Shown: positions 1-64,000 of the stretch, piece after piece
Layout of the letters: every line of letters starts with the position of its first letter
How positions within the stretch are numbered: the stretch's first letter is position 1
NCBI GenBank assembly: GCA_965644315.1
Contig: CBFFRQ010000020.1
Coordinates: 1-64,000 of the forward strand
Direction: 5' to 3'
Length of the DNA stretch: 64,000 nt
Source: Caecitellus pseudoparvulus
Taxonomy: Eukaryota; Protista; Bigyra: Bicosoecida
Translations under genes and position numbers: made by a program
Notes under the pieces: model-generated
The model's input: only the letters and a program-made list of their open reading frames with translations
The model's database searches: none
Told to the model about the DNA's origin: nothing

Positions 1-508
1 CCGTTCTGAACGCATGCTCTGGGCGGTACGCATCCCCCGCGTGCACGTCAATCATGCGCTCACCATCCAGAGACAGAAGAAGCCGCACCACTTCAACGTG
101 TCCGCCCCTGCACGCCTCACGAAAAGCCCATTCACAATTGTTTCCGTATCCCGCATGCACGTCAATTTCCCGATCTCCAGTCAGCGCCAGCAGCTCCCGC
201 ACGACATCCAGTCGTCCATAGGTACATGCCTCCTGAAAGGCAACCTCAGGTCTCCTCCAGTACCCGGCATGCACATTGACAGCTTGTCCTCCTTTCAGTG
301 ACAACAACGAGCGCACCACCGCCAGCCGTCCTGCCCTGCAGGCCACGATGAAGCCTGCAGTTGACTCCTCTGCTGACAGCCACTTCAGCCAGCTCATGTC
401 CCCAGGCGGACACCCGCGCATCAAGGCCCGCAGATCAGCAGCATCTCGCGAATCTCTTTTCATCTGATATGGGCTAACACTCCGCTTTCCACCGTTTGCA
501 TTTGCCAT
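1..508 (-). CDS. Ankyrin-repeat protein (38-aa repeat variant); 3' end lies beyond the window start
   Basis: Absent from the ORF track because there is no stop inside the window. My translation from ATG 508: MANANGGKRS...GFIVACRAGRLAVVRSLLSLKGGQAVNVHAGYWRRPEVAFQEACTYGRLDVVRELLALTGDREIDVHAGYGNNCEWAFREACRGGHVEVVRLLLSLDGERMIDVHAGDAYRPEHAFRT. The repeated AF.EAC..G.L.VVR.LL...IDVHA pattern is ankyrin-like. Confidence 0.85.
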   Translation of the reverse strand, partial: MANANGGKRSVSPYQMKRDSRDAADLRALMRGCPPGDMSWLKWLSAEESTAGFIVACRAGRLAVVRSLLSLKGGQAVNVHAGYWRRPEVAFQEACTYGRLDVVRELLALTGDREIDVHAGYGNNCEWAFREACRGGHVEVVRLLLSLDGERMIDVHAGDAYRPEHAFRT

Positions 509-991
509 TGCTTGCTTGTGCGTCTGCGTCAGATTCCGCACGTGACCTTGGTGCGCTGGTGTGCACAGCTCCTGCACAGTAGTGTCACCGGGTGTGGCAA
601 GCCACTGGAGTGGGCTGTTAATTGGCAGAGTGATTGTTTGGGTGCATTGTTTGTGTCAGGGTAGGCTTGATGTTGGCCTCATTTGTGGCGTTTGAGGAGG
701 GGGGCGTGGGTCACAGTGGGGGTGGTGCGCAGGCTGGCCACGCTTGCAACGCGTATGTCTTCTGGCGCATCAACGCGACTCCCACACGGAAATATCGAAT
801 GCAGTGCACACCGGACTGCACTGGAGTTGCTCTGTCTCGACGGGGCTTCAAGTGGGCAGGCATGCTGCTTTGGCGCGAAGCACAAGCCCACCTTCTGCAT
901 TGCGCTCCTCACAAGCATCGTCCAGGCAAACCCAGCTGCAGGACTGGCGCCAGGCGCCACACATGCGCTGCAACCCTCCCAACACAGCATT

Positions 992-2980
992 TTACGCCAA
1001 GTGCAGGCCAGCAGAGCCCGCTGTGCCCAGGGCCCCGACGATCAAGCCCAAGACAGCGATGGCCCAGTGTGCAACGTAAGCCCACCGACTCAGGTCCTCC
1101 TTGAACAGCTGCGCGTACATGGCAGGCGGGACGACCACCGAGGCGAAGAACGACAGCACGGAGCCGGCCAGGGCCATGACGAGGCCGAAGTCTGGCACGC
1201 CGATGGCCATGCCCATGACACCCGCCCCCAGCAAGGACCGGACGATGGCCGCCCGCACCCAGGAGGCCCACGAGTCAGGAGCCTCGCCCTCGTCTGCACC
1301 GTCCTTCGTGTCGCCCTCCCCCGGGTGCAAGAGGGACTCCTTCAGTCCCCCCCCGCTGTGGGGGTCCCTGCCCCCCCCTCGCCGCATGCTTGCGGGGGTG
1401 GGCGGCAGGGACGCCGTGCCGGCTGCGAGGGCCCCCAGGTCCATGGACACCGTGGACCAGGCCCTGTCCCGCAGGTCTGCCTGCAGGGTGGATGGGGCGA
1501 CGGAGGAGCTGCCCTCCCGCTCCCACGCTGCGACCTCCTGAGCGTGTCGCGCAGCGACCCACGGCAGGAACGCCCAAAAGCTGCGGCGAGGTCTGGGTCG
1601 TCGGATTGCCATGCGCAGGGGCAGGGGCTCGGTCTTCTGTGGCGCCAGGGCAGGGGAGCGGCCACTGAGCAGGGTACCCGGGCGCACGAGCCCCGAGCTG
1701 CCCTGCGCCGTGGACCCCCGTGTGACGGCAGAGACACTGCCTGTGTCGCCCGGCGACGAGTCTGGACTGAGGGCGAAGGGGGTGCCGTCCTCCAGCGCTG
1801 CCAGGGTGTCCTCAGTCAGGGCGCCGCTGTCCTGGCGGTCATGCCAGGGGGCGGGTCCGGCCCCCCTCCCACCCCCCTTGCGCAGGGCCCAGGGGGGGAG
1901 GGGGCGCACAGTCCACAGGCCACTGGCCTCCAGCAGGTCCTCCAGCACCGCCGACACAGGCACGATGGCCATGGCGAACTTGCAGAGGGTGGAGATGAGG
2001 AGCGCCCACAGAACGGCGGTGGTGAGGGCGCCGTGGGGGAGGTTGAGGCTGATCTCAGGTCGCACGTCGGGGCCGTACATCATGTACCCCGCCGCGGCAG
2101 TGCCGCCGTAAATGACGGTGGTCAGTGCAAAGGCGATGTCCAGGACTCTGGGGAAGGTGCCCCGGTCCTGCATGCTGACGTACACGGAGGGCAGGGAGGG
2201 GTGTCCTCCGAAGCCCACCATCCACAGGCCGATGCTGTAGGCGACGTCGCGGGTGTTGAACCAGCACATGGGGCTGGGTTCCAGCAGGGAGCCCTCTTGC
2301 TCCGGCGCCGTGAAGCCCGAGTACAGCAGCACGCCGACGAGGAAGAAGGAGGTGGCGATGCCGAGCAGGGACAGGTAGGAAAAGACGCTGAGGTCGCGCA
2401 GCCAGGTGGTGGGGGTCATCACCGCCCCCGCCACGAGCAGGGCCAGGTACAGGGGCAGGCTGGGGAAGAGGGCGTGCAGGGATGTGCCGAACACGAGCAT
2501 GTACGAGACGCCGCCGGAAATAGCGCACTCCAGCATGAAGCAGGCGCTGATGACGATGACGCCGGTGCGGCCGAAGGCCTTCTTCGCTGAGGTGGATGAG
2601 GGGAGGGGGTGACGCCGTGCTGTGGCGCGGCACGGCGGTACGCGAAGTCGCACGCACCAATGTCGACATAGTTCCCGCACTCCTCCGGTCCGCCCCCCTT
2701 CTCGATGCAGTCACCCAGCAACTGGGCCGTGTACCGACACACTAAGGCCGTCAGAAGCAGCAAGATAATGCCGTATCCGACACCGGCCTCGCGCAGGGCA
2801 AACGGGTAGCTCAGTATTCTGCGTGGAGCAGGTGGTGGTGGGTGCGGAAATTGCGAGCGCACTCCGAGTGCTTCGCACGCACCCCAGGCCCACGAGGAGG
2901 TTCACTGTGTTGAAGAGGGATGCGCCGAAGTTGGCAGTGCCAATGATGGCACCGCCTGACGACTTTGCGCCCTCCCCCAT
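992..2980 (-). CDS. Amino acid transporter, AAAP/Aa_trans family (AVT1-like); 3 exons; start uncertain
   Basis: Exons 2883-2980, 2658-2818 and 992-2586, separated by GTGCGT...CAG introns at 2819-2882 and 2587-2657. The spliced product has ASLFNTVNLLVGLGILSYPFALREAG, YTAQLL, YVDIAKKAFG, PTTWLRDLSVFSYLS, GFGGHPSLPSVYVSM, GYMMYG and VPDFGLVMALAGS, all typical AVT1 motifs. A further 5' exon cannot be excluded. Confidence 0.88.
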
Positions 2981-3282
2981 GCCCACCGGTCGCTGTCACT
3001 GCTTCCCGAGTTTGCCGCAGGCTGTCGAAGCTCCTCTGCTAGGGCAGAGTGTTGTGCAGCTGCGCAGGCGCCTGGGCCCGCCAGCGGGACTTGCTCGCAG
3101 GCAAGTCGCAGGACAGTGTAGTGATACAGCGGTCTGCGGCATGCACACGCCGTGGGCCGTCCACATGCATGCATTCCGTGCCCGCACCAGCTGGGCCGTG
3201 CTCGCGCTGTCGGGATTTTGTTCGACGGCTTCGAGGGGCGGCTTTGCAGCCGTTTCGCGCACCATGGTCCCCCCCCTGCCCA

Positions 3283-4827
3283 TCAGGCATGGGACCCTCC
3301 CACCAGCCCCTGCAGCTCAATGTCCCCCGTGCCAGCCGTGCCGTCGTCGTCTTCCTGCTGGTCGCCGATGCCGAAAACCGCGGCGCTGGTGGGCACAGGT
3401 GGCCCCACTTCTGCGCCGCTGGCGAGCGACACGTGGGAGCCTTCCCCCTCTGCACCCTCTGCCCGCCCTGCAGACGGCGTTTGGCCACTACCCGCGTCGT
3501 CCACTGTCGCATACCCCGCAGTCTCCCGCCGTGCCAGCGCAATCCGAGTCGCTGCAGCCATGCTCAGACCCAGCCCCACGAACACCTGTGCAACCCACCA
3601 CGCCCGCCGCCCGCCCAGGCTTCTGAACAGCGCACCACCCACAAGGGAGCCGAGGGACACCCCTACACCCCAGTGCACGCCACCCAGCAGGCCCTGCACC
3701 GTGGAGGTGGTGCCGGGCGGTGCGATTTCCGCTGCGAACTGCACGCAGCACGCCCAGCCAATGCCGTACGTGATGCCGTGCAGCAGCTCCGCCGGCATCA
3801 CCGCCCAGGGGTGCACAATGACGGCGTAGATGACGAGGCGGATGCCATAGCACACCAGCGCAGCGACGAGCAGGTTCAGGTGCCCCCAGCGCTTGATGAG
3901 GGCCTCGCTGTAGTAGAAGAGCGGAACTTCGGTTGAGCAGGTCACCGCTAGGGAAATGCCCATGAGGGTCTCATCGCCACCCAGTTCCTCCAGCCAGATG
4001 AAGATGAAATTGGTGATGACTCCCATGAGACACCCCATGCACATGACCATGGCTGCGAAGGTGCCCACGTGCAGCTTCAGCAGTGCGCGCAGTCGTGTGG
4101 CCAACGGCGCCTCGCGTTTGTCAGCCGGCGATGCTTCAGCCGGCGCTGCCGCCGCAGCCTCTGGCGTGTCTGCATGTGGACCAGCCTTGGCTGGGAGGGG
4201 CGGCATGAAGGTCACCGACAGCGCCGCTGCGAGCGTCAGCGCGCCGTACATGAGGAACATATTGCGTTTGCCGATGCCCAGGAAGTTGCCGCTTTGGGCC
4301 GCCCCGACGACAATGGAGGTGAGGCCCCACCCCACCGCCCCGAACAGGCGCAGCTTGCCGTACTGCTCACGCCTGCCTTCTGCGGCCAGGATCTGCACGG
4401 TGTGGCTGTCCATGATGGCGGCGAAGGAGGAGGCCACCAGCTCCGCCACCACCACCATGGCTGCGGTGGCTGGGAAGCTGGACACGCCCAGCAACACCAT
4501 ACGCAGGGCGGCCCCCACCAGCAGCTGCACCAGCATGACAGGCTTGGTGTCGTGCAGCAGGTCAGCCACTGCCCCTGCCATGGGGCCGGAGATGAGCAGC
4601 ATGGCAGGGCGCAGCGCCAGCAGCACGCCTAGCTGCAGCGGCGTCGCCCCCCGCGCTGCGAACCAGACGCTCAGAAAGGGCACGAAGCAAGAACTGGCGC
4701 TGCTCGTGAGGTAGTACGTCAGGGCGATGCGCCCATGCTTGGGGCCCAGGCCGCACCAAGCCGTTCGATACCAGGGCTTGGTCGCCGTCGCCGTCGTTGG
4801 CTCTGCTGGTGGTGAGGTTGGCTGCAT
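3283..4827 (-). CDS. Major facilitator superfamily transporter, MFSD6/MFS_1_like
   Basis: First ATG of ORF 3283-4941 is at 4827. About 12 hydrophobic segments, with motifs CFVPFLSVWF, YGKLRLFGAVGWG, FIFIWLEELGG, EVPLFYYS and ELLHGITYG. Confidence 0.88.
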   Translation of the reverse strand: MQPTSPPAEPTTATATKPWYRTAWCGLGPKHGRIALTYYLTSSASSCFVPFLSVWFAARGATPLQLGVLLALRPAMLLISGPMAGAVADLLHDTKPVMLVQLLVGAALRMVLLGVSSFPATAAMVVVAELVASSFAAIMDSHTVQILAAEGRREQYGKLRLFGAVGWGLTSIVVGAAQSGNFLGIGKRNMFLMYGALTLAAALSVTFMPPLPAKAGPHADTPEAAAAAPAEASPADKREAPLATRLRALLKLHVGTFAAMVMCMGCLMGVITNFIFIWLEELGGDETLMGISLAVTCSTEVPLFYYSEALIKRWGHLNLLVAALVCYGIRLVIYAVIVHPWAVMPAELLHGITYGIGWACCVQFAAEIAPPGTTSTVQGLLGGVHWGVGVSLGSLVGGALFRSLGGRRAWWVAQVFVGLGLSMAAATRIALARRETAGYATVDDAGSGQTPSAGRAEGAEGEGSHVSLASGAEVGPPVPTSAAVFGIGDQQEDDDGTAGTGDIELQGLVGGSHA

Positions 4828-5191
4828 GCTGCCAAGTGGAGGTGCGGTATTTGGTTCCTCACCGCTCCGCCAGCGTTGGGCTGCCTGTTCTCCGGTTCGG
4901 AGGAAATCTGAAGGGGTGGCGATTGAGCTAGCCGCACACAATTGAAAGGGTAGTCGGATCTCCAGCTAGATGCATTGGGACCAGGCCATGTTTCGCCGTG
5001 GCTAGGCTGCAGTGTTGGAGAGCGGAGCTCGGAATTTGAGCACTCTTCGTCTTTGACACTTCACCAGCCCACGTCGGCCTGTAGACCGGGCTTCGCACGC
5101 ACACTTGCGAGTTTCCTGCTTTACTTCCCAGAAAACCGGTGAACTCTGGCCCTCGCTCGGTGAAAGGCGTGGTATGCTGCACAGCGGAGCG

Positions 5192-7351
5192 ATGTTTCTG
5201 CGGAGGTGCGCTGCGTTGGCGTTGGTGGTAGCCTGGTGCAGCGCAGCCTGGACCAACGCCGCAGGACAACAGTCTGATCCCCTGCTTGCATGCCCAAGTC
5301 AGACACACGGCTCGCCAACGGCGTGTGCTCAGTACCTGTTTCAGCAAGGCGGCGCCCTTCGCCACTCGCCGCAGGCGGCCCTGGCAGCGGTGCGGTGTGC
5401 AGCCCACCTGCACCTCGCAGGGGCTGACGAGGTCTTCCTTGCCGCCGAGCTGAATGCGGCAGCACAAGCCATGCAATTGAGTGAGGTGGACATTGCGGCG
5501 GAGCACCTGGGCAGGCTGCGGGTCGGCATCGGAGCCGCCTTGCACCGGGCCGGTGAGTGCGAAGCAGCCTCGCCACGCCACTGTGACGACTGGCCGAGCA
5601 GGGCGTTTCCTCAAGCTTCTGTGACCGCCGCGAGGGGCGTGCAGATACCCAGCACATCAAACTCACTTGTGGACGTCATGTGTGACTGGGCATGGAACTC
5701 TGCGCAGCTCGCTCTGCTCCCGGGGGCTGGGGCTGTTGCGAAGGACGCACGGTCGGCTGCGAAGTGGCTGCTTGCAGGGGCCGACTTGCAGGGGGCGGGC
5801 GGGAATCACACTTGGTGTCGAGGGATAGGGAAAGTCGAGACGGTTGCCCTTGTTCTGTGGGTGGCGCGGGAGGAGCTGCGGTTTGGGGCAGAGCGGGAGC
5901 TGCGCGTGTGGCTCGCTCCCCGCGTTCTCGCAGCCGCGACCTCTGCCTTGGCCAGCAAGCGACCGCCCCCCATCTCGTGCTTTGACGCACGACACACTGC
6001 ACTACAACCCATCACATTCCTCGCTCTCTGTCTGGCTACCGGTGCGGCGTCTGTTCCGTGGGCAGGGCAGCAATGGTGGCGACGGGCTCTGCCGCTCCAC
6101 GCCAAGTCACCCCAGCGCCTGCGCCTCTTGTGGCTGTCGCCAGACCTGCACGAGGGGCACCCGTATGGAATCCAAGTGAAAGGCATGCTAGAGGAGCTGC
6201 AGGCCCCAAGCAGTGCCATGCAGCACGTCTTGGTGTCCCCAATCGCCCTGCAGCAGCCGCTGAGGGCCGACGTGCAGTTCCTGCCCGATGGAGTCAGGGA
6301 GGCCAGTCGCATGCTGGCCCAGGCACAAGCAGACATCCTCATGGATGGCCAGGGCGCTGTGGCGGCTGCTCGTCCGGGCGTGCTGCATCGTCGAGCAGTG
6401 GCGGCAGTGCACGTTGCTGCTGTTGCATTGACCACAACGTCGGGCGTCGCCAACACACACTTCGCTTGGAGCTGTCCCTACCTCGTGCCGGCAGAGTTCG
6501 CGTGGCACTTTGCAGAGCAACAGCTGTACTTGCCTGCAGCGCCACACTTCCTGTACCCCAGTGCGCTCGTCTCCAGTGCACTGCAGGCTCCCCAACCACC
6601 GCACCAAGCCACGGCGCCTCAGCACCCTCACATTCGCCTCGTTCTCGCCCCGTTCAAACACCGAAAGCTCACCTTGCAAGCGCTGCAGCTGTGGGTGTCA
6701 AGTGTCCTGCGTTTGCCCAACACAGCCATTGCGTTCACGTGCTCCCAGGCGCATGCAAGCGCCTTGCGACGAGTTTCCGCTGCGTTGGGGCTGCACCCCC
6801 GCAGGCTGCGCTGGCTGCCGCACCTGCCCAAGGCGCGGCACATGCAGCGCCTGAAGCGCGTGGACCTGCAACTGGACCACTTCAACATGGGCCACACGAC
6901 TGCGCTGGATGCGCTGCTGTCAGGGACCCCCATCGCCACGGTGGTGGACGACCACGTAGGGCAGCGCGTGCCGGCGGCCGCCCTGGCCGCCACCCTGCCT
7001 GCTCGCCTTCGCCCTGGCGTCGTCACGCGCAGCCAGCGCAGCATGGCCCGCTCCCTTTCGGACATACTCTCGTGTCCCACCTGCCCAGTGGCCATTCGCC
7101 GGCGCCTCGCCAGTGCAGTGTCGGCGTTTTGGCGAAGCAGGCAGCTCGGCAGCGCCGCCGCCCTGAGTCTGCGTGCAGCCTCTGACGTCTCCCGCATGCT
7201 TGCCCTGGCGCCACGCAGTGACGCAACTCTTCACAAGTGCGACGTGTGGCGCAGCCAAGGCGTGGGCCAGGCGGGGGGCGCCTGCCAGGCGCCGTTTCCG
7301 CACGTGTTACCAGCCATGCACCGGCACGCAGCGCGCTTGCATTTAGAATGA
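5192..7351 (+). CDS. Glycosyltransferase family 41 (OGT/SPINDLY-like catalytic domain) with predicted N-terminal signal peptide
   Basis: MFLRRCAALALVVAWCSAAWTNA looks like a signal peptide. LRLLWLSPDLHEGHPYG matches OGT LRVGYVSSDFGNHP. Other OGT-like blocks: ADILMDGQG..ARP, TSG..PAEFAWHFAEQQLYLP, FKHRKLT...LWVSSVLRLPN, and HMQRLKRVDLQLDHFNMGHTTALDALLSGTPIAT matching OGT GHTTGMDVLWAGTPMVT. Confidence 0.8.
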   Translation: MFLRRCAALALVVAWCSAAWTNAAGQQSDPLLACPSQTHGSPTACAQYLFQQGGALRHSPQAALAAVRCAAHLHLAGADEVFLAAELNAAAQAMQLSEVDIAAEHLGRLRVGIGAALHRAGECEAASPRHCDDWPSRAFPQASVTAARGVQIPSTSNSLVDVMCDWAWNSAQLALLPGAGAVAKDARSAAKWLLAGADLQGAGGNHTWCRGIGKVETVALVLWVAREELRFGAERELRVWLAPRVLAAATSALASKRPPPISCFDARHTALQPITFLALCLATGAASVPWAGQQWWRRALPLHAKSPQRLRLLWLSPDLHEGHPYGIQVKGMLEELQAPSSAMQHVLVSPIALQQPLRADVQFLPDGVREASRMLAQAQADILMDGQGAVAAARPGVLHRRAVAAVHVAAVALTTTSGVANTHFAWSCPYLVPAEFAWHFAEQQLYLPAAPHFLYPSALVSSALQAPQPPHQATAPQHPHIRLVLAPFKHRKLTLQALQLWVSSVLRLPNTAIAFTCSQAHASALRRVSAALGLHPRRLRWLPHLPKARHMQRLKRVDLQLDHFNMGHTTALDALLSGTPIATVVDDHVGQRVPAAALAATLPARLRPGVVTRSQRSMARSLSDILSCPTCPVAIRRRLASAVSAFWRSRQLGSAAALSLRAASDVSRMLALAPRSDATLHKCDVWRSQGVGQAGGACQAPFPHVLPAMHRHAARLHLE

Positions 7352-7376
7352 GACACGGAACGTGCAAGCGTGGAGG

Positions 7377-10300
7377 TCACTGCTTGCCCTCGCTGCGGGC
7401 GCTGTCTGCGCCAGCGGCAGTCATGAACGTCCCTCGTGGACTGCCGGCCTGTACTTTCACAGGGGCCGGTGCGATGGGCGCATCAGGCTCGCTCAGGACG
7501 CCGGGCGCTGGGGCGAGCGTGCCCTGCCCCGCCTCTGCCGACAGACCCGACAGCGCAGAGGACTGAGGTCGATCAGGGGGCGGGCTGTCCGCCGTGCGCG
7601 AGGCGGCGCCGGCATCTGCCACTGTGGGCGGGGCGGGGGACGGAGCAGCCTCGCGCACGCCCACGGATGAGACTGTGCTGGCTGGGCGGCTGGCACGCAC
7701 GCTGGCGCTGGACGGCACGACACGCGCCCGGGGCTCCTCCGGCACGCCTTCACTGGCGCTGCTGTGCCCTGTCGCGGGGCGGGAGAGGCCAGAGCCCGGC
7801 TGGGGCTGGCTGGGAGAGGAGGTGCTGGCGCGAGGGGGGGTGTCAGGGCGTTCCCCGCCCCCCTCCTCGCCCTGTGCTCTGGAGGCAGCAGCGGAAGGGC
7901 CACGCCCGCCCTCCGTGGATGCCTCCCACGACGACGAGGCACTGTCCGCAGTCGGCCGCTCGCCTTCAGCGTCAGGCAGCGGCGAGTCCGGGCACGGGGC
8001 AGACGCGCCCTCGCCTGCCTCCCCAGCGGACTCCCCGCTCTGCACGGGGCTGAAACGTGCGCCGCTTCCAGCATCTGCACCATCAGCTGCCTTGCCCCCT
8101 CCCTCCCGGCTGCGTGCCGATCCCAGCGCGGCCGCCTGCGCTGCGATGGAAGCTGCCACGGCCTGGGCGGCAGCGGTGGCGGCGTCGATGTTGGCTTGCA
8201 CCGTCTGCGGCGGCGGCAGGGACGGCGTGACGGGGGAGGTGGGCAGGGGCGTCCCCTCTGCCGCCTTGCTGGGCCGCTGCCCCCGTGTGGGGGTGGGCCC
8301 ATGCTGCGGCGCCGGGGCGGGGCGCCGCGGCGCAGGCGACGCCTTACGCCCGCCACCGCCCCTTGCCCGCAGAGGACTCACGCGGCGACGGGCTGCCTTC
8401 CTGCCCTTGCCACCCCGCCGCCGCGCGGGGCTGCGTCGAGCAAATGGCGAGGCAGCCTTGGCCTCTGCGCGGTGCAGGCTGGAGGCACCCACGCGCTGGA
8501 GCGTCTTGACTACCCGCAGAGCTGACTGTGTGGCGCCGGTGAGGTTGGTGAGGGTGGCGCCAAGCTCCCGTGCATGGTCCACGAGCTCCTGCACCTGCTG
8601 TGGGCCAACCGCGGCGGAGGCGGTGTCGGGCTGCGCCAGGCCAGCGGCCATATCCCGGTAGGCCTCCAGCTTGGTCAGGGCATCCGCCACGGCAGGATGC
8701 GTTTCCCGCAGGCTCTTCACCATGGCCCGAGCCATGCGCACGCCGGTACGGGGGCGGCTGCTGGCGGGCGAGGAGCCAGTGGACCGCACTGCACTGCGGG
8801 GCGCTGCCCGCCTGCCGTGCGTCGCGCGAGGGGGGGTGGACGGAGCAGGTGTGGAGCCGGCTGGCGCCGGCGGCGTCGTGGCGCGGGGGGGGGGCTGGTC
8901 ACCCCCTCCGCCCTGGCCCCGGGGGGCGTGGCGCCGCATGTGGCCTCGCATGGCAGCCTGACCGTAGGGACTGGGCCCGGTGCGCCCCCTGCGACGGGCA
9001 GGAGACACGCGGCGGCGGCCGTCGGAGCCCTGGGCGGAGGCGGCCCGCCCACCCGGCGCGGCGATGGGGCTTAGCTTCATGCGCCCGCTGCCGTGCACTT
9101 CCATGGGCTTGCGAGGGGGGGTGGTGGGCACCGCCATGCGCATGTGCGTGGGCAGGGGGCGGCTGCCTGGGGCCGTGGGGGGGGGGAGGTGCCGCGGGCC
9201 GCCCCGCCCCCCCCCCTCCCGAAGGCTCGCCTCCACCGCCTCCAGCCCAAAGTTGTCCAGCGGCACGTGGCCTGGGGTCTTGAGGAAGCGCCTGGCCGTC
9301 TCGTGGCGCGCGGGCTGCGGCAGGGCCGCCAGACGGTGCGTGTCCAGGCCCGCAGCGGAAGGCGCTGCACCTTGCGATGGGACGGGGGCGGTGGTGGCGG
9401 CTGAGGCGTCCTTCCCTCGCCGGGCGCCTTCCGCTGGGGTAGGCAGCAGGCGCATGTGGACTCGGGGGGACCCCGTGCGACCCCCCTCGCCGGCGTGCGA
9501 CACCCCCCCCTCGGCGCCCGCCTCCGGTGCAGCCCAAGCCAGGCGACTAGCAAAGGAAGGCGCCGGGATGCGGCTGCCCCGTCCGTAGCGGGCATGTGCC
9601 AGTGAGGAGGGGGACGTCACGCCGGCCGAGCTTGGCACAGTGGCTGCTGGCCGGGCGGCAGGGCTGGTCGCCGCCGCCGACTCCGACGCGGCTGCGGGGC
9701 GCTGGGGGGTGTCGGCGCCAGAGGGTGCGGCGGCGTGGCGCTTGGGGCTGGCCCGGGCACGGCGGACAGACGGCAGGGCAGAGGCGGCAGGGGCGGCGGC
9801 GGGTGCCAGCCCCGACCCTGCAGCCGTTAAGTTGCCGCGCCGCGCCTCCTCGCGCCGGACGTGGGCCCACGCCTTGCGGTCCAGGGCCCACACCTCCACT
9901 GGGCGAGAGGGCAGCTTGCGCACTGGCGCAGGCGCAGGTGCAGGTGCAGGTGCAGGTGTAGGTGCTGCCTTGCTCTCGCCTGGCTCTTCATCGTCACTGT
10001 CTGACCAGGCGTCGCTCCCACTGTCACCACCAGCCTTCGCTTCGCCTGCAGGGACCGGCGAGCTCTCAGCACTGGTGCCGCCACTGGCGCGGGGGGCAGC
10101 TTCCTCGCTTGGCTGAGTGGGCGGGGTGGGCAGCCCGAGGGATCGGGCTGCCAGCTTGGCCAGCAGGGGGCCAGCCGTGGCGGCGGCGGGGGGGGGGGGC
10201 TTGGGCCGCCGCCCCATGCGGAGGGCGTGTGGCGTCGCCGCCTCTGACAGCTGCACGCCCCGCCACACGAAGACGAGGGTGTCCTTGCTCACCCGCAGCG

Positions 10301-11433
10301 CCTTGGCTGCGGGGCCATGCAGGGTCAGCCCTAGCGGCGTGCCGGCGTCCACCCGCAGTCGCAGGGTCTTGGCGGTGACCAGGCCACGCAGGTGCCTCAC
10401 ACGCAGGGTCACTTGGGGGGGGGTCTCGTTGGCCCCTCGCGCCTCCTTCACAGCCAACCGGGCGGCGGCCAGGGCCCCCCCCTGCCACCCCGCCGGCAAC
10501 CACTCCTGCAGCGTGTCCAGCGCCGCCTTGCCGTCTGTGCTGCCTTGCACCGCCACGTGCTCGGCCAGGGGCGGCGGGCTGCCGGAACGCACGGAGCCAG
10601 CCAGCAGCTGCCCAGCGCGGTTGAACAGCTCCCGGGCCAGGGCGCCGAGGAGGAGGGAGGCGTCGTTGCTAAGGGAGTATGCCGGGTGCACGCAGCGCAG
10701 GAGGGCAGACGCCTCCACGTCCGTCACCGCGTCGTCCTTATGCCGCGCCCACCGCGCCGCCGTCGCGTCGTGGCCGGCAGCCAGACTGGCCTCCTCCTCA
10801 GCCGAGGGCGGGTGTCCTGCGGAGGTGCTTTGGGGCGTGCCCTCAGGCACCTTGCCCACGATGCGCTGGCGAGCAGAGCGTGCTGGCGCGTCGGCTGCGT
10901 CCGCCTGGGCGCGCTCCTGCGCCAGGGCCACTGTCGCGCTGTCCGCAAAGTTGCCCACAAGGTCGCACAGCGACTCCTCGCCCTCCCTGTCCATGAGCTC
11001 GCACCACTGCTCGTTGTCCAGCATGGCCAGCAGGATGTAGCCGCCTGTGAGCATCTCCGGCTTGCGGTGCCCCCGCATGCGGGCCTTGACGCCCTCGTCC
11101 CCCATCAGCTCCAGTGCAGCGAGGAGCGTGCGGCGAAACGCCCACTCGATGGCCCCTGTCACGGCGACAGCTGCGTCATCCTGCGTTTCGCGCGGAGGAA
11201 GGGGCGCCAGTGAGGTGCAGCACATGCAAGGTAATGCAAAGAATGCAGCCCCCGCCCTGCAGCGTGCACATCCGGCCATGGGCCGGGCGCTGCTGCCATG
11301 CTGTGCCAGCGGTTGCCCGCTGCGAAACGCCGCTGCGACTCACAGACACTGCAGGCCACTCCAGCCGCGACAGGTGGGCCGCCCGGACGCCCGAAGGGCG
11401 AATGACCAGATGATGGCTCACACTTGCATCCAT
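7377..11433 (-). CDS. Tandem H2A-like + H2B-like histone-fold protein with SUMO/ubiquitin-like domain and long basic low-complexity tail (~1297 aa, 2 exons)
   Basis: Exon 1 11344-11433, phase-0 GTGAGT...CAG intron 11181-11343, exon 2 7377-11180. H2A-like: HHLVIRPSGVRAAHLSRLEWPAVSDDAAVAVTGAIEWAFRRTLLAA...LTGGYILLAMLDNEQWCELM. H2B-like: LLRCVHPAYSLSNDASLLLGALARELFNR...LQEWLPAGWQGGALAAARLAVKEAR. SUMO-like: VTLRVRH...LRLRVDAGTPL...LVFVWRGVQLSEAATPHALRM. Confidence 0.72.
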
Positions 11434-11926
11434 TATCTGGCAGCAGTGGTCCGAGCCAGCCTCCCTGCTGAGCAGGGGACTGACTGCAGTGTGCCTGGCG
11501 CTGGCTGCTGTCGCTGCTGCCGTGTGCGGCCTCACAGGCGCAACGCAGCCCAGTCAAGTTTCAGCACGAGCAGGCAGCGCAAGATCAGGCTGCTGCCAAG
11601 CAGATTCGCACATCCCTGCGGCGCGCAGCTGCTGCGAGTTCGTGTTTTCTTCCAGTCCACAAAGTGCATCACAAGCAGCGTCCAGTGGCATACGCAGTTC
11701 AGCGCGAGAAAAGAGCAACCTTGCAAGGGCATCACTACATTTCAAAAGAGGCACCACCAACAAATGCCGTTACCTACCCTCCCTTGCCCTTGCTGTCTTG
11801 CCAGCCGCTGTGCGGCTCACAGCAAGTTTGCTTCACCTTCGCTGCAGCCGCCTCCAAGTCCCTCAACCTCTGCGCTGTCTCGAGGTCGACTTTCTCCTCA
11901 CTCCAAGCGGTCCACACAGTGCCGAC

Positions 11927-14760
11927 ATGGCAGCACAAGATGAAACGCCTGTGCCGCTCCTGCAGCGACTGAGAACGTGGACAGAGCAGAGTCCAGACAA
12001 GGTGCGGTGTCGAAACGCCTGCGAAACGCGACACGCCCATCCTACCCTGCTCCCCCCCTCCTGCAGACTGTTTTCTCTTACCTCGACGGAAAGGGGGATG
12101 TTTCAGCCAGTTATACCTTTGCGCAGCTGTCAAGTGCATCGGAGCGCCTCGCAAGGCACTTGCTCTCTGACGAAAAGTGAGTGGCTCTGCTGCCCACAGC
12201 TGCCCCTGCTCGCGCCATGCCAACGCGCTCCCCCCCCACGTCTTCAGACTGAACCTGAGCCAGGGCGACCGGGTCTTGCTTGTGTTCATTCCCAGCATTG
12301 ACTTCATCGTCACATTCATCGCCTGCCTTCGGGCTGGGCTCATTGCCGTGCCAGTGCGTGGCTTGCGGGCTGCACCCCCCAGACCCCCACAGCCGCATGC
12401 CGCACACCCCACCTCCGCCCCCACAGGTGTACCCGCCAGACCCGCGAAACCTATCCAAGAACCTGCACAGCTTCGTGAGCATCCAGGCCAGCTGTGGCGC
12501 AGCCGTGGCCCTCACGCACTCAGTGTACCAGACAGCGCGCAAGGTGGCTGATGTGGCGGAGGCGGCCGCCTCTCTCTTCCGCTCACGGGGCGTGGCCCTG
12601 GCATGGCCAGACCTGACGTGGCTGGCAGTGGACTCCTTCATCCAGCCGAGCGCGGGGCCGGGGGAGGGCGCCCCCCTGCCGCCCGTGCAGGCTTCCGCCG
12701 TGGCCTTCCTGCAGTACACCTCCGGCTCCACTTCAGAGCCCAAAGGCGTCACCATCACCCACGCAAACCTGGCCCACAACCTCACCGTCATCACGCGCAG
12801 CCTCGCCGCCTCGCCAGACACCGTCGTCGTGTCCTGGTTGCCGCAGTACCACGACATGGGCCTCATCGGCGCGTACTTGGGCACGCTGTACTGCGGCGGG
12901 GCAGGTTTCTACTTCTCACCGCTGGACTTCATCAAGTCGCCGCCGCTGTGGATGCAGGCCGCTGGCAGGTACGGCGCGACGCACCTGCAGGGCCCTAACT
13001 TCGCCTACAAGCTCACCGCTCGCAAGTGGCGGGAGCGGGGCTTGGACGCCAGCACCCCCCTGGGCAAGCTGGACCTGTCCTCTGTCCGGCACATCTTCAA
13101 CGCAGCAGAGCCAGTCACCAGTGCCGCCATGGACACGTTTCTCGCCGCCTTCGTGCGTTACGGCCTGTCTCCTGATGCGTTTCACCCGGGCTTCGGCATG
13201 GCGGAGAGCACCGTGTACTGCACGGACGGCGGCAGGGCGCGCCTGCGCGTGAGCAAGGCGGAGCTGGAGGTGAACGGCCAGGTGGTGCCGTGGGCGACGT
13301 GGGAGGGGGCAGGTGCCGATGAGGTGCGGGCAGCCGCGGCGCAGGGCGACGGTGCGCCGGGCAGTTTGAACCTGGGCAAGTGGGTCGTGACGCCGCAGTG
13401 CCCGGGAGGGACGCTGCCCCGCTCAGGCTGGTCTGAGGTCATTGGGTGCGGGGCCGTGGACAAGAACCCAGACGTGCACGTGGCCATCGCAGCAGTGGAT
13501 CTGACCGCCCCTGCCGGTGATCCGGGTCCCTCAGGGGACCACTCCTTCCCCCCCTGCCCTCCCGGAACAGTGGGCGAGCTGTGGGTCCGCTCAGCCTCTG
13601 TGGCGTCCGGCGGGTATTGGGGCGAGCCGGAGAAGACCCGAGCTGCCTTCAGCGGGCGCCTGGTGCGTGACGACTCCGTGGTGGAGCCGTGGCTGCGTTC
13701 TGGCGATTTGGCGTTCATCTGGGAGGGGGAGGTGTTCGTCGTGGGACGGCAGAAGGACATGGTCATCGTGAGGGGACGCAACCACTTCCCCCAGGACATC
13801 GAAGGGTCCGCCGAGGCGGCGGCACCCACCGCCCTGCGACCTGGCTGCTCTGCAGCATTTGCCGCGCCCTTGCGCCAGTCCCTCCGCGCGGCCCAGGCAC
13901 TGGGCGTTCAGCCCGCCAGCGCTCCTGCGCCAGGGCAGGCTCATGCTGAGGCCCATGGAGAAGACGAAGAAGGTCTTGTGGTGGTGGTGGAGCACCGCGA
14001 GGCGGGGGTGGGCGCCGGGGCGGCCAAGGCGGCGGCAGCCACCGTGGCAGCACAGGTCGCGCGCGACCACGGCATCCGCCCCAGCCTGGTGCTGGTGCTG
14101 AAGCCCCACACGGCAGTGAAGACCACCAGCGGCAAGATCGCCCGCAAGTGGAACGCCAAGGCCCTCGCTGCGCTGGCGGGCGAGGGGGGGGGGCAGGCGG
14201 CTGACACGGCGCCAGCGGCGGGGGAGGGGAAAGCGGAGGGTGGGCCCACTCCCCGCAGGGAGCCCAACCCATGGGCCCAGGAGAAGGGCGCCGTCTTGGC
14301 CGCTCTGCTGCCTGAGGAGGAGGACAAGGGCCCTGGTGCAGGGGGGGCAGGGGGGGGGGCACCCCGTGGACCCCGCCACGGGGACCTGAGCGGCAGCGCT
14401 CTGGCGGAGGCACTGCAGCGGGATGTGGGCGCCATGGTGGGCGCCCCTGCCGCCGCCATGGACACCACCAAGCCCCTCTTTGCCCTGGGCCTGGACAGCA
14501 TCGCCCTGACGCAGCTGGGCGGCAGTCTCGCCCACACGTACGGCCTCCGTGTGTCAGACGAGCAAGTGTTCGCAGAGGGCTGCTCCATCGTGTGGCTCGT
14601 GAACAACGCTGAAGCCCTGAGGCAGCAGGTGCCATCAGACCCGACAACGCACATCCCTGCCCCGGCTGCTGGGGAGGGCGGCACTGAAATTGTAGTGGGA
14701 GCCAAAGCAGAGGCGGGGTGTTGCCAGAAGTACGCGCCTTGCTGTGTGTGCTGCTACTGA
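11927..14760 (+). CDS. Fatty acyl-AMP ligase (FAAL) fused to an acyl carrier domain, Cys-rich C-terminus; 4 exons
   Basis: Exons 11927-12001, 12067-12176, 12248-12353 and 12427-14760, all GT-AG. Motifs RAGLIAVPVYPP, AFLQYTSGSTSEPKGV, SWLPQYHDMGLIG, FGMAEST, WLRSGDLAF, GRQKDMVIVRGRNHFPQDIE and KTTSGKIAR. The phosphopantetheine site is LGLDSIAL. Confidence 0.9.
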
Positions 14761-14879
14761 GGGGCTGCTCCAACCACACAGGCTGGCACGATTGAAAAAT
14801 TGTGACAATGCAGGAATGACACAGCGCTCTGTAGTGTTTACTTTGCTGTGATGCTAGGACTTGCCGTGCCACAGTTGCC

Positions 14880-15509
14880 ATGCTAGGCGTCTCCCTTGCG
14901 CGGAGAGCCAGCGCTCACTGCCGGGGCGTGCCCGCCAGATGGGCCTCAAATCTGACGCATGTGGAGGCGTCCACCGGACTTCCGCGAATGGTGGACGTTA
15001 CAGATAAAACCATGTCCAAGTGCGTGCCGCGCAGCAGTGGTGAAGGCGTCCTAGCGTGCATGGCTTTGTGAAGCGATTTCCGCAGGCGTGTTGCCTCTGC
15101 GTCGGCCAGCGTGCACCTGCCCCAGGCTGTCCTGGAAGCCCTGGGCGACTCAACTATCGAGGATTGCATTTCAGCAAAGGGTGCCATTGGTCCCATGGCG
15201 GTGACGGCAGGCATCCTTGGAGCCAAGGCCACGCCAAACGTGCTGCCTCTGTGCCACCCTCTCCCTCTCAGCCGGTGTGACGTGCAGCTGCACTCCCAGC
15301 GCGCTGCAGACGGCGCCAGCGCAACACTCACCATCACCACAACAACAGCATCTTCTCACTCCACCGGCGTGGAGATGGAGGCGCTCATGGCTGCCTCCAG
15401 CGCCGCCCTGGCAGTGTACGACATGCTCAAGGCTGTCTCGCACGACATCGTCATCTCGGACATCCAGCTGCTGTCCAAGAGTGGCGGCAAACGGGTGTTC
15501 CACAGATGA
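14880..15509 (+). CDS. moaC: Cyclic pyranopterin monophosphate synthase MoaC (CNX3/MOCS1B-like), probable mitochondrial presequence; 2 exons
   Basis: Intron 15020-15085 (GTGCGT...CAG). Motifs LTHV...RMVDVTDK, AGILGAKAT..LPLCHPLPL, TGVEMEALMA, YDMLKAVSHDI and SKSGGK. The N-terminus is Arg/Ala/Ser-rich and has no acidic residues. Confidence 0.95.
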
Positions 15510-15521
15510 CCCGCCAACACA

Positions 15522-17258
15522 TCACCGCCTGGCCTTCTTCACGTGCAAGGTGCTGCGGAAATCGGCCGGCATGCGGGGCGGCATCGGGGAGGGGCGGGGG
15601 ACAGGCCACCGCGCACCAGGCACCGAGTCCATCCGAGCCGGGCCCGCAATGCACGCTTCAGCCACGGCGTCGGACACCATGCGCTGCATGTCCACGGGGG
15701 CGTCTGTGGAGGTGAGGGCGCCCAGCACTCGGGCCAGCACCATGCCAGCATCCACATGGTTGCGCATGCTGGACAGAGTGGCCAGGGCCGCGGAGAGGGC
15801 AGCTGGGCTGCAACCCCCCTCCATCCAGTAGTCAGTGTGGTGCGTGCCGGCAGCCACTGCGTGGTGAGACACCTGTGTCCTCTGCATGGGGGGCGGCGGG
15901 GCACCCTCCACATACGCGCCTCCGGAGGGGGGTGGTGCCATGCCGCCCCCCCCTGCACCCCCCAACATGCCCGGGAAGGCGCGGCGGTAGGGGACGGTGG
16001 ACGGAGCAGTGGCCTGCTCTCGAACTGCCCTAGGCGTCCTGCCTCGCTTCGCCGACTTGCGGCGGCTGGAGGGGGGACCGGCGCCGGGCAGGCCGCTGGG
16101 GCGAGCGGCTGAGAGGGGGCGGTGCAGAGGCGCAGCCTCCCCCTGGCGTGGCGAAGGCAGTAAAGGTGCCCGGGCTGCCCTTGGTGCCGCCTGTGGCGGG
16201 CTGGTGAGGTGTGTGGGGGCAGCTGGGGCTGGTGTCGGCTGAGAGGGTGTGGGGGAGGGGGGCGGGGGGGACCCCCCCCCCTCGGTGCCTGCCTCCCACG
16301 ACCCATAGTCCAGCAGCCCACCCAGAGCCTCCTCGTCGGACTCCTGCGCCTCATCGTAGAACGAGGCATGCCCCACGCTCAGCGCCTTGCCGGGGTGGTC
16401 GCCGAGCTGGGAATCCAACTCAACACTTGACGCTGGCGACGCAGGCCGCGGGCCCACTGCACCGGCTGTATGACTGAAGGGGGTAGACGATGGGCTCGCT
16501 CGCATCGGGGTCTGTGGGTGGGCTTGGTGGGGCGCCGGCTGGCGTCCTGCACGAGCTGCGTTGCCTGGCACGTGACTCGCGCTATGCACATGCTGCGCTG
16601 CGGCAGGCAGAGTGGGCGGCTGGAAAGCTGCATCAGAAGCTTCATCGTCACCAGCCAAGAGCCCCTGCTCCAGGGGAGGGGGGGAGCTCTTGCGGCTCCC
16701 GCGCTTCACGCCGCCTGGTTGGGCCAGCTCCCCGCGCGTCACTCCGCACAGGCGCAGCAGTTCCGCAGACAGGCGCCGCCTGGAGCTCTCTGCACGCAGC
16801 ACTGACAACGGCGTGCCAATGTACCCAGCTGTCAGGCCCTGTGCTGTGGCTGTCACTTCCTTCAGCGCTGCAGCTGGACGGGTCTCGCCGCCGATGGTCA
16901 AGGCTGGGGCGCCTGACGCATCCCGACCCAAAGGCACGATCTGAACTCGCGGCCCAGGCACATGTGTTCCCAGGGCTGTGCGCCAAGGGGCGCCTTTCAC
17001 CTGCACTGCCAAGCGCTGCATGCCGCCAGGCACAAGGCACGCCACGGCCGCCGTCAAGATGGCTTGGCTGCCCGCGCCACGCTGGCCCAGCACGCTGTCT
17101 GTGCTGGCGATGAGCCGGTCAAAGTGGTCTTGTTCGCGGTGCAGATGTGAGAAGTGCACGAAGAGGCCCTTCGCAATGGCCTCGCAGAAGAACGTGCGCA
17201 GGTCCTCGGGCGAGAGGCTTGCTGGAATGTTGCGCAGCTCGCACCACTCGTCTTCCAT
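15522..17258 (-). CDS. GPATCH3-like protein (conserved N-terminal blocks; no recognisable G-patch)
   Basis: LRNIPASLSPEDLRTFF...FVHFSHLHRE and LKEV...GYIGTPLSVL...RRLSAELL resemble the GPATCH3 blocks GIP..LRS..LR.YF..F.CFHYRHRPE and L.EL.PP..MP.GNVGTPL.VF. The remainder is Pro/Ala-rich low complexity. Confidence 0.6.
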   Translation of the reverse strand: MEDEWCELRNIPASLSPEDLRTFFCEAIAKGLFVHFSHLHREQDHFDRLIASTDSVLGQRGAGSQAILTAAVACLVPGGMQRLAVQVKGAPWRTALGTHVPGPRVQIVPLGRDASGAPALTIGGETRPAAALKEVTATAQGLTAGYIGTPLSVLRAESSRRRLSAELLRLCGVTRGELAQPGGVKRGSRKSSPPPLEQGLLAGDDEASDAAFQPPTLPAAAQHVHSASHVPGNAARAGRQPAPHQAHPQTPMRASPSSTPFSHTAGAVGPRPASPASSVELDSQLGDHPGKALSVGHASFYDEAQESDEEALGGLLDYGSWEAGTEGGGSPPPPSPTPSQPTPAPAAPTHLTSPPQAAPRAARAPLLPSPRQGEAAPLHRPLSAARPSGLPGAGPPSSRRKSAKRGRTPRAVREQATAPSTVPYRRAFPGMLGGAGGGGMAPPPSGGAYVEGAPPPPMQRTQVSHHAVAAGTHHTDYWMEGGCSPAALSAALATLSSMRNHVDAGMVLARVLGALTSTDAPVDMQRMVSDAVAEACIAGPARMDSVPGARWPVPRPSPMPPRMPADFRSTLHVKKARR

Positions 17259-17737
17259 GCGCAGCAGCTTCAGCGCTTCGACTGAGCCCCCTCGATTCTA
17301 AGCAAACGACGATTAGAACTAGTTGAATGGATCGCCACCCTCAGAGAAGGCCTGGGGGTCGTGTGCTGGAATGAAAGCCGGCGGCACTGAATACAGCGAA
17401 ACGCAGTTGAAACTCCAAACAAGCGAGCAGCGCTGTCAATCAGCTACACAGGAGGTCACATGCACAACGACGAAACGTATTGCGTCCTTCCCTACGTCAG
17501 GAGTATGTAGCGGGGGAGGGTGTTTTGCCCGGTGGGATTTTAGTGCGCCGGCGACAGAGCTGCACCACATCCACAACATAAGTCCCATACCCCACAAATC
17601 CTTTCCTTTTCGACGAAGCTCTGGCGGCCTTCCTCTCAACCCGACATCGACTTCGCTCCTCCTGGGCCGCCTGTGCGACTCTGCGCGGCCCTTGTAGCGT
17701 TGGTGCAGTGCACTTACAAGGTCGCCCATCTGCAAGC

Positions 17738-18644
17738 ATGCGAACCCTGGCAGCGCTCCTGGTGGGCGCGACTGTGTTGCACGTGCTTGCTGTGCCAGTG
17801 ACCGTTGGGGTTGTGCAGCACGCGCGCACGGCCAAGTCAGGCAGCGCGGCAGCAGTGCTTGCAGCTAACACCGAGGCCTACGTCCGAGACCTGTACACTG
17901 CCGCGGACGCGAACGTCTCCCTGCTGGTGTTCCCCGAGTTCGGCCTGTTCACCCCTGACTTTGCGAACTCCTGCTCGACCCCCACCAGCCCTATGGACTT
18001 CTGCATGCCCATCCCAGCTGTCGGCGAGGCACCGTGCGACGCCCCAGCCGGGACATGGCACGACTCCCTCGTCAACATCAGCTGCGCGGTGCAGGCCACA
18101 GGCATCACGACACTGGTGGACCTCTGCGAGACGGCTGCCAACGGCACTGCATTCAATACTGCGCTCATATTTGGCCCTGACGGCGCGGTGCGTGGGGCTG
18201 CCTTGCCAAGCAGCGATCCCCTGCGCAGCGAGCGCAACTGCTCAGTCCACCCCCCCCCCCCCTCCCCCCCCGCAGGTACTGGCCGTGTACCGCAAGATGC
18301 ACCCTTGGGAGGAGAAGTGCTTCCAGCCCGCGGAGGAAAACCTGGTGACCTTCACGCACAGGGGCAGCGCCCCCATCGGCGTTTTCGTGTGCAAAGACAT
18401 TCTGTACAGCACGCCCGGGCCCGCCCTGGCCAAAGCGGGTGTGCGCCACTTCGTGTACAGCGCCCAGATCCCCATCGTCGGCTCCGCCGCCCAGGCTGGC
18501 TGGTCTGGCCTGTACAACGCCACCCTCATCGCATCTGACCAAGGGGACGGGCAGTCAGGCGTGTACGTGCAGGGGAAACGCATCACGAAGGCGTCCTGGG
18601 TGACGTCAGCCGACGAAGTGATCGTAGCACAGGTGGAGTTGTAG
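17738..18644 (+). CDS. Secreted carbon-nitrogen hydrolase, vanin/biotinidase-like; 2 exons
   Basis: Signal peptide MRTLAALLVGATVLHVLA; intron 18188-18275. The Glu-Lys-Cys triad motifs are LLVFPEFGL, FNTALIFGPDGAVLAVYRKMHP and IGVFVCKDILY. Confidence 0.88.
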
Positions 18645-18663
18645 CAATGTATCGCGGCGCCTG

Positions 18664-19406
18664 CTACTTTGCAATGCTGGTCGCAGTAAGCGCCGCTGCC
18701 AGGGCCTTCGAGGCTTCAGCCCGCCTGCGTTTGAACGCCGAGTCACTGCACTTGCCCACACCGCTCAGCCCCGCTTCGAGCGCACGCAAGTGCACCAAGA
18801 CAAACGACGCCTGCGCTTCCAGCGCCGCGAAGGCGCTCGACCCATGCTCCGATTTGGGTGTTGTGCCGTGGGCACGAAGCAGGGGTGCCACTCGCCGGGC
18901 CAGCACTGCAGTCCCGTGGACGCCCACCAGCGCGTGACTGGGAAACGAGCAGGGGAGGGAGAGTGCAAGGCAGGAGGATGGGCGCAGGGTAGGCTTCGGT
19001 GCTCTGGCGTGGCGCGGTCTCGCACGCACTCTGCATAGGGAGACGCCAGCAGCGCCAGCAAGCAGGCAGCATGGTGCTCCACCCAGGCAACTCCAGGTAC
19101 TCCATCTCCAGCTGCCTCGCAGTGCCCCTCCTTGTCTTCAGCAAATGGGTATGCCGGAAGGCACAGTGGGAAGCCCTCCGAGGCATCCACGGGCACGACG
19201 GCCATGGAGGCGGCATGCACAGTGCGCAGCACATCCACCGAAACGCTCGGCTCCTCCAGCTGTGCGAGGTAGTACAAAGCGGGAGAAGGACCTTCTGTGC
19301 GCCACATGCCATGCACCGCCTGGACAGAGGTCAGTCTATGTGCCAAGCACCTCAAGAATGCCGTGTGTTGGTTCCCTCCACGCTCATGGCCAGCGACAGC
19401 TGCCAT
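18664..19406 (-). CDS. Katanin p80 C-terminal (con80) domain protein, KATNBL1-like; 2 exons
   Basis: Intron 18938-19029 (GTGCGT...CAG). HTAFLRCLAHRLTSVQAVHGMW...LEEPSVSVDVL and LLALLASPYADHALVG...LARRVAPLL match the con80 pattern H..M..VL.SR...L..V..VW...D.SVVVDLL / LL.SKYE.Y...G. No WD40 region is present. Confidence 0.6.
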
Positions 19407-19530
19407 CGCGAAACGCCAGCACCAGCCCCGCACAAAGAGCTGCTCCTGCCCTCATCACCAGGGGACCTGGCCCAGACAGCGGCGAGTTCTTTGCTTGAAC
19501 ATGCATTTTGACATGAACTTGGGTGTGCCC

Positions 19531-20332
19531 TTACCAGGGAAGTGGACTTGCCTTGATGGCATCTGTGAAGGTGCCGTTGTCACTCTCCTTCAGACCAGCT
19601 GTGTGCCGGATGATGGCTGCCGCGCTGTCTGCCGGCGTCACTGGGGCACGTTCGCCGCCCATATCCGTCGCAACCCACCCAGGATGCACGGCGGAAACAA
19701 TGGTGCCCTTTGGTCCCTTCCCAGCACCCGCCAGGCTGGGCAACTCTGCACCCAAGACAGCCACCGCCATGTTCAGAGCAGCCTTGGACATGCGGTAGCC
19801 GTACATGCCACCCGAGGACGTCTCACCGATGCTGCCCAGGATGCTGGAGACAAAGACAAGCTTGGCCCCGTCAGCAATCTTGCCAGCCTTGGCAAGCGCC
19901 TGAGTCACTCGCACAGGCCCCACGGAGTTGACGTTGAGCTGCTGCAGCAGGTCACCCGGGGCGAGGGTGGGCAAGGAATCCTTCTTCAGCATACCCGCGT
20001 TGTTCACCACGACGTCAAACGGTGCCTGCTCCCCAAGTCCAGCTGCGAGCACGGCTTCCACACCATCGTCCCCCACATCCACGCCTTCCACAATGGCTGT
20101 GGGCGAGGCAGAGGTGAGCCCCTCTGATGACTTGCGGCACGCAGCTACAACTTCAACGTGTCCACTTTGCATCAACTGCTTCACCAGTTCGAGGCCTGTG
20201 AGGAGATCGCGGCATTGGAGGAGAGGGTGTGCCACTGAAACCCGCACGGAACTCGTTGCTGCTCCGCAACATACCGATTCCTCGGTTTGCGCCGGTCACG
20301 AGCCAGCGGGCAGTCTTGGTGGCAGCAGCCAT
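19531..20332 (-). CDS. Short-chain dehydrogenase/reductase, CsgA/C-factor-like; 2 exons
   Basis: Intron 20196-20274. Motifs WLVTGANRGIGLELVKQL (TGxxxGxG), VVNNAG, SSILGS, YGYRMSKAALN (YxxxK) and HPGWVATDMGG. Confidence 0.93.
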
Positions 20333-20689
20333 TGTGCATTCAATGAAAATCTCACCTGTGAACAAAAGGTATGCAAGGCAATGCTCAGGTGCAATCAGCT
20401 TGGGCGCCAGCTGTAATGACGTGTTGTGTGGGTGTCAATTACCGCACCCCGCCATTCGGGCGCAGGCAGCAACGCACAGAACTTGCAGGAGTGCAGAAGT
20501 GAGGAGTGGCGGCGCAAAGTGCATGTTCAAGAGTGTGAGGTCTTGTGGTCTGGAGTAATTGTTCGCAGCTTACTTTTGCCGCAAGCTGCGCGAGAGCAGG
20601 CGCCGGCCCGCTTTGCACCGCGTGCGTGCAGAGCCACCTGCTGTCACAAAACGCGTATAAAGAACACGACAAGGAGACACGCCTTCACA

Positions 20690-23600
20690 ATGGCGTACTC
20701 TGCAGCTGCTGCCCTTGGCGGCGGCTTTGCTTTGGCCGCGCGAGATGACACACTGGTCGTGCTGGACCAGCGCGGTTCGCCTGTCGCGTTGCTCGATGTG
20801 AAGGAGTGCTGCGACGACAGTGGAGGACCGTTGGAGCTCCCTAAACAGGCGAATATTGTGTCAATTGACGCACGGGATGAGCTGGTCCTTCTGGCAGACA
20901 CGGGAAACTTCTGCGCCTTGTTGCTACGATCCACGGAAGGGGTGTCGTTTTCAGATTCAACTTCCGCACCCCAGCAGTGGCTGTCCTCCTTGCAGGTCAA
21001 GCACACCTTGTTCGACGCGTTCAATGGGTACCATGCTGATGACGGCGAAGGGGCCTTTCTCTGCCCCGGAGGCGTTAGCATCTCAGCAGGGAAGCTTCTT
21101 CTGTGCGTTGACAAGGATGGGCACCGCGTCAACGTGTACGATGCCCGAGATGGGGAACTAGTCACCACCATTGGCGAGGGGTTTGGCTCGCGTGAGGGCG
21201 AGTTTCACTCCCCCACAGATGTCGCGTATCTGGAGCAAGGGCTCCTGGCTGTCGCAGACACGGGCAATGCCCGCATCCAGCTGTACAGACTCGCGCAGGC
21301 TGAGGACAGCGTGGACGACAGCTCCGAAGGCGCCGATGAGGCAGTCTTTGTCGCCACCCTGCAGCCGGCTGATGATACGGGGTCGCTTCTCTGCGAGCAT
21401 CCGACTTCGGTGGCCTTTGGGGGCCCAGGCCGCCTGCTCGTGGCGTGTCCATCCGCTCAGGGTCTGATCTTTGTGGACCATGCAGGCGGCCACAGTGGCA
21501 CACTCTTCACCGCTACCAACGGCGCCCCCATCGTTGCGCCCTCGGCAGTGCGTGTGGCAGGTACGGAAGTAGTGGCCCTGACTGATGCAGGGCCTGTGAG
21601 GGCAACGCTGCCTGCGCTACCGCAGTCGCCAGGCTCTGGTGAGGCCAGTATCGATCCGTTCGCGTCGGACTCTGACCACTCCTTCCTGGCTCCCTCCCCA
21701 GCCCAAGCCGACTCCAGTGGCCCTCAAGCTGTTGCTTTGGGCAATACAGATGCAGCCGCCGCCCTCATCGCCCAAATGGAAGACGACACGTGGAGTGAAA
21801 GCTCATCTGCCAGCGCGGGGTCTCACCACGAGGCTGTGGTCTCCAGGCAGCAAGATGCCGCCGCCACCCGCATCCAGCATGCATACAGAGCATACGCATA
21901 TCGAAAGCGAGCATATGCCTCGGCGGATGCTCAGCGACGTAGAGCAGCTGAGGAGGAGGCTGCAGCTCGGCGTGCAGCTGAGGAGGAGGCTGCAGCACGG
22001 CGCGCAGCTGAGGAGGAGGCTGCAGCTCGGCGCGCAGCTGAGGAGGAGGCTGCAGCACGGCGTGCAGCTGAGGAGGAGGCTGCAGCACGGCGCGCAGCTG
22101 AGGAGGAGGCTGCAGCTCGGCGCGCAGCTGAGGAGGAGGCCGCAGCTCGGCGCGCAGCTGAGGAGGAGGCCGCAGCTCGGCGTGCAGCTGAGGAGGAGGC
22201 TGCAGCACGGCGCGCAGCTGAGGAGGAGGCTGCAGCACGGCGTGCAGCTGAGGAGGAGGCTGCAGCTCGGCGTGCAGCTGAGGAGGAGGCTGCAGCACGG
22301 CGTGCAGCTGAGGAGGAGGCTGCAGCACGGCGTGCAGCTGAGGAGGAGGCTGCAGCTCGGCGCGCAGCTGAGGAGGAGGCTGCAGCACGGCGTGCAGCTG
22401 AGGAGGAGGCTGCAGCTCGGCGCGCAGCTGAGGAGGAGGCTGCAGCTCGGCGTGCAGCTGAGGAGGAGGCTGCAGCAAGAAGCATTCAAATCGCCCTTCG
22501 CACTTCATTGCACAGACGTCAGGCACGAAGGAAGCCACTTGGCGGAATCTCTGAAGATGAAGAAGCTGAGGCTGCTGTGCTGCTTGGGGCGACGAAGCCG
22601 GCACATGCTCTGCCTTTGGCGGACGACTCCGATTCAGACAGTGTGGACCCGTTCCCTTCAGCTCGGACTTCGCCGAGGCAGTCAAGGGACTCACCACGCG
22701 AGGTGAAGCAGTCTGCCCGCTCATCTGTCTTCGAGCCACCCGTGTTGTCTGACTCAGGCACCGAGGACGCTGGGAGCAGGCACCAAGGCAGTCCTTCGCA
22801 GGGCCCGGGCACTGCGCGCAGCGAGTCCCTCGGCTCCCCCGCCACGCCTGTGGAGGCAGCGGTGCGCATACAACGGACCTACCGTAAGCATCGAGGGGGC
22901 ACAGCACCTGCACGCGGTGCTGGCGGGCCAGGCGGCCACTCTCCCCCCCATCCAACATCCCCACGAGCGGCGCTTGTGCCCTACTCGGCGACGGACACGG
23001 TAGGCTCGGTGGTGGACCGGCACGACCACCTCCGAGCAGGGTTTGCAACGCCTGAACAAAAGGCTGAACACACTGCTTCAGCTCTGGACGGAGACACTGC
23101 GGCCACGGTGATCCAGAGCCGGCTCAGGGGGTGGCAGACTCGCTCCACCCTGCGGAAGCACTTGGCATCGCCCGACAGCAAGTTAGACTTGCGCAGCTCT
23201 GCGCGGGCGAACAGTTTGCGGGCATGGGAGACGGCAGAGTCTCGCACGTCCCTTCCACCGGTGCACGGCCCCGGCGGAGCGGCGTCCTTGGCCCTCGTCC
23301 CGCCGGACATCGCCGCCACGATGGGGGAGGGCATGCTGCGGCGCCTGCACGACCTGCCGCCCGACCTGGCGGCAGTAGTCATCGCATCTCACGCGGCGAC
23401 ACACAACAAGAAGAGCGCTCGGCGCAAGGCCAGGAGTCCTAGTTCGCCTGCCGTCGGGCGGGGCAGCGTGGCGCTGGACGTGGCACAGGATGTCGCACAG
23501 CTGCAAGCCGAGGTGGACAAGGTGCAGCAGGAGCTGCAGGTGGTGCGCAGGCAGTCCAGTGAATTGACAGAAGAGCTGGCTGCTTTGTCAGAGGCGCAGG

Positions 23601-24343
23601 CAGCAGGGCTCCAGCCCCCTCCGCCGCGCGCCAAGCGTCGACCGAGCGCACCCAAGCGCAGCCCTGCCAGCCGCAATCGCAAGCGACAAAGCAGTCCCAG
23701 CCGACGCTCTGCCAGAAGAAGCAGCCCTGCTGCACACTCACCGGGAGCAAAACCCGCGCCAGCAATAGCTGCCTTGCCTCTGCACCTGGCGCCAGAGGAT
23801 GTGCCTGCGACGCCTGACTATTCTGGCGTCGTGGACGCCATGTGGCTGGAGGACCGCATCCTGCAGCTGCGCAGCCGCGTCTCCTTGCTGCAAGACGAGG
23901 AGAGGCAAGGGGCATGGCACGCCGGCCACGAGGTCATTGACGACGTCGCTGCTGGAGCACGCGAGCTCCTCAGTGCCCTGGCTGCCACCTTCCCCTCCTT
24001 GGTGCAGGCGGTGCAAGCAGGCACGACGCCGTCAGAGGCACGGGCCAGCGCAGACATCGCTGCAGCCAGGCAGGCGTGCCAGACAGAAGAAGAGGTGGTG
24101 GAGGCACTGCAGGCCCTGCTGCAGACAGACCCACACCCGTCGGAGCGGTCTTCGGCGGCGGAGGTGGAGGCTGAGCTTCAAGATGTCTTGTCGGCCATCA
24201 GCGCCACGCAGGCACAGATACATGAGGCTCAAGCAGCTCTGCGCAGTGCTGAGGAAGAGGCCCAAACCACACGGAGTCAAGCGGACGCCCTGCTTGCCCG
24301 CAGGGCACGCCTGCGCGTCACGCTCAAAGAGGCGAAGCAGTAG
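20690..24343 (+). CDS. NHL-repeat beta-propeller protein with IQ motifs, single-alpha-helix repeat and C-terminal coiled coils
   Basis: First ATG at 20690. NHL repeats: CPGGVSIS..LLCVDKDGHRVNVYD and GSREGEFHSPTDVAYL..LAVADTGNARIQLY. IQ-like motifs: AATRIQHAYRAY, ARSIQIALR, AAVRIQRTYRKH and AATVIQSRLRGW. (RRAAEEEAAA)18 lies in the middle. Confidence 0.8.
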   Translation: MAYSAAAALGGGFALAARDDTLVVLDQRGSPVALLDVKECCDDSGGPLELPKQANIVSIDARDELVLLADTGNFCALLLRSTEGVSFSDSTSAPQQWLSSLQVKHTLFDAFNGYHADDGEGAFLCPGGVSISAGKLLLCVDKDGHRVNVYDARDGELVTTIGEGFGSREGEFHSPTDVAYLEQGLLAVADTGNARIQLYRLAQAEDSVDDSSEGADEAVFVATLQPADDTGSLLCEHPTSVAFGGPGRLLVACPSAQGLIFVDHAGGHSGTLFTATNGAPIVAPSAVRVAGTEVVALTDAGPVRATLPALPQSPGSGEASIDPFASDSDHSFLAPSPAQADSSGPQAVALGNTDAAAALIAQMEDDTWSESSSASAGSHHEAVVSRQQDAAATRIQHAYRAYAYRKRAYASADAQRRRAAEEEAAARRAAEEEAAARRAAEEEAAARRAAEEEAAARRAAEEEAAARRAAEEEAAARRAAEEEAAARRAAEEEAAARRAAEEEAAARRAAEEEAAARRAAEEEAAARRAAEEEAAARRAAEEEAAARRAAEEEAAARRAAEEEAAARRAAEEEAAARRAAEEEAAARRAAEEEAAARSIQIALRTSLHRRQARRKPLGGISEDEEAEAAVLLGATKPAHALPLADDSDSDSVDPFPSARTSPRQSRDSPREVKQSARSSVFEPPVLSDSGTEDAGSRHQGSPSQGPGTARSESLGSPATPVEAAVRIQRTYRKHRGGTAPARGAGGPGGHSPPHPTSPRAALVPYSATDTVGSVVDRHDHLRAGFATPEQKAEHTASALDGDTAATVIQSRLRGWQTRSTLRKHLASPDSKLDLRSSARANSLRAWETAESRTSLPPVHGPGGAASLALVPPDIAATMGEGMLRRLHDLPPDLAAVVIASHAATHNKKSARRKARSPSSPAVGRGSVALDVAQDVAQLQAEVDKVQQELQVVRRQSSELTEELAALSEAQAAGLQPPPPRAKRRPSAPKRSPASRNRKRQSSPSRRSARRSSPAAHSPGAKPAPAIAALPLHLAPEDVPATPDYSGVVDAMWLEDRILQLRSRVSLLQDEERQGAWHAGHEVIDDVAAGARELLSALAATFPSLVQAVQAGTTPSEARASADIAAARQACQTEEEVVEALQALLQTDPHPSERSSAAEVEAELQDVLSAISATQAQIHEAQAALRSAEEEAQTTRSQADALLARRARLRVTLKEAKQ
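21938..22477 (+). repeat. Coding tandem repeat, 18 x 30 bp, encoding RRAAEEEAAA
   Basis: Unit CGGCGYGCAGCTGAGGAGGAGGCYGCAGCW, counted directly. The differences between copies are synonymous. Confidence 0.97.
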
Positions 24344-24878
24344 CGCCGGCCTGCACCAGGAGGTGACCAAGCCAGATGCCCAGCGCAGCGAGCAGGGCAG
24401 CTGCCACGGCGAGGGTTGCGAAGCCACGTGGAGTAGCCATGACTCCGTACGGCCACTGGCCTTGCCAGCGGTGCATGACGATGGCCCAGAGCAGAAAGGC
24501 GCCCAAAGCACCTGCGACGAGCTGCGAGGCATGTGCGACGCAGTGCGGTGCTGGTGCCCAGTGCCCACCCATATGAAGAAGCGCCAACAAGGCAGCACTG
24601 CCGCCGTGTCTGAGGATGTTGTCCGCGTCAATCTGAGAGTGGGGTGCTTTGGGATCGTATGCTACGCCCCAATAAGCCACGCCAGCCACGAAGGACATGG
24701 AAAACGCGGCCAGCGTGAGTGTGCAGCTTGGCTGGCCCAAAGCGCTCAGGGTTGCTGCGAGGGTGGCTGCGATGTACGCCCAGCCAGTGAAGAAGGCAAA
24801 GCAGTAGAAAGGACCCATAACCGCCAGCCTGCGCAGCTGGCCTGCCCACAGGACTAAGGCAATTGTGCAGGCCAACAT
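24324..24878 (-). CDS. Small multi-pass membrane protein, FAR-17a/AIG1/rolling-stone-like
   Basis: 184 aa with about 5-6 hydrophobic segments. Motifs FFTGW (candidate catalytic Thr), VAYW, NILRHG (candidate His) and WPYG. Its 3' end overlaps the convergent gene by 20 nt. Confidence 0.6.
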   Translation of the reverse strand: MLACTIALVLWAGQLRRLAVMGPFYCFAFFTGWAYIAATLAATLSALGQPSCTLTLAAFSMSFVAGVAYWGVAYDPKAPHSQIDADNILRHGGSAALLALLHMGGHWAPAPHCVAHASQLVAGALGAFLLWAIVMHRWQGQWPYGVMATPRGFATLAVAAALLAALGIWLGHLLVQAGATASPL

Positions 24879-25312
24879 TGTGCGGAAATTGATTGTTGCA
24901 CTTTCACCGCAAGGCAGGCAGCGCCGATTGCTCGCGAGCCGAAGCGACAGCCACAAAGCCAGTGTGAAACTGGGATGCTCTTAAAGTCCGCGTGCAGGGG
25001 GGGTGTTGGATTTGCTGTCTGCGTTCGGCAGAGTGATGAGTGCAGCGGTCCCGCAGTACACAGGAGAGTCCAGACTGCCGTTGATTAGGCACAACTCGAC
25101 AGTCCGAGAAAAACGAAAATGCGCAACCTTCGTGTGTCAGTTGCGAGCCGGGTTCCCACAGGAGCGTGCCTGCTTCCTGGCAGAGCGTGGCGTCTCGCGC
25201 AGCACTGCACCTCAGCTTGCCCTGCTTCGCTGAGCCACACTTGACACGGCACGGCTGTAGGGGCATAGACCCTTCGATTTCAGCATTAAAGAAGTAGTTT
25301 GGGCCAGGAGTC

Positions 25313-27816
25313 ATGGCGGGGAGGGCCGTTGTCCAGCAGAACCGGCGCTATGACCACTTGTATGGTGCGGATTTGCGCAGCTGCTGATCTTTCATCGCGG
25401 GCCGGCACACACGCTTCCCGCTGCCCCGCCCCAGATCCCACCTACCAGACCTCGAGCTCCAAGCAGTTCTATCGCAGTTCCCAGTCAGCAGCGTTCTCTG
25501 GGATTGTGCGTGCCTCGCAGCCCTGTGCGTTGTCCACAGAAGCTCACCATTCGCCTCCGTCTGCAGAGCCGAGTGCCCGATCGAGCTAACCTTTTCTCTG
25601 AAGTGGGGCACAAGCCCCGGGCAACCTTCCGCTTCAAGGACAAAGCCGAAGTCCCAGGGCATGTCACGCAGCGGTTTGTCCCTGAGCAGCATGCCCGCGC
25701 CCCGCCCAGTGGCGTGGATCTGGACACTGTCGCGTCAGGCCCGGACCGCCTGAAGTTCTACAAGCGACCTGCGGTGGCCGCTGTCTCCTCCCTGCCAGCC
25801 ACGCTTGTCCTGGACAAGAACCCGCCGACGGCCACCCTTCCCTCCTCAGGGGCAGCCGCCACGGGCGGTGCAGGGGCAGGCGGTGCAGCGAGTTCAGGCC
25901 GCCTGGCAGGCAGCGCCTCTCGTCGCCGCCGCCGCAATAAGGCCCTGAAGGACACATCCCTGGGGGAGACCATGTCTGCGAGCCAGCCAGGCTCTGTGCC
26001 AGGCACGGTGGACGTGGGCGTGCAGAGCATGTACCGTGACGGCGAGGCCCAGACGGACGCCTACACGCCCGACTTCGTTCTCAAGGCAGGTGACGACCCA
26101 GAGGTGCTGCACCTGGCCCACTTGCACAGCGAAGGCAGCGTGGGGGCTCGCCTTCCTGTGGGCGTCGCAGAAGTGGAGTATATTGAGGAGATGCGTGAGC
26201 GGCGGCAGCTGGAGGCGTCCCTTCCCCCGCTGACAGACGAGGCTTCCTTCATTCACCGGAAGCGGCTCATGGAGGAACTGGAGTTGCGTGCGTGGACGTG
26301 GCACGAGGCAGAGGTGGACGCAGAGGGTGAGAGGCGTGTGGCGGCGGTGCTGGACGCGGTGGCTGCCCGGGAGGCAGCGCGGGAGTGGGTGTCAGAGCAG
26401 CGAGCTCAGAGTGTGCGGGAGCGCGTGGAAGCAGACAAGGCCGCCGCCATCGCCAAGATCCAAAAGCGCCGCATCAAGACCCTGCGCAAGGCGAGCAAGG
26501 CGCGGGCCGTGCACGAGGAGTATGTCGACGCCATCACAGGCACTGGCTCTGCGGGTGTCGGCGTGGCGGGCGGAGGAGCGCGCAGTCGAGGCAAGCGGTC
26601 CCAGCGCGACATCATCGGCGAATATGCAGACTACTCCAGCAAGGTGTACGCGCCCGTGTCCCGGGTGGGCCAGGGGCCTGGGGCTGGCGGCATGGATGAG
26701 GGTGCCCAGTTCCGTGTCGAGGCGCATGTCGGGGACACCACCACCTTCACTGCCCTGGCCACTGTGGAGGCGACCTTGAAGCCAAGCACGCTGCGCGCCA
26801 GCACTCGCCCGCCCGCGCCCAAAGCCGCCAAGTCGGCGGCTGAGCGCGCCGACGAGGCCGTCGGTAGGGACTTGGCCCGAGTGCACGGCATGCTGCGCGG
26901 AGCCAAGGCTGGGCTTGCGAGTGGTCGCAGTGCAGCTGCCGCCACAGTGCCCACAGGCACCACGCCAGGCGGACGTGTGAACGTGCCATTGCCTGCAAGT
27001 TCCCTGGAGCGCGAAGACATCCCCCAGTGGCGGCGGCCGAAGGTGCGCGTGCAGAGACCCAGCACGCCAACATTTGACGACGAAGACGAAGGCGAAGCTC
27101 AAGATGATCTGTCCAACGCTGTGCTGCTGCTGCAGAAGCTGCTGCGTGGCCGAGCAGTGCAGAACATGATGTTCGAAGGCAAAGAGCGGCGGCTTGAGCT
27201 CATCAAGGAGATGCGCCAAGACTTGCTCAATGCTGCAGAGCTGGCTGAAGTGCAGGCAGCTGAGGATGCAAGGCGCGCAGAGGTTGCTGTGCGCATTGCA
27301 GAGGCAGCAGCCGTGGACACAGCCACTGGTGAGGTGGCATCTGCGACATTGGATTTCTTGTCCAAGGAGTTGGTGCGTCGAGGTGAAATGGAGCGTGTGA
27401 ACGCTGTCGTGAGGTACGCTGAAGAGACCCGGCGAACTCGGGAAGCCGAAGAAGGCGGGCGACGCCAGGCAGAGGAAGCGCTCCGTGCCAAAGCTGATGA
27501 AGTGCAGCGACAAGTCCATGCTGTGCACTCCCAGGTGGCACGGGGGGTTGTGTCGTCAGCGGTTGCTGCGGCCCTGGAGGCGGTCGCCTCTGCAGCGGCG
27601 CACGAAGTGGTCGCCAAAGAATCTGCAGCTGCAACTGACCATGCTGCCTCGGCCCCAGCGACAGCTGTCGTAGGCCAGCTGGTGGCAGGAGTTGTTGTCC
27701 CTGAAGCAGCACGACGGGCAGACGCGGCGCTGCATGGGCCTGCAGCAGGTGATGAAGACACTGCCGCCTCTGATGCCGCCACGGCTGCCTTTTCCGCAGC
27801 ACTTGGCAAGAAGTGA
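25313..27816 (+). CDS. CFAP91: Cilia- and flagella-associated protein 91 (MAATS1/AAT-1); 3 exons
   Basis: Exons 25313-25364, 25435-25505 and 25567-27816. Motifs RRYDHLYDP, SGPDRLKFYKRP, VQSMYRDGEAQTDAYTPD, LPVGVAEVEYIE, DIIGEYADYSSKVYAP and LLQKLLRGRAVQNMMFEGKERRLELIKEMR. Confidence 0.92.
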
Positions 27817-27952
27817 GCGTGGCAGTCAAAATGAACACTGCATTCAGAAAGGTTCAACCTCGTGCACCGCAAACGGGCGGTGTCGAGGTCGATTGGAGAG
27901 CGATCAACAGTTCACGCATGGTGCAATGCAGACGGCGATTCTTGGCGCTGCA

Positions 27953-30900
27953 TCACTCTTCAATGGTTGCTTCAAGTTTCTGCACGACGCTGCGCCGGTT
28001 GGCAGAGTCCCCTCGCCTGCGCCCGAAAATAGAGCTGCGGCCCTTGCCGCCCTTCCGGGCGCTCTTCAGCGCCAGCGCTGCAGCGGAACCTTGTGCATCT
28101 TCCCCAGACATGTCTTGCTGCCCGAATTTGGAGCGGGCGCCAGGACGCACGGCCCTTGAGAAGCGACGCGTCTTCTGGGCCTTGGCCTCTTGCGCCAGCT
28201 CGGCTTGGGCCGTTTGGCGCTGGGTGCCTGCCTTGCGCTTCAGGGCATGCATACGCTGGATAGTGTCTTGCATGTGTGCGTAGTGCTGCTTCAGCTGCTT
28301 CCACAGTGCATCGCTGGGGCGGGAGTTGGGCAGGTCGGCCCCGCTCAGCGTCTTGCGGGAGGCAGCAGCCATCATGAGTGGGTTGTTGTTCATGGCCACA
28401 GACGTCTCCTGCTTCTTTTCCCGCTCGGCACGCACCATGGCATGTTTTGCGCGCTTATCTTTCTTCTTGCCGCCACCCTTGAAGCAGCCCTGGAAGGCGG
28501 CGTCGCCCTTGATCACGGCGTACACCACCAAGGCGATGTACACGAAGGACGCCAGCATGGTGCCCATGACGATGACCAGCAGCGCAATGCGCTGTGCCTC
28601 AAAGAACTCGCCGCCGTTGCCGGCGTCGAAGCGGCCTGACTGGAACATGATGCCGGACACACACACCACGACAGAAACCGAGAGCAAGACGGACTCGACG
28701 ATGTTGTAGTCGGTGATGAACTTCACCCAGCCCTTCTCCAGCCAGAAGGCATCCACGCTCTGGCCCTTGTCCAGCTCCTCCTCCTCCAAGCCGGTGCGCT
28801 TCTTGGTGTTCTTGCGGGCGTCGAAGATTGAGGACTTCTTCAGCAGTCTCTGAATGGCCAGCTCCCGGGAGGACTTCTTCTTCACACCCTCCCAGTATGC
28901 CGCCACAAGCGTTGGCCACTCCATCTTGCCCACGTACGGGGAGTTGATGATGTGCAGGGTGAAAGAGGCGAAGAGCACGACGAGCACCATGGCCAGCTGG
29001 AAGGCTGGGTTGCGCCGGAACATGAGGCCACACAACGCAATGCACAGCTTGCGGGCGATGATGACGAGGTTCCAGTAGTACTTCTCGTAGTGGTAGATGT
29101 AGTACAGGCGCTTGTACATCTTGCGGATGTCGTAGGCTTCCGGGTTTTCACCTCGGTTGTCTCCCTTCTTCATGGCCATGAGCACGATGTCAGATTGGAT
29201 CTTCACGCCGTTGGTCAGCAACACCCGCGTCACGATGGTGGGGTACCCGATGATGTACACGAACACCGCGACGATGGCCCACGGCAGCAGCGTCTCCTGC
29301 ACGCCGCCTGGTAGGCCGCACTCCTCAAATACCACCTCCAGGTACAGGTTACCGTCGTCTGGGTCGGTGGGGTTGCAGTTGAACACATCGAAGGTCGTGC
29401 GGGTCAAGTGCAAGTACAGGAAGTACAGCATCATGAGGGAGGTGGAGATGAGGGTGGGCAGGTGGCGGTTGATGTCCTTCTTGCGGCCCAAGATGCAGCG
29501 CTTGTAAATGACCAGGCTCACGTGGGCCAGCCCGAACAGTGTCAGCGCGGCCAGTGGCAGCGCCATGGTGCCGAACCACTTCATGGGGTACTCCAGATCT
29601 GGCACAGAGCACTCAGGTGCCGTCAGCTCCAGGTTGAAGGAGAAGATGGACAGGAACTGGAACAAGGACAGCAACTCCACTGGCCAAGGCACCTTGGACC
29701 TCGCGAACAGTGCCAGCACCTGGAAGTAGTCCACGATGATGCTGGCCACACCAGTGTGCACCTCCCGCTTGTTCAGGTTGTACGCGACAGCACCCAGCAC
29801 CGTCGCCGCCACCAGGCCACCGACAATGAGCAGCCAAGCATTCTCAGGGCACTCCACGCACTCGCCGCCCAGGCGGTAGTGCCCAGCAGAGCACAGAGCG
29901 CAGCGGATGCCGGTGTACTTGGCAGAGCATTCGTTGGCGCCCGCACAGGCCTCAGGCGGCTCGCAAGGAATGTAGTGAGGGCACACTTCCCGCACTTGCG
30001 GCTCCTGGGTTCCACGGGGGCCACACTCGGGTGCGTTCAGGGTCAAGTTCGTGCGCCACCAGCTTGCCTCAGACCACGGGTCCTCCAGGTTGTTCTCGAA
30101 GCTGCTGCAGTTCGCGCCAAGCTTGCAGCGCATGCAGAACTCGCCCGGCATACCGTAGAAGCCTGGTGTGCAGCGAGTCAGCAACACGTTGCGCTCGCTC
30201 GGCGTGACGCCTTCGATGGTGCCGTTCAGAATCACAGAGATGTTCTGGCTGCCCACACGCACAGGGCTCATGCGGCACTCCAGGAATGGCCCAGCTGGTC
30301 CGAGCTGCCACGAGGATTCTCTGCACGGGATGTCTGACAGCGAGATGTTCACGTCGACACGGGCAGAGCCGAAGTTCTGTCCATACATCTCAAGCAGAGA
30401 TCCGCCCAGGGCATCTGCAGGCTGCGGCTGCACAAACGACACACGAGGCACGTCGTAGTGCATGGTGGAGGCCGCCGGCTGCTGGTCTGCAGACACCAGC
30501 TGAACGGGGATGTTCTCGCCGAAACCAGGAGGCGGACGCACCACAACTTCGTCGTGGTTCCACTGGACAATGCAGGGCCCCGCCACTGAGCGGCAGTCGC
30601 AGAATGCCTCGGATGTCGTCATGCGTGCACCGTACGTGTAGTCTCGCCTGCAGCAGCCTGCGCCGTTGGGTGCGCCACCGAGCCTGCCTGCTGCGCCCTG
30701 GTAAGTCTCGCACGCCCCCGTCACCTCCCCTGTGATGTCGCACTCGGTTGGGCAGAGGGCGCCGTCAGTGGCCAAGCTAGCAGCCGCTGACGTCTGCCGC
30801 AGCGCAGAGCACGTGCGGGTGACGAAGGTGCCGCCAATCTGCACGCCGTACTGCTGGCTGGGGAGGAACAGCTCGTACCGGCTGCCACTTGGGAGGCTGC

Positions 30901-33900
30901 CCAGGTTGGACCCTGAAATGGCCACTGCGGCTGGGCGGCAGCACGTGTCCAAGGTTGTGCCACTCTGCAGCCACTGGAAGCAGCCGTCTGTGGGAACGCT
31001 GGGCACCTCGCTCGGGGGCGTCGTCACTGGTGCTGCGTACGTGAGCGTCAACAACACATTGGCTGGTGCGGAGGCATCTGCCGAAAAGAGTCGGTTGGAG
31101 GGCGGGCCTGTCACCAGCTGCACCGTGAAGGGCCCGCCAGCACCAGGCGGCACAATGAACACCACACGGGTGTGGGACCACTCCAACACAAGCGGATCTG
31201 ATGCCGGGAACTCCTCCTCAAAGCCCGCGCTGGGCAGCGAGAACAGCACACTGCCCGTAGCTGCGAAGTTAGTGCCCAACAGTTCCACCACAGCGGGGCC
31301 TTCCTCAGTGCTGGACGGTGAGAAGGTTGTGCTGCCCCACACAGACGGCCACAGGCTGGCTGCAGCAGCTGCGTATTGGTTGAACATCGCGGTATTGCCT
31401 CGAATGGGACCGGAAGCAACGGCAGACTGCTGCATGGTTGCCCGAGTGTTCATGGGGGGGATGACGCTGCTCCCATCCACAGCAGGCGGCGAGTACGCAA
31501 TGGAGTCAACTCGGGCAGCTGGCAAGGCGGGCGTGTTGCAGTCGCGGGGAACAGATTGGTCCTGCCTGACGTTCGTCAAGCGAACTGCCAAGCAACGCCC
31601 CGCACCTTCCACCGTGTAGCACACGACGCGGGTGGTGGTCCAGTTCGCGGCAGGGCACGCCAGCACATTGCCAGCGACCTCTACACGCGCAAAGTCACGG
31701 GAGACGGCTGCTGTCTCCGGCCAGGCAAACGGGCCGAAGTTTGTCCCTACGATGACCACTTCCTCGCCACCGCGGGTGTTCACCTCGTCCACTTCGGTCC
31801 GCACGGAGGAAGGGCCGGTGTACTTGTACATCCTGAGTGACGTGAGGTGGGGCGGCGCATAGTCCAACTCCACGGAGGGGTTGGGCGCTGACACCTGCCC
31901 GACGACGTCCACGACGATTTGGATGTTGCTGCCCACCCAGTCAGGGGCAAAGAAGGTCAGGTCAGTGTGGCTGCGGCTTTGCACAGACACGACATCGCTC
32001 CAGTATGCGGTTCCGTTCACCAGCGTCGTCGAGAAGTCACTCAGCCTGACGACGGGGTTCAAGCCAAAGTTGCTGCCGCGAATGGTGATGAGGTCACCCG
32101 CAGAGGCACTTTGGCCAGCCGCCTGCGCAGCTGCTTGGGCAGTTGGACTGTCACCAGTGAGCCCCCAGCCCAACACGGTGGGCGCAGGGTAGGTCAGGTT
32201 GCCGATGGTGCCGAGGACAGGCGCCGTGCCGTTGCCATCCAGCACCATGCTGCTTCGAATGACAATGACCTCCACGGTGCCTTCGCCGGGCGGAGCGTCG
32301 CAGACGATCCTTCCAAGCACAACCTGTCCAGAATCCACGGAAATTGTCGAGGACTGTGTCGGCCCAGTGCCATACGGAGCAGGGGAGGCATCAGCACTGC
32401 CGCCGCCATTGCCGCAAGGTGACAGGATGCTGCCACGCCTGAAGTACGTCTTGACTTGGGGAACTGCATCAGAGGCCGGGCCGAGGTTCGTGGCCACGAT
32501 GCTCACCTTGAAGCCACCAGCAGTTGAGAAGCCAGCGAGGGGCGTCACGCTGCGCACGGAGGGGTTATCGTTGGAGAAGAACACGGAGGTGGACGTTTGT
32601 CCCAGCGTGTTCACCCACACTCGCCCTGTGCGCATTCTCAATGCAAAGCGAGCGAAGGTGTGGCTGCGCACGACTGCGCTGCCAGTCAAGTTGCACGCAG
32701 CATTTGCGGCATCCATGTCTGCCCGGCTCACCAGCGCTGACGGGTGAGCAGCAATGCCTGGAAGCCTGCCTTCTGTGTCGTTCGCGGCCAAGAACAGGGA
32801 CACGCTGTCGCGCCCGTTGCCGAAGTTGTAGCCTGACGCTTCGATGATGGTGCATAGCGGGTCAACGTTTCCAAGGCCCAGGTTGGCGATGGCCACTTCG
32901 TCCAACACCGCCAGCGAGTCAACGACGGGCGGGGAGTAGTGGAACACCATGGCGTTGGAGTCAGTGTCGGCCACGCGCACGAACACCTGCACATCACGTC
33001 CCGCACCGGGAGGCGACAGGAAGTCCACCTGCGTGGAAGTCGTCGTGCCCACCTTGGTTGCGGTGGAGAGACCTGTGGTGGTGGAAGCCTTGGGCACTCC
33101 ACGGAACATGACCTGGGGAGGTACCTTCTCGTATCCGAAGTTTGCACCCACAAGGCGGAAACGCACACCCCCCACCGTGGCATTGCCAGTTTCGTCCAAA
33201 GTGTCAATCAGCTCCAAACGGTCAACTCTGGGGACATCGTAGGCGAGGGTCGTTTGGGCGGCACCCGTCACCTGCGATGTCTGCGTGGCAACACGCACGA
33301 CGACGGCGAGGCCGCCGCCGACACCAGGGGCACTCAAGCACGTGATTTGCGAGTGGGGGATGGTAATGGTCAAGTCCGTGCACACAAAGCGCCCAGTGTC
33401 GCTTGACGGGCCGTACGTGATGCCGCCGATGATGCCCGACAAGTCGGTCAGGTTCCCACCCAAGTTCCGGCCGTTCACGATGATGGTGTCGCCTCCACCC
33501 GTGGACAGGGTGCTGACGTTCACGCCTGCTCGCTGCACGTACACTGACGTGACTTCAGGTCGCAGGTACCCGTAGGAGGGTGCCCGGCTGGCCTGCCCGT
33601 CGATGACTGCGGTCCAGCGCAAGTCACCGCCAGCGCCAGAGACAGTCCTGCACTGGATCAGTGTGTGTGCCACCACCACGGAGCAATTGACGGCTGCAAA
33701 TTCAGTGGGGTACGGTTCCCCGCTGAGCCGCCTGGAGCCAGCTCCGCCCGTTTCCTCGTCATCGTCACTGGCGAGGCGGTACGTCACGGAGTCCAGTCGG
33801 GCAGATCCCAGCGGGCCAAAGTTGCTGCCCGCCAGGAACACTTCTTCGTCTCCCGGCGTCGCGCTTGCAGCTCCATCGCCGTAAACCTGACCAAGGATGG

Positions 33901-36900
33901 GTGGGGCGTAGTGCAGCGTGTCCAAGGCCACCTGCCCAGTCCACTGTGTGGAGCACAGGGTCCCCGACGCATCACACACAGTGATGCCAATTTGCACGTC
34001 GTGCTCCCTTCCAGACCCAGGCACTGTTGCACATTCAAGCGTGCCAGCTTGGGGCACACGGCAGTCGTTGGACTCATACCTGTACACTGCATCAGTGGAC
34101 CAGTTGCCCTGGGAAACATGAGCCAGCTCGTACTGAGACACAGATGCGTTGGGTGCAAGCAAGAAGCTGCCGTAACGCATGCGGTACGTGACGGCCAGGG
34201 TTGCCGGCAAGGCAATGGTCGCAGGGCCGAGGTGGCGACCCTGCATGGCGATGACAGTGCCGCCACGGGTCGCGCCGCCCTCCACAGCACCAGCCGCCTC
34301 GTCAATGGGCTTGCTGGTCTGAATGAACTCAGGCGGCACGTACGATGTTGCATCAGCTGATGCTGACACCGCAGGTGTACCGGCAACCGTCAGCCTCCAC
34401 ACGTGCCCTGCGCCAATGCCAGGGACAGACTGGCACAACACACGCGTGTGGCCGCACTCCAGGGCACATCGCGTCGCATCCAGGAAGAATTCAGTGCCAT
34501 TGGGGCCATACGTGGCGGAGATGGCATGGGTGCCGCCCGCGGGCCCAAAGTTTGCCCCTTCAATGGCAACAGTGCTGCTGCCGTCCGTGTCCAGCTGCTG
34601 TTCTGCTGTGCCGCCAGGGAGAGTCGCGAGCGACACAGCGCAGGACAACTCCTCGTCAGTAATCTCCCCCACACGCAGCACCGAGACAGACGGGGGTCTG
34701 TATGAAGACGGCAACAGGCGCGGCGGGCTTGAGATGCCGCCAACACTGACTGTGAAGGTGTGGTCTCGGCCCACACCAGGTACAGTGACACACTGCAGCT
34801 TCGTGTGGGGAACAGTAATGCTACAAGACACCGCAGTGTACAGTGGGGTGTTCCCGGGGATAATGTACGTGACGGTAGGTGCGCCGTCTGCGTCGCTAAC
34901 CACACCCGGCCCGAAGTTCGTGCCCGTCAAGACGAGGGCATCCCCGCCGGTTGTCTCAGCATTCGTGAAGGACGCATCGGCAAGTGTGAGGATGGCGGGC
35001 GCAGCATGCGAGACCAAGTGTGGAGCAGCCGTCGTGAAGTCGGCCGGTTCGGCGAAGTCAGGCAAGCCTGCAGGGGACGTGAAGCGCACCCGCACAGCAA
35101 GGTCCGCACCAACGCCCTCAACAGTGCTGCAGTTCATGAGTGTGTTGCCCAAGTCGCTCGCGTCCTCCAGCACCGCGCAATCCGTCGCAGTGTACTTGGA
35201 GCCGTCAGCGCCACCATACGTCACCATGGGGACTGCGCGAGGCGCTGACGGGTTTTGCTGGTGGAAGGACTTGGTGAAGCCGAAGTTCCTGCCAGTCAGG
35301 AGCAGAGTGCTGCCTCCGGCGGTGGGCAAGGCGTTCGCCGGGCCAGGCGCCGCGGCGCCATCCTGCACCTGCACTCGCGTGACTGTGACATCGTTGATGT
35401 CTGTCAAGTTCACCCGCACGTCGCAGAAAGCCTGCAGGTTGGTTGGGTCGCGCACAAGAATGCTAGCTGTCAATCGCTGGGCATGTTCAAAGTCTGCGCT
35501 GGAGAAGGCCAGCACGACGAGGTTGAACCGTTCAAGGACAGCGTCGTACTTCACGCCGAAGATGTCTCGCCCAGAGCTGTCCTTCGTGTTAGCCACGGCC
35601 ACCAAGGAAAGCTCGCCAATGGTCCGGTTCACTTGGGTGAGGTCCTCGTCCGACACGCTGAGAGCGCCGACCAGCAGCTCCGTCGTTTCGACGCGCTCAG
35701 GAATGGAGAACGGCTGCAGTCCACAGACAGGCGCCTCGTCCACGTCTTGCACATCGACCTGAATCGTCCCTGCCGAGGACAAGCCGCCATCAGAAGCTGT
35801 CACGCTCAGCGTGAAGGTCGGGGAGGGCCCTTCGAAGTTCAAAGCGTTCGGCGCGGCATCTGCGCGCAGCTTCACAAGGTAGTGTGTGAGAGTCCCGCCC
35901 CCCGCCAAAGCAGATGCTGCATCGGAAAATGATGTCGCAGAAGCGACGGAGGTGCCGATGACTTCCAGCTCGAAGACATCGCTCTCTGGCGCAGCGAGCG
36001 TGAGGCTCAGGGGCATCCCATCCTCGTCGGGATCACGCCACGTCAGGTTTGCCAGGACAGAGCCTGGAGGCGTGTTCTCGTCCGGGGTGAGGGAGGCTTG
36101 CAGGCCGGCGTCCGGCACCTCTGGCATATTTGCCACATCCACTACTACCGTGTTGACGACAGTGACGGAGTCCTCTGCATCTGGGGGATGGTCTGTGATG
36201 AACACGTCGAGTATCACCTGAGGGGTGAGCTCGAAGTTAAGCATGGACGAGTTCACTTGCAGCTGCCCAGACTGTGGAGCCATGTCTTGGACATCTAGGA
36301 GGCGCCCACCACGGGGAGTCACATCCCGAACGCGGAAGGTGACATCATCACCGTCCGCGTCGGTGGCGACTAGGAGTGGAGAAATGGCCGCGCCAAGCAA
36401 AGAGTTTTCATCCACGGATCGGGCCACACCAGCATTCGAAAGCACAGGTGGGCGGTTTTGGTTCGAAATGGTGACATTGACTTGCGCGGAAATGGTGAGA
36501 CCTTCACCATCGGCAACCTCCACGACCAGCGTGTGCACCTCAGACGAGGAGAGGTCTGCAAGGTCATTCACGACAACCACTTGTCCAGTAGCATCAACAG
36601 ACAAGTTTGCGCTTGTGGAGCTGATCAAAGTAAAAGTAAGCGTATCTCCCGCGTCTTCATCAACAGCTGCCAGCGGGTCGCCCACTCCGACACCCGCGGT
36701 CGTCAGCTCTGCAACTGTGCGCTGGAACGTCTCAGACGGATCCCATGTCGGGTTGTCATTTTCATCGGCAAGTTCCACGAGGATCCATACAGACCGGGTT
36801 TGGTTGCTGCCAGTGGGGTCCGTTGCAGCAGCTTCCACCCACACGAGTGGCTCCGATACGGGCTGGCCTTCGTAATTCAAGGCGGCAGTATCCAGGATTT

Positions 36901-39900
36901 CCAGCGACCACTCACGCACGGTGACATTGAAATACTCCTCTATCAACACCCCCTGGCCAATGATGGTTGAGTTTGAGTTGACATCAAACGTAACGTTTTG
37001 CTGCACGTACGACGCGTTGACCGTCTCCACGAAAGAGCTTGGCAGAGTCAAGCCCACTGCGCTTACGCCGCGCACGATGCCGTCGTTCGCATTGGTCGCA
37101 GGCAGGGAGAGTTGAACCGCGTCACCTTCATCGTCTGTCGCCTGTAGATACCCAAACACAGTTCCAGCTGGTGTGTGTTCGCTAAGTACGACTCGGTTGC
37201 AAGCAAACTGCTTGCTGCCGCCGAACACTTCGCCATTTTGCGCTGCAGTGTACACTGGCTTGTTGTAGGTGGACCTAGTGTCAAAGTAGCACCTTCTCGC
37301 GTACGGCGAGGAGCCGCTGTTGTGCGTGGATGCATAGTACACAAACCCTCTGCATGTCTGGGAGGCAGCGCAGTCAGCCTGGCATTGTGCTGCGTTTGCA
37401 CGGTCAGACGGGAAGGGCGAGCCAAAGCGCACATCCAGCTCTGATTCAACGCCGGGGGTCGGGAAGCTAACATCAGCGGTGCCAGACAGAGAAAAACCAC
37501 CACTTGGCTCGTATCCCCAACCTGCATGCATGGCCCACGGGGTGTCCCAAGCCGTGAAGGAGGAAGAGTTGCATCTGAACAACGGCCTGTCATTGCGATC
37601 TGTGATGTTAACCTGTACGTTCATGGTATCTTGCAGCGGCTCAGTGTCATCGCCATCGCGAATGCGAAGCACGAGGTCAAACTGCTGCGTGGACTCAAAG
37701 TCGATGACGTCGTTTGCGACAGCGAGCTCTGCGGTGGTCTTGATGGAAGGGATCGTGGAGTTGGCATCGTCGGGATCTGGCACAAGGATGGTTTCCTCCT
37801 TTGCTTCGATTTTGAAGGGGGCACCCAGAGCAGCGCTGCTGCCACCAGCACCAGCCAAAGCTGCGTACTGCGCAGTCGGTCCCGCCACAGAGCCAGGCGA
37901 CACGCGGTTTTGGTTTCCCGAGACAATGATGACTTCAATTCCTTGCTCGTCCAGAGGCAGGGCGGCGACGTCTTGATCGGTGAAATCGATGGCCGTGATG
38001 ACGGTGTCAGGTGGCGTGTTCTCCTGGATAGAGAAGGTGTATGGAGGACTGTCGTCAAGCCACTCTGGTGCCTCATTCACGTTCTGCAACCGAACGGTGA
38101 CGTTCATGACTGTGACTCCGATGGGGAAGCCGTTTCCCCGCCCTCCATCATCAGTCACTTGCACTTCCAGCAGGAAGCTGGTGTCCTCTTCATAATCGAA
38201 AGCTTCATCGCCGGCACTCGACACGGTGATGGCACCGGTGGTCGAGGCCATGTCCAGCCATGCAAGGTACTTTGCAGGGTATGTTGCCAACGCGGCGTAC
38301 GTCAACGTATCGCCGTCTTCGTCTGTTGCAGCTAGAGTGCCAACCGCCGAGCCTTGGGCAGAGTTCTCGATGACAGTCAGGCTCTGCGACGCCGACACGC
38401 TGGGAGGGTCATTGGCATCGAGGACGTGGATGTTGATGAGGGCTGTCGCCTGGAACTCAGTGTCGTTGACCATGGCCAGAAGTGAGAAAGAGTTCAGGGC
38501 CGGGTTTTCGTAGTCAAGGAGGTTGGGCTTCGTCGTCACGAGCTGTGCTGTTGACCGCGTCCCGACGGTGGGAAGGGACTGCACGTCAAACTGATCAACA
38601 GCGTCGGTGATGATGACGGACCATGCCAGGTCGTCACCGTCTTGGTCTGTGCCATTCAGTGGCCAAATGGCCAAAGGTGCTCCGACTATGCCGTTCTCAT
38701 ACACATATGCATCTTGCGGCGACAGCTCCGGCGGGTCATTCTTGTTGATGATGTTGATGCGAACAACCCGGGTCACGTTCAGGGGCGGGTAGCCATCATC
38801 CAGAGCCATGATTGTGACGTTGTACTCTGCCTGCTCCTCAAAATCAGGGGGGTTACGCACCCGGAACTGGCCAGAGCAGGCACCGATGGAGAACGTGTTG
38901 TGGTCGTTGCCTGCCACAATGGAAAACAGCACTAGTTGGCCGTCGTCTTCGTCAGAGCCTTCGATAGGAGTGCCCACCTTTGTGTTCACAGGAGCTTCTT
39001 CAATGATGGACCGCACTGGGTTGTCCTCCAGAACGGGGTGGTCGTTGATGTCCCGCACTTGGAAGTAGGGCAGAGCCAAGGAGCTCAGCCTGCCGTCGCT
39101 GACCTCTACCCCTGCCGCCAGGAAAGCCGTGGACACAGACAGGTCATCAGTGCGATTGCGGTAGAGTTCGCGCAGGTACTCGTAGTTCAAGAACGTCGGG
39201 TCTGCCACATACACCTCCCCAGTGGAAGCATTGACCGCCAGGACGTTTCCGACGTTGCCCGAGATGATCGTGAAAGACAATCCACAGGTTGCCAGATCTG
39301 GGCAGTCTCCGTCTTGGGCATTCAAATCCGCGACCACGGTGCCAAACGGCAAGTTCTCGTCAATCACCGTGAACGGGCCTGAGGCACGGGGAGGCTCTTC
39401 GACATTCAGCAGCTCCACGTTGGCTGTCACGACGTCCACAGCGGAAGCCTGAGATGCCCATGCCTTCATGTGCATGGTTGCCACCACTGCATCGACGCGC
39501 TGGTCCCACCCCCAACCATGGTTGATCCAGACGACACGCTGGGGTGAATGGCTGGAGCCGATGCGCCGTGATGCCGCCCACATGCGGGTGTGGGTCTCGT
39601 TGTAGGCGTACGCAACTCCGCCGTAGTTCACATAACTGTAGTAGCCACACATCTGGGGTGTCGTTCCTTTCATGTCAAAGCGGAAGCCTTGGCCTGCACC
39701 GGTGTTCACTTGCGCAAGCACTTGCACCTGCCCGGGCAATCGGCCCAAGTCATGCCTCACCTCCGCATGGGCGAGGGAGTGTGAGTGCAGATCAAATGGT
39801 GGGTGCTCGTAGCTCGGCGGGTTCACGTCATCATCCGCCCGCCATGCCTGGACACGCAGTGCCACAGTCAGCGTCTCGGATGGCATCGCCTGCCCACCCC

Positions 39901-42900
39901 ATGCATCCCCAGTTCGCAGGGCGTAACCCACTCCCACTCGAGTTGTTGGCAAGTGAGTGCGCACCATGTAGTCGTTGTATGCGTACACCACAGCGCCATG
40001 CCGGTACTCCCAGTTGCCGTTGTCGACTTGAGCACTGCCGACAGCTTCGAAGACGAAGCCCGCGTTCCAGCCGTCAAGGAACTTAGCCAGCACTCGCACG
40101 CGCCCAGGAAGCTCGCCAAGGTTGTGCCACACAACTTGATAGGAACCTCGGTTTTTGTGAGCGTACGCTGTGAACCAGCCTGAGTCGAAATCGGGCGGAA
40201 TCTCGGGCGCCGCGGTCACTTTGACTTCCACCATGTGGGAACGCTGCTCCCACGCTTCCCGCGTGACGACGCCACCCTCATAGATGCCTCCCCAGCCTTG
40301 ACCAGTGTTCCAAGCTGAACCTATGCCAGACCGCTTGTGGACGGTCGGCGCCCACAAGCGGACACCTTCGCGACCCCACCCAAAGTGCACCCCGCCATAC
40401 CTGAAGAGGTAGTGAGCATCGTGCACAAACACGCCCGGCGTGCCATGCATGATGAAGCCCTTGTTGGGGCCATCCACTGCTCGCACTTGAACAGTGACAC
40501 GCAAGGAGGCGGGGTCTTGGTCAACCAAGTGGGGGATTTCAGTGAATGACAGCTGCCCGGCTTGGGAACCAAACTTTACCCACCCACTGTCGTACAAGGC
40601 GCGTTCACCCGCGACCTGCACTTGGAAGGTTTGCGAAGTTTCGAAGTCCAGGCGCTCAGACTTATGCACGACGATGCTGCCAGTAGCGCCATCCACGACA
40701 AAGGGTGCATCTGAGGCTGCGTTCACGACGTAGAAGCCACCCACTCGGGCGCCAGGCTCCAAGGCAAGGGGGACGTTCGCTTCAGACAGAGGGGCCGAAT
40801 TCTCGGGAAGTGTAACGTTCTGCTCACGGCAAGTGAACAAGGTGGAGGTCCGGGCCACTTCGCCTGAGGAGGCGCTCTGCACTGAGGAAGTGATGAAGGA
40901 GGCTGCAGATGTCTCGTTGCCGTCGGGCCGCCGCTTGCCGATGGCGGACCAAGAAATGGACCCACCGATCTCCCCGGTTGTGTCAAGATCCCCGACTGGT
41001 GCCGCAGAGGACTCCAGCGCCCCCAACCCTCTGATGCCCACCTTTTGCAGAGCGCCTTCCAAAATAGTCGTGTTCACGGGCGACAGCAAGTCCACGCTGA
41101 CATGGTCATACCAATCGTGGTACGAAAACCAGTTATAAATGCCCACCGTCCCGTTCAGAATGGCATCAGGGTCCATGTCCCAGAAGTCCACGAAGACTCG
41201 GTTCTCGATCTTCACAACGATGTGCCGGCCACGAACTGTGACTTGCCATGGGGCCCAGATTCGCTTCGGAGGAAGGCTGATCTCAGCATCACTCAAATGA
41301 ACAAGGCAATTCGTCGGGTTGCCAGCGACCATTTTGTAGAAGCACACGTAGCTGCCACCGCCCAAGTCTAACTGGGCGTAAACGCGGTAGTATGTATCGT
41401 TTGACGCAACACGGAACGTGACGCTTCCGTGCCTCTCATGTGTGTACATCCACGTGTTGAACTGGTAGTCACGCCAGGAGCTCATGGCGACGGGGTCCGC
41501 ATAGTAGGCATGAACCCCACCCCACCTTTGGGGATTTGAGCCTTGAGAAGCGCTGTTTCGACTGCGCTCTGTGGACCAACCAATGCCTGCAACATCTGAG
41601 TGCAAAGGAGAGCCCCATGCGCGGCCCACTTGGTGAAGCCTGCTGTGCTCAATGAAGAACTTGCCTGACACGCTCTCTGTGCGGACGCCTTCGTGGTTCT
41701 GCACCCACTTCGCACCCAGCTCAGCCTCCGCCTCCCTGCAGCACATGACATACGTATCTTGGTACGTGCTGAAGAAAGCGTCATTGTTAGTCTGAGATGG
41801 CTCCACATTCTCGAAGAAGTCGCACGCCTCTTGGTTTGTGTGGCCGCGCCCAATGGCCATCCACGTGTCCCGGCCTGCCAGAGCCAAGTATGCTCGCCCA
41901 TCCCGAGACTTGCCGTTGAATCGCAGCCAGCCGTAGGGGTGTCCGCTGTACCATTTTCCCGTGCACACCTCCTCGGCAGGGCACAGCTGGGCCTTCTGCT
42001 GCGCACAAGTCTCACGAGCCATGTCCCATGTGGAGAAGGGGTGGTGCTGAAAGTAACCAAGCCCAGGCGCTGCGATCACGGTCCGGCGAAGCGTGTCATG
42101 GTAGTAGCGTGTGACGAAGTTCTCCAAGTACACCTGCTGTCGCAAGGGTCTCATGTTCTGGGCAGCGATCATGACAGTCTCGCCTTCAGCAACAGAGTCG
42201 ATGAACGCCGCGAATGTCTCCGCATGTCCAGGGCCGCTCATGGGGAACTGCTGCACTGACGACACCACGGCATTCTCCTGGTCAACAACTGCCACTTTCA
42301 GTCCAGAGAATGTTGGGTCATACACCCCTGACGGCTCCAAGGCTTGGCCATTGACCAACAGCTTCGCATAAGTGGACGCGATGCTCTGGACAAACACACG
42401 CCTGACGCGAATGGCATCCGTGTTACCAGCATCTGCATGACCGCCAAACCTGAACCGAACATACCGGGCTAGAACTGGGGTAAGTTCGGTTGCAAACAAC
42501 TCCTCACGGACAATGTCAGAGCCATCGGCAGCTGCCAGAGTCGCAAACGGCGTCCAAGGCCCAGATGATCCCAGGCTATGTTCAACCTCCAATGTCTCGC
42601 CAGGCAAGGCAACAGCCAAGTCAAACCTGGCCCCCACTTGTGTGAACGACTGCGGTGACCCCAAGTCGATTACTAAGGACTGCTCAGATTGCCCCGTGCC
42701 AGGCGAAAAGGTCCACCCAGCCAGATCATCGGGGGGCTGGACAAAGCCAAGCAGGTGCCCTTCTGCAGCTCCCGGCGTAGGCGACGAATCAGAAGCTTGG
42801 AAGCTGGAGGAGGCACTGACCGAGGCAAGCATGCTGATTTGGTTGATGCTCTGTTCCTGGGGCATGGGGAACTCCACCACGTAGCCTCGCACTGAGTTTG

Positions 42901-45900
42901 GACAAGAGTTCTGGCAGCGCCCCATCCTGCCCAGCCGCGTGGAGCCAGAAGCGTCACACGCATCAGGGTGCAGCTGGAGGTACCCAGTCGTGCCCGTTGG
43001 GCTGGGATCTGAGGCCCAGTTGAGGAAGGTAACCTGCTCAACCAGTTTCGCATCCCCATCAGTTGTCTGCCACTCACCAGCGCCGGCATTCCAGCGCCCG
43101 GAGATCCAAGCCCGTTCACAGCCTGTCAAGATGTTGACGCAAGCGAGTTCATCTGCGTCAGAAATGACACTGAGGCGGCCTTGCGCTCCGTTGAACACCT
43201 TCTTGCGAGCTTCGATGCTGGCTCGCTCATACGTGATCTCCGGGGAGTACACGAACTGATACATCTTGCCAGAAGCGGGGCAGAAACGTGGAGTCCGCAC
43301 ATCTTCTCGACTCTCAACGACCTTGATGTCAGACACCGTAAACGCTGCTGTGTGCCCGGTATTTGCCATGGCTCGGAACACCAGTGGCTTGTCGTGGTGT
43401 TGCAGCTCTTGGGTCTCAAGCACCTCGTTGTCGGGGATGATTCGCGAGCGGTTGAGCATAAGCACGTTGTTCTCATACACCTGCACCTGGTCCTCAGTCA
43501 CAAAGCATTGCACCTGTGCAGAATGACCCGCAGAAGTCATGACAGACTCAGCAACCACGGTGCTTTCGGAAGACGCCAATGCCTGCACTTGAGCCAAGGT
43601 CAGGGGCACTGGGTACGCCTGGAAGTTCCGAATGGAGTTGTGCTGTGAGTTGCTTTGGCAGCGCCCAAACCCGAAGGTTCGGGGGCCTGCGTTCACAATG
43701 TTCGGGTGGAACATGTCGCGGCCGCTCAAGCTGGTAGCACACACGCTGCGGCCGTTATAGTAGACCTGCAACAAGCCGGGGCGCAGGACGATGGTAATGT
43801 GGGTCCAAACTCCCAGTTCCAGCTCTTCTGCGGGATCGCAGCCATTGTTCCAGTGCAGTTCTTCAGCCTTGCGAACGTGCACGTTGGATCGATACGGCCT
43901 CACCCAGACTGCGGGCTGGCGATCGCGCCCACCCGAAACCTCCCCTAGGTCTGTCTCAGTATAGCTTGCCGAGCAGCCCCGGAAGAAAATGCCACCCCAG
44001 TACCACGTTGTCTCGGTAATTTTGAACCAGAACGCGTATGACATGCCACCCGTGTGCCAGTCCTGGACTCGCTGCAGATTCCACGTCCTGTCTGTAGCAA
44101 GAGTGAACTCTTTGGAAGGCACCGGGTCATCTGTTTCATACTCATCGAAGTCTGAGGGAGGGCGCTGCGCGGAGTCGGTTCGGAACAGGTACAGCCACTT
44201 GTCCTCATCATTGTTGTACTGCAAGCGGACTTCGTCGGAGCACATGTGCAGGGAGGGCACAGTCGCCTGTGAGCCGTTCGTAGAAGCGCCCAGCTGAACG
44301 GTAAAGCTTGCGTGGTACTCCCGGGCATACTTCTCTGCGGTTTGTGCAGTGGCTGTGACACGGGCATCGCCAGACATGATGCCTCGCACATCTGGCACGA
44401 TGTCGATGCCGGCATCCACTGTGCCGGAAAACTGCAGCTCATTGCTGGAGCCAGTTGCTGCAACTGCCACCTGCAGGCCACCGCTGGGGGCAGCTTGAGT
44501 TTCCCACGACGCTTGATTCGGGGAGGAGTCCGATGTGACGTCAAGAATGCGAGAAGCGCCACCGCGAGACGTGGCAGTCAGCGACGGGCAGGACCTGGGC
44601 TCTTCACCAATGCCGGCGTTCAGGAGCATGACGTCATCGACGAACACTTCGGCGGACTGCTGAGGAGCAATGGTTGCGAGCACAATGGTGACGCCCGTTG
44701 GCAGCCTGGCCCCGAAGCCATACTTCTTCCCGAAGATGCCCTGCATGGTAAAGGACTTCTTGGACCACTCGTCAACTGGAGAATATGTCAACTCGTCACA
44801 CAGCCCAAGCTCTTGCGCACCATTCACGCAGATGCGCACGAACTTGCGGTGAGCAGGGTTCTCAGAGGCCTGGATGTCATCACACCCTTCGTTCATGATG
44901 AAGCATGGGTGGTTGGGACGAATGTTGGCGAGGCCGTCATCCGCAACGAGAATCCAAAGGGGGACGCCCATGTAGAAGGGCTCTCGACGAACGCGCACGG
45001 AGAAGGTGAAGAGCGTGGTGCTGTTGATGTTCAGGCCACTCACCGTGCGCCGGCCGTACGGGAAGCTCGCATCAAGCAGCTCGCCACGCTTCTGGCGCAG
45101 CAACGCGGGAAAGGTGGCATCATTAGAGGGAGCAAGCCAGCCTTGTTCTTCCAGGCTGGAGTCATCACTGGGCAACCGGGCGAGAAAGTTGGCGTTTTGC
45201 ACCACCCGCTGGTAGCGCAGGGGGTGCTCAGAAACACCACTGGCATCGGTCATGTACGCCCCCCACTTGTGCGCAAGGTACAGCTCAACATTCATGCGCT
45301 CTGCGTTCGTCAGCACCCTGCGATACATGAGGATCTCCCCCACCTGTCCGCTCGTGTAGCCTTGGTCGTAGTAGCCGTACGAGCCCATGCTCAGCACTCC
45401 GATGTCACGGTATGCGTTGATGTCTCCGTTGATGTAGGAGCCCACAGATACCCCACCCACCCACGCACGGTTGAGGTTGGCATCGGCCTCCAGGCATGCG
45501 ACACCCCAGTAGTACGCATAGTCACGCGAGTCCAGCGAGTAATCGTTGGTGCGGTGATTTCCGGGCCAACGGTTAAAATTGTACACTCCCCTGTAGTTGC
45601 CAGAGTACACCCCGATGATGAAACTATGCAGAGAGCTCTGAAGAAGCCTGTTAAACGAGCCGCCATCTGGAGTGCGGCTGTCCACGACACACATGGTGAA
45701 GGGGCGCAGGGGTTCCACCGACTCACTTTGCCAGCGCATGCCACCATCGGGTGGGGTGTTGCGCACAGCTGGCATACCGACCTCCGCAGCGTGGGTTGCT
45801 GCCTCCCACTGCCAGTTGCCGTTGCTGAACCTGTCCGGGTCGTGGTCCAACACAAGGGTTGGTCGGGCGGTGCCAGATGAAGAGCCTTGGAAGGCAGCCA

Positions 45901-47923
45901 GCGACTGCCCGGCCCATGTATCAATGCGGGCACCGTCAACACTCAGAGGCAAGCCCGCATCTGCCTTCATCCACATCGCTGGCCCTGGTGGGATACCAGG
46001 GCAGTGCCTGGTGATTTGCAGGTCAGTCGCGAACAGCCGGCCTCGCGTGTGGCCGACACCCTGAAGGGAGAAGGCCAGCGCCCGCACGGGGACAGTCGAG
46101 GTCAGGTCCAAGTGGACGTACTGCCAAACGCCTCGTTGTGAAGGAAGGGATGCCATCCCCATGCTGGACGTGATGACTGTGCCAGATGCGTCCAGGAGCT
46201 CCGCCCGCACCACGTCAGTGTTGGAGGCATCCCACGCTGTCTCAACGAAGAGGTATGCAGAAACTCGGTAAGTTTCTGACGAGGAGCCGGAAGGCCACAG
46301 CGTTTCATTCCACAGCGCGTGGACACGTGGGAGAAATGTGCGCCTCTCCCACACAGTGTACTGGGCAGTTCCCGAGCTTTGGGTGGCCACTGACCCGAGA
46401 GCCAGCACGTGCCCTGTGTTGCCAGGCTCGTTCCCGCCCAGCCCTGTTGACGCCCATGTCACGATTGCCGCGCGGTTGGCAGGCCCGACACGAGTGGGGG
46501 GCATGCCACCGCGGAAAACACCGTTGCCCAGGAAAGCTGGGCAGCCAGTTAGGGTGGCGGCGTGCTCGTCGATCGTGATACGAACTCCGAATTCACCGCC
46601 AGATTTGAAGTCAGGCGCCACATCCCACGTAGACGCAAGGCCATTTGACCCTCGGTACTCCTGCCACCCCCAAGCACTCGCAGCTGCGACGCCTGCCTCA
46701 AAGTCTTCTGAAAAGAGCACCTCACCGCGCTCACAGGAGTCGGAGGAGATGAGATCTTCGCCGTTGCGGCACACCCAGTTGGGCTCCACAACACAGGAAG
46801 AGGAGCACCCGTCTCCATCGTCAGCGTTGCCATCGTCGCACGCCTCCCCACCAGTGCGGACGCCGTCACCACAGATGACGCGGCGGTCGGTGTCCACTGG
46901 GACTCGGCAGGCAGTGGAGCGGCAGCGCAGCCCTCGTGGCGAGCAGGGCGGCCCGGCTGGGTCTGTCACGTGCCGTGCGTTGCCAGACTGGTCCAGGACT
47001 TCCCAGCTGGCGTCCACTTCTTCCCAGTCAAGCTCCAGCTCCAAGCCCGCAGGGATGGGGGAGTCAGGGAGGTCATCGTCAAACATGGAGTCCCGGATGT
47101 CTTGCACGGTGCGAGCGATACTCCAGAATCGGGTGGTGTCCACGATGAAGGCGGCACTGTCAATGGCGTACTGCTCCAGGTTTCCGCCAATCACATGCTC
47201 ACAGCGCGGGCTGGAGGACGGCACTGGCATCTGGCCGACGCTCTTCAGCAAGCCGTCCACGTACAGGCGCCCTTCCGTGCGGGCTGACTCGTACACGGCA
47301 GTCAGGAATACCCACCGGGCTTGTGGGAAGGATTCCGCAGCTGTCAGGCACACTTCATCAGTGCCCCCGTTTCCAGAGTTGTCGATGCACATGCGCAAGC
47401 GCGGGTTCTGCAGGCGCCGGGGCGGGCGGCGTGGTGGGAGTGAGGCGCGGAAAAAGGCGAGCCACAACTCCTGCTGAGTCTGCTCGACGCCACTCACCTC
47501 AGCGCCAAAGAGCCCAATGTGGATGCGTGGTGCGTTGCCAGCAGGGTTCCCCAGGTCGATCATCACGCTCTGCGGGGTGGTGGGGACCAGGGTGCTGGCT
47601 CGTCTCATGCGAGGAGGTGCATGAACTGGCGTTGCTGTGCGCACCTGTTCGAAGTCTGACGTGTGCGCTTCAGTCAGGAAGACCCACGCCTGCGGGAATC
47701 AGGAAGAGGTGCAACTAGTGAAGGAGCATGCCGGCCGAAAGGCGTCAAAAGCTGCACCCACTTCGATGGTGAAGTCGGGGCCGAGAGGGACCGGTGGCAC
47801 TGACACGCGATCAGCACCACCGCCGACAAAGAGTGCTGTGCCGGGATCTGCCGCGATGTGCAGCGGGAAGGCCAACAGAAAGAGCATAGTGCACGCAAGC
47901 ATCCATGCTGAGCGTGGATTCAT
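27953..47923 (-). CDS. Giant (~6,577 aa) 9-TM cadherin-like surface receptor (Nonagonal-type), paralogue A; 4 exons
   Basis: Exons 47762-47923 (signal peptide MNPRSAWMLACTMLFLLAFPLHIAA), 47645-47689, 47498-47569 and 27953-47407. Domain order: LamG-like, CGDG..EACDDGN..GDGCS Cys-rich repeat, further LamG/CBM-like modules, C-type-lectin-like, discoidin-like, ILEI-like, 11 cadherin repeats (xE, DxD, LD/NxE, DxNDxP), PAN/Apple, ~14 IPT/TIG repeats (GxNFG), Cys-rich linker, 9 hydrophobic helices, basic cytoplasmic tail. Confidence 0.9.
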
Positions 47924-48337
47924 GGTACCAGGCTCGAGGGATCCGAGCAAGCAACAACGAGTGCAACGAGCTGGCAGAAGAGGCTTGAAACGCCGCCTCT
48001 TCGCCGGGCTGCCTGCGCAAGCTGAGAGCGCTCTCGGGCGGCTCAGGCCGTTGGATGCCTTGACAATACAAGCACCTTGATGGACGGCTGATCAGCACCG
48101 ACCTGGTGCGATTGCATGTAAAGCTACTGTGGAACGTGTGAGCTTCTGCACACCACGCACAGCTCCGCCCCCTTCCTCCCCCTGCTACCCCCTTCCCGAA
48201 GCGTCCGGTGCGACTCGAACACCGTCAAACCAAATCGTTTTGCCCTAAAGCGTGTCCTAGCGCACTTCATGGCTCCTGAAGGCCTCACCTGGCTTCCGGT
48301 TGGCACGTGGCGTTCAGGTGCATTTCCGCAGGGAACC
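47924..48337. promoter_or_regulatory. Putative bidirectional promoter between the two giant cadherin genes
   Basis: 414 bp separate the divergent start codons at 47923(-) and 48338(+). Inferred from position only; no motif identified. Confidence 0.5.
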
Positions 48338-51300
48338 ATGCGGCTGGCGTCGAGGCTCTTTCTCCTCCTTTGTGGAGCGGTCAGCCTCCTCTCCTCACAA
48401 GCCCAGGAGGGCGTTTTGCTCCTGGACTATGAGTTCGAGAGGGACGAGTTCTCGTCGCTCAGGGCGTCGCCGTTCACGTTCGGCGGCGGTTCGTTCACCA
48501 TCGAGGGTAAGTAAGGCGTTTCGCGTTGCCCGAGCAACTCGCAAGCTCACGCCTTCCCTGGCCGATTCGACCGCAGGGTGGTACTTCTTCCGTGATGATG
48601 CCCCCATTTCCACCATCTGGCACTTCGGGGACGAATTCACCCAGTACAGTGCGTCCGCGCTGACGTGGGAGGTGGCAGGGCCGGCGTTGCCCTGACACGC
48701 CGTTGCCCTTTCCACCCCCACACTTGCGACAGCCCTCTTGCGTGGGGCACCTGCGGACCCGATGTTGCACATGTTGTGCTTCCCCCTCTCACAGTTTCCT
48801 TGGGCTTTAACCGAGACCGCCACCTGGAGTTCTGCATCCGGTCCAGCCCTAGCTCTGCCGGCCTCGCTTGCATTTCCATGGCAAGGCGTCTGCCCCAACG
48901 ATTGTGGACGCATGTAGCCGTCGTCTATGAGACTGGCGTTGGCAGAGCACGCATCCTGCTGGACGGAGTGGTGCAAGCTGCCGGCAGTGGCCTCCCTCAG
49001 CCACCTTCCTCGCAGCGCAAGCTGCATCTCTTCGGCGGACACCCCATCATCCCAAACACGGGCATTTCTGCCATGCTGGACGACATCCGCATGTGGAGCG
49101 TGGCACGGCCCGACAATGAGCTGCGGAATGGCATGGAGTCTTCCATCGCGCCAGGAACGACTGGACTGGAGCTGGTGTACGACTTCGAGACCAGTTCAAA
49201 CGGTTGGACTGTGCAAGACAGCTCTGGCAACTCAAATCGTGGCGGCACGGTGGAGTGTGCATTCCTGCGAGACTCATGTCTGGTGACCTTGGCTGAGTCC
49301 AGCAAGTCTGTGTGCGGAGATGGCAAGCGTGGTGCTGCCGAGGCTTGTGATGACGGGAACGTCGTGAGCGGAGATGGCTGCTCAGCTTCCTGTGCAGTTG
49401 AAGCGTCCTACCTGTGTTTCCAGGGAAGCCCAGGTGGCACTGACCTGTGCATTGACGGCACCACTTTGGACTTCGCGAGGCTGGATGATGCAGCCACGTC
49501 AGCTGCGACGTGGACGTTCGAAGCTGGCACGCGTCCTGGAGCCGCAAGCGAAGTCACTTCCAACGCTCGCTTTGATGGACAGCGAGGCGCACGCCTGTAC
49601 CAGCCGCCCATGCTCTCAAGCACGGGGCGGGACATTATGCCGCGCAATGGCCTCTTCGTCTGGCTGCGTGCCAATGCGGGTGTGTCTCTCAGCGGCAACT
49701 TCGTCTCGCGCTGGGCGGACCAGTCCGGGTCGGGCAACGACATGGTCGTACCCAGTACGGGCGCGCGCACGGGTCCTACGCTTGCTGGCCCCGCCGAGAC
49801 CAAGATGAACACGCCAGCCATTCGGTTTGACCGCGTGGAAGTCGGGCAAGCCCTGCAGTTCGAGAGCGATGCTGTAAGGCTCGAGCTTCCGTACACCATA
49901 GTGCTGCTTTTCCGACACCACACTCGCACAGGTGGGCGCTTGCTGCACTCTCGTGATGGGCAAAACTTCCTCTTTGGTCCAAACGGTGGCAACAACGGCT
50001 GGCATTCGTCTCAAACGGGTTGGGTTCGGTTCAGAGACGGCACCGGCACACACTCAAGGGGATACGACTACTCAGCCACCAACAGGTGGTATGTGCTAGT
50101 GGGTGCTGCAGACACAGGGAACGTGAACCTATTCTTCCGGAATGGAAAGCTGGCTGGTGACTACCGCACTGCCACCCAGGCCGACCCTGGCCGCATTGGC
50201 ATTTCCGACGTTCCTGGTGGCACAAATGCTGGGAAGGCCTCAGCTGAAATCGTGGAGCTTGCCTTCTTCAATCGCACACTGTCCGAGGCTGAAATTCGCG
50301 ATGTGCATCGATACTATGCCGAGACATACAACCTTGCTGTCAGCCCGGCCCTTCCTCAATCTCGGGAGATGTTCCAAGCGACACCAGAGGACTACACGTC
50401 CTTCGCCACGAAAACTTTGTCTGGCACGGTGGGCAGCTCCACGTATTTGCGCTTGTCTGCACAAGCAGCAGCCACTCCTCGCCGCTGGGGCGTTCCTCTT
50501 TGGATCGCGCTATTTGAGGACAGTGGCGGTCCGGCACCGCAGCCGTGGGCTTGCACTGCCCGAAGCACTTGTGCTTCGCGGCGATTTTACTCCATTTGCT
50601 TCGGGTCCGGGTCAACTGAGGCCATGCATTGCGATGAAACCCGTGATGCCCCAGAGGGAACATGGGAACCCATCATGCTCAACGTTTGGAGCAAGTTTGC
50701 TGGGAAATACCGGGCCGACTACAACGGCCCTGCTGCAGGCGACGAGTACTTCAATCCCTCGGCCTCCTTGCGCTTCATGGCTGCCACAGTAGCGAGCGAT
50801 GATGCAGCTGAGGGATTTGTGGATGAAGTTCACTTGTTCAACTTCAACAACCTTGCCCCATGCTCAGAGATTGCCGTTGTGTCCGTCGGCGCTGCAGGTT
50901 ACGCTTCCAGCGTCTTGGCAGACCTGCCCCACACCTACCTTCGGCTGGGAAGTATACCAGAGTCTGACTTGGTTTCAGGACTGAACGGGACTTCCTCTGG
51001 TGGCTCCTCTGTGGCGTTCGCTACCAACCAGGTGCAGGACAATGACGGGGCGTGGTCTGGAGATGTTGGCGTAGACTTTGTGCTCGGACCAGTGCCCACT
51101 TCCTGGAAGGCATCCGCAGACTTTGGATTCGCAGTGGAATTTTGGGTTCGCTTGACCGGCCCCGCATACGGCACAACATCCACCTCACCAGTGGTGTGGT
51201 CACCACTTGTATCAGACAGAGCGGGTGCTGCAAATTGGACCTTTCGCTTCGAGCTTGGCTCGGACATGCGCCTCCGCTTCGGCATCAACACCGACCGAGG

Positions 51301-54300
51301 TGCCAACTGGATCACCACAGACAACCCGCTGTCTGTCGGCTCCCACTTCATCGCCGGAGAATGGGAAGCTGTCACTGGGCACTCCTTCCTGTACCTGGAC
51401 GGCACTGAGCCAGCTTTCAGCACGGTGAGCCACAACGGAAATGCGCACCGTCGCAACACTGGCGCCCTCCTCCACGCTTCCAATCAAGTTCGAGTGGGGT
51501 TTGACGGTACATTCACCCCTGGCGGTGCCAGCTTCAACCAGCCTGTCGTGGTGGACGAATGCGCAGTGTTCGCTACCGCGAAGGGGAGGGCCACCTTTGC
51601 TAACCGATTCCACCGTGTCACGCTTGATCACAACGTGGAGCAGCTCGTTGACGTTGCAGGATCGCCTGCAGAATCACTGGCAAGGTTGAGCTTTGATGGC
51701 ACGAATTATGACGCTGCTTTACCCGGCCTGAGTGTTTGGCGGATTTCCCCCGCCGGGACTCTTGCTTCGGCAACCCCTGAGACCTTCGACATTGTTAACT
51801 CCGACTCGAGCATTGCACAGGCGGCTGTCCATGCCGCCAGGGACTATCTGCTGGACGACTCGCAGGTGCCAGTCAACACAACTGTTGCTGTTTCTTTGAG
51901 CTGGCCCAACCCGGCTCCGAGCTCTCTTCTCTTTGTGGATGACCTGTGGACACCTTTGAGCGACAAAATCCCCAGCACGCGCACTATCGCAGCTTCACTC
52001 AGCAGTGCTGACTCGTACTTGAACGAAAACCGACATGTTCGAAGCTTCTACTACAACATGGACGATGAATTGGCAGAGGCCGACAGGACCTGGCAGGGAG
52101 CGAAGGACTACTGTGAGGACGTGAGGGGTCAGCACATGTGCACATACGACGATATCTGCCGGAACGTAGAGTATCGTGGCGACGACCCTGTCGCCAAGTA
52201 CCCGAATATGGGACACTTCAATGGAGAGGGCTGGCTGCCAGTTGCTGACGAGACCAACCTGTGGATCTCCGTGGGCAACGGCTTCCTCGAGCGGCAGTGC
52301 CGAACGTATAAGTGGGTTTCAGACAATGCCCAAAACTTCCCATACACTCGGGCTGACTACCCTGATTGGGTGACCGCACCCCCTCGCTCAGCCATTGCCT
52401 GCTGCGGGCGGGTGGGTTATTTGACCAGGTACAAGTCTGTCGTCGAATACCCAGATGACACGTCTAAGTGGAACCTGTACCATGAAGATCCCTGGTGGCA
52501 AACTGTCAGCACCAGTATTCGGTCTTACTCGTACTTCTTTGCCCGCCCGAAATCGGGTCCACTCAGTGGCTACTGGACTAGCACAAAGGAAAACTCCGCT
52601 TCCTGCACACACCGTATGCGTGGCATGGTGAAGATCTTGGACATTCCCGAGGCGTACACTTGGACAGATTACACCCTGGAAGTCCGAGTGTACGTGCATG
52701 TTCGCCAAACTGGGCTGGTTTTCCGGTACACGGACCCCCACAACCACTACAAGTTCATGTTCAGCTCGTACACGTACGAATACTGCTCTGCGTTCACTCG
52801 CTACTCTGGATACGACGACGAGCGCAACAACGCCACTGTGTCCGAGACAGGCAGCAGAAAGTGGCAAGACTCCAACTTGCGAGTTGATTTTTACGAGTGG
52901 TTGAATTTGCGCGTGGATGTGTACGGCAACGAGTTCTCTGCCTACGTGAATGACCGCTTGGTGAACTCCTGGGTTGATACCACAAACTCAAACCCCATGG
53001 GCACGATTGGCTTCTTCACTGCCTACAACGCCTACACACAGTTCAGTCGCATCAGGGTGTACAAGCGGAAGCCTGTGGACGTCAAGCCACTGAACTCTGC
53101 ACTCCTGTCGCTGTCCATGCCCCCCCTGTCCTTTACTGAAACTGGTATCGGTGGACAGCCGAACGGGAGGTTCGGGACTGGCTCTTCCTATGCCAGCATC
53201 GGGGTGAAGACTTTGCCAGCTGAGAACAGCACCCAGGTGCACACGTACATGGGCACTGCATACAGAACGAACCTGGAAACTTTGCAACTGCCACGGAATG
53301 CGACGAACATGCCATTTGATGCGCAGACGCTGCGAGTGGGCCAGCGCCCAGCTGCCAAGTTGGGCGGACCAGGAGACGGTGCCGCTATCGTCCAAGCCGC
53401 CCTCGGCTGCCGCCAGCAGAGCGTCAGCATTCCGGAAAACTCTGTGCCGGGTAGCGTCTTGCCCATCCCAGTCCTGTCACAAGCTTCCTCGCGACGTGCT
53501 GTCTCGGACTTCCGTATCGCAGGAGTCGAGCCCGGCACGGAAGTGGCAGAGCTGACCTCAGGCATCGTGAGTCCGTTCCGCGACTCGGTCATTGGAGTGA
53601 TGCCGGAGGATGGAGTCCTCACTGTGAGGCGAAACGTGCTGGACTTCGAAGCCAAGTCCAGCCACACTGTGTCGGTGTCAGCGGGGGTGAACAAGTGGGA
53701 CTCGGGGTGGTTTACAATGATTGGCATGTGCCCTGACAACCCTCTGCAGCCCAGCACCAGCGACTGCTACAGAGAAGTGGCCTTCCCTCCTGAGCTGGCT
53801 GCTGTGATGCAGATGCGTGACCCATCGCTTATGGACGTGCAAGTGCAGCTTCGGGTGGCGGACGGGCCCAACCAAGGGTTCATCTTCACCCCCATGGGTG
53901 CTGCTCCTTGGGCGCGCTATGCGACGTGGTCGTACTGGGGTGGCATGATCATGGGGTACAGCAAGACTCACGTTCGACTGTGGGCACCTTCTTTCCAGTA
54001 CGACGGCAGGGGAGCTGTCATCAACCTAGGCGCTGGTTCAGGTGCCGTGTACGGGCAGAGCAGTGCAGATTACGACCAGGAGAAGAACGTGCAGTTCAGC
54101 CAGGACGTCGAAGTGCGCATCGTTGTGACAGAGGCAGCTGCTCCTGATTTTGACTCAAGCTGGTTTACACTGAACGCTCAGGAGGCCCGCCGTTCTTACA
54201 CCTTCTTGCACCACGGAATGGCCAGGTGGCCAGACCGTGTGAAAGTCTCCGTGCGTGCTGTGGACGGTGCCAACTCGGGGTTTGTATTTGACGCTAAGGG

Positions 54301-57300
54301 AGACGGGCAAAAGTACCGACACTATGGAGAGTATGGTGGCATCGTGTACAACTACGATGAGAGCGTCGTGCGCGTGTTTGCGCCAGACGCTCGCCACCAC
54401 GAGTCCCTCAGTCTGAGGGGCCACGCGATTCACATCCCAAGCGGGTATCCGTCTGTGAACAGGCAGACCTCTCGCTTCGCTTCAGTCAGGGTGCAAGCTT
54501 GGACTGGTGAGGTCCGCGAGCGTCCTGACTTTGCTACGAATGAGCAAGACATGACCTTCGTCCGCCACTCAACCATGTACCACGAACAGCCAGTGGCCCT
54601 ACTCGCTCATCGTCCGCCAGCTCGGTTCACGGCAATCGCTTTCATCGACAACTACGGCTCCTCTGTAGGCCGCGCACCGCTTGTTGGCATGCACGGCAAC
54701 TTGGCATACTCCTATTGGAGCGCCTATTCCGGTATCGCTTGGGCGTACAATCGTCAAGGTGTGCGTGCTTGGGGTCCATCTCCAGATTTGACCAGGTCGG
54801 AATGGCGCAGTACGAACCACGTGCCCTCCCGCGCAAGTGATGGGTGGGGCGGTGAAGCAGGGACTTGGTATAAGAGTTACGCGCGCACTCAGTTCACCAC
54901 GTGGGGCTCACCACAGTCAGTGCAAGATTCGACTGCAGTGACAGTGCATGTGTCTGACCTGCAGGAGCCACCTGTGACCATCAACACGAAGTTCTCAATC
55001 GAGGAGGACGTGTCTGAACGCAATGCGTCGCTGGGCTACTGCGTTGGCCAGGTCATTGCAGCAGATGACGACGCCGGAGACGTCTTGTCCTTCTCTATCT
55101 TGAAAGGCAACACCCGAGGCGCGTGGTCTGTGAACTCTACCGCCCACGTCTGTGTCGCCAACCCGTCTGCCATTAACTTTGAGGAGACGCCGTATTTTGT
55201 GCTTGCCGTGTCGGTAGATGACGGCATTTTCAGCAACCTTGCGATCGTGGAAATCGAAGTCTTGAATCGCAATGACCAAGTGCACGTGTATCCGAAGAAC
55301 CTCACAGTGCCTGAGAACGTCCGAGAAAACACAATTCTGCTGGCAGCAGACCCAAGCGACCCGAACGAGAATGTGCCCTCATTCGATGAAGACCTTGACC
55401 AGGCTATCTTCTACTCCATTGTCGGGGGCAATGATGACGGCGCCTTCTCCATCAACGCCTGCTCGGGACAGGTGCGCGTGAATCAGAGTGATCTCGAACT
55501 TTGAGGCGCCAGAACTTCTACAACCTCACCATCCGCGTGGAGGATGACGGCTCTCCCTTCACATGGGACGAATCTTGGACCACTATCCATGTGACCAACC
55601 GCAACGACCCACCAACGTTGCTGCAGTCCACCGTGGTCAGTGGGTGAGGAATGCCCAATGGCAGGGTGATCTGGTTGGGCCTGCTGGATGCTCGATGATG
55701 AAGACAATGATCCGCTGTTCTTCAACAGTCCTGCGACGGCGATCCCCTGAACAACTTCACGGTGCCGCTACCACTCGCCAGCACCCTGTTCATGGGCGGA
55801 CCACGCTATGGCGTGTTCATCTCGAATGACTCCATCAGCTGGGGTGACGGCACCGGCCGCGAGGATACAGGTTTCACGTGTCCCAACGGTTGCGTGAATG
55901 AGACACGCTTTGCGCTGAGTTTCGAGGCGCCTGAGCTACCCACTCTGAGCGGGGCAACGAAGGGCCGCAATCTGCAGATCCGGGTGCAGGACCTCGAAAC
56001 AATCACTGTCAACTTCCCCAACCACGCCACGACACAATTCGTCACCGTGGCTGTGGAGGACCGAAATGACCCCCCCTTCTTCGACGCCATCACACGCTCA
56101 GTCCCGGAAAACTCGCTGACAGGCACTTCGTGCAGCGCCTCCCTCACTGACTGCTCCAACGACAAACCCTGTGTGCGTGATGAAGATGCTGACGACTCCG
56201 GCAGCTTGGCCTTTTCCATGGCCCCCGACTCCGTGGGTCAGGTCCCGTTCAATGTTCTGCCGAGCGGGGTGATCCAGGTTAACTTGGGTGCTTCTCCGAC
56301 CACGTGGCTGGACTACGAGAGCACGAGTGTGTTCACGTTCAACGTCACAGTCACGGACGGGGGAGGTCCAGAGGGGCCTGGCCAGGCTTACAACCGCACT
56401 GAGTCGGTGAGCGTCGCGTTGACCAATGTGGCCGAGCCACCCGAGGTTATGCTCGTCCAGTCTTTTAACGTTAGTGAGTTGGCTTCGCTTGGGACCATCA
56501 TTGGATACCTGAATGCGACTGATCCAGACGAGGGCGACGAAGTCACATATGACATCCGAACCGGGAACACTCAGGGATGGTTTGACGTCGTAGGTGCAGA
56601 TGGAGCCATCACGGTTGTCGAAACGCTGGATTTCGAGACAGCTCCAGTGCAGGAACTGTTTGTGTTTGCTACAGACGGGACGTTGGAAACACCCCAAATC
56701 AACGTGACTGTGACTCTCATTGATGAGAATGACCCCCCTCTCTTCCAGTGCACTCTCGAGGATGTCTTTGATTTCACCGTGGAGGAAGACACGAACGCCG
56801 TGCTGGGCTACGTGAATGGTGCCAATGAGATTAGCTCCGGATTCGAGTCTGCTGTCTACGATCTGCGCTCCGGCATCAACGATTTCTCCTTCCAGGATTG
56901 CCTTGAATCCTGTGCCTCCACGACGGACTTCACTTGCGTGGCAGCGACATACTTTGCTGGAACGGGGCCGAAAGTGTACCCACAAGCCTCCTTCCACGGC
57001 GACTGCTTCGGGCGAACTGCGTTCCAAAACATCAGGGTGACTGATCCCATTGCCCAACGCGGCGCATTCTCTATGTTCAAAGTTCCGCTCTGTGAGGAGG
57101 CGCAGGCGCTTCCGGAGCATCCACCGAAGGGAACTGTACTAGCCAATATTACTGCGGTGGACCTGGACAGTGACACTGCGGTGCTGTCGATCCCACTGGA
57201 GAACAACCCAGGCTGGGCTGTCGAGGTCAATGGAACTGAGGTTGTTGTGAACAACTCTGCCGCGTTTGACTATGAAACGCAGCCTGAGATGTTGCTGCAG

Positions 57301-60300
57301 GTTGCCGTGTTCGATGGCACTTCCTCGGCCTTCACCTGGGTGCGGGCCACGCTGGTGGACGTGAACGAGGCCCCGACATTCGTAGGAGACAACTCAACAT
57401 ACTCCTTCGCTGTCGCTGAACTTGACGGGCCAGGAACGCTCGTTGGGCGACTGTCTGCGACCGATCCTGATGCATCCTATTCGCTGGACTATTCCATCAT
57501 TGGCGGCAACGACAAGAACACTTTCCGGGTGGTCCGCGAAGGGGTGCTCGGGGACACGGCACGCCTCGAATTGAACCGCACCATCCAAAGCAACGAAGCT
57601 GACGTTGATGGAGCTGACTACACGCTTGTCCTTGAAGTGTCAGACGGCGACTTGGCCAATGTGGTGGAGGTGTACGTGAACATCAACGCCACCAACACCG
57701 CCCCCATGCTCAGTGGCGTGGCAACTACCCGTACAATCCCCGAACACTCTGCACCGGGCACTGTCGTGGGTGCGCCCGTCAATGTTACTGATAACGAAGG
57801 TGACCAGGTCACGTTCACAATCATCAGCACCACCCCCACAATTCCTGGTGCAGCAGGCCAGCCGGTGTTTGACTTTGTTGAGACGTCACCTGGCCTGTGG
57901 AACTTGGTCGTCGCACAGGCACCCCCGCGAGGGGCTCTGAATTTCGAGTGCGACCGCACAGATCCTTTGCCAGGCTGTGCTGCAGGTCTTTTCCATACGT
58001 ATAACGTCTCGTTCACCGTGTCTGACTGGGGCACGGGCAACCGCTCCGTGGACGCCTCCTTGACGGTGTCCGTCACTGATGTTGATGACACACCAGAAGC
58101 GCCGTCTACGATGGTTTTCTCCGTGCCTGAACTGTCCAATCTGGGGCGGGGACTGACGGACATGAGCGGTTCGCTGTCCAACCCATCTGCAGGCCTGGGT
58201 GGCTTGCGGGATGTGTATGACGACGACAAGGATCCCTTGACCTTTACTCTCAGTGGGCCTGACTCGGCGGCCTTTGCCGTGGCCGCCGGGAATGGTGACT
58301 TGGTGGAGAGCTCTGGGAACATCAGCGACCCGTCCTTCCTGAACCAGTACCCGCTTGGACAAACGCCTGACCTGACCGTGGCTGCTGAGCTTGACTTCGA
58401 AGTCAAGTCCCTGTACACATTCACCTTGTCAGTGTCAGACGGGGCGACCACTTTGAACGTCGCAGTGACGGTGAACGTTACAGACGTGCTGGAAGCACCT
58501 GTTGTGGACTCTGGCTTGGCTGACCCCGCGACCTTCCTGGCGACTGTGCCTGAGAACTCTCCTCAAGGCACTCTGGCGGGCATGATCACAGCAAGCGACC
58601 CAGACGGAGACTATCTGTACTACGTCATCACTGGGGTCAGCTTCCTGTTCCAGGCCGGCTGCCCAGCTGGGTCTGAGTGCCAGGAGGAGGAATCCGCTGG
58701 GCAGTTCCTGGAGACTTTCTACACTGAGCCGGTGGCAGTGAATGACACGTTTGGGCCGCACGATGCCCAAAACGCCAGTCTCTTCCTCCGCGCGCCCCAA
58801 CCAGGGGTGGGCACCAGTGTTCTGGACTATGAAAACCGCCTGTTCTACCGAGTCAGCATCGAAGTTGCCGACAGGCCTCTTGGCGCTCCCGGGCGCCTCA
58901 GCTCCATGGCGTACCTGAACGTCACAGTGTTGGACGTGAACGACATCGCCATCGACGCTGTGCGCATGACCCGAAGCAATGGTGCGGGTGGGTTTGTTCC
59001 AACAGATGGATTGCGAACAGTGGGAGGGCTCGACTTCATCGAAGTGCTTGGGCGGGGCATTCGGCATGAGAAGCCTGGCCCCGTGCCACCAGTCATCTCC
59101 CTGGAGTACGGCTGCGAAGATGAAGTTGCCGTGACACCCACATCCCCTGGCGATGATACCATTAACACCACTTGTGCATACACGGCCACAGGGTGTGTCA
59201 TGGACTCTGTCGTGGACATTCGCTGCGCGGCAGTGCCAGGGTCTGGGGCGGGTCACCGCATCCGCATCACCGTGGATGGCCAGGTGCGCCACAGCACGCC
59301 CTCCATCCACTCGCCCACGACACCCCAGCTCGTGTCCTACCTGCCTCCCCGAGTCACTGACGTTTCTGCCCCCTCTCCACTGGCCACAGCTGGGGGGCAG
59401 TCCATCGTGGTTACCGGCTCCAACTTTGGGCCATCAGGGACGGAGCCAGTCTCTGCGACGTATGCCAACGGCATTCTCATGTTCGCCGCCACGTCTTGCT
59501 CCGTGGACAGCCACACGCAGATAACTTGCCAGAGCGTGGCTGGAGTGGGCACTGCCTTCCTCACGGCTGTCTCTGTGGATGGCCAAGCGTCAACCTCCGC
59601 CGCGTCGTTGCGAGCAGAGGCGGCAGGGAACCCCACATTCGCTGCGACGCTGCAGGCGATGCAGCTGAACTATGCCGCGCCAGTGGTCTCAGGTGTCACT
59701 GCGGCAAGCCAGCAGCACACCCAGCCAACATCTGGCAGCGGTGCGGTGCGCAACATCGCGCTGACTGGCAATTCCTTCGGGCCAGGCTCGGCAGCGCTGA
59801 TCGCAACTGCCATGGACCCAGGAGCCACGTTGCCCCAAGTGCAGGCCTACGCCTCCTTTGTGGGGGAGCTGAGAAACGCGAGGTTTTGGCTGCGATCCTC
59901 CGATTGCCAGCATGCTTCGGACAACCTAGTCGAGTGCAGCACTCCGCCTGGGGCGGGCAGCAACTTCACCTGGCGCTTGACGACGGGCGAGCAGACATCT
60001 GCGTGGTCCAGCGCATCTCAGCAGACGGGGTACGCTGCGCCTGAAATCACCTCAGTCTTCGGCGAGGGCGTTGAAGAGGGGCCCACAGCGGGTGGCTCGC
60101 GTGTCTCGGTGCAAGGCGTGAACCTGGGCCCTGCCTTCTTGCTGTCCAAGCTGGACGAGAGTGGCTCCGAGCTCCCGGCCTTTTCGCCCATCGCAGCGGT
60201 GGACTCACTCCTGTACACTTCTCCCTTCTCAGTACTTGCCAACCACACGTACGCAGCCTCTAACTGTGCAGTTCGCACAGCGCATTCCCTGATTGACTGT

Positions 60301-63300
60301 GTCACGGCTCCAGGCACCGGTGAAGGGCATCGATGGACGCTCACTGTCGGGGACCAGGCATCTGCCCAGTTCATTCCTCCTGAGAATACTTCATACGCCA
60401 AGCCCTTCATCACGGAGACACTTGGCGCTGCTGGAACCGGTGCCGAGACGCGCGGTGGGCAGACTGTCGTGTTGAGGGGGAGCAACTTGGGCCAGTTCCA
60501 AGTGGCCATTCAACGTGTGGTGCTGCAGGGCTACGACTACGGTGACAAGTCTGGGCCACTGAGAGCGTACGACTTCACGGCCAACTGCGTGCTATCAGTT
60601 GCCCACGTGGAGCTGACGTGCACGACGCCAGAAGGTGCCGGCTCCTTCATGAGCTTCGACGTCGTCGTGGATGGTCTGCAGTCAGAGCCCGCCTCCACCC
60701 GGTATTTGCAGCCTCACCTGGATGCCGTGCAGACTGCTGATCCTGCGGCAGGGGAAGCGGCTCGCAACGTGACTCCGAGCACCCTGCACACACGTGGTGG
60801 GGATGTTTTCTCGGTGCAGGGCTTGAACTTCGCAGAGAACATCACGTACGTCACCTCCATGACCTACTCTGGGTCCTACAGTGTGCCGGCCGTCTCAGGT
60901 GGAGGCACTCGCCAAGTGCTCAAGGAGGTCGTCAGCAGCTGCAACATGACTGCAGCGCACTACGAACTGCAGTGTGTGACACTGCCAGGCGTAGGGGCGG
61001 GTCTCCAGGTAAACATGCTCGTGGCGGGACAAGGCAGAGACTCTGAGAGCATTGACATGCCTCCAGTCTCGTACGCGCCCCCTGACATGCTAACCATGCT
61101 GCCTTCCTTTGCTGCCAGCCAGGTTTCTTCGCGTGACTTCCGCCTCCGCGCTTCCTCGGCGACCACTAGAAATGTCGCCACGCTTCCGACTCTCGCAGCC
61201 AGTCAGCGGTTGACTGTGCGCCTCGTTGGGACAAATTTTGGGTCTGCTGCGGAAGGTCTCACCGTCCATGCGCAAGTGTCCAACTACGAAGTCGGCTCAC
61301 CTGCCGCTGTGAATGTGCCTTTCACTGAAGGAAATTGTTTTGAAGCCTTCGACCGCTTGACTGGGACAGGTGGTACGCAGTGGTACAGCAGCGGCTTCCC
61401 GCTGGCTGACCTGGAGCAGGCATACGTCACGGCCGTTGGGTCCCCTCTCGCAGTGGATACAGCAGGCCAGTCGGTGCCGCAGGAGGAGCAGTCCAGGTCG
61501 GCTCCCTACTGCATCGACTTCATCCCGCCGGTTGAGAACCATGAATCTCTACGACTGACGGTGGAAGTTGGAGGACAGACATCGGCATCTGAACTTGAGC
61601 TATCCTTTGCCCGCCCACACGTCGGCGACGTCATCGTGGCGGTGTCTGAAGAGTCTGAGATCGGACCCTTTGTCGCCAACAGGTCTCGATCAGCAGCCTT
61701 TGTTCCCGTTACTCCAGCACTGGATGTGCAAGAGGAGCTCCAGGGCTGGCGCATGTTGAAGCTGGAAGGCCTGGACTTCGGCACAAGCGGTGCTGTTGTT
61801 GTGCAGTACGTGGACCTGGTCGGCAACGGCACAGGCTCGGCTGATGCTGAAATCAACAGCACGCTGTACTCGACACATGGCATCTTGACGAAGTACGTGG
61901 AAGAAATGCGTGCTGCAGGCCACTGCTGTGCTACTGCTGCGGCTGACCTCGTCGCAAGTTGCCTGGAGGAGTGCTTGCGAGTGGACTTGACCAGTGTCCT
62001 GGGTGGTGGCTTCTATGACCGCAACTTGGGCGCAGCGCCACGCAGTGTGCGCAGGGAAACCACTCTGTGCCGCTCTGATGTTGACATCGTTGCAGACTCC
62101 ATCGTGGACCCAGCTTTCTACTTCAGGCCTGAGCTGCAGTTCCACTACCGCCACGACAGTATCCGGTGCCTGCTGCCGCCTGCGGGTGGCCGGGAGATCA
62201 CCGCTGCGGTGGGTGTGCTTGTGGCTGGAGGGCGGTTCCACGCACACTCCAACGTCATGGACTTCTCACAGCTCAGCCCCCGCATCCTGGAAGTGCGCAG
62301 CACTGCGACATTCACAGCAGGGGATGCATACCGCACCACGGGTGGACAGACCCTGCGATTATTGGTGGAGTATGCCGGCACTGTGGACCGCAATGTCACC
62401 CGAATTGAAGTGGGTGAAGAGGGCGTTCCTCCAGGTGAGCAGCGCATGCCCAACACCTTGTGCCCGATTGACTGGTCAGACTCCCAAGCTTTCCTAGAGC
62501 TGGACGACAATGGCGACCCCTGTGGCAGCAGCTGCATTCGATCTCGGGAGTTGGCTGTGCTTACCTGCTTGATGCCCCCAGGTGAGGGTACACAGGTGCC
62601 CATCCGTGTGTTCCGCGGTGACCGCGCTTCAGACAACGCCGAGTTTGTGACATTCTTGCCGCCCACTGTGGATTCCATCATCCCATTCGCTGGCAGGCGC
62701 TTGCAGGCTGGGCTGCCCGCCTTTGGCACTGAGGGCGGGCAGCTTGCTTGGCTGCAAGGGTACAACCTGGGCATCTTGGACCGCGCTGTGAACTTCACTT
62801 TCGCGTCACCGTCCATGCCACTGGCTGGGTACACCGATACGACTCCCCAGACGAACTTGAGCGCGGGGGTGCAGCTTGTGCCGCGCGGGCCTGGCCTGCA
62901 ACCGTGGGAGCGAGTGCTCATTTCCATTCCAGCCAATGGTGTCGGGCAAGATCACCACGTGTGTGTGACGGTCGCCGGCCAGGCTGCATGCTCGCCAACA
63001 GGCGTCTTTTCGTACGCTGCGCCGGAAGTCACGCGCACCGTGAACTTTGCCTCCATCAGCACCCGGGGCTCCAATGGCAAGCTTTGGATCATCGGCAGCA
63101 ACTTTGGGCCCGCCTTCATCCCAGGCGTGACTTCATTTTCCCTGCCTGGAGTCAACTACGAGCTGCACGAGGCGGATTGGAACCACACACACATCGCGTT
63201 GACCATCCTTCCCTCGAACGGCGGCCTGCGCATGGACATGTCATTCACAGTGGAGGGGCAGACGTGGCGGTCTGCCGATGTGGGGGGCATCCCTCCCAGC

Positions 63301-64000
63301 GGCCCGCCCGTTGTGGGTGACCTCACCCTCGTCAACTTTGCCCAGCCAGCGGTGAACCAGAGCACGACGGACCCCCTTGTGAACATTCCCACACGGGGGG
63401 GCATGAATGTGACCATCCGGGGCACGAACTTCGGCTTGGCGCCGTACGTGGAGCTTGGAGGGGTGCGCACGACACCTGTGGAGTCCGATCACGAATTCCT
63501 TACGTTTGTGGTGCCCGAGTCTGTTGGCTCTTACGATGTGGTTGTGTTCGCAAACAACCAGCCCATCAGCACCCCGTTGCGCCTGGAGTACGCCGCTCCC
63601 TCGCTGTCCTCCATCAGGGTGCTGCGAGGTTGCCAGCAGCGCTGTGGCGACATTGTCATCGGTGGGCAGGAGAGCACGGGCCTGTACACGACGCCTTGCG
63701 AAGAGGACAGCGTCTTTGGCGGCACCGCAAACGTCGAACCGTACAGCGTGTGGACCAACCGTGTCACTGCGGATACTCCTGAGTGGGACAGAGTGCGCCG
63801 CTGTGCACAGCCGGACCGAGTGGAACTGCGGGGCGCGAACTTCGGCTCCCCCACTGATGGAGCACACGTTGTCTTCAATGGCCAGCGCATCACTGCTCGT
63901 TGCGACAGCATCGACACGCCTGGCTCGCAGTTCAAGCCCCTGGTTCCTTGCCTCATGGACGTGCTTCCGTCCGAGGAGCACGACCTCGTGAAGATCCGCG
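48338..64000 (+). CDS. Giant cadherin/lectin/IPT surface protein, paralogue B (3' end beyond window; apparent frameshifts at ~55495-55740)
   Basis: Signal peptide MRLASRLFLLLCGAVSLLSSQA; introns 48507-48576 and 48649-48794. The ORF runs to 55504. After an indel patch, frame 1 reads open from 55711; the ORF track shows no terminated ORF in that frame, consistent with no stop before 64000. Module order matches paralogue A: LamG, CGDG..ACDDGN repeat, ILEI-like, DSGW repeats, 11 cadherin repeats, PAN, then GxNFGP IPT repeats. Confidence 0.85.
55495..55740 (+). other. Cluster of ~7 single-base indels disrupting cadherin repeats 3-4 of paralogue B (probable sequencing/assembly error)
   Basis: Removing single extra bases restores canonical cadherin text. 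GATCTC[g]AACTTTGAG[g]CGCCAGAACTTCTAC gives DLNFERQNFY. GATGCT[c]GATGATGAAGACAATGATCCGCTGTTCTTC[a]ACAGTCCTG[c]GACGGC gives DADDEDNDPLFFTVLDG. Confidence 0.75.

Follow-up and report, generated by a model that had tools for sequence, protein, structure and literature searches.

A spliced gene of Caecitellus pseudoparvulus joins H2A-like, H2B-like and SUMO-like folds in one predicted chain

Results

In the marine protist Caecitellus pseudoparvulus, an H2A-like, an H2B-like and a ubiquitin-like (UBL) part come from one spliced gene and one transcript. The gene has two exons at 11433-7377 on the minus strand of the window (the whole stretch analysed: 64,000 nucleotides, positions 1 to 64,000 of contig CBFFRQ010000020.1 in assembly GCA_965644315.1), and its product has ~1297 amino acids. 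The first ~480 residues are one compact module consisting of an H2A-derived fold, a linker, an H2B-derived fold, a beta-grasp domain and a basic helix. This is probably a histone-derived scaffold with a fixed SUMO-like domain, rather than a nucleosomal histone. As judged from sequence comparison, the protein belongs to a conserved, unannotated family that includes oomycete proteins and has one copy in C. pseudoparvulus. Its features are as follows (evidence in parentheses; AF2, AlphaFold model):

11434-11527, minus strand: transcribed 5' leader, minimum extent (RNA contig X3, record 29, 11377-11527)
11344-11433, minus strand: coding exon 1, 30 codons, holding alpha1/L1 of the H2A-like fold (translation, spliced joint, conservation in contig L015)
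11181-11343, minus strand: phase-0 GT..AG intron, 163 nt (skipped in RNA contigs from X1 and X3)
7377-11180, minus strand: coding exon 2, 1267 codons plus stop at 7377-7379 (open frame, RNA contigs)
10989-11177, minus strand: H2A-like alpha2, L2 (lengthened, basic), alpha3 and alphaC, exon-2 residues 2-64 (AF2, profiles)
10722-10988, minus strand: acidic helical linker, residues 65-153 (motifs F-x-D and W-x-R-[RH]-x-D-D, AF2 helices)
10440-10721, minus strand: H2B-like alpha1-L1-alpha2-L2-alpha3-alphaC, residues 154-247 (AF2, profiles)
10203-10415, minus strand: SUMO-like domain, strands 1-4 and helix, residues 256-326 (AF2, SUMO superposition, profile)
9900-10202, minus strand: insert of ~100 aa, rich in Pro, Ala and acidic residues, disordered, residues 327-427 (pLDDT <50 at 357-407; PAPAPAPAP repeat)
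9879-9899, minus strand: last SUMO-like beta-grasp strand, VEVWALD region, residues 428-434 (AF2 strand, alignment)
9834-9878, minus strand: basic helix with motif W..RR.EARRG, residues 435-449 (AF2 helix 435-447; near-invariant)
7380-9833, minus strand: long basic low-complexity tail with a helical C-terminal region (RNA contigs; blocks common to relative P0002)

Gene structure and transcription

The open reading frame at 7377-11279 was confirmed on the minus strand; its G+C content is 75% and its low-complexity runs are long. An earlier note, made from the sequence alone, had added to this frame a 90-nt first exon missed by the open reading frame track and had predicted splicing of 11181-11343, and RNA verified both: in metatranscriptome contigs from two studies exactly that segment is removed, with a splice joint from 11179 to 11343 (cut +1, 163 nt skipped; X1, side 27; X3, side 43), and the intron is retained unspliced in a genomic run (X10). 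The exon is moreover conserved in the orthologous contig L015, whose first exon also has 30 codons, GT/AG ends and the identical phase-0 junction, with an intron of 144 nt at the equivalent codon junction; the exon-1 peptides of the two share 14 of 29 residues (E 3e-9). Upstream of the start ATG at 11433 lies an in-frame TGA (11554-11556), with zero in-frame ATG between them.

Exon 2 is tiled by RNA contigs that contain no additional joints there. One of these (X2, 10436-11155) links the H2A-like to the H2B-like part and another (X1, 10208-10660) the H2B-like part to the UBL. Of the 33 strain differences listed, synonymous changes at third positions account for 24 (P 4e-6). The gene is single-copy in the genome and does not lie within the histone clusters.

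The H2A-like fold and the linker

All of the best 60 PDB matches to family profile A5 were H2A (E ~1e-11, covering H2A residues 25-99). Under hhalign the H2A-like part matched the genome's own H2A with a probability of 94, an E-value of 1.2e-7 and 42% identity over 60 columns, while the controls against its own H3 and H4 gave no match (probability <1). In exon 2, AlphaFold predicted helices at residues 2-26, 46-55 and 57-64 (pLDDT 85-97). Thus the H2A-like fold proposed earlier for 11433-~10993 is supported by profiles, own-histone comparison and structure prediction, its alphaC ending at 10989. The fold comprises alpha1-alpha3 and alphaC with an H2A-specific signal, the C. pseudoparvulus alpha1 lying in exon 1 and hence outside the AF2 model. 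Exon 1 occupies the position of the relatives' 'L.FP...lR..L' segment, and hhalign against their alpha1 segment set it in the correct register at values not significant alone (E 0.025, probability 1.9%); therefore the case for exon 1 rests on the conserved L015 exon instead.

Across the family, the residue corresponding to H2A E56 is always Glu, and Lys is frequent at the position of K74, so that some histone-type contacts may survive. Comparison with the relatives found no retained counterparts of R42 and R77; the counterparts of E61, E64 and D90-E92 are partly retained in relatives but mostly gone in C. pseudoparvulus. The pI of the fold is 5.0 in C. pseudoparvulus (family median 6.9), as against 10.3 for the canonical H2A fold. 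As a set, the properties of a functional nucleosomal H2A (basic fold, DNA-contact Arg/Lys, acidic patch, docking domain and N-terminal tail) are missing. In place of the docking domain stands the acidic helical linker of ~90 aa (pI 4.8), with AF2 helices at residues 69-78, 81-95, 102-109 and 127-143; in the family alignment its W144 (10749-10751) is invariant and its D80 nearly so.

The H2B-like fold

A full H2B-like fold with alphaC had been placed at ~10725-10435, and three comparisons agree with it: i) AF2 helices span residues 154-164, 172-198, 217-227 and 230-247; ii) the best 60 PDB matches to profile A6 were all H2B (E 1e-6 to 8e-14, covering H2B residues 40-120); iii) hhalign against the genome's own H2B gave a probability of 92 and an E-value of 7e-7 over 81 columns. 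Both alpha1-alpha3 with a long alphaC and the motif around 'VHP' are thus present. On the other hand, what distinguishes a functional nucleosomal H2B (basic L1/L2, acidic-patch Glu, a ubiquitylatable alphaC Lys and the tail) is lacking: the equivalents of the L1/L2 basic residues are not retained, the L2 Arg being replaced by Glu in 10 of 24 relatives; neither E105 nor E113 has a retained equivalent; and the position of K120 holds Arg in 16 of the 24 and Glu in C. pseudoparvulus. The pI of this fold is 5.5 (family median 5.7; canonical H2B fold 9.7).

The SUMO-like domain, basic helix and tail

For the SUMO/Rad60-like beta-grasp that had been suggested at ~10415-10215, AF2 gave a span of 10415-10203, and SUMO was the closest match by both fold and profile. 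The C. pseudoparvulus model aligned to SUMO chains at Z 11.3-11.6 and rmsd 1.1-1.4 Å (alignments covering model residues 255-435), superposition on SUMO-2 gave Z 13.1 and rmsd 1.2 Å over 73 of 73 residues, and Foldseek returned SUMO1/2 at TM 0.72-0.78. The family profile matched PDB SUMO chains at E 1.5e-8 to 3.8e-14 (SUMO2, 3.8e-14). The UBL of P0050, one of the relatives, scores above the Pfam cut-off for Rad60-SLD (PF11976; 37.3 against 23.8 bits), whereas the C. pseudoparvulus sequence alone stays below any Pfam threshold. RPVEVWAL, guessed earlier to be a displaced last strand, indeed forms an AF2 strand at 9899-9879 behind the ~100-aa low-pLDDT insert and aligns to the final UBL strand of all relatives (alignment A1). 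Most relatives lack the insert; it occurs in P0002, P0026 and P0030.

No member of the family has a di-glycine; in every one the last strand continues straight into the W..RR.EARRG helix. The SUMO-like domain is therefore built in and non-cleavable, not a conjugatable SUMO. It starts ~9 residues after the alphaC position aligned with the ubiquitylated lysine of H2B (K120), in line with the earlier idea of an encoded UBL beside the H2B ubiquitylation site. The helix that follows is strongly basic (pI 11.6-11.8), with R, A, R, R, G and L invariant in alignment A2. Beyond it, the basic, SPxR-rich tail of ~800 aa had no Pfam match; it has short conserved blocks in common with P0002, and most strain differences in it are synonymous.

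Predicted pairing of the two histone folds

AlphaFold models, built on only 24-27 sequences, reached pLDDT 79 and pTM 0.74 for the C. pseudoparvulus protein without exon 1 and pLDDT 86 and pTM 0.86 for P0050. Both models fit single-chain H2A-H2B and SUMO. Against single-chain H2A-H2B and viral and archaeal doublets they gave Z 11-13 over 147-176 aa (engineered single-chain 8uqe_B, Z 13.4 over 168 aa), on a scale where helical folds attain Z ~13 rather easily. The models thus predict that the H2A-like and H2B-like folds pair intramolecularly as a ready-made H2A-H2B-like dimer, as the earlier note had supposed in speaking of a pre-assembled pseudo-dimer, and from them we infer that the SUMO-like domain is placed directly after the H2B alphaC.

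A conserved and unannotated family

An exhaustive homologue search returned 32 matches, ~20 with an identical domain layout, and the architecture is kept across independent assemblies, annotated oomycete genomes among them. Named relatives are "hypothetical proteins" of the oomycetes Phytophthora ramorum, P. kernoviae and Lagenidium giganteum; the orthologue search that had been called for thus reached other stramenopiles, and the fusion is not unique to C. pseudoparvulus. The canonical H2A and H2B of this genome have N-termini that agree with the criteria for stramenopiles given in a paper on a brown alga. One subgroup of relatives carries an IQ motif, which neither the C. pseudoparvulus protein nor the oomycete members have. 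Three word-indexed homologue searches gained little, their candidate lists being filled by low-complexity words.

Pfam, one of the checks proposed, gave a divided answer. Run on pieces of the C. pseudoparvulus protein and on ten relatives, it found no significant histone match, the P0050 UBL alone passing threshold, and the single sequence went unrecognised; the family profile, on the other hand, matched PDB chains of H2A, H2B and SUMO at E 1e-8 to 1e-15. A single-sequence phmmer search of the PDB yielded only a TAL-effector match, rejected as spurious (a sum of many weak repeats). In the ESM Atlas, searched by features and by shape, no cluster had an H2A-H2B-SUMO architecture. Doublets and UBLs both occur in the viral structure library, but never combined, and no viral protein there matched the whole module (TM by query <=0.42); a viral origin was therefore dropped. 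The literature, searched by accession and by keyword, yielded no account of the family, in keeping with the earlier note, which did not recognise the architecture from any described protein.

Discussion

Since both folds are acidic or neutral in charge, with most DNA-contact residues, the docking domain and the basic tails lost, the protein is probably not nucleosomal, and its proposal as a novel histone variant is disfavoured by the fold charge and the lost DNA-contact residues. The best explanation, which we consider fairly probable, is a single-gene H2A-H2B-SUMO-like module with an intrachain dimer that serves as a non-nucleosomal chromatin adaptor, a function that we infer. Such a module would have abandoned both DNA wrapping and nucleosome entry. 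It would offer H2A-H2B-type and SUMO-type surfaces to SIM-containing proteins, Ubc9-type enzymes or H2A-H2B-binding factors, and the basic helix and long basic tail would supply attachment to DNA or chromatin; a chromatin-associated adaptor role thus appears most likely. The very basic tail would also suit DNA packaging.

A reading that overlaps this one, though unlikely in itself, is a mimic of a modified dimer: H2A-H2B with a ubiquitin-type mark at alphaC, acting as decoy or ligand for readers, chaperones or importers. The start of the UBL ~9 residues past the K120-aligned position is consistent with it, as are the predicted rigidity of the module (pTM 0.86) and the acidic linker, which follows the H2A alphaC at the place expected of a chaperone-type acidic segment; yet the domain is SUMO-like rather than ubiquitin-like, and most residues of the acidic patch and of the surfaces used by readers are not conserved. 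We regard as quite unlikely a scaffold outside chromatin, in which the histone-fold pair is a protein- or lipid-interaction domain, either cytoplasmic, as in SOS1, or flagellar. In its favour, the structural search matched the SOS histone domain (Z 11.4), neither fold is basic, and proteins with a UBL plus IQ, such as IQUB, occur in flagella, which recalls the IQ subgroup of the family; but the C. pseudoparvulus and oomycete proteins are without IQ, an axonemal UBL matched less well than SUMO, and the basic helix and tail are better suited to binding nucleic acid.

That the single chain is a true nucleosomal variant, replacing the H2A-H2B dimer and bringing along a built-in SUMO-like mark and a tail resembling H1 or protamine, seems very improbable. 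Descent from H2A and H2B is clear, the E56 equivalent is invariant, the K74-like Lys is frequent and the tail is basic and SPxR-rich, but the folds, acidic or neutral, have lost what corresponds to R42, R77 and the basic residues of H2B L1/L2, there are neither docking domain nor N-terminal tails, a nucleosome would need room for the ~90-aa linker and a bulky SUMO-like domain (SLD), and the gene is single-copy and away from the histone clusters. An artefact, whether a chance likeness within a GC-rich low-complexity frame or neighbouring genes wrongly joined, might be suspected from the blank Pfam result on the single sequence, the G+C content of 75% and the long low-complexity stretches. It has a negligible probability in our judgement, being refuted jointly by the significant profile E-values with negative H3/H4 controls, the conservation of the architecture across independent assemblies, some of them annotated oomycete genomes, the single transcript evident from RNA contigs and splicing, the mostly synonymous strain variation and the confident AlphaFold models.

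Comparison with known systems and implications

Like the Marseilleviridae doublets (Melbournevirus 7n8n; superposition Z 12.3 over 176 aa, BFVD doublets TM up to 0.79), the C. pseudoparvulus protein has two core-histone-derived folds in one chain, here predicted to pair. It departs from them in order (H2A then H2B across a ~90-aa helical linker, against H2B-H2A in the viral proteins), in having acidic or neutral folds without DNA-contact residues, followed by a SUMO-like domain and ~800-aa tail, and in being encoded by a cellular, intron-containing gene rather than by a virus. Engineered single-chain H2A-H2B proteins (8uqe_B, 7ybf_A and others) were the best matches by sequence profile and by structure, but these are artificial, canonical and basic, whereas the present fusion is natural and diverged. 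The SOS1 histone domain, Spt3, the TAF double folds and HMk of Methanopyrus kandleri have an intramolecular histone-fold pair of the kind predicted here (Z 10.4-11.6). They have no H2A/H2B-specific signal or UBL, whereas both C. pseudoparvulus halves are recognisable by sequence; the pairs of SOS and Spt3 serve non-nucleosomal purposes. The SLDs of Rad60, Esc2 and NIP45 are also built in and without di-glycine, but they form a C-terminal tandem pair, whereas here a single SLD with a ~100-aa loop is fused to histone folds and precedes the ~800-aa tail.

H2B is mono-ubiquitylated on alphaC (K120 in human, K123 in yeast), and in ubiquitylated H2B, too, a ubiquitin-fold domain adjoins the end of alphaC; there the link is an isopeptide bond, while in C. 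pseudoparvulus it is a backbone fusion, the domain is SUMO-like and the aligned residue is not Lys. With the mark placed at the H2B alphaC site, the protein could, as a tentative and doubtful reading, be a natural 'pre-modified histone dimer' with a lineage-wide, hard-wired SUMO-fold mark, either read by or competing for the dimer machinery or, alternatively, placed on special chromatin by way of its H1-like tail. MacroH2A resembles the fusion in adding an extra globular domain to a histone fold.

Core-histone fusions are not known from cellular eukaryotes, which makes the architecture unusual. If the proposed reading is true, this would be the first description of a fused core-histone pair in one. 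In this family, core histones have been recruited into a new, apparently non-nucleosomal module, a natural setting in which to learn what an H2A-H2B dimer is capable of once released from DNA wrapping. Surveys list histone doublets for viruses and archaea only. The family also provides a first domain annotation for "hypothetical proteins" of oomycete plant pathogens and marine protists, and because standard Pfam annotation missed the histone parts, similar cases may hide elsewhere.

Gene model and transcript evidence

A minus-strand open frame runs from 11279 to 7377, within DNA of 70-76% G+C. The earlier note had added a 90-nt first exon upstream, which gives this gene model:

11433-11344, minus strand: exon 1, 90 nt, translating to 30 codons
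11343-11181, minus strand: intron, donor GTGAGT, acceptor CAG
11180-7377, minus strand: exon 2, starting after the intron and continuing exon 1 in phase 0

For splice and transcript evidence, public contigs were aligned to window positions 7000-12000. The joint 11179->11343 was found in X1 and X3, contig sets of two metatranscriptome studies, and fits equally well one base rightward, so that exactly 11181-11343 is removed (GT..AG on the minus strand); thus the RNA check across this intron that the earlier note had proposed came out as predicted. X10, a genomic run from a closely related organism, crossed the intron unspliced. RNA contigs tiled exon 2 with no further joints, and single RNA contigs bridged the H2A-like and H2B-like parts (X2, 10436-11155) and the H2B-like part and the SUMO-like domain (UBL; X1, 10208-10660). 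The first exon recurs on L015, the contig carrying P0002 (an orthologue at 53% identity): upstream of the annotated P0002 start lies a 30-codon exon and then a GT..AG intron of 144 nt, exon 2 begins at the same codon as in the window, and 14 of 29 residues of the exon-1 peptides are identical (E 3e-9). Moreover, among natural populations 33 single-base differences were listed, 24 of them synonymous third-position changes (P 4e-6); of the 8 in the N-terminal module, 7 were synonymous. Thus its splice joint, its conserved exon on L015 and its mostly synonymous variation show that the gene truly exists, with two exons and about 1297 codons, and that it evolves under purifying selection.

RNA contigs reached upstream only to 11527; a short upstream ORF (ATG TGC GAA ... 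TGA) lies at about 11556-11613 (minus strand) in the possible 5' leader. X10 ('organism D') carried ~70 substitutions relative to the window over 9400-12000, with 6-nt insertions of in-frame size (GCGGCG after 9726 and CGTGCC after 11678; 11532 was also flagged). P0001, a deposited 478-aa public model from the same species, has its start ATG inside the intron (window 11279) and loses frame within the acidic/Pro insert at about window 10150, by either mis-annotation or a strain indel.

Domain identity

Homology searches used exon 1 or exon 2 separately, never as one joined sequence. A Pfam search of the window protein, also proposed earlier, found no domain in this single sequence. The family profile A1, searched against all PDB sequences, matched single-chain H2B-H2A constructs (E 1.1e-15) via two distinct stretches (profile positions 5-90 for H2A and 172-256 for H2B), H2A alone (E about 3e-8) and SUMO (E 1.5e-8 to 3.8e-14, at positions 259-334). 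Against the PDB, an H2A-like domain profile made without the window sequence matched H2A residues 25-99 (46-48 bits, E about 1e-11), while the H2B-like profile matched H2B residues 40-120 (about 30 bits, E about 1e-6) and tandem H2B (E 8e-14); the best 60 matches were all H2A for the former and all H2B for the latter. By hhalign, the N-terminal fold aligned with the genome's own canonical H2A (probability 94, E 1.2e-7, 42% identity over 60 columns) and the second fold with its own canonical H2B (probability 92, E 7e-7, 81 columns from alpha1 to alphaC), while the controls against its own H3 and H4 gave probabilities of 0.6 and 0.2. Over the whole genome the family profile ranked the studied gene first, followed by the SUMO gene and the canonical H2A genes, and the UBL of the relative P0050 exceeded the Pfam Rad60-SLD threshold (37.3 bits vs 23.8). 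The H2A-like fold, the full H2B-like fold including alphaC and the SUMO/Rad60-like beta-grasp, all claimed in the earlier note, are thus supported.

Judged by sequence profiles, H2A precedes H2B along the chain, whereas viral and engineered doublets have the opposite order; the pseudo-symmetry of the dimer means that these profiles, not structural alignment, settle the order.

The stretch 'HVAVQGSTDGKAALDTLQEWLP' (10497-10562, minus strand) lies in the L2 insertion of the H2B-like fold, a region of low model confidence, and looks like a single TAL-effector repeat. This likeness was rejected, since no stretch reaches significance alone and the TALE match in the PDB (E 4e-5) is a sum over many repeats of TALE chains.

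Predicted structure

AlphaFold2 models were obtained for exon-2 residues 1-460 (without the exon-1 alpha1; alignment A1; pLDDT 79, pTM 0.74) and for P0050 residues 1-372 (complete N-terminus; pLDDT 86, pTM 0.86). Compared exhaustively with known structures, the P0050 model matched single-chain H2A-H2B (8uqe_B; Z 13.4, rmsd 3.2 Å, 168 residues), the Melbournevirus doublet (Z 12.3), the M. kandleri doublet (Z 11.6), the SOS histone domain (Z 11.4), Spt3 (Z 10.4) and SUMO-2 (Z 13.1, rmsd 1.2 Å, 73/73 residues, 25% identity), with ubiquitin below SUMO-2 (about 10.5). The window model matched single-chain H2A-H2B (Z 11.1, 147 residues) and SUMO (Z 11.3-11.6, rmsd 1.1-1.4 Å), and Foldseek returned SUMO1/2 (TM 0.72-0.78), so both superpositions suggested in the earlier note gave matches for the models. 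Since the SUMO alignments of the window model cover residues 255-435 (exon-2 numbering), across the insert to strand 428-434, RPVEVWAL is, as had been suspected, the displaced last UBL strand. The ~100-aa insert is lineage-specific and modelled at pLDDT below 50.

Protein family

The family's phyletic range rests on one single-sequence search, run exhaustively in HMMER from exon-2 residues 1-343, which yielded 32 proteins: the unspliced same-species public model, the 53% orthologue and about 30 distant relatives (23-35% identity), the orthologue search advised earlier thus reaching proteins labelled hypothetical in Phytophthora ramorum, P. kernoviae and Lagenidium giganteum. About 20 of these hold the conserved blocks in the same order: i) the H2A-like segment; ii) an 'F-L-D..T' helix; iii) 'W.RR.DD.vTdVD..LLK.VHPaytLS.DA..L.AL.REL'; iv) an 'lPG' helix pair; v) the beta-grasp; vi) 'WW..RR.EARRG.L'. 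The window genome has one copy of the gene. An IQ motif is confined to the P0003/P0016/P0049/P0050 subgroup of relatives.

Conservation in the family peaks at the near-invariant 'WW..RR.EARRG.L[ST]S' helix that follows the UBL (window 9834-9878, minus strand; all relatives). It may loosely resemble arginine-anchor or HMGN-type motifs; its sole match in H4 is 'ARRG' vs 'LARRGG' (E 0.27). The basic tail that follows (window 7380-9833, minus strand; ~800 aa) has SPxR-type sites, the motif R-L-[ILV]-x-[TS]-P-x-x-G that recurs across the family, and blocks common to P0002 (e.g., RYxxGSRIPAP, HMRLLPTPxEG, RRFLKTPxHVPL, DPSPYGQAA and the C-terminal GTFMTA).

The genome also has a canonical histone cluster (G000:C80:128800-132200) in the order H2B, H2A, H4, H3, with H2A beginning SGKGKGGR and H2B AKTP. 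Such N-termini serve as stramenopile histone criteria in a brown-alga genomics paper, and those of this genome's canonical H2A and H2B match them.

Departure from nucleosomal histones and proposed function

Isoelectric points by region (window protein; family median; canonical fold)
H2A-like fold: 5.0; 6.9; 10.3
Linker: 4.8; 4.8; no canonical value
H2B-like fold: 5.5; 5.7; 9.7
UBL: 10.0; 9.7; no canonical value
Helix after UBL: 11.8; 11.6; no canonical value

Both histone-like fold regions are acidic or neutral. Canonical residues were mapped onto the family by hmmalign: the equivalents of H2A R42 and R77, of the H2B L1/L2 basic residues (the L2 Arg being Glu in 10/24 relatives) and of the H2B acidic-patch glutamates are lost, and the H2A acidic patch is kept only in part, except for an invariant E56 equivalent. 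Where H2B has its ubiquitylated lysine, 16/24 relatives align an Arg and the window protein a Glu. Basic N-terminal tails are absent, and four linker helices replace the H2A docking domain. The acidic or neutral folds, lost DNA-contact residues, missing basic tails and replaced docking domain argue against a nucleosomal-histone role.

The architecture as described is nearly certain; an adaptor function of the module, the likeliest mechanism, is proposed tentatively, the case for it being evenly balanced at best. As modelled, the module would be a rigid, self-paired H2A-H2B-like dimer, a former DNA-wrapping unit possibly turned protein-interaction platform, with the SUMO-like domain permanently attached about 9 residues beyond the point where H2B alphaC ends. 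Functional surfaces or the module core should be marked by the best-conserved features (W144 of the linker, one Arg of alpha2 in the H2B-like fold, the E56-like Glu and the RR.EARRG helix), and the basic helix and ~800-aa tail would likely provide links to DNA or chromatin. A nucleosome mimic or chaperone decoy, raised in the earlier note, would be a close variant of this adaptor.

The known intramolecular histone pairs either are basic and package DNA (the doublets of viruses and archaea) or lack H2A- or H2B-specific sequence (SOS, Spt3, TAFs). SUMO-like domains are known from Rad60/Esc2/NIP45 and are not known on histone folds. According to a review, fused histones are as a rule absent from present eukaryotes (PMC10919886), and a broad chromatin survey lists doublets for viruses only (10.1101/2021.11.30.470311). 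The whole architecture was absent from ESM Atlas clusters and a viral structure library, and keyword and accession searches of the open-access literature returned no description of the family, in keeping with the first impression of an unfamiliar protein; 'undescribed' is provisional. Provisionally, this is a new combination of known kinds of domain, one that a lineage has conserved.

Synteny between L015 and the window flanks is not conserved: next to the L015 orthologue are genes for an MMR_HSR1 GTPase and for RNR alpha, and the window gene lies between an OGT-like gene (5105-7351) and a FAAL-ACP gene (12280-14760). The OGT-like gene is convergent with the studied gene and ends 26 bp from its stop codon.

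Follow-up and report, generated by a model that had tools for sequence, protein, structure and literature searches.

Genes A and B of the bicosoecid Caecitellus pseudoparvulus stand head to head and, with a probability of roughly 0.6, encode anciently diverged paralogues of a giant receptor with a putative role in adhesion or recognition, kept in step by a shared promoter. Both start in the window, the whole 64-kb stretch of contig C20 that was analysed; B extends 2.9 kb past it, to C20:66894. Heterotrophic marine flagellates are major bacterivores, but to our knowledge little is understood of how these cells recognise prey or surfaces and keep hold of them. Giant cadherin–IPT receptors set on a nine-helix (9-TM) membrane domain of unsolved structure are a strong candidate for this missing surface-sensing machinery, because the membrane-domain family has thousands of metagenome representatives and at least 58 matches, mostly unpaired, in this 30-Mb genome.

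Gene structure and the intergenic region

The initial annotation had placed two giant signal-peptide genes 414 bp apart on opposite strands. This holds, with start codons at 47923 (minus) and 48338 (plus), hydrophobic, signal-peptide-like N-termini in both proteins and lengths of about 6,000 to 6,600 residues. The gene models are as follows.

27953 to 47923, minus strand: gene A, four exons, about 6,577 residues (open reading frame, ATG, signal peptide, spliced RNA contig)
47923-47761, 47688-47645, 47569-47498 and 47407-27953, minus strand: exons of gene A, with the stop codon at 27953-27955
47689-47760, 47570-47644 and 47408-47497, minus strand: introns of gene A, all three removed in RNA contig X11 record 9
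48338 to 64000 and past the window end, plus strand: gene B, three exons, with the stop codon at C20:66892-66894
48338-48505, 48576-48648 and 48795 onward, plus strand: exons of gene B (open reading frame and RNA contigs)
48506-48575 and 48649-48794, plus strand: introns of gene B, with GT..AG joints in X11; the first is also spliced in X14
47924 to 48337, no strand: ATG-to-ATG spacer, 414 bp

The 5′ end of the long open reading frame of A (47408-47644) is partly intron that is read through in frame. Head-to-head genes are frequent in this compact genome.

One and the same metatranscriptome (X11) contains spliced mRNA contigs from A and from B. They end at 48116 on the A side and at 48238 on the B side, leaving the two transcripts at most 121 bp apart (48117-48237). 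This evidence consists of contigs assembled from two or three metatranscriptomes of environmental samples. They show presence and splicing rather than correlation, and they are not assignable to the C20 copy or to a second genomic copy (on C68, below). The shared promoter proposed at the outset agrees with the closely spaced, co-occurring transcripts; a conserved motif was looked for in the intergenic DNA and not found. Across the three intergenic regions compared (the window, contig C195 of this genome and the metagenome relative L011), no 8-mer is common to all, and three 7-mers are shared against 1.3 expected. Spacing and co-occurring divergent transcripts are together consistent with a compact bidirectional promoter between A and B.

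Domain architecture of the two proteins

All searches used single exons or open-reading-frame pieces of A and B, and those for domains give the following layout.

46793 to 47374, minus strand: A, C-terminal part of the first LamG domain and DUF4215 Cys-rich repeat (Laminin_G_3, 36.6 bits; DUF4215, 24.9 bits, sub-threshold; alignment with B)
41735 to 44065, minus strand: A, second LamG_3, F5/8 type C-like and ILEI-like domains (mostly A-specific), then DUF7495 (Pfam)
39455 to 40837, minus strand: A, N-terminal two thirds of cadherin repeat EC1 and three tandem DSGW units (exon-4 residues 2191-2651)
35363 to 39385, minus strand: A, EC2-EC6, PAN (37214-37399) and EC7-EC11, with EC8 lacking LDxE
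30224 to 35389, minus strand: A, IPT/TIG array of at least 12 repeats (Pfam and repeat search)
28460 to 29971, minus strand: A, DUF7630 Cys-rich module and 9-TM domain, predicted with N-terminus outside and C-terminus inside (pLDDT 88.3, pTM 0.87)
27956 to 28459, minus strand: A, basic cytoplasmic tail with an NPLM motif (hydropathy, family tail motif)
53405 to 54907, plus strand: B, N-terminal part of EC1 and three DSGW units (HMMs)
55007 to 58953, plus strand: B, EC2-EC11, interrupted at about 56788-57096 by a PAN-like Cys insert; LDxE absent from EC8
59335 to 64000, plus strand: B, IPT/TIG array of at least eight repeats (Pfam and repeat search)
C20:64918-66390, plus strand, outside the window: B, Cys-rich module and 9-TM domain

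A and B are colinear, with an overall identity of about 26%. BLASTP segments of 24-32% identity follow one another in the same order, the two longest with E values of 2e-74 and 9e-70, which bears out the view of A and B as diverged yet colinear. Towards the N-terminus they share the signal peptide, LamG, DUF4215 and DUF7495 (50.1 bits in B by Pfam); the N-terminal part of the first LamG domain of A is encoded in exons 1-3. About 700 residues of A, comprising the second LamG_3, F5/8-C and ILEI-like domains, are mostly missing from B.

Hidden Markov models built in this analysis count 11 cadherin repeats in A and 11 in B, the number first read from the translations, and Pfam Cadherin (PF00028) scores 98-128 bits on the two proteins. 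The calcium-binding motifs xEN, DxD, LDxE and DxNDxP are present in every repeat but EC8, which places both proteins in the cadherin superfamily. EC8 had been singled out earlier for its missing LDxE and is indeed the sole repeat without [LF][DN][FY]E, in A and B alike. Three DSGW domains had also been located inside EC1. Each protein has exactly three such units, of about 120 residues each, which come once the first two thirds of EC1 have been passed, and in the B-type gene of C195 (B′) the C-terminal part of EC1 resumes beyond the insert. An AlphaFold2 model of DSGW from A (pLDDT 84) finds its best fold match in residues 329-438 of 3h6j (Z 10.3). Among the proteins fetched, DSGW occurs in only four, all from metagenomes (P0001, P0010, P0026 and P0230), and in no named one.

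The PAN domain assigned to both proteins at the start of EC7 is recognised by Pfam in A, where PAN_1 lies between EC6 and EC7 and scores 22.4 bits against a cut-off of 21.4. B carries a homologous, Cys-patterned (PAN-like) insert at the same position in which the Pfam search finds no PAN match. IPT/TIG repeats (PF01833, 99-103 bits) follow in tandem in both proteins, as had been described, and beyond these arrays comes, in each, a Cys-rich stalk followed by the 9-TM domain.

The membrane domain and related systems

Hydropathy identifies about nine transmembrane helices in A, and the AlphaFold2 model (mean pLDDT 88) contains nine of membrane length, in agreement with the ending originally described for this protein. 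The 3′ end of B, which was to be retrieved as a check, is located past the window edge and, by hydropathy, encodes this 9-TM domain as well. In the predicted topology of A, the N-terminus faces outwards and the C-terminus inwards. Sequence comparison indicates that these domains are part of a large eukaryotic family (3,851 cluster representatives) distantly related to PF06011 "TRP". Among 49 family members, 15 match PF06011 at E ≤ 0.01 (best 9.3e-8) and 38 match DUF7630. A and B themselves score 17-18 and 13-18 bits against the PF06011 gathering cut-off of 28.5 and so fall outside that family by its membership rule. In the ESM Atlas the neighbours of the domain are clusters of PF06011, Ephrin_rec_like and DUF7630. 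The tail motif NP[LMIFV][LMIFV] is found in 89 of 133 family tails and in none of the 133 after shuffling.

Searches for a solved counterpart of the fold gave background matches. Foldseek returned no match at E ≤ 0.001, and the best VIA-align hit, covering 101 residues in a helical repeat at Z 10.5, lies within helical-bundle background. A profile search of PDB sequences matched only the Ephrin-receptor Cys-rich part (E 0.02). A structure of the membrane module would annotate a eukaryote-wide family that at present has no structure. The domain was also considered as a G protein-coupled receptor (GPCR) and rejected as such, given its nine helices, the lack of a GPCR match in Pfam and the lack of any GPCR fold match above helical-bundle background. 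Across all the pieces of A and B searched, Pfam matched neither a secretin-type seven-pass domain nor GAIN/GPS.

Nonagonal cadherins were reportedly described from stramenopiles by Fletcher, van West and Gachon in 2016 (Gene 593:64). A and B fit this kind of protein by architecture, with extracellular cadherin repeats and nine transmembrane passes C-terminal to them (hydropathy in A and B, AlphaFold2 model). They differ in their 11 cadherin repeats, the EC1 split by DSGW, the lectin-like modules, a TIG array of at least eight to 12 repeats, a length of more than 6,000 residues and the conserved divergent pairing. Two later papers cite the stramenopile Nonagonal cadherins (PMC7409359 and PMC11603286), and an oomycete subfamily is called tri-modular in a citing paper.

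The named relatives found with Cadherin, TIG and the membrane domain are all stramenopiles: Cafeteria, Triparma and Bolidomonas. The 'Cadherin domain-containing proteins' of Cafeteria roenbergensis and Triparma (among them FNF31_07613, FNF28_07293, FNF29_05030 and TL16_g04907) have the same succession of Cadherin, TIG, Cys-rich and 9-TM regions, and their membrane domains are about 35-40% identical to that of A. At 2,800-5,200 residues they are shorter than A and B.

PF06011 'TRP' proteins (fungal Flc, fission-yeast Pkd2) give a weak, recurrent match over the central transmembrane helices (profile positions about 190-345), and they share with A and B a multi-pass domain and a large extracellular N-terminus. 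A and B differ in scoring below the family cut-off and in an ectodomain made of thousands of residues of adhesion modules; a fungal-type N-terminal domain is not matched by Pfam in either. Fission-yeast Pkd2 is reported to be a putative channel, activated by stretch and permeable to calcium (PMC9727806). The distant PF06011/Pkd2 link may point to a mechanosensory or calcium-signalling output for A and B. A channel-like reading would rest on this distant sequence similarity, since the membrane fold has no solved counterpart.

The analogy with Flamingo/CELSR drawn in the initial annotation stands for the architecture but not for the membrane part. Like these and other adhesion GPCRs, A and B join a long cadherin ectodomain and a multi-pass domain in one polypeptide. 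Their nine helices belong to an unrelated, PF06011-distant family instead of a 7-TM GPCR, and no GAIN/GPS was detected, making the likeness convergent at most. Polycystin-1/polycystin-2, with a channel-type membrane partner, provide a precedent for a heteromeric receptor-channel. Together with fibrocystin (PKHD1), they resemble A and B in their giant adhesive ectodomains with IPT/TIG and lectin modules, a likeness of architecture, and differ in that A and B would be partners that each contain an ectodomain and a membrane domain.

Copies, conservation and function of the pair

Head-to-head pairs also occur on contig C195 of this genome and on a JGI metagenome contig from the relative L011, where the proteins are 45% and 42% identical to A and B. 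The distance between start codons is nearly constant, at 414 bp in the window, 433 bp on C195 and 428 (or 464) bp in L011, and the divergent arrangement is conserved at these loci. A-type and B-type sequences fall into two clades, each with full support and each branching internally as ((window, C195), L011). The duplication that separated A from B is ancient, as first suggested, and older than the split of at least three lineages. That A and B are each other's closest paralogues does not hold strictly, because same-type copies on C68 and C195 are closer. In the tree of membrane domains a sister relationship of A and B is neither supported nor rejected (p-AU 0.109).

A second copy of the pair forms a 38.6-kb unit on C68. 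Its B gene has a long last exon that is an unbroken open frame of 6,066 codons (882001-900198). In the C20 copy of B this frame is lost within a short patch:

55490 to 55790, plus strand: frame-loss patch in gene B, with 24 differences from C68, of which 13 are 1-nt insertions and none are deletions

An intron was rejected as the cause of the frame change at 55.5 kb, given that the C68 copy reads straight through and differs by the 13 single-base insertions. A consensus error in the assembled C20 copy is most likely, with a real lesion as the alternative. Between the C20 and C68 copies dN/dS is 0.08-0.21 and dS 0.07-0.19, and both members are under purifying selection in both genomic copies.

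It is highly improbable that the pair and its multiplicity are assembly artefacts produced by haplotigs, chimeric contigs or contamination. Such an origin would account for the insertion patch and for a tract of 6,262 bp that is perfectly identical between the C20 and C68 copies. It would also account for C195, a 21-kb fragment of mosaic identity (92.5% to C20 at one end, 65-69% over the remainder) whose genes have 3′ halves that are absent from the assembly. Against this, independent evidence of the pair comes from Logan contigs of further DNA and RNA runs and from the JGI metagenome contig, and the copies diverge at dS values and under constraint as given above. C68 as a haplotig of C20 was rejected, as the flanks of the two copies are unique and unrelated and CFAP91, beside the pair, is single-copy in this genome.

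The pair has been inherited, moved and copied as a unit. In the window it fills the gap between CFAP91 and PTPA, which measures about 1 kb in the relatives L034 and L035, and the local gene neighbourhood of this genome differs from that of these two relatives. CFAP91 of this locus has metagenome relatives only and no named close relative; L011 and L034 probably come from one organism, judging by their common sample and parallel identities. A B-type neighbour is present at every A-type locus with readable upstream DNA (window, C68, C195 and L011), in a small sample confined to contigs long enough for inspection. A paralogue pair that stays head to head across lineages, and is copied and moved together, offers a concrete case of possible subunit co-regulation.

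A possible but doubtful alternative regards the arrangement as a neutral relic. Two receptors that now act independently, perhaps as homo-oligomers with ligands of their own, would have arisen by local inverted duplication and been left adjacent by little rearrangement; duplication of the block copies the arrangement automatically. The many unpaired family members agree with this, as do the intergenic regions with no conserved promoter motif and ectodomains of about 26% identity, which would be expected of different specificities. Local duplicates of the family are head to head on C52, tail to tail on C89 and in tandem on C8; orientation alone is weak evidence because these show all orientations in this genome. 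Weighing against a relic are the retention of the pair at 42-45% amino acid identity with near-constant spacing, the congruent A and B trees, the differing neighbours and the purifying selection on both members of both genomic copies.

Less probable, and on balance unlikely, is a single heteromeric receptor (or receptor-channel) that requires both A and B as subunits and has its stoichiometry fixed by the bidirectional promoter. Co-inheritance, co-duplication and movement as a unit, the constant B-type neighbour and mRNAs at most 121 bp apart in the same samples favour obligate pairing. The membrane domains of A and B are, however, not demonstrably sisters, many family members are single genes, and few loci were long enough to count.

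In the preferred reading of A and B as co-regulated adhesion or recognition receptors, the secreted N-terminal ectodomain combines 11 calcium-type cadherin repeats and a long IPT/TIG stalk with lectin-like modules of the LamG, discoidin, PAN and DSGW types. With these ectodomains the cell may adhere in a calcium-dependent way to surfaces that bear glycans, or recognise them, be they prey, substrate or other cells. A Cys-rich neck links the ectodomain to the nine-helix membrane domain and the basic cytoplasmic tail. A signal could then cross by way of the membrane domain, the distant relative of PF06011, with the NPx[F/M/L] tail motif possibly contributing, while the shared promoter would keep the two subunit types in step.

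A more specific proposal, and quite a long shot, makes A and B obligate subunits of a heteromeric adhesion-gated receptor-channel. Within each chain, the three DSGW units in EC1 would come together as a pseudo-trimeric head that binds glycans, and bound prey or substrate pulling on the cadherin/IPT ectodomains would open a pore or switch in the 9-TM domains, at a subunit ratio set by the bidirectional promoter. If true, protists would possess an equivalent of the polycystin receptor-channel complex that is based on a membrane fold of unsolved structure.

Gene structure and shared architecture of the pair

Gene A, on the minus strand, and its colinear paralogue B, on the plus strand, encode giant cadherin receptors whose starts were placed 414 bp apart by the initial annotation. 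The spacing is borne out by assembled RNA contigs from the marine metatranscriptome run X11, in which the introns removed fix the start codons at ATG 47923 (A) and ATG 48338 (B). On the coding strand, each of the five introns is bounded by GT..AG; their lengths are 70-146 nt.

47644 to 27953, minus strand: long ORF of A, a single ORF of 6,563 codons
48599-55501, and 55711 to the window end, plus strand: two open frames of B, the second running on to a stop at C20:66892 on the same contig
47689-47760, 47570-47644 and 47408-47497, minus strand: introns of A, spliced out in X11 contigs
48506-48575 and 48649-48794, plus strand: introns of B, spliced out in X11 contigs, the first also in run X14

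The module order, the same in both proteins, was derived with Pfam and family-trained HMMs, and searches were run with single exons or ORF pieces rather than joined spliced proteins. A and B are strongly diverged yet colinear, as claimed, aligning at 24-32% identity. Both begin with a hydrophobic, signal-peptide-like N-terminus followed by a LamG domain that is interrupted by introns, then a DUF4215 Cys repeat, DUF7495 and a split first cadherin repeat (EC1). The three DSGW domains described inside EC1 are found there in both genes: the N-terminal two-thirds of EC1 precede three units of about 120 aa, followed by the remaining EC1, which is directly visible in B', the B-type gene of contig C195. 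EC2-EC6, a PAN or Cys-patterned insert and EC7-EC11 complete the predicted 11 repeats. The PAN domain assigned to the start of EC7 lies between EC6 and EC7 in A; in B the homologous insert at that position is Cys-patterned and gives no Pfam hit. Cadherin calcium motifs are kept across the repeats except in EC8, which lacks LDxE in both genes, as had been noted. Next come the expected IPT/TIG arrays, with 12 or more repeats in A and eight or more detected in B. In each protein a Cys-rich neck of DUF7630/Ephrin-receptor-like type then leads into a membrane domain, after which the tail is basic. Only A has a further stretch of about 700 residues with a second LamG_3, an F5/8-C-like and an ILEI-like module.

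The DSGW unit is modeled as a beta-sandwich (pLDDT 84).

39455-40600 (A) and 53792-54907 (B): DSGW regions

Among solved structures, only the C-terminal domain of the pseudaminidase from Pseudomonas aeruginosa (3h6j, 2w38) is a clear counterpart, with Z 10.3, rmsd 3.1 Å and 21% identity over 107 aligned residues for 3h6j; the next match has Z 5.3, and matches at Z of about 5 include phage tail-fibre tips and H-type lectins. The pseudaminidase domain mediates trimerisation, so three tandem DSGW copies could form an intrachain pseudo-trimer. Sets of three also occur in the metagenome proteins P0010, P0026 and P0230.

The nine-helix membrane domain and its relatives

Nine C-terminal helices had been proposed for A. 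Hydropathy indicates about nine in A and, past the window, in B, and an AlphaFold2 model of the A domain (pLDDT 88.3, pTM 0.87) contains nine membrane-length helices. An extracellular Cys-bearing hairpin and K/R-rich inner loops orient the domain with its N-terminus on the outer and its C-terminus on the inner side. The domain is not confined to A and B: an exhaustive search (E <= 0.001) recovers it in 3,851 cluster representatives, from proteins of about 320 to 7,800 aa. In the assembly itself the domain is matched at least 58 times. Almost every match falls in an open frame longer than 1,000 codons, and most are in frames of 2,000 to 8,657 codons, the longest. Giant receptors take up a very large share of this 30-Mb genome. 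One near-identical tail-to-tail pair with the domain lies at C89:786458 (+) and C89:789354 (-).

Pfam PF06011 ("TRP") matches A and B weakly, at 13-18 bits against a cut-off of 28.5. Among 49 relatives of the membrane domain, PF06011 matches 15 (best E 9e-8) and DUF7630 matches 38. ESM Atlas neighbors by features and shape fall in clusters labeled PF06011, Ephrin_rec_like or DUF7630, with hosts among green algae, haptophytes, sponges, cnidarians, ciliates and euglenozoans; no resembling fold was found among the solved structures searched. Pkd2 of fission yeast, a PF06011 member, provides calcium permeability activated by membrane stretch (PMC9727806), and this link may offer a lead to the function of the domain. 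The suggested analogy with Flamingo holds for architecture and nothing beyond it; a polycystin-like adhesion receptor, here with a distant relative of PF06011 as its membrane domain, is the closer one.

An NP[LMIFV][LMIFV] motif follows the final helix, usually by 30-80 aa, in 89 of 133 family tails and in none of 133 shuffled tails. The motif reads NPLM in A and NPML in B, and is reminiscent of NPxY/F adaptor-binding motifs.

27956-28459 (A) and C20:66391-66891 (B): cytoplasmic tails with NP[LM][FLM]

Proteins combining cadherin and TIG repeats with this membrane domain are common in marine metagenomes. Those with named hosts are all stramenopile, from Triparma laevis, T. strigata, a Bolidomonas transcriptome and Cafeteria roenbergensis, the last with five "Cadherin domain-containing proteins" of this kind. 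Such proteins fit the Nonagonal cadherin family of Fletcher et al. (2016) as papers citing that work describe it, and A and B are filed here as a new, much larger, paired variant of the stramenopile proteins that join cadherin repeats to nine transmembrane helices. In starved Cafeteria cells, cadherin, IPT, LamG and lectin genes rise (PMC7852580).

Conservation, copies and meaning of the head-to-head arrangement

The pair is also found head to head in a metagenome relative and on another contig of this assembly. On L011, from a 61-kb JGI metagenome contig of 56% GC, an A-type gene shares 45% aa identity over 4,068 residues and a B-type gene 42% over 2,277. The 21-kb contig C195 of the assembly that contains the window holds a third version, whose A-type gene, A', shares 56-59% aa identity with A over the compared stretches; its nucleotides are 65-69% identical to C20, and up to 74% along one 1-kb stretch of B. 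Gaps between start codons are 414 (window), 433 (C195) and 428/464 bp (L011). In a tree of split EC1 to EC6, the A-type and B-type clades are both fully supported and each resolves as ((window, C195), L011), so the duplication is older than these lineages and both genes diverged in step. These congruent clades, and the pair on L011 and C195, uphold the proposal of an ancient inverted duplication kept linked.

C68:861518-900102, against window 28158-64000 (to C20:66747): second copy of the whole pair, 38.6 kb, 94.5-97.1% identity

Both ORFs of the C68 copy are open; its boundaries lie no more than about 200 bp from either stop codon, and its flanks are unrelated to those on C20. Between the copies dS is 0.07-0.19 and dN/dS 0.08-0.21. 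A 6,262-bp tract (C20 41486-47748) is perfectly identical amid 2-4% divergence elsewhere, reflecting either recent gene conversion or assembly collapse. At 56925-57313, B is 92.5% identical to the extreme end of C195 (C195:1-388), a contig that elsewhere shares 65-69% identity with C20 and C68; in this stretch of B, C20 and C68 differ by up to 36% per 100 nt. Either gene conversion among the copies of the pair has produced a mosaic here, or the contig end is chimeric. The frame of B is broken at about 55490-55790, where C20 and C68 show 24 differences, with 13 single-base insertions in C20 and no deletions. The C68 frame is uninterrupted for 6,066 codons across the long last exon, and the remainder of B on C20 is open with a dN/dS of 0.08-0.21 against C68. 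The patch is probably an error in the consensus of a region that exists in several paralogous copies, and less likely a real lesion in the C20 copy.

The transcripts of A and B fit a compact bidirectional promoter. The RNA contig of A extends to 48116 and that of B begins at 48238, leaving at most 121 bp between both mRNAs. These contigs come from environmental strains (95-99% identity to the window) and share some C68-copy variants, so they are assignable to neither copy alone. Several observations argue against a special meaning of the pairing. Head-to-head genes are common in this genome, and the initial annotation had cautioned that such spacing is common throughout the window. Other arrangements of nearby family duplicates include a tail-to-tail pair on C89 and a tandem on C8, and a search of the A-B spacer found no conserved motif. 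The grouping of A with B is neither supported nor rejected in the membrane-domain tree, and C52 has another diverged head-to-head pair of the wider nine-helix family.

G000:C52:60346-83263, head to head: two diverged paralogues with 24-34% identity, their long ORFs (3,715 and 3,774 codons) separated by 452 bp

The C52 pair carries the nine-helix domain; cadherin or TIG repeats were not detected in it by the family HMMs. The original observation of a linked, colinear A/B duplication is borne out in nearly every line and taken further; an A/B heterodimer, glycan sensing and prey capture are candidate functions.

Genomic setting

25504-27816 in the window and C20:67609-71672: CFAP91, PTPA and LYAR, flanking the pair

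On C20 the pair exactly fills the CFAP91-PTPA interval, which in the relatives' metagenome contigs L034 (sampled together with L011) and L035 (an ENA contig) is about 1 kb; the three flanking genes adjoin there without giant genes in between. CFAP91 is 90% identical between L034 and L035, and the A-type genes of L011 and the metagenome protein P0001 are 77% identical, figures that would fit two sister species holding the pair elsewhere in the genome. The adjoining CFAP91 gene indicates a flagellate host; it is 65-67% identical to relatives found in metagenomes only, its best named match being a chytrid (29%).

The window covers the opening 64 kb of contig C20 in a eukaryotic assembly (30.6 Mb, 215 contigs), its GC is 57-76% in 2-kb steps, and words of the locus are present as DNA and RNA in marine metagenomes and metatranscriptomes. 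An rDNA tandem array lies at G000:C81:462535-506238, with 18S copies about 8.45 kb apart, and C213 has a divergent SSU-like match (451 bits) that may stem from an organelle or from another organism. At 12280-14760 in the window, upstream of the pair by a few genes, an ORF encodes an AMP-binding and a phosphopantetheine-attachment domain, a combination that is NRPS-like or acyl-activating.
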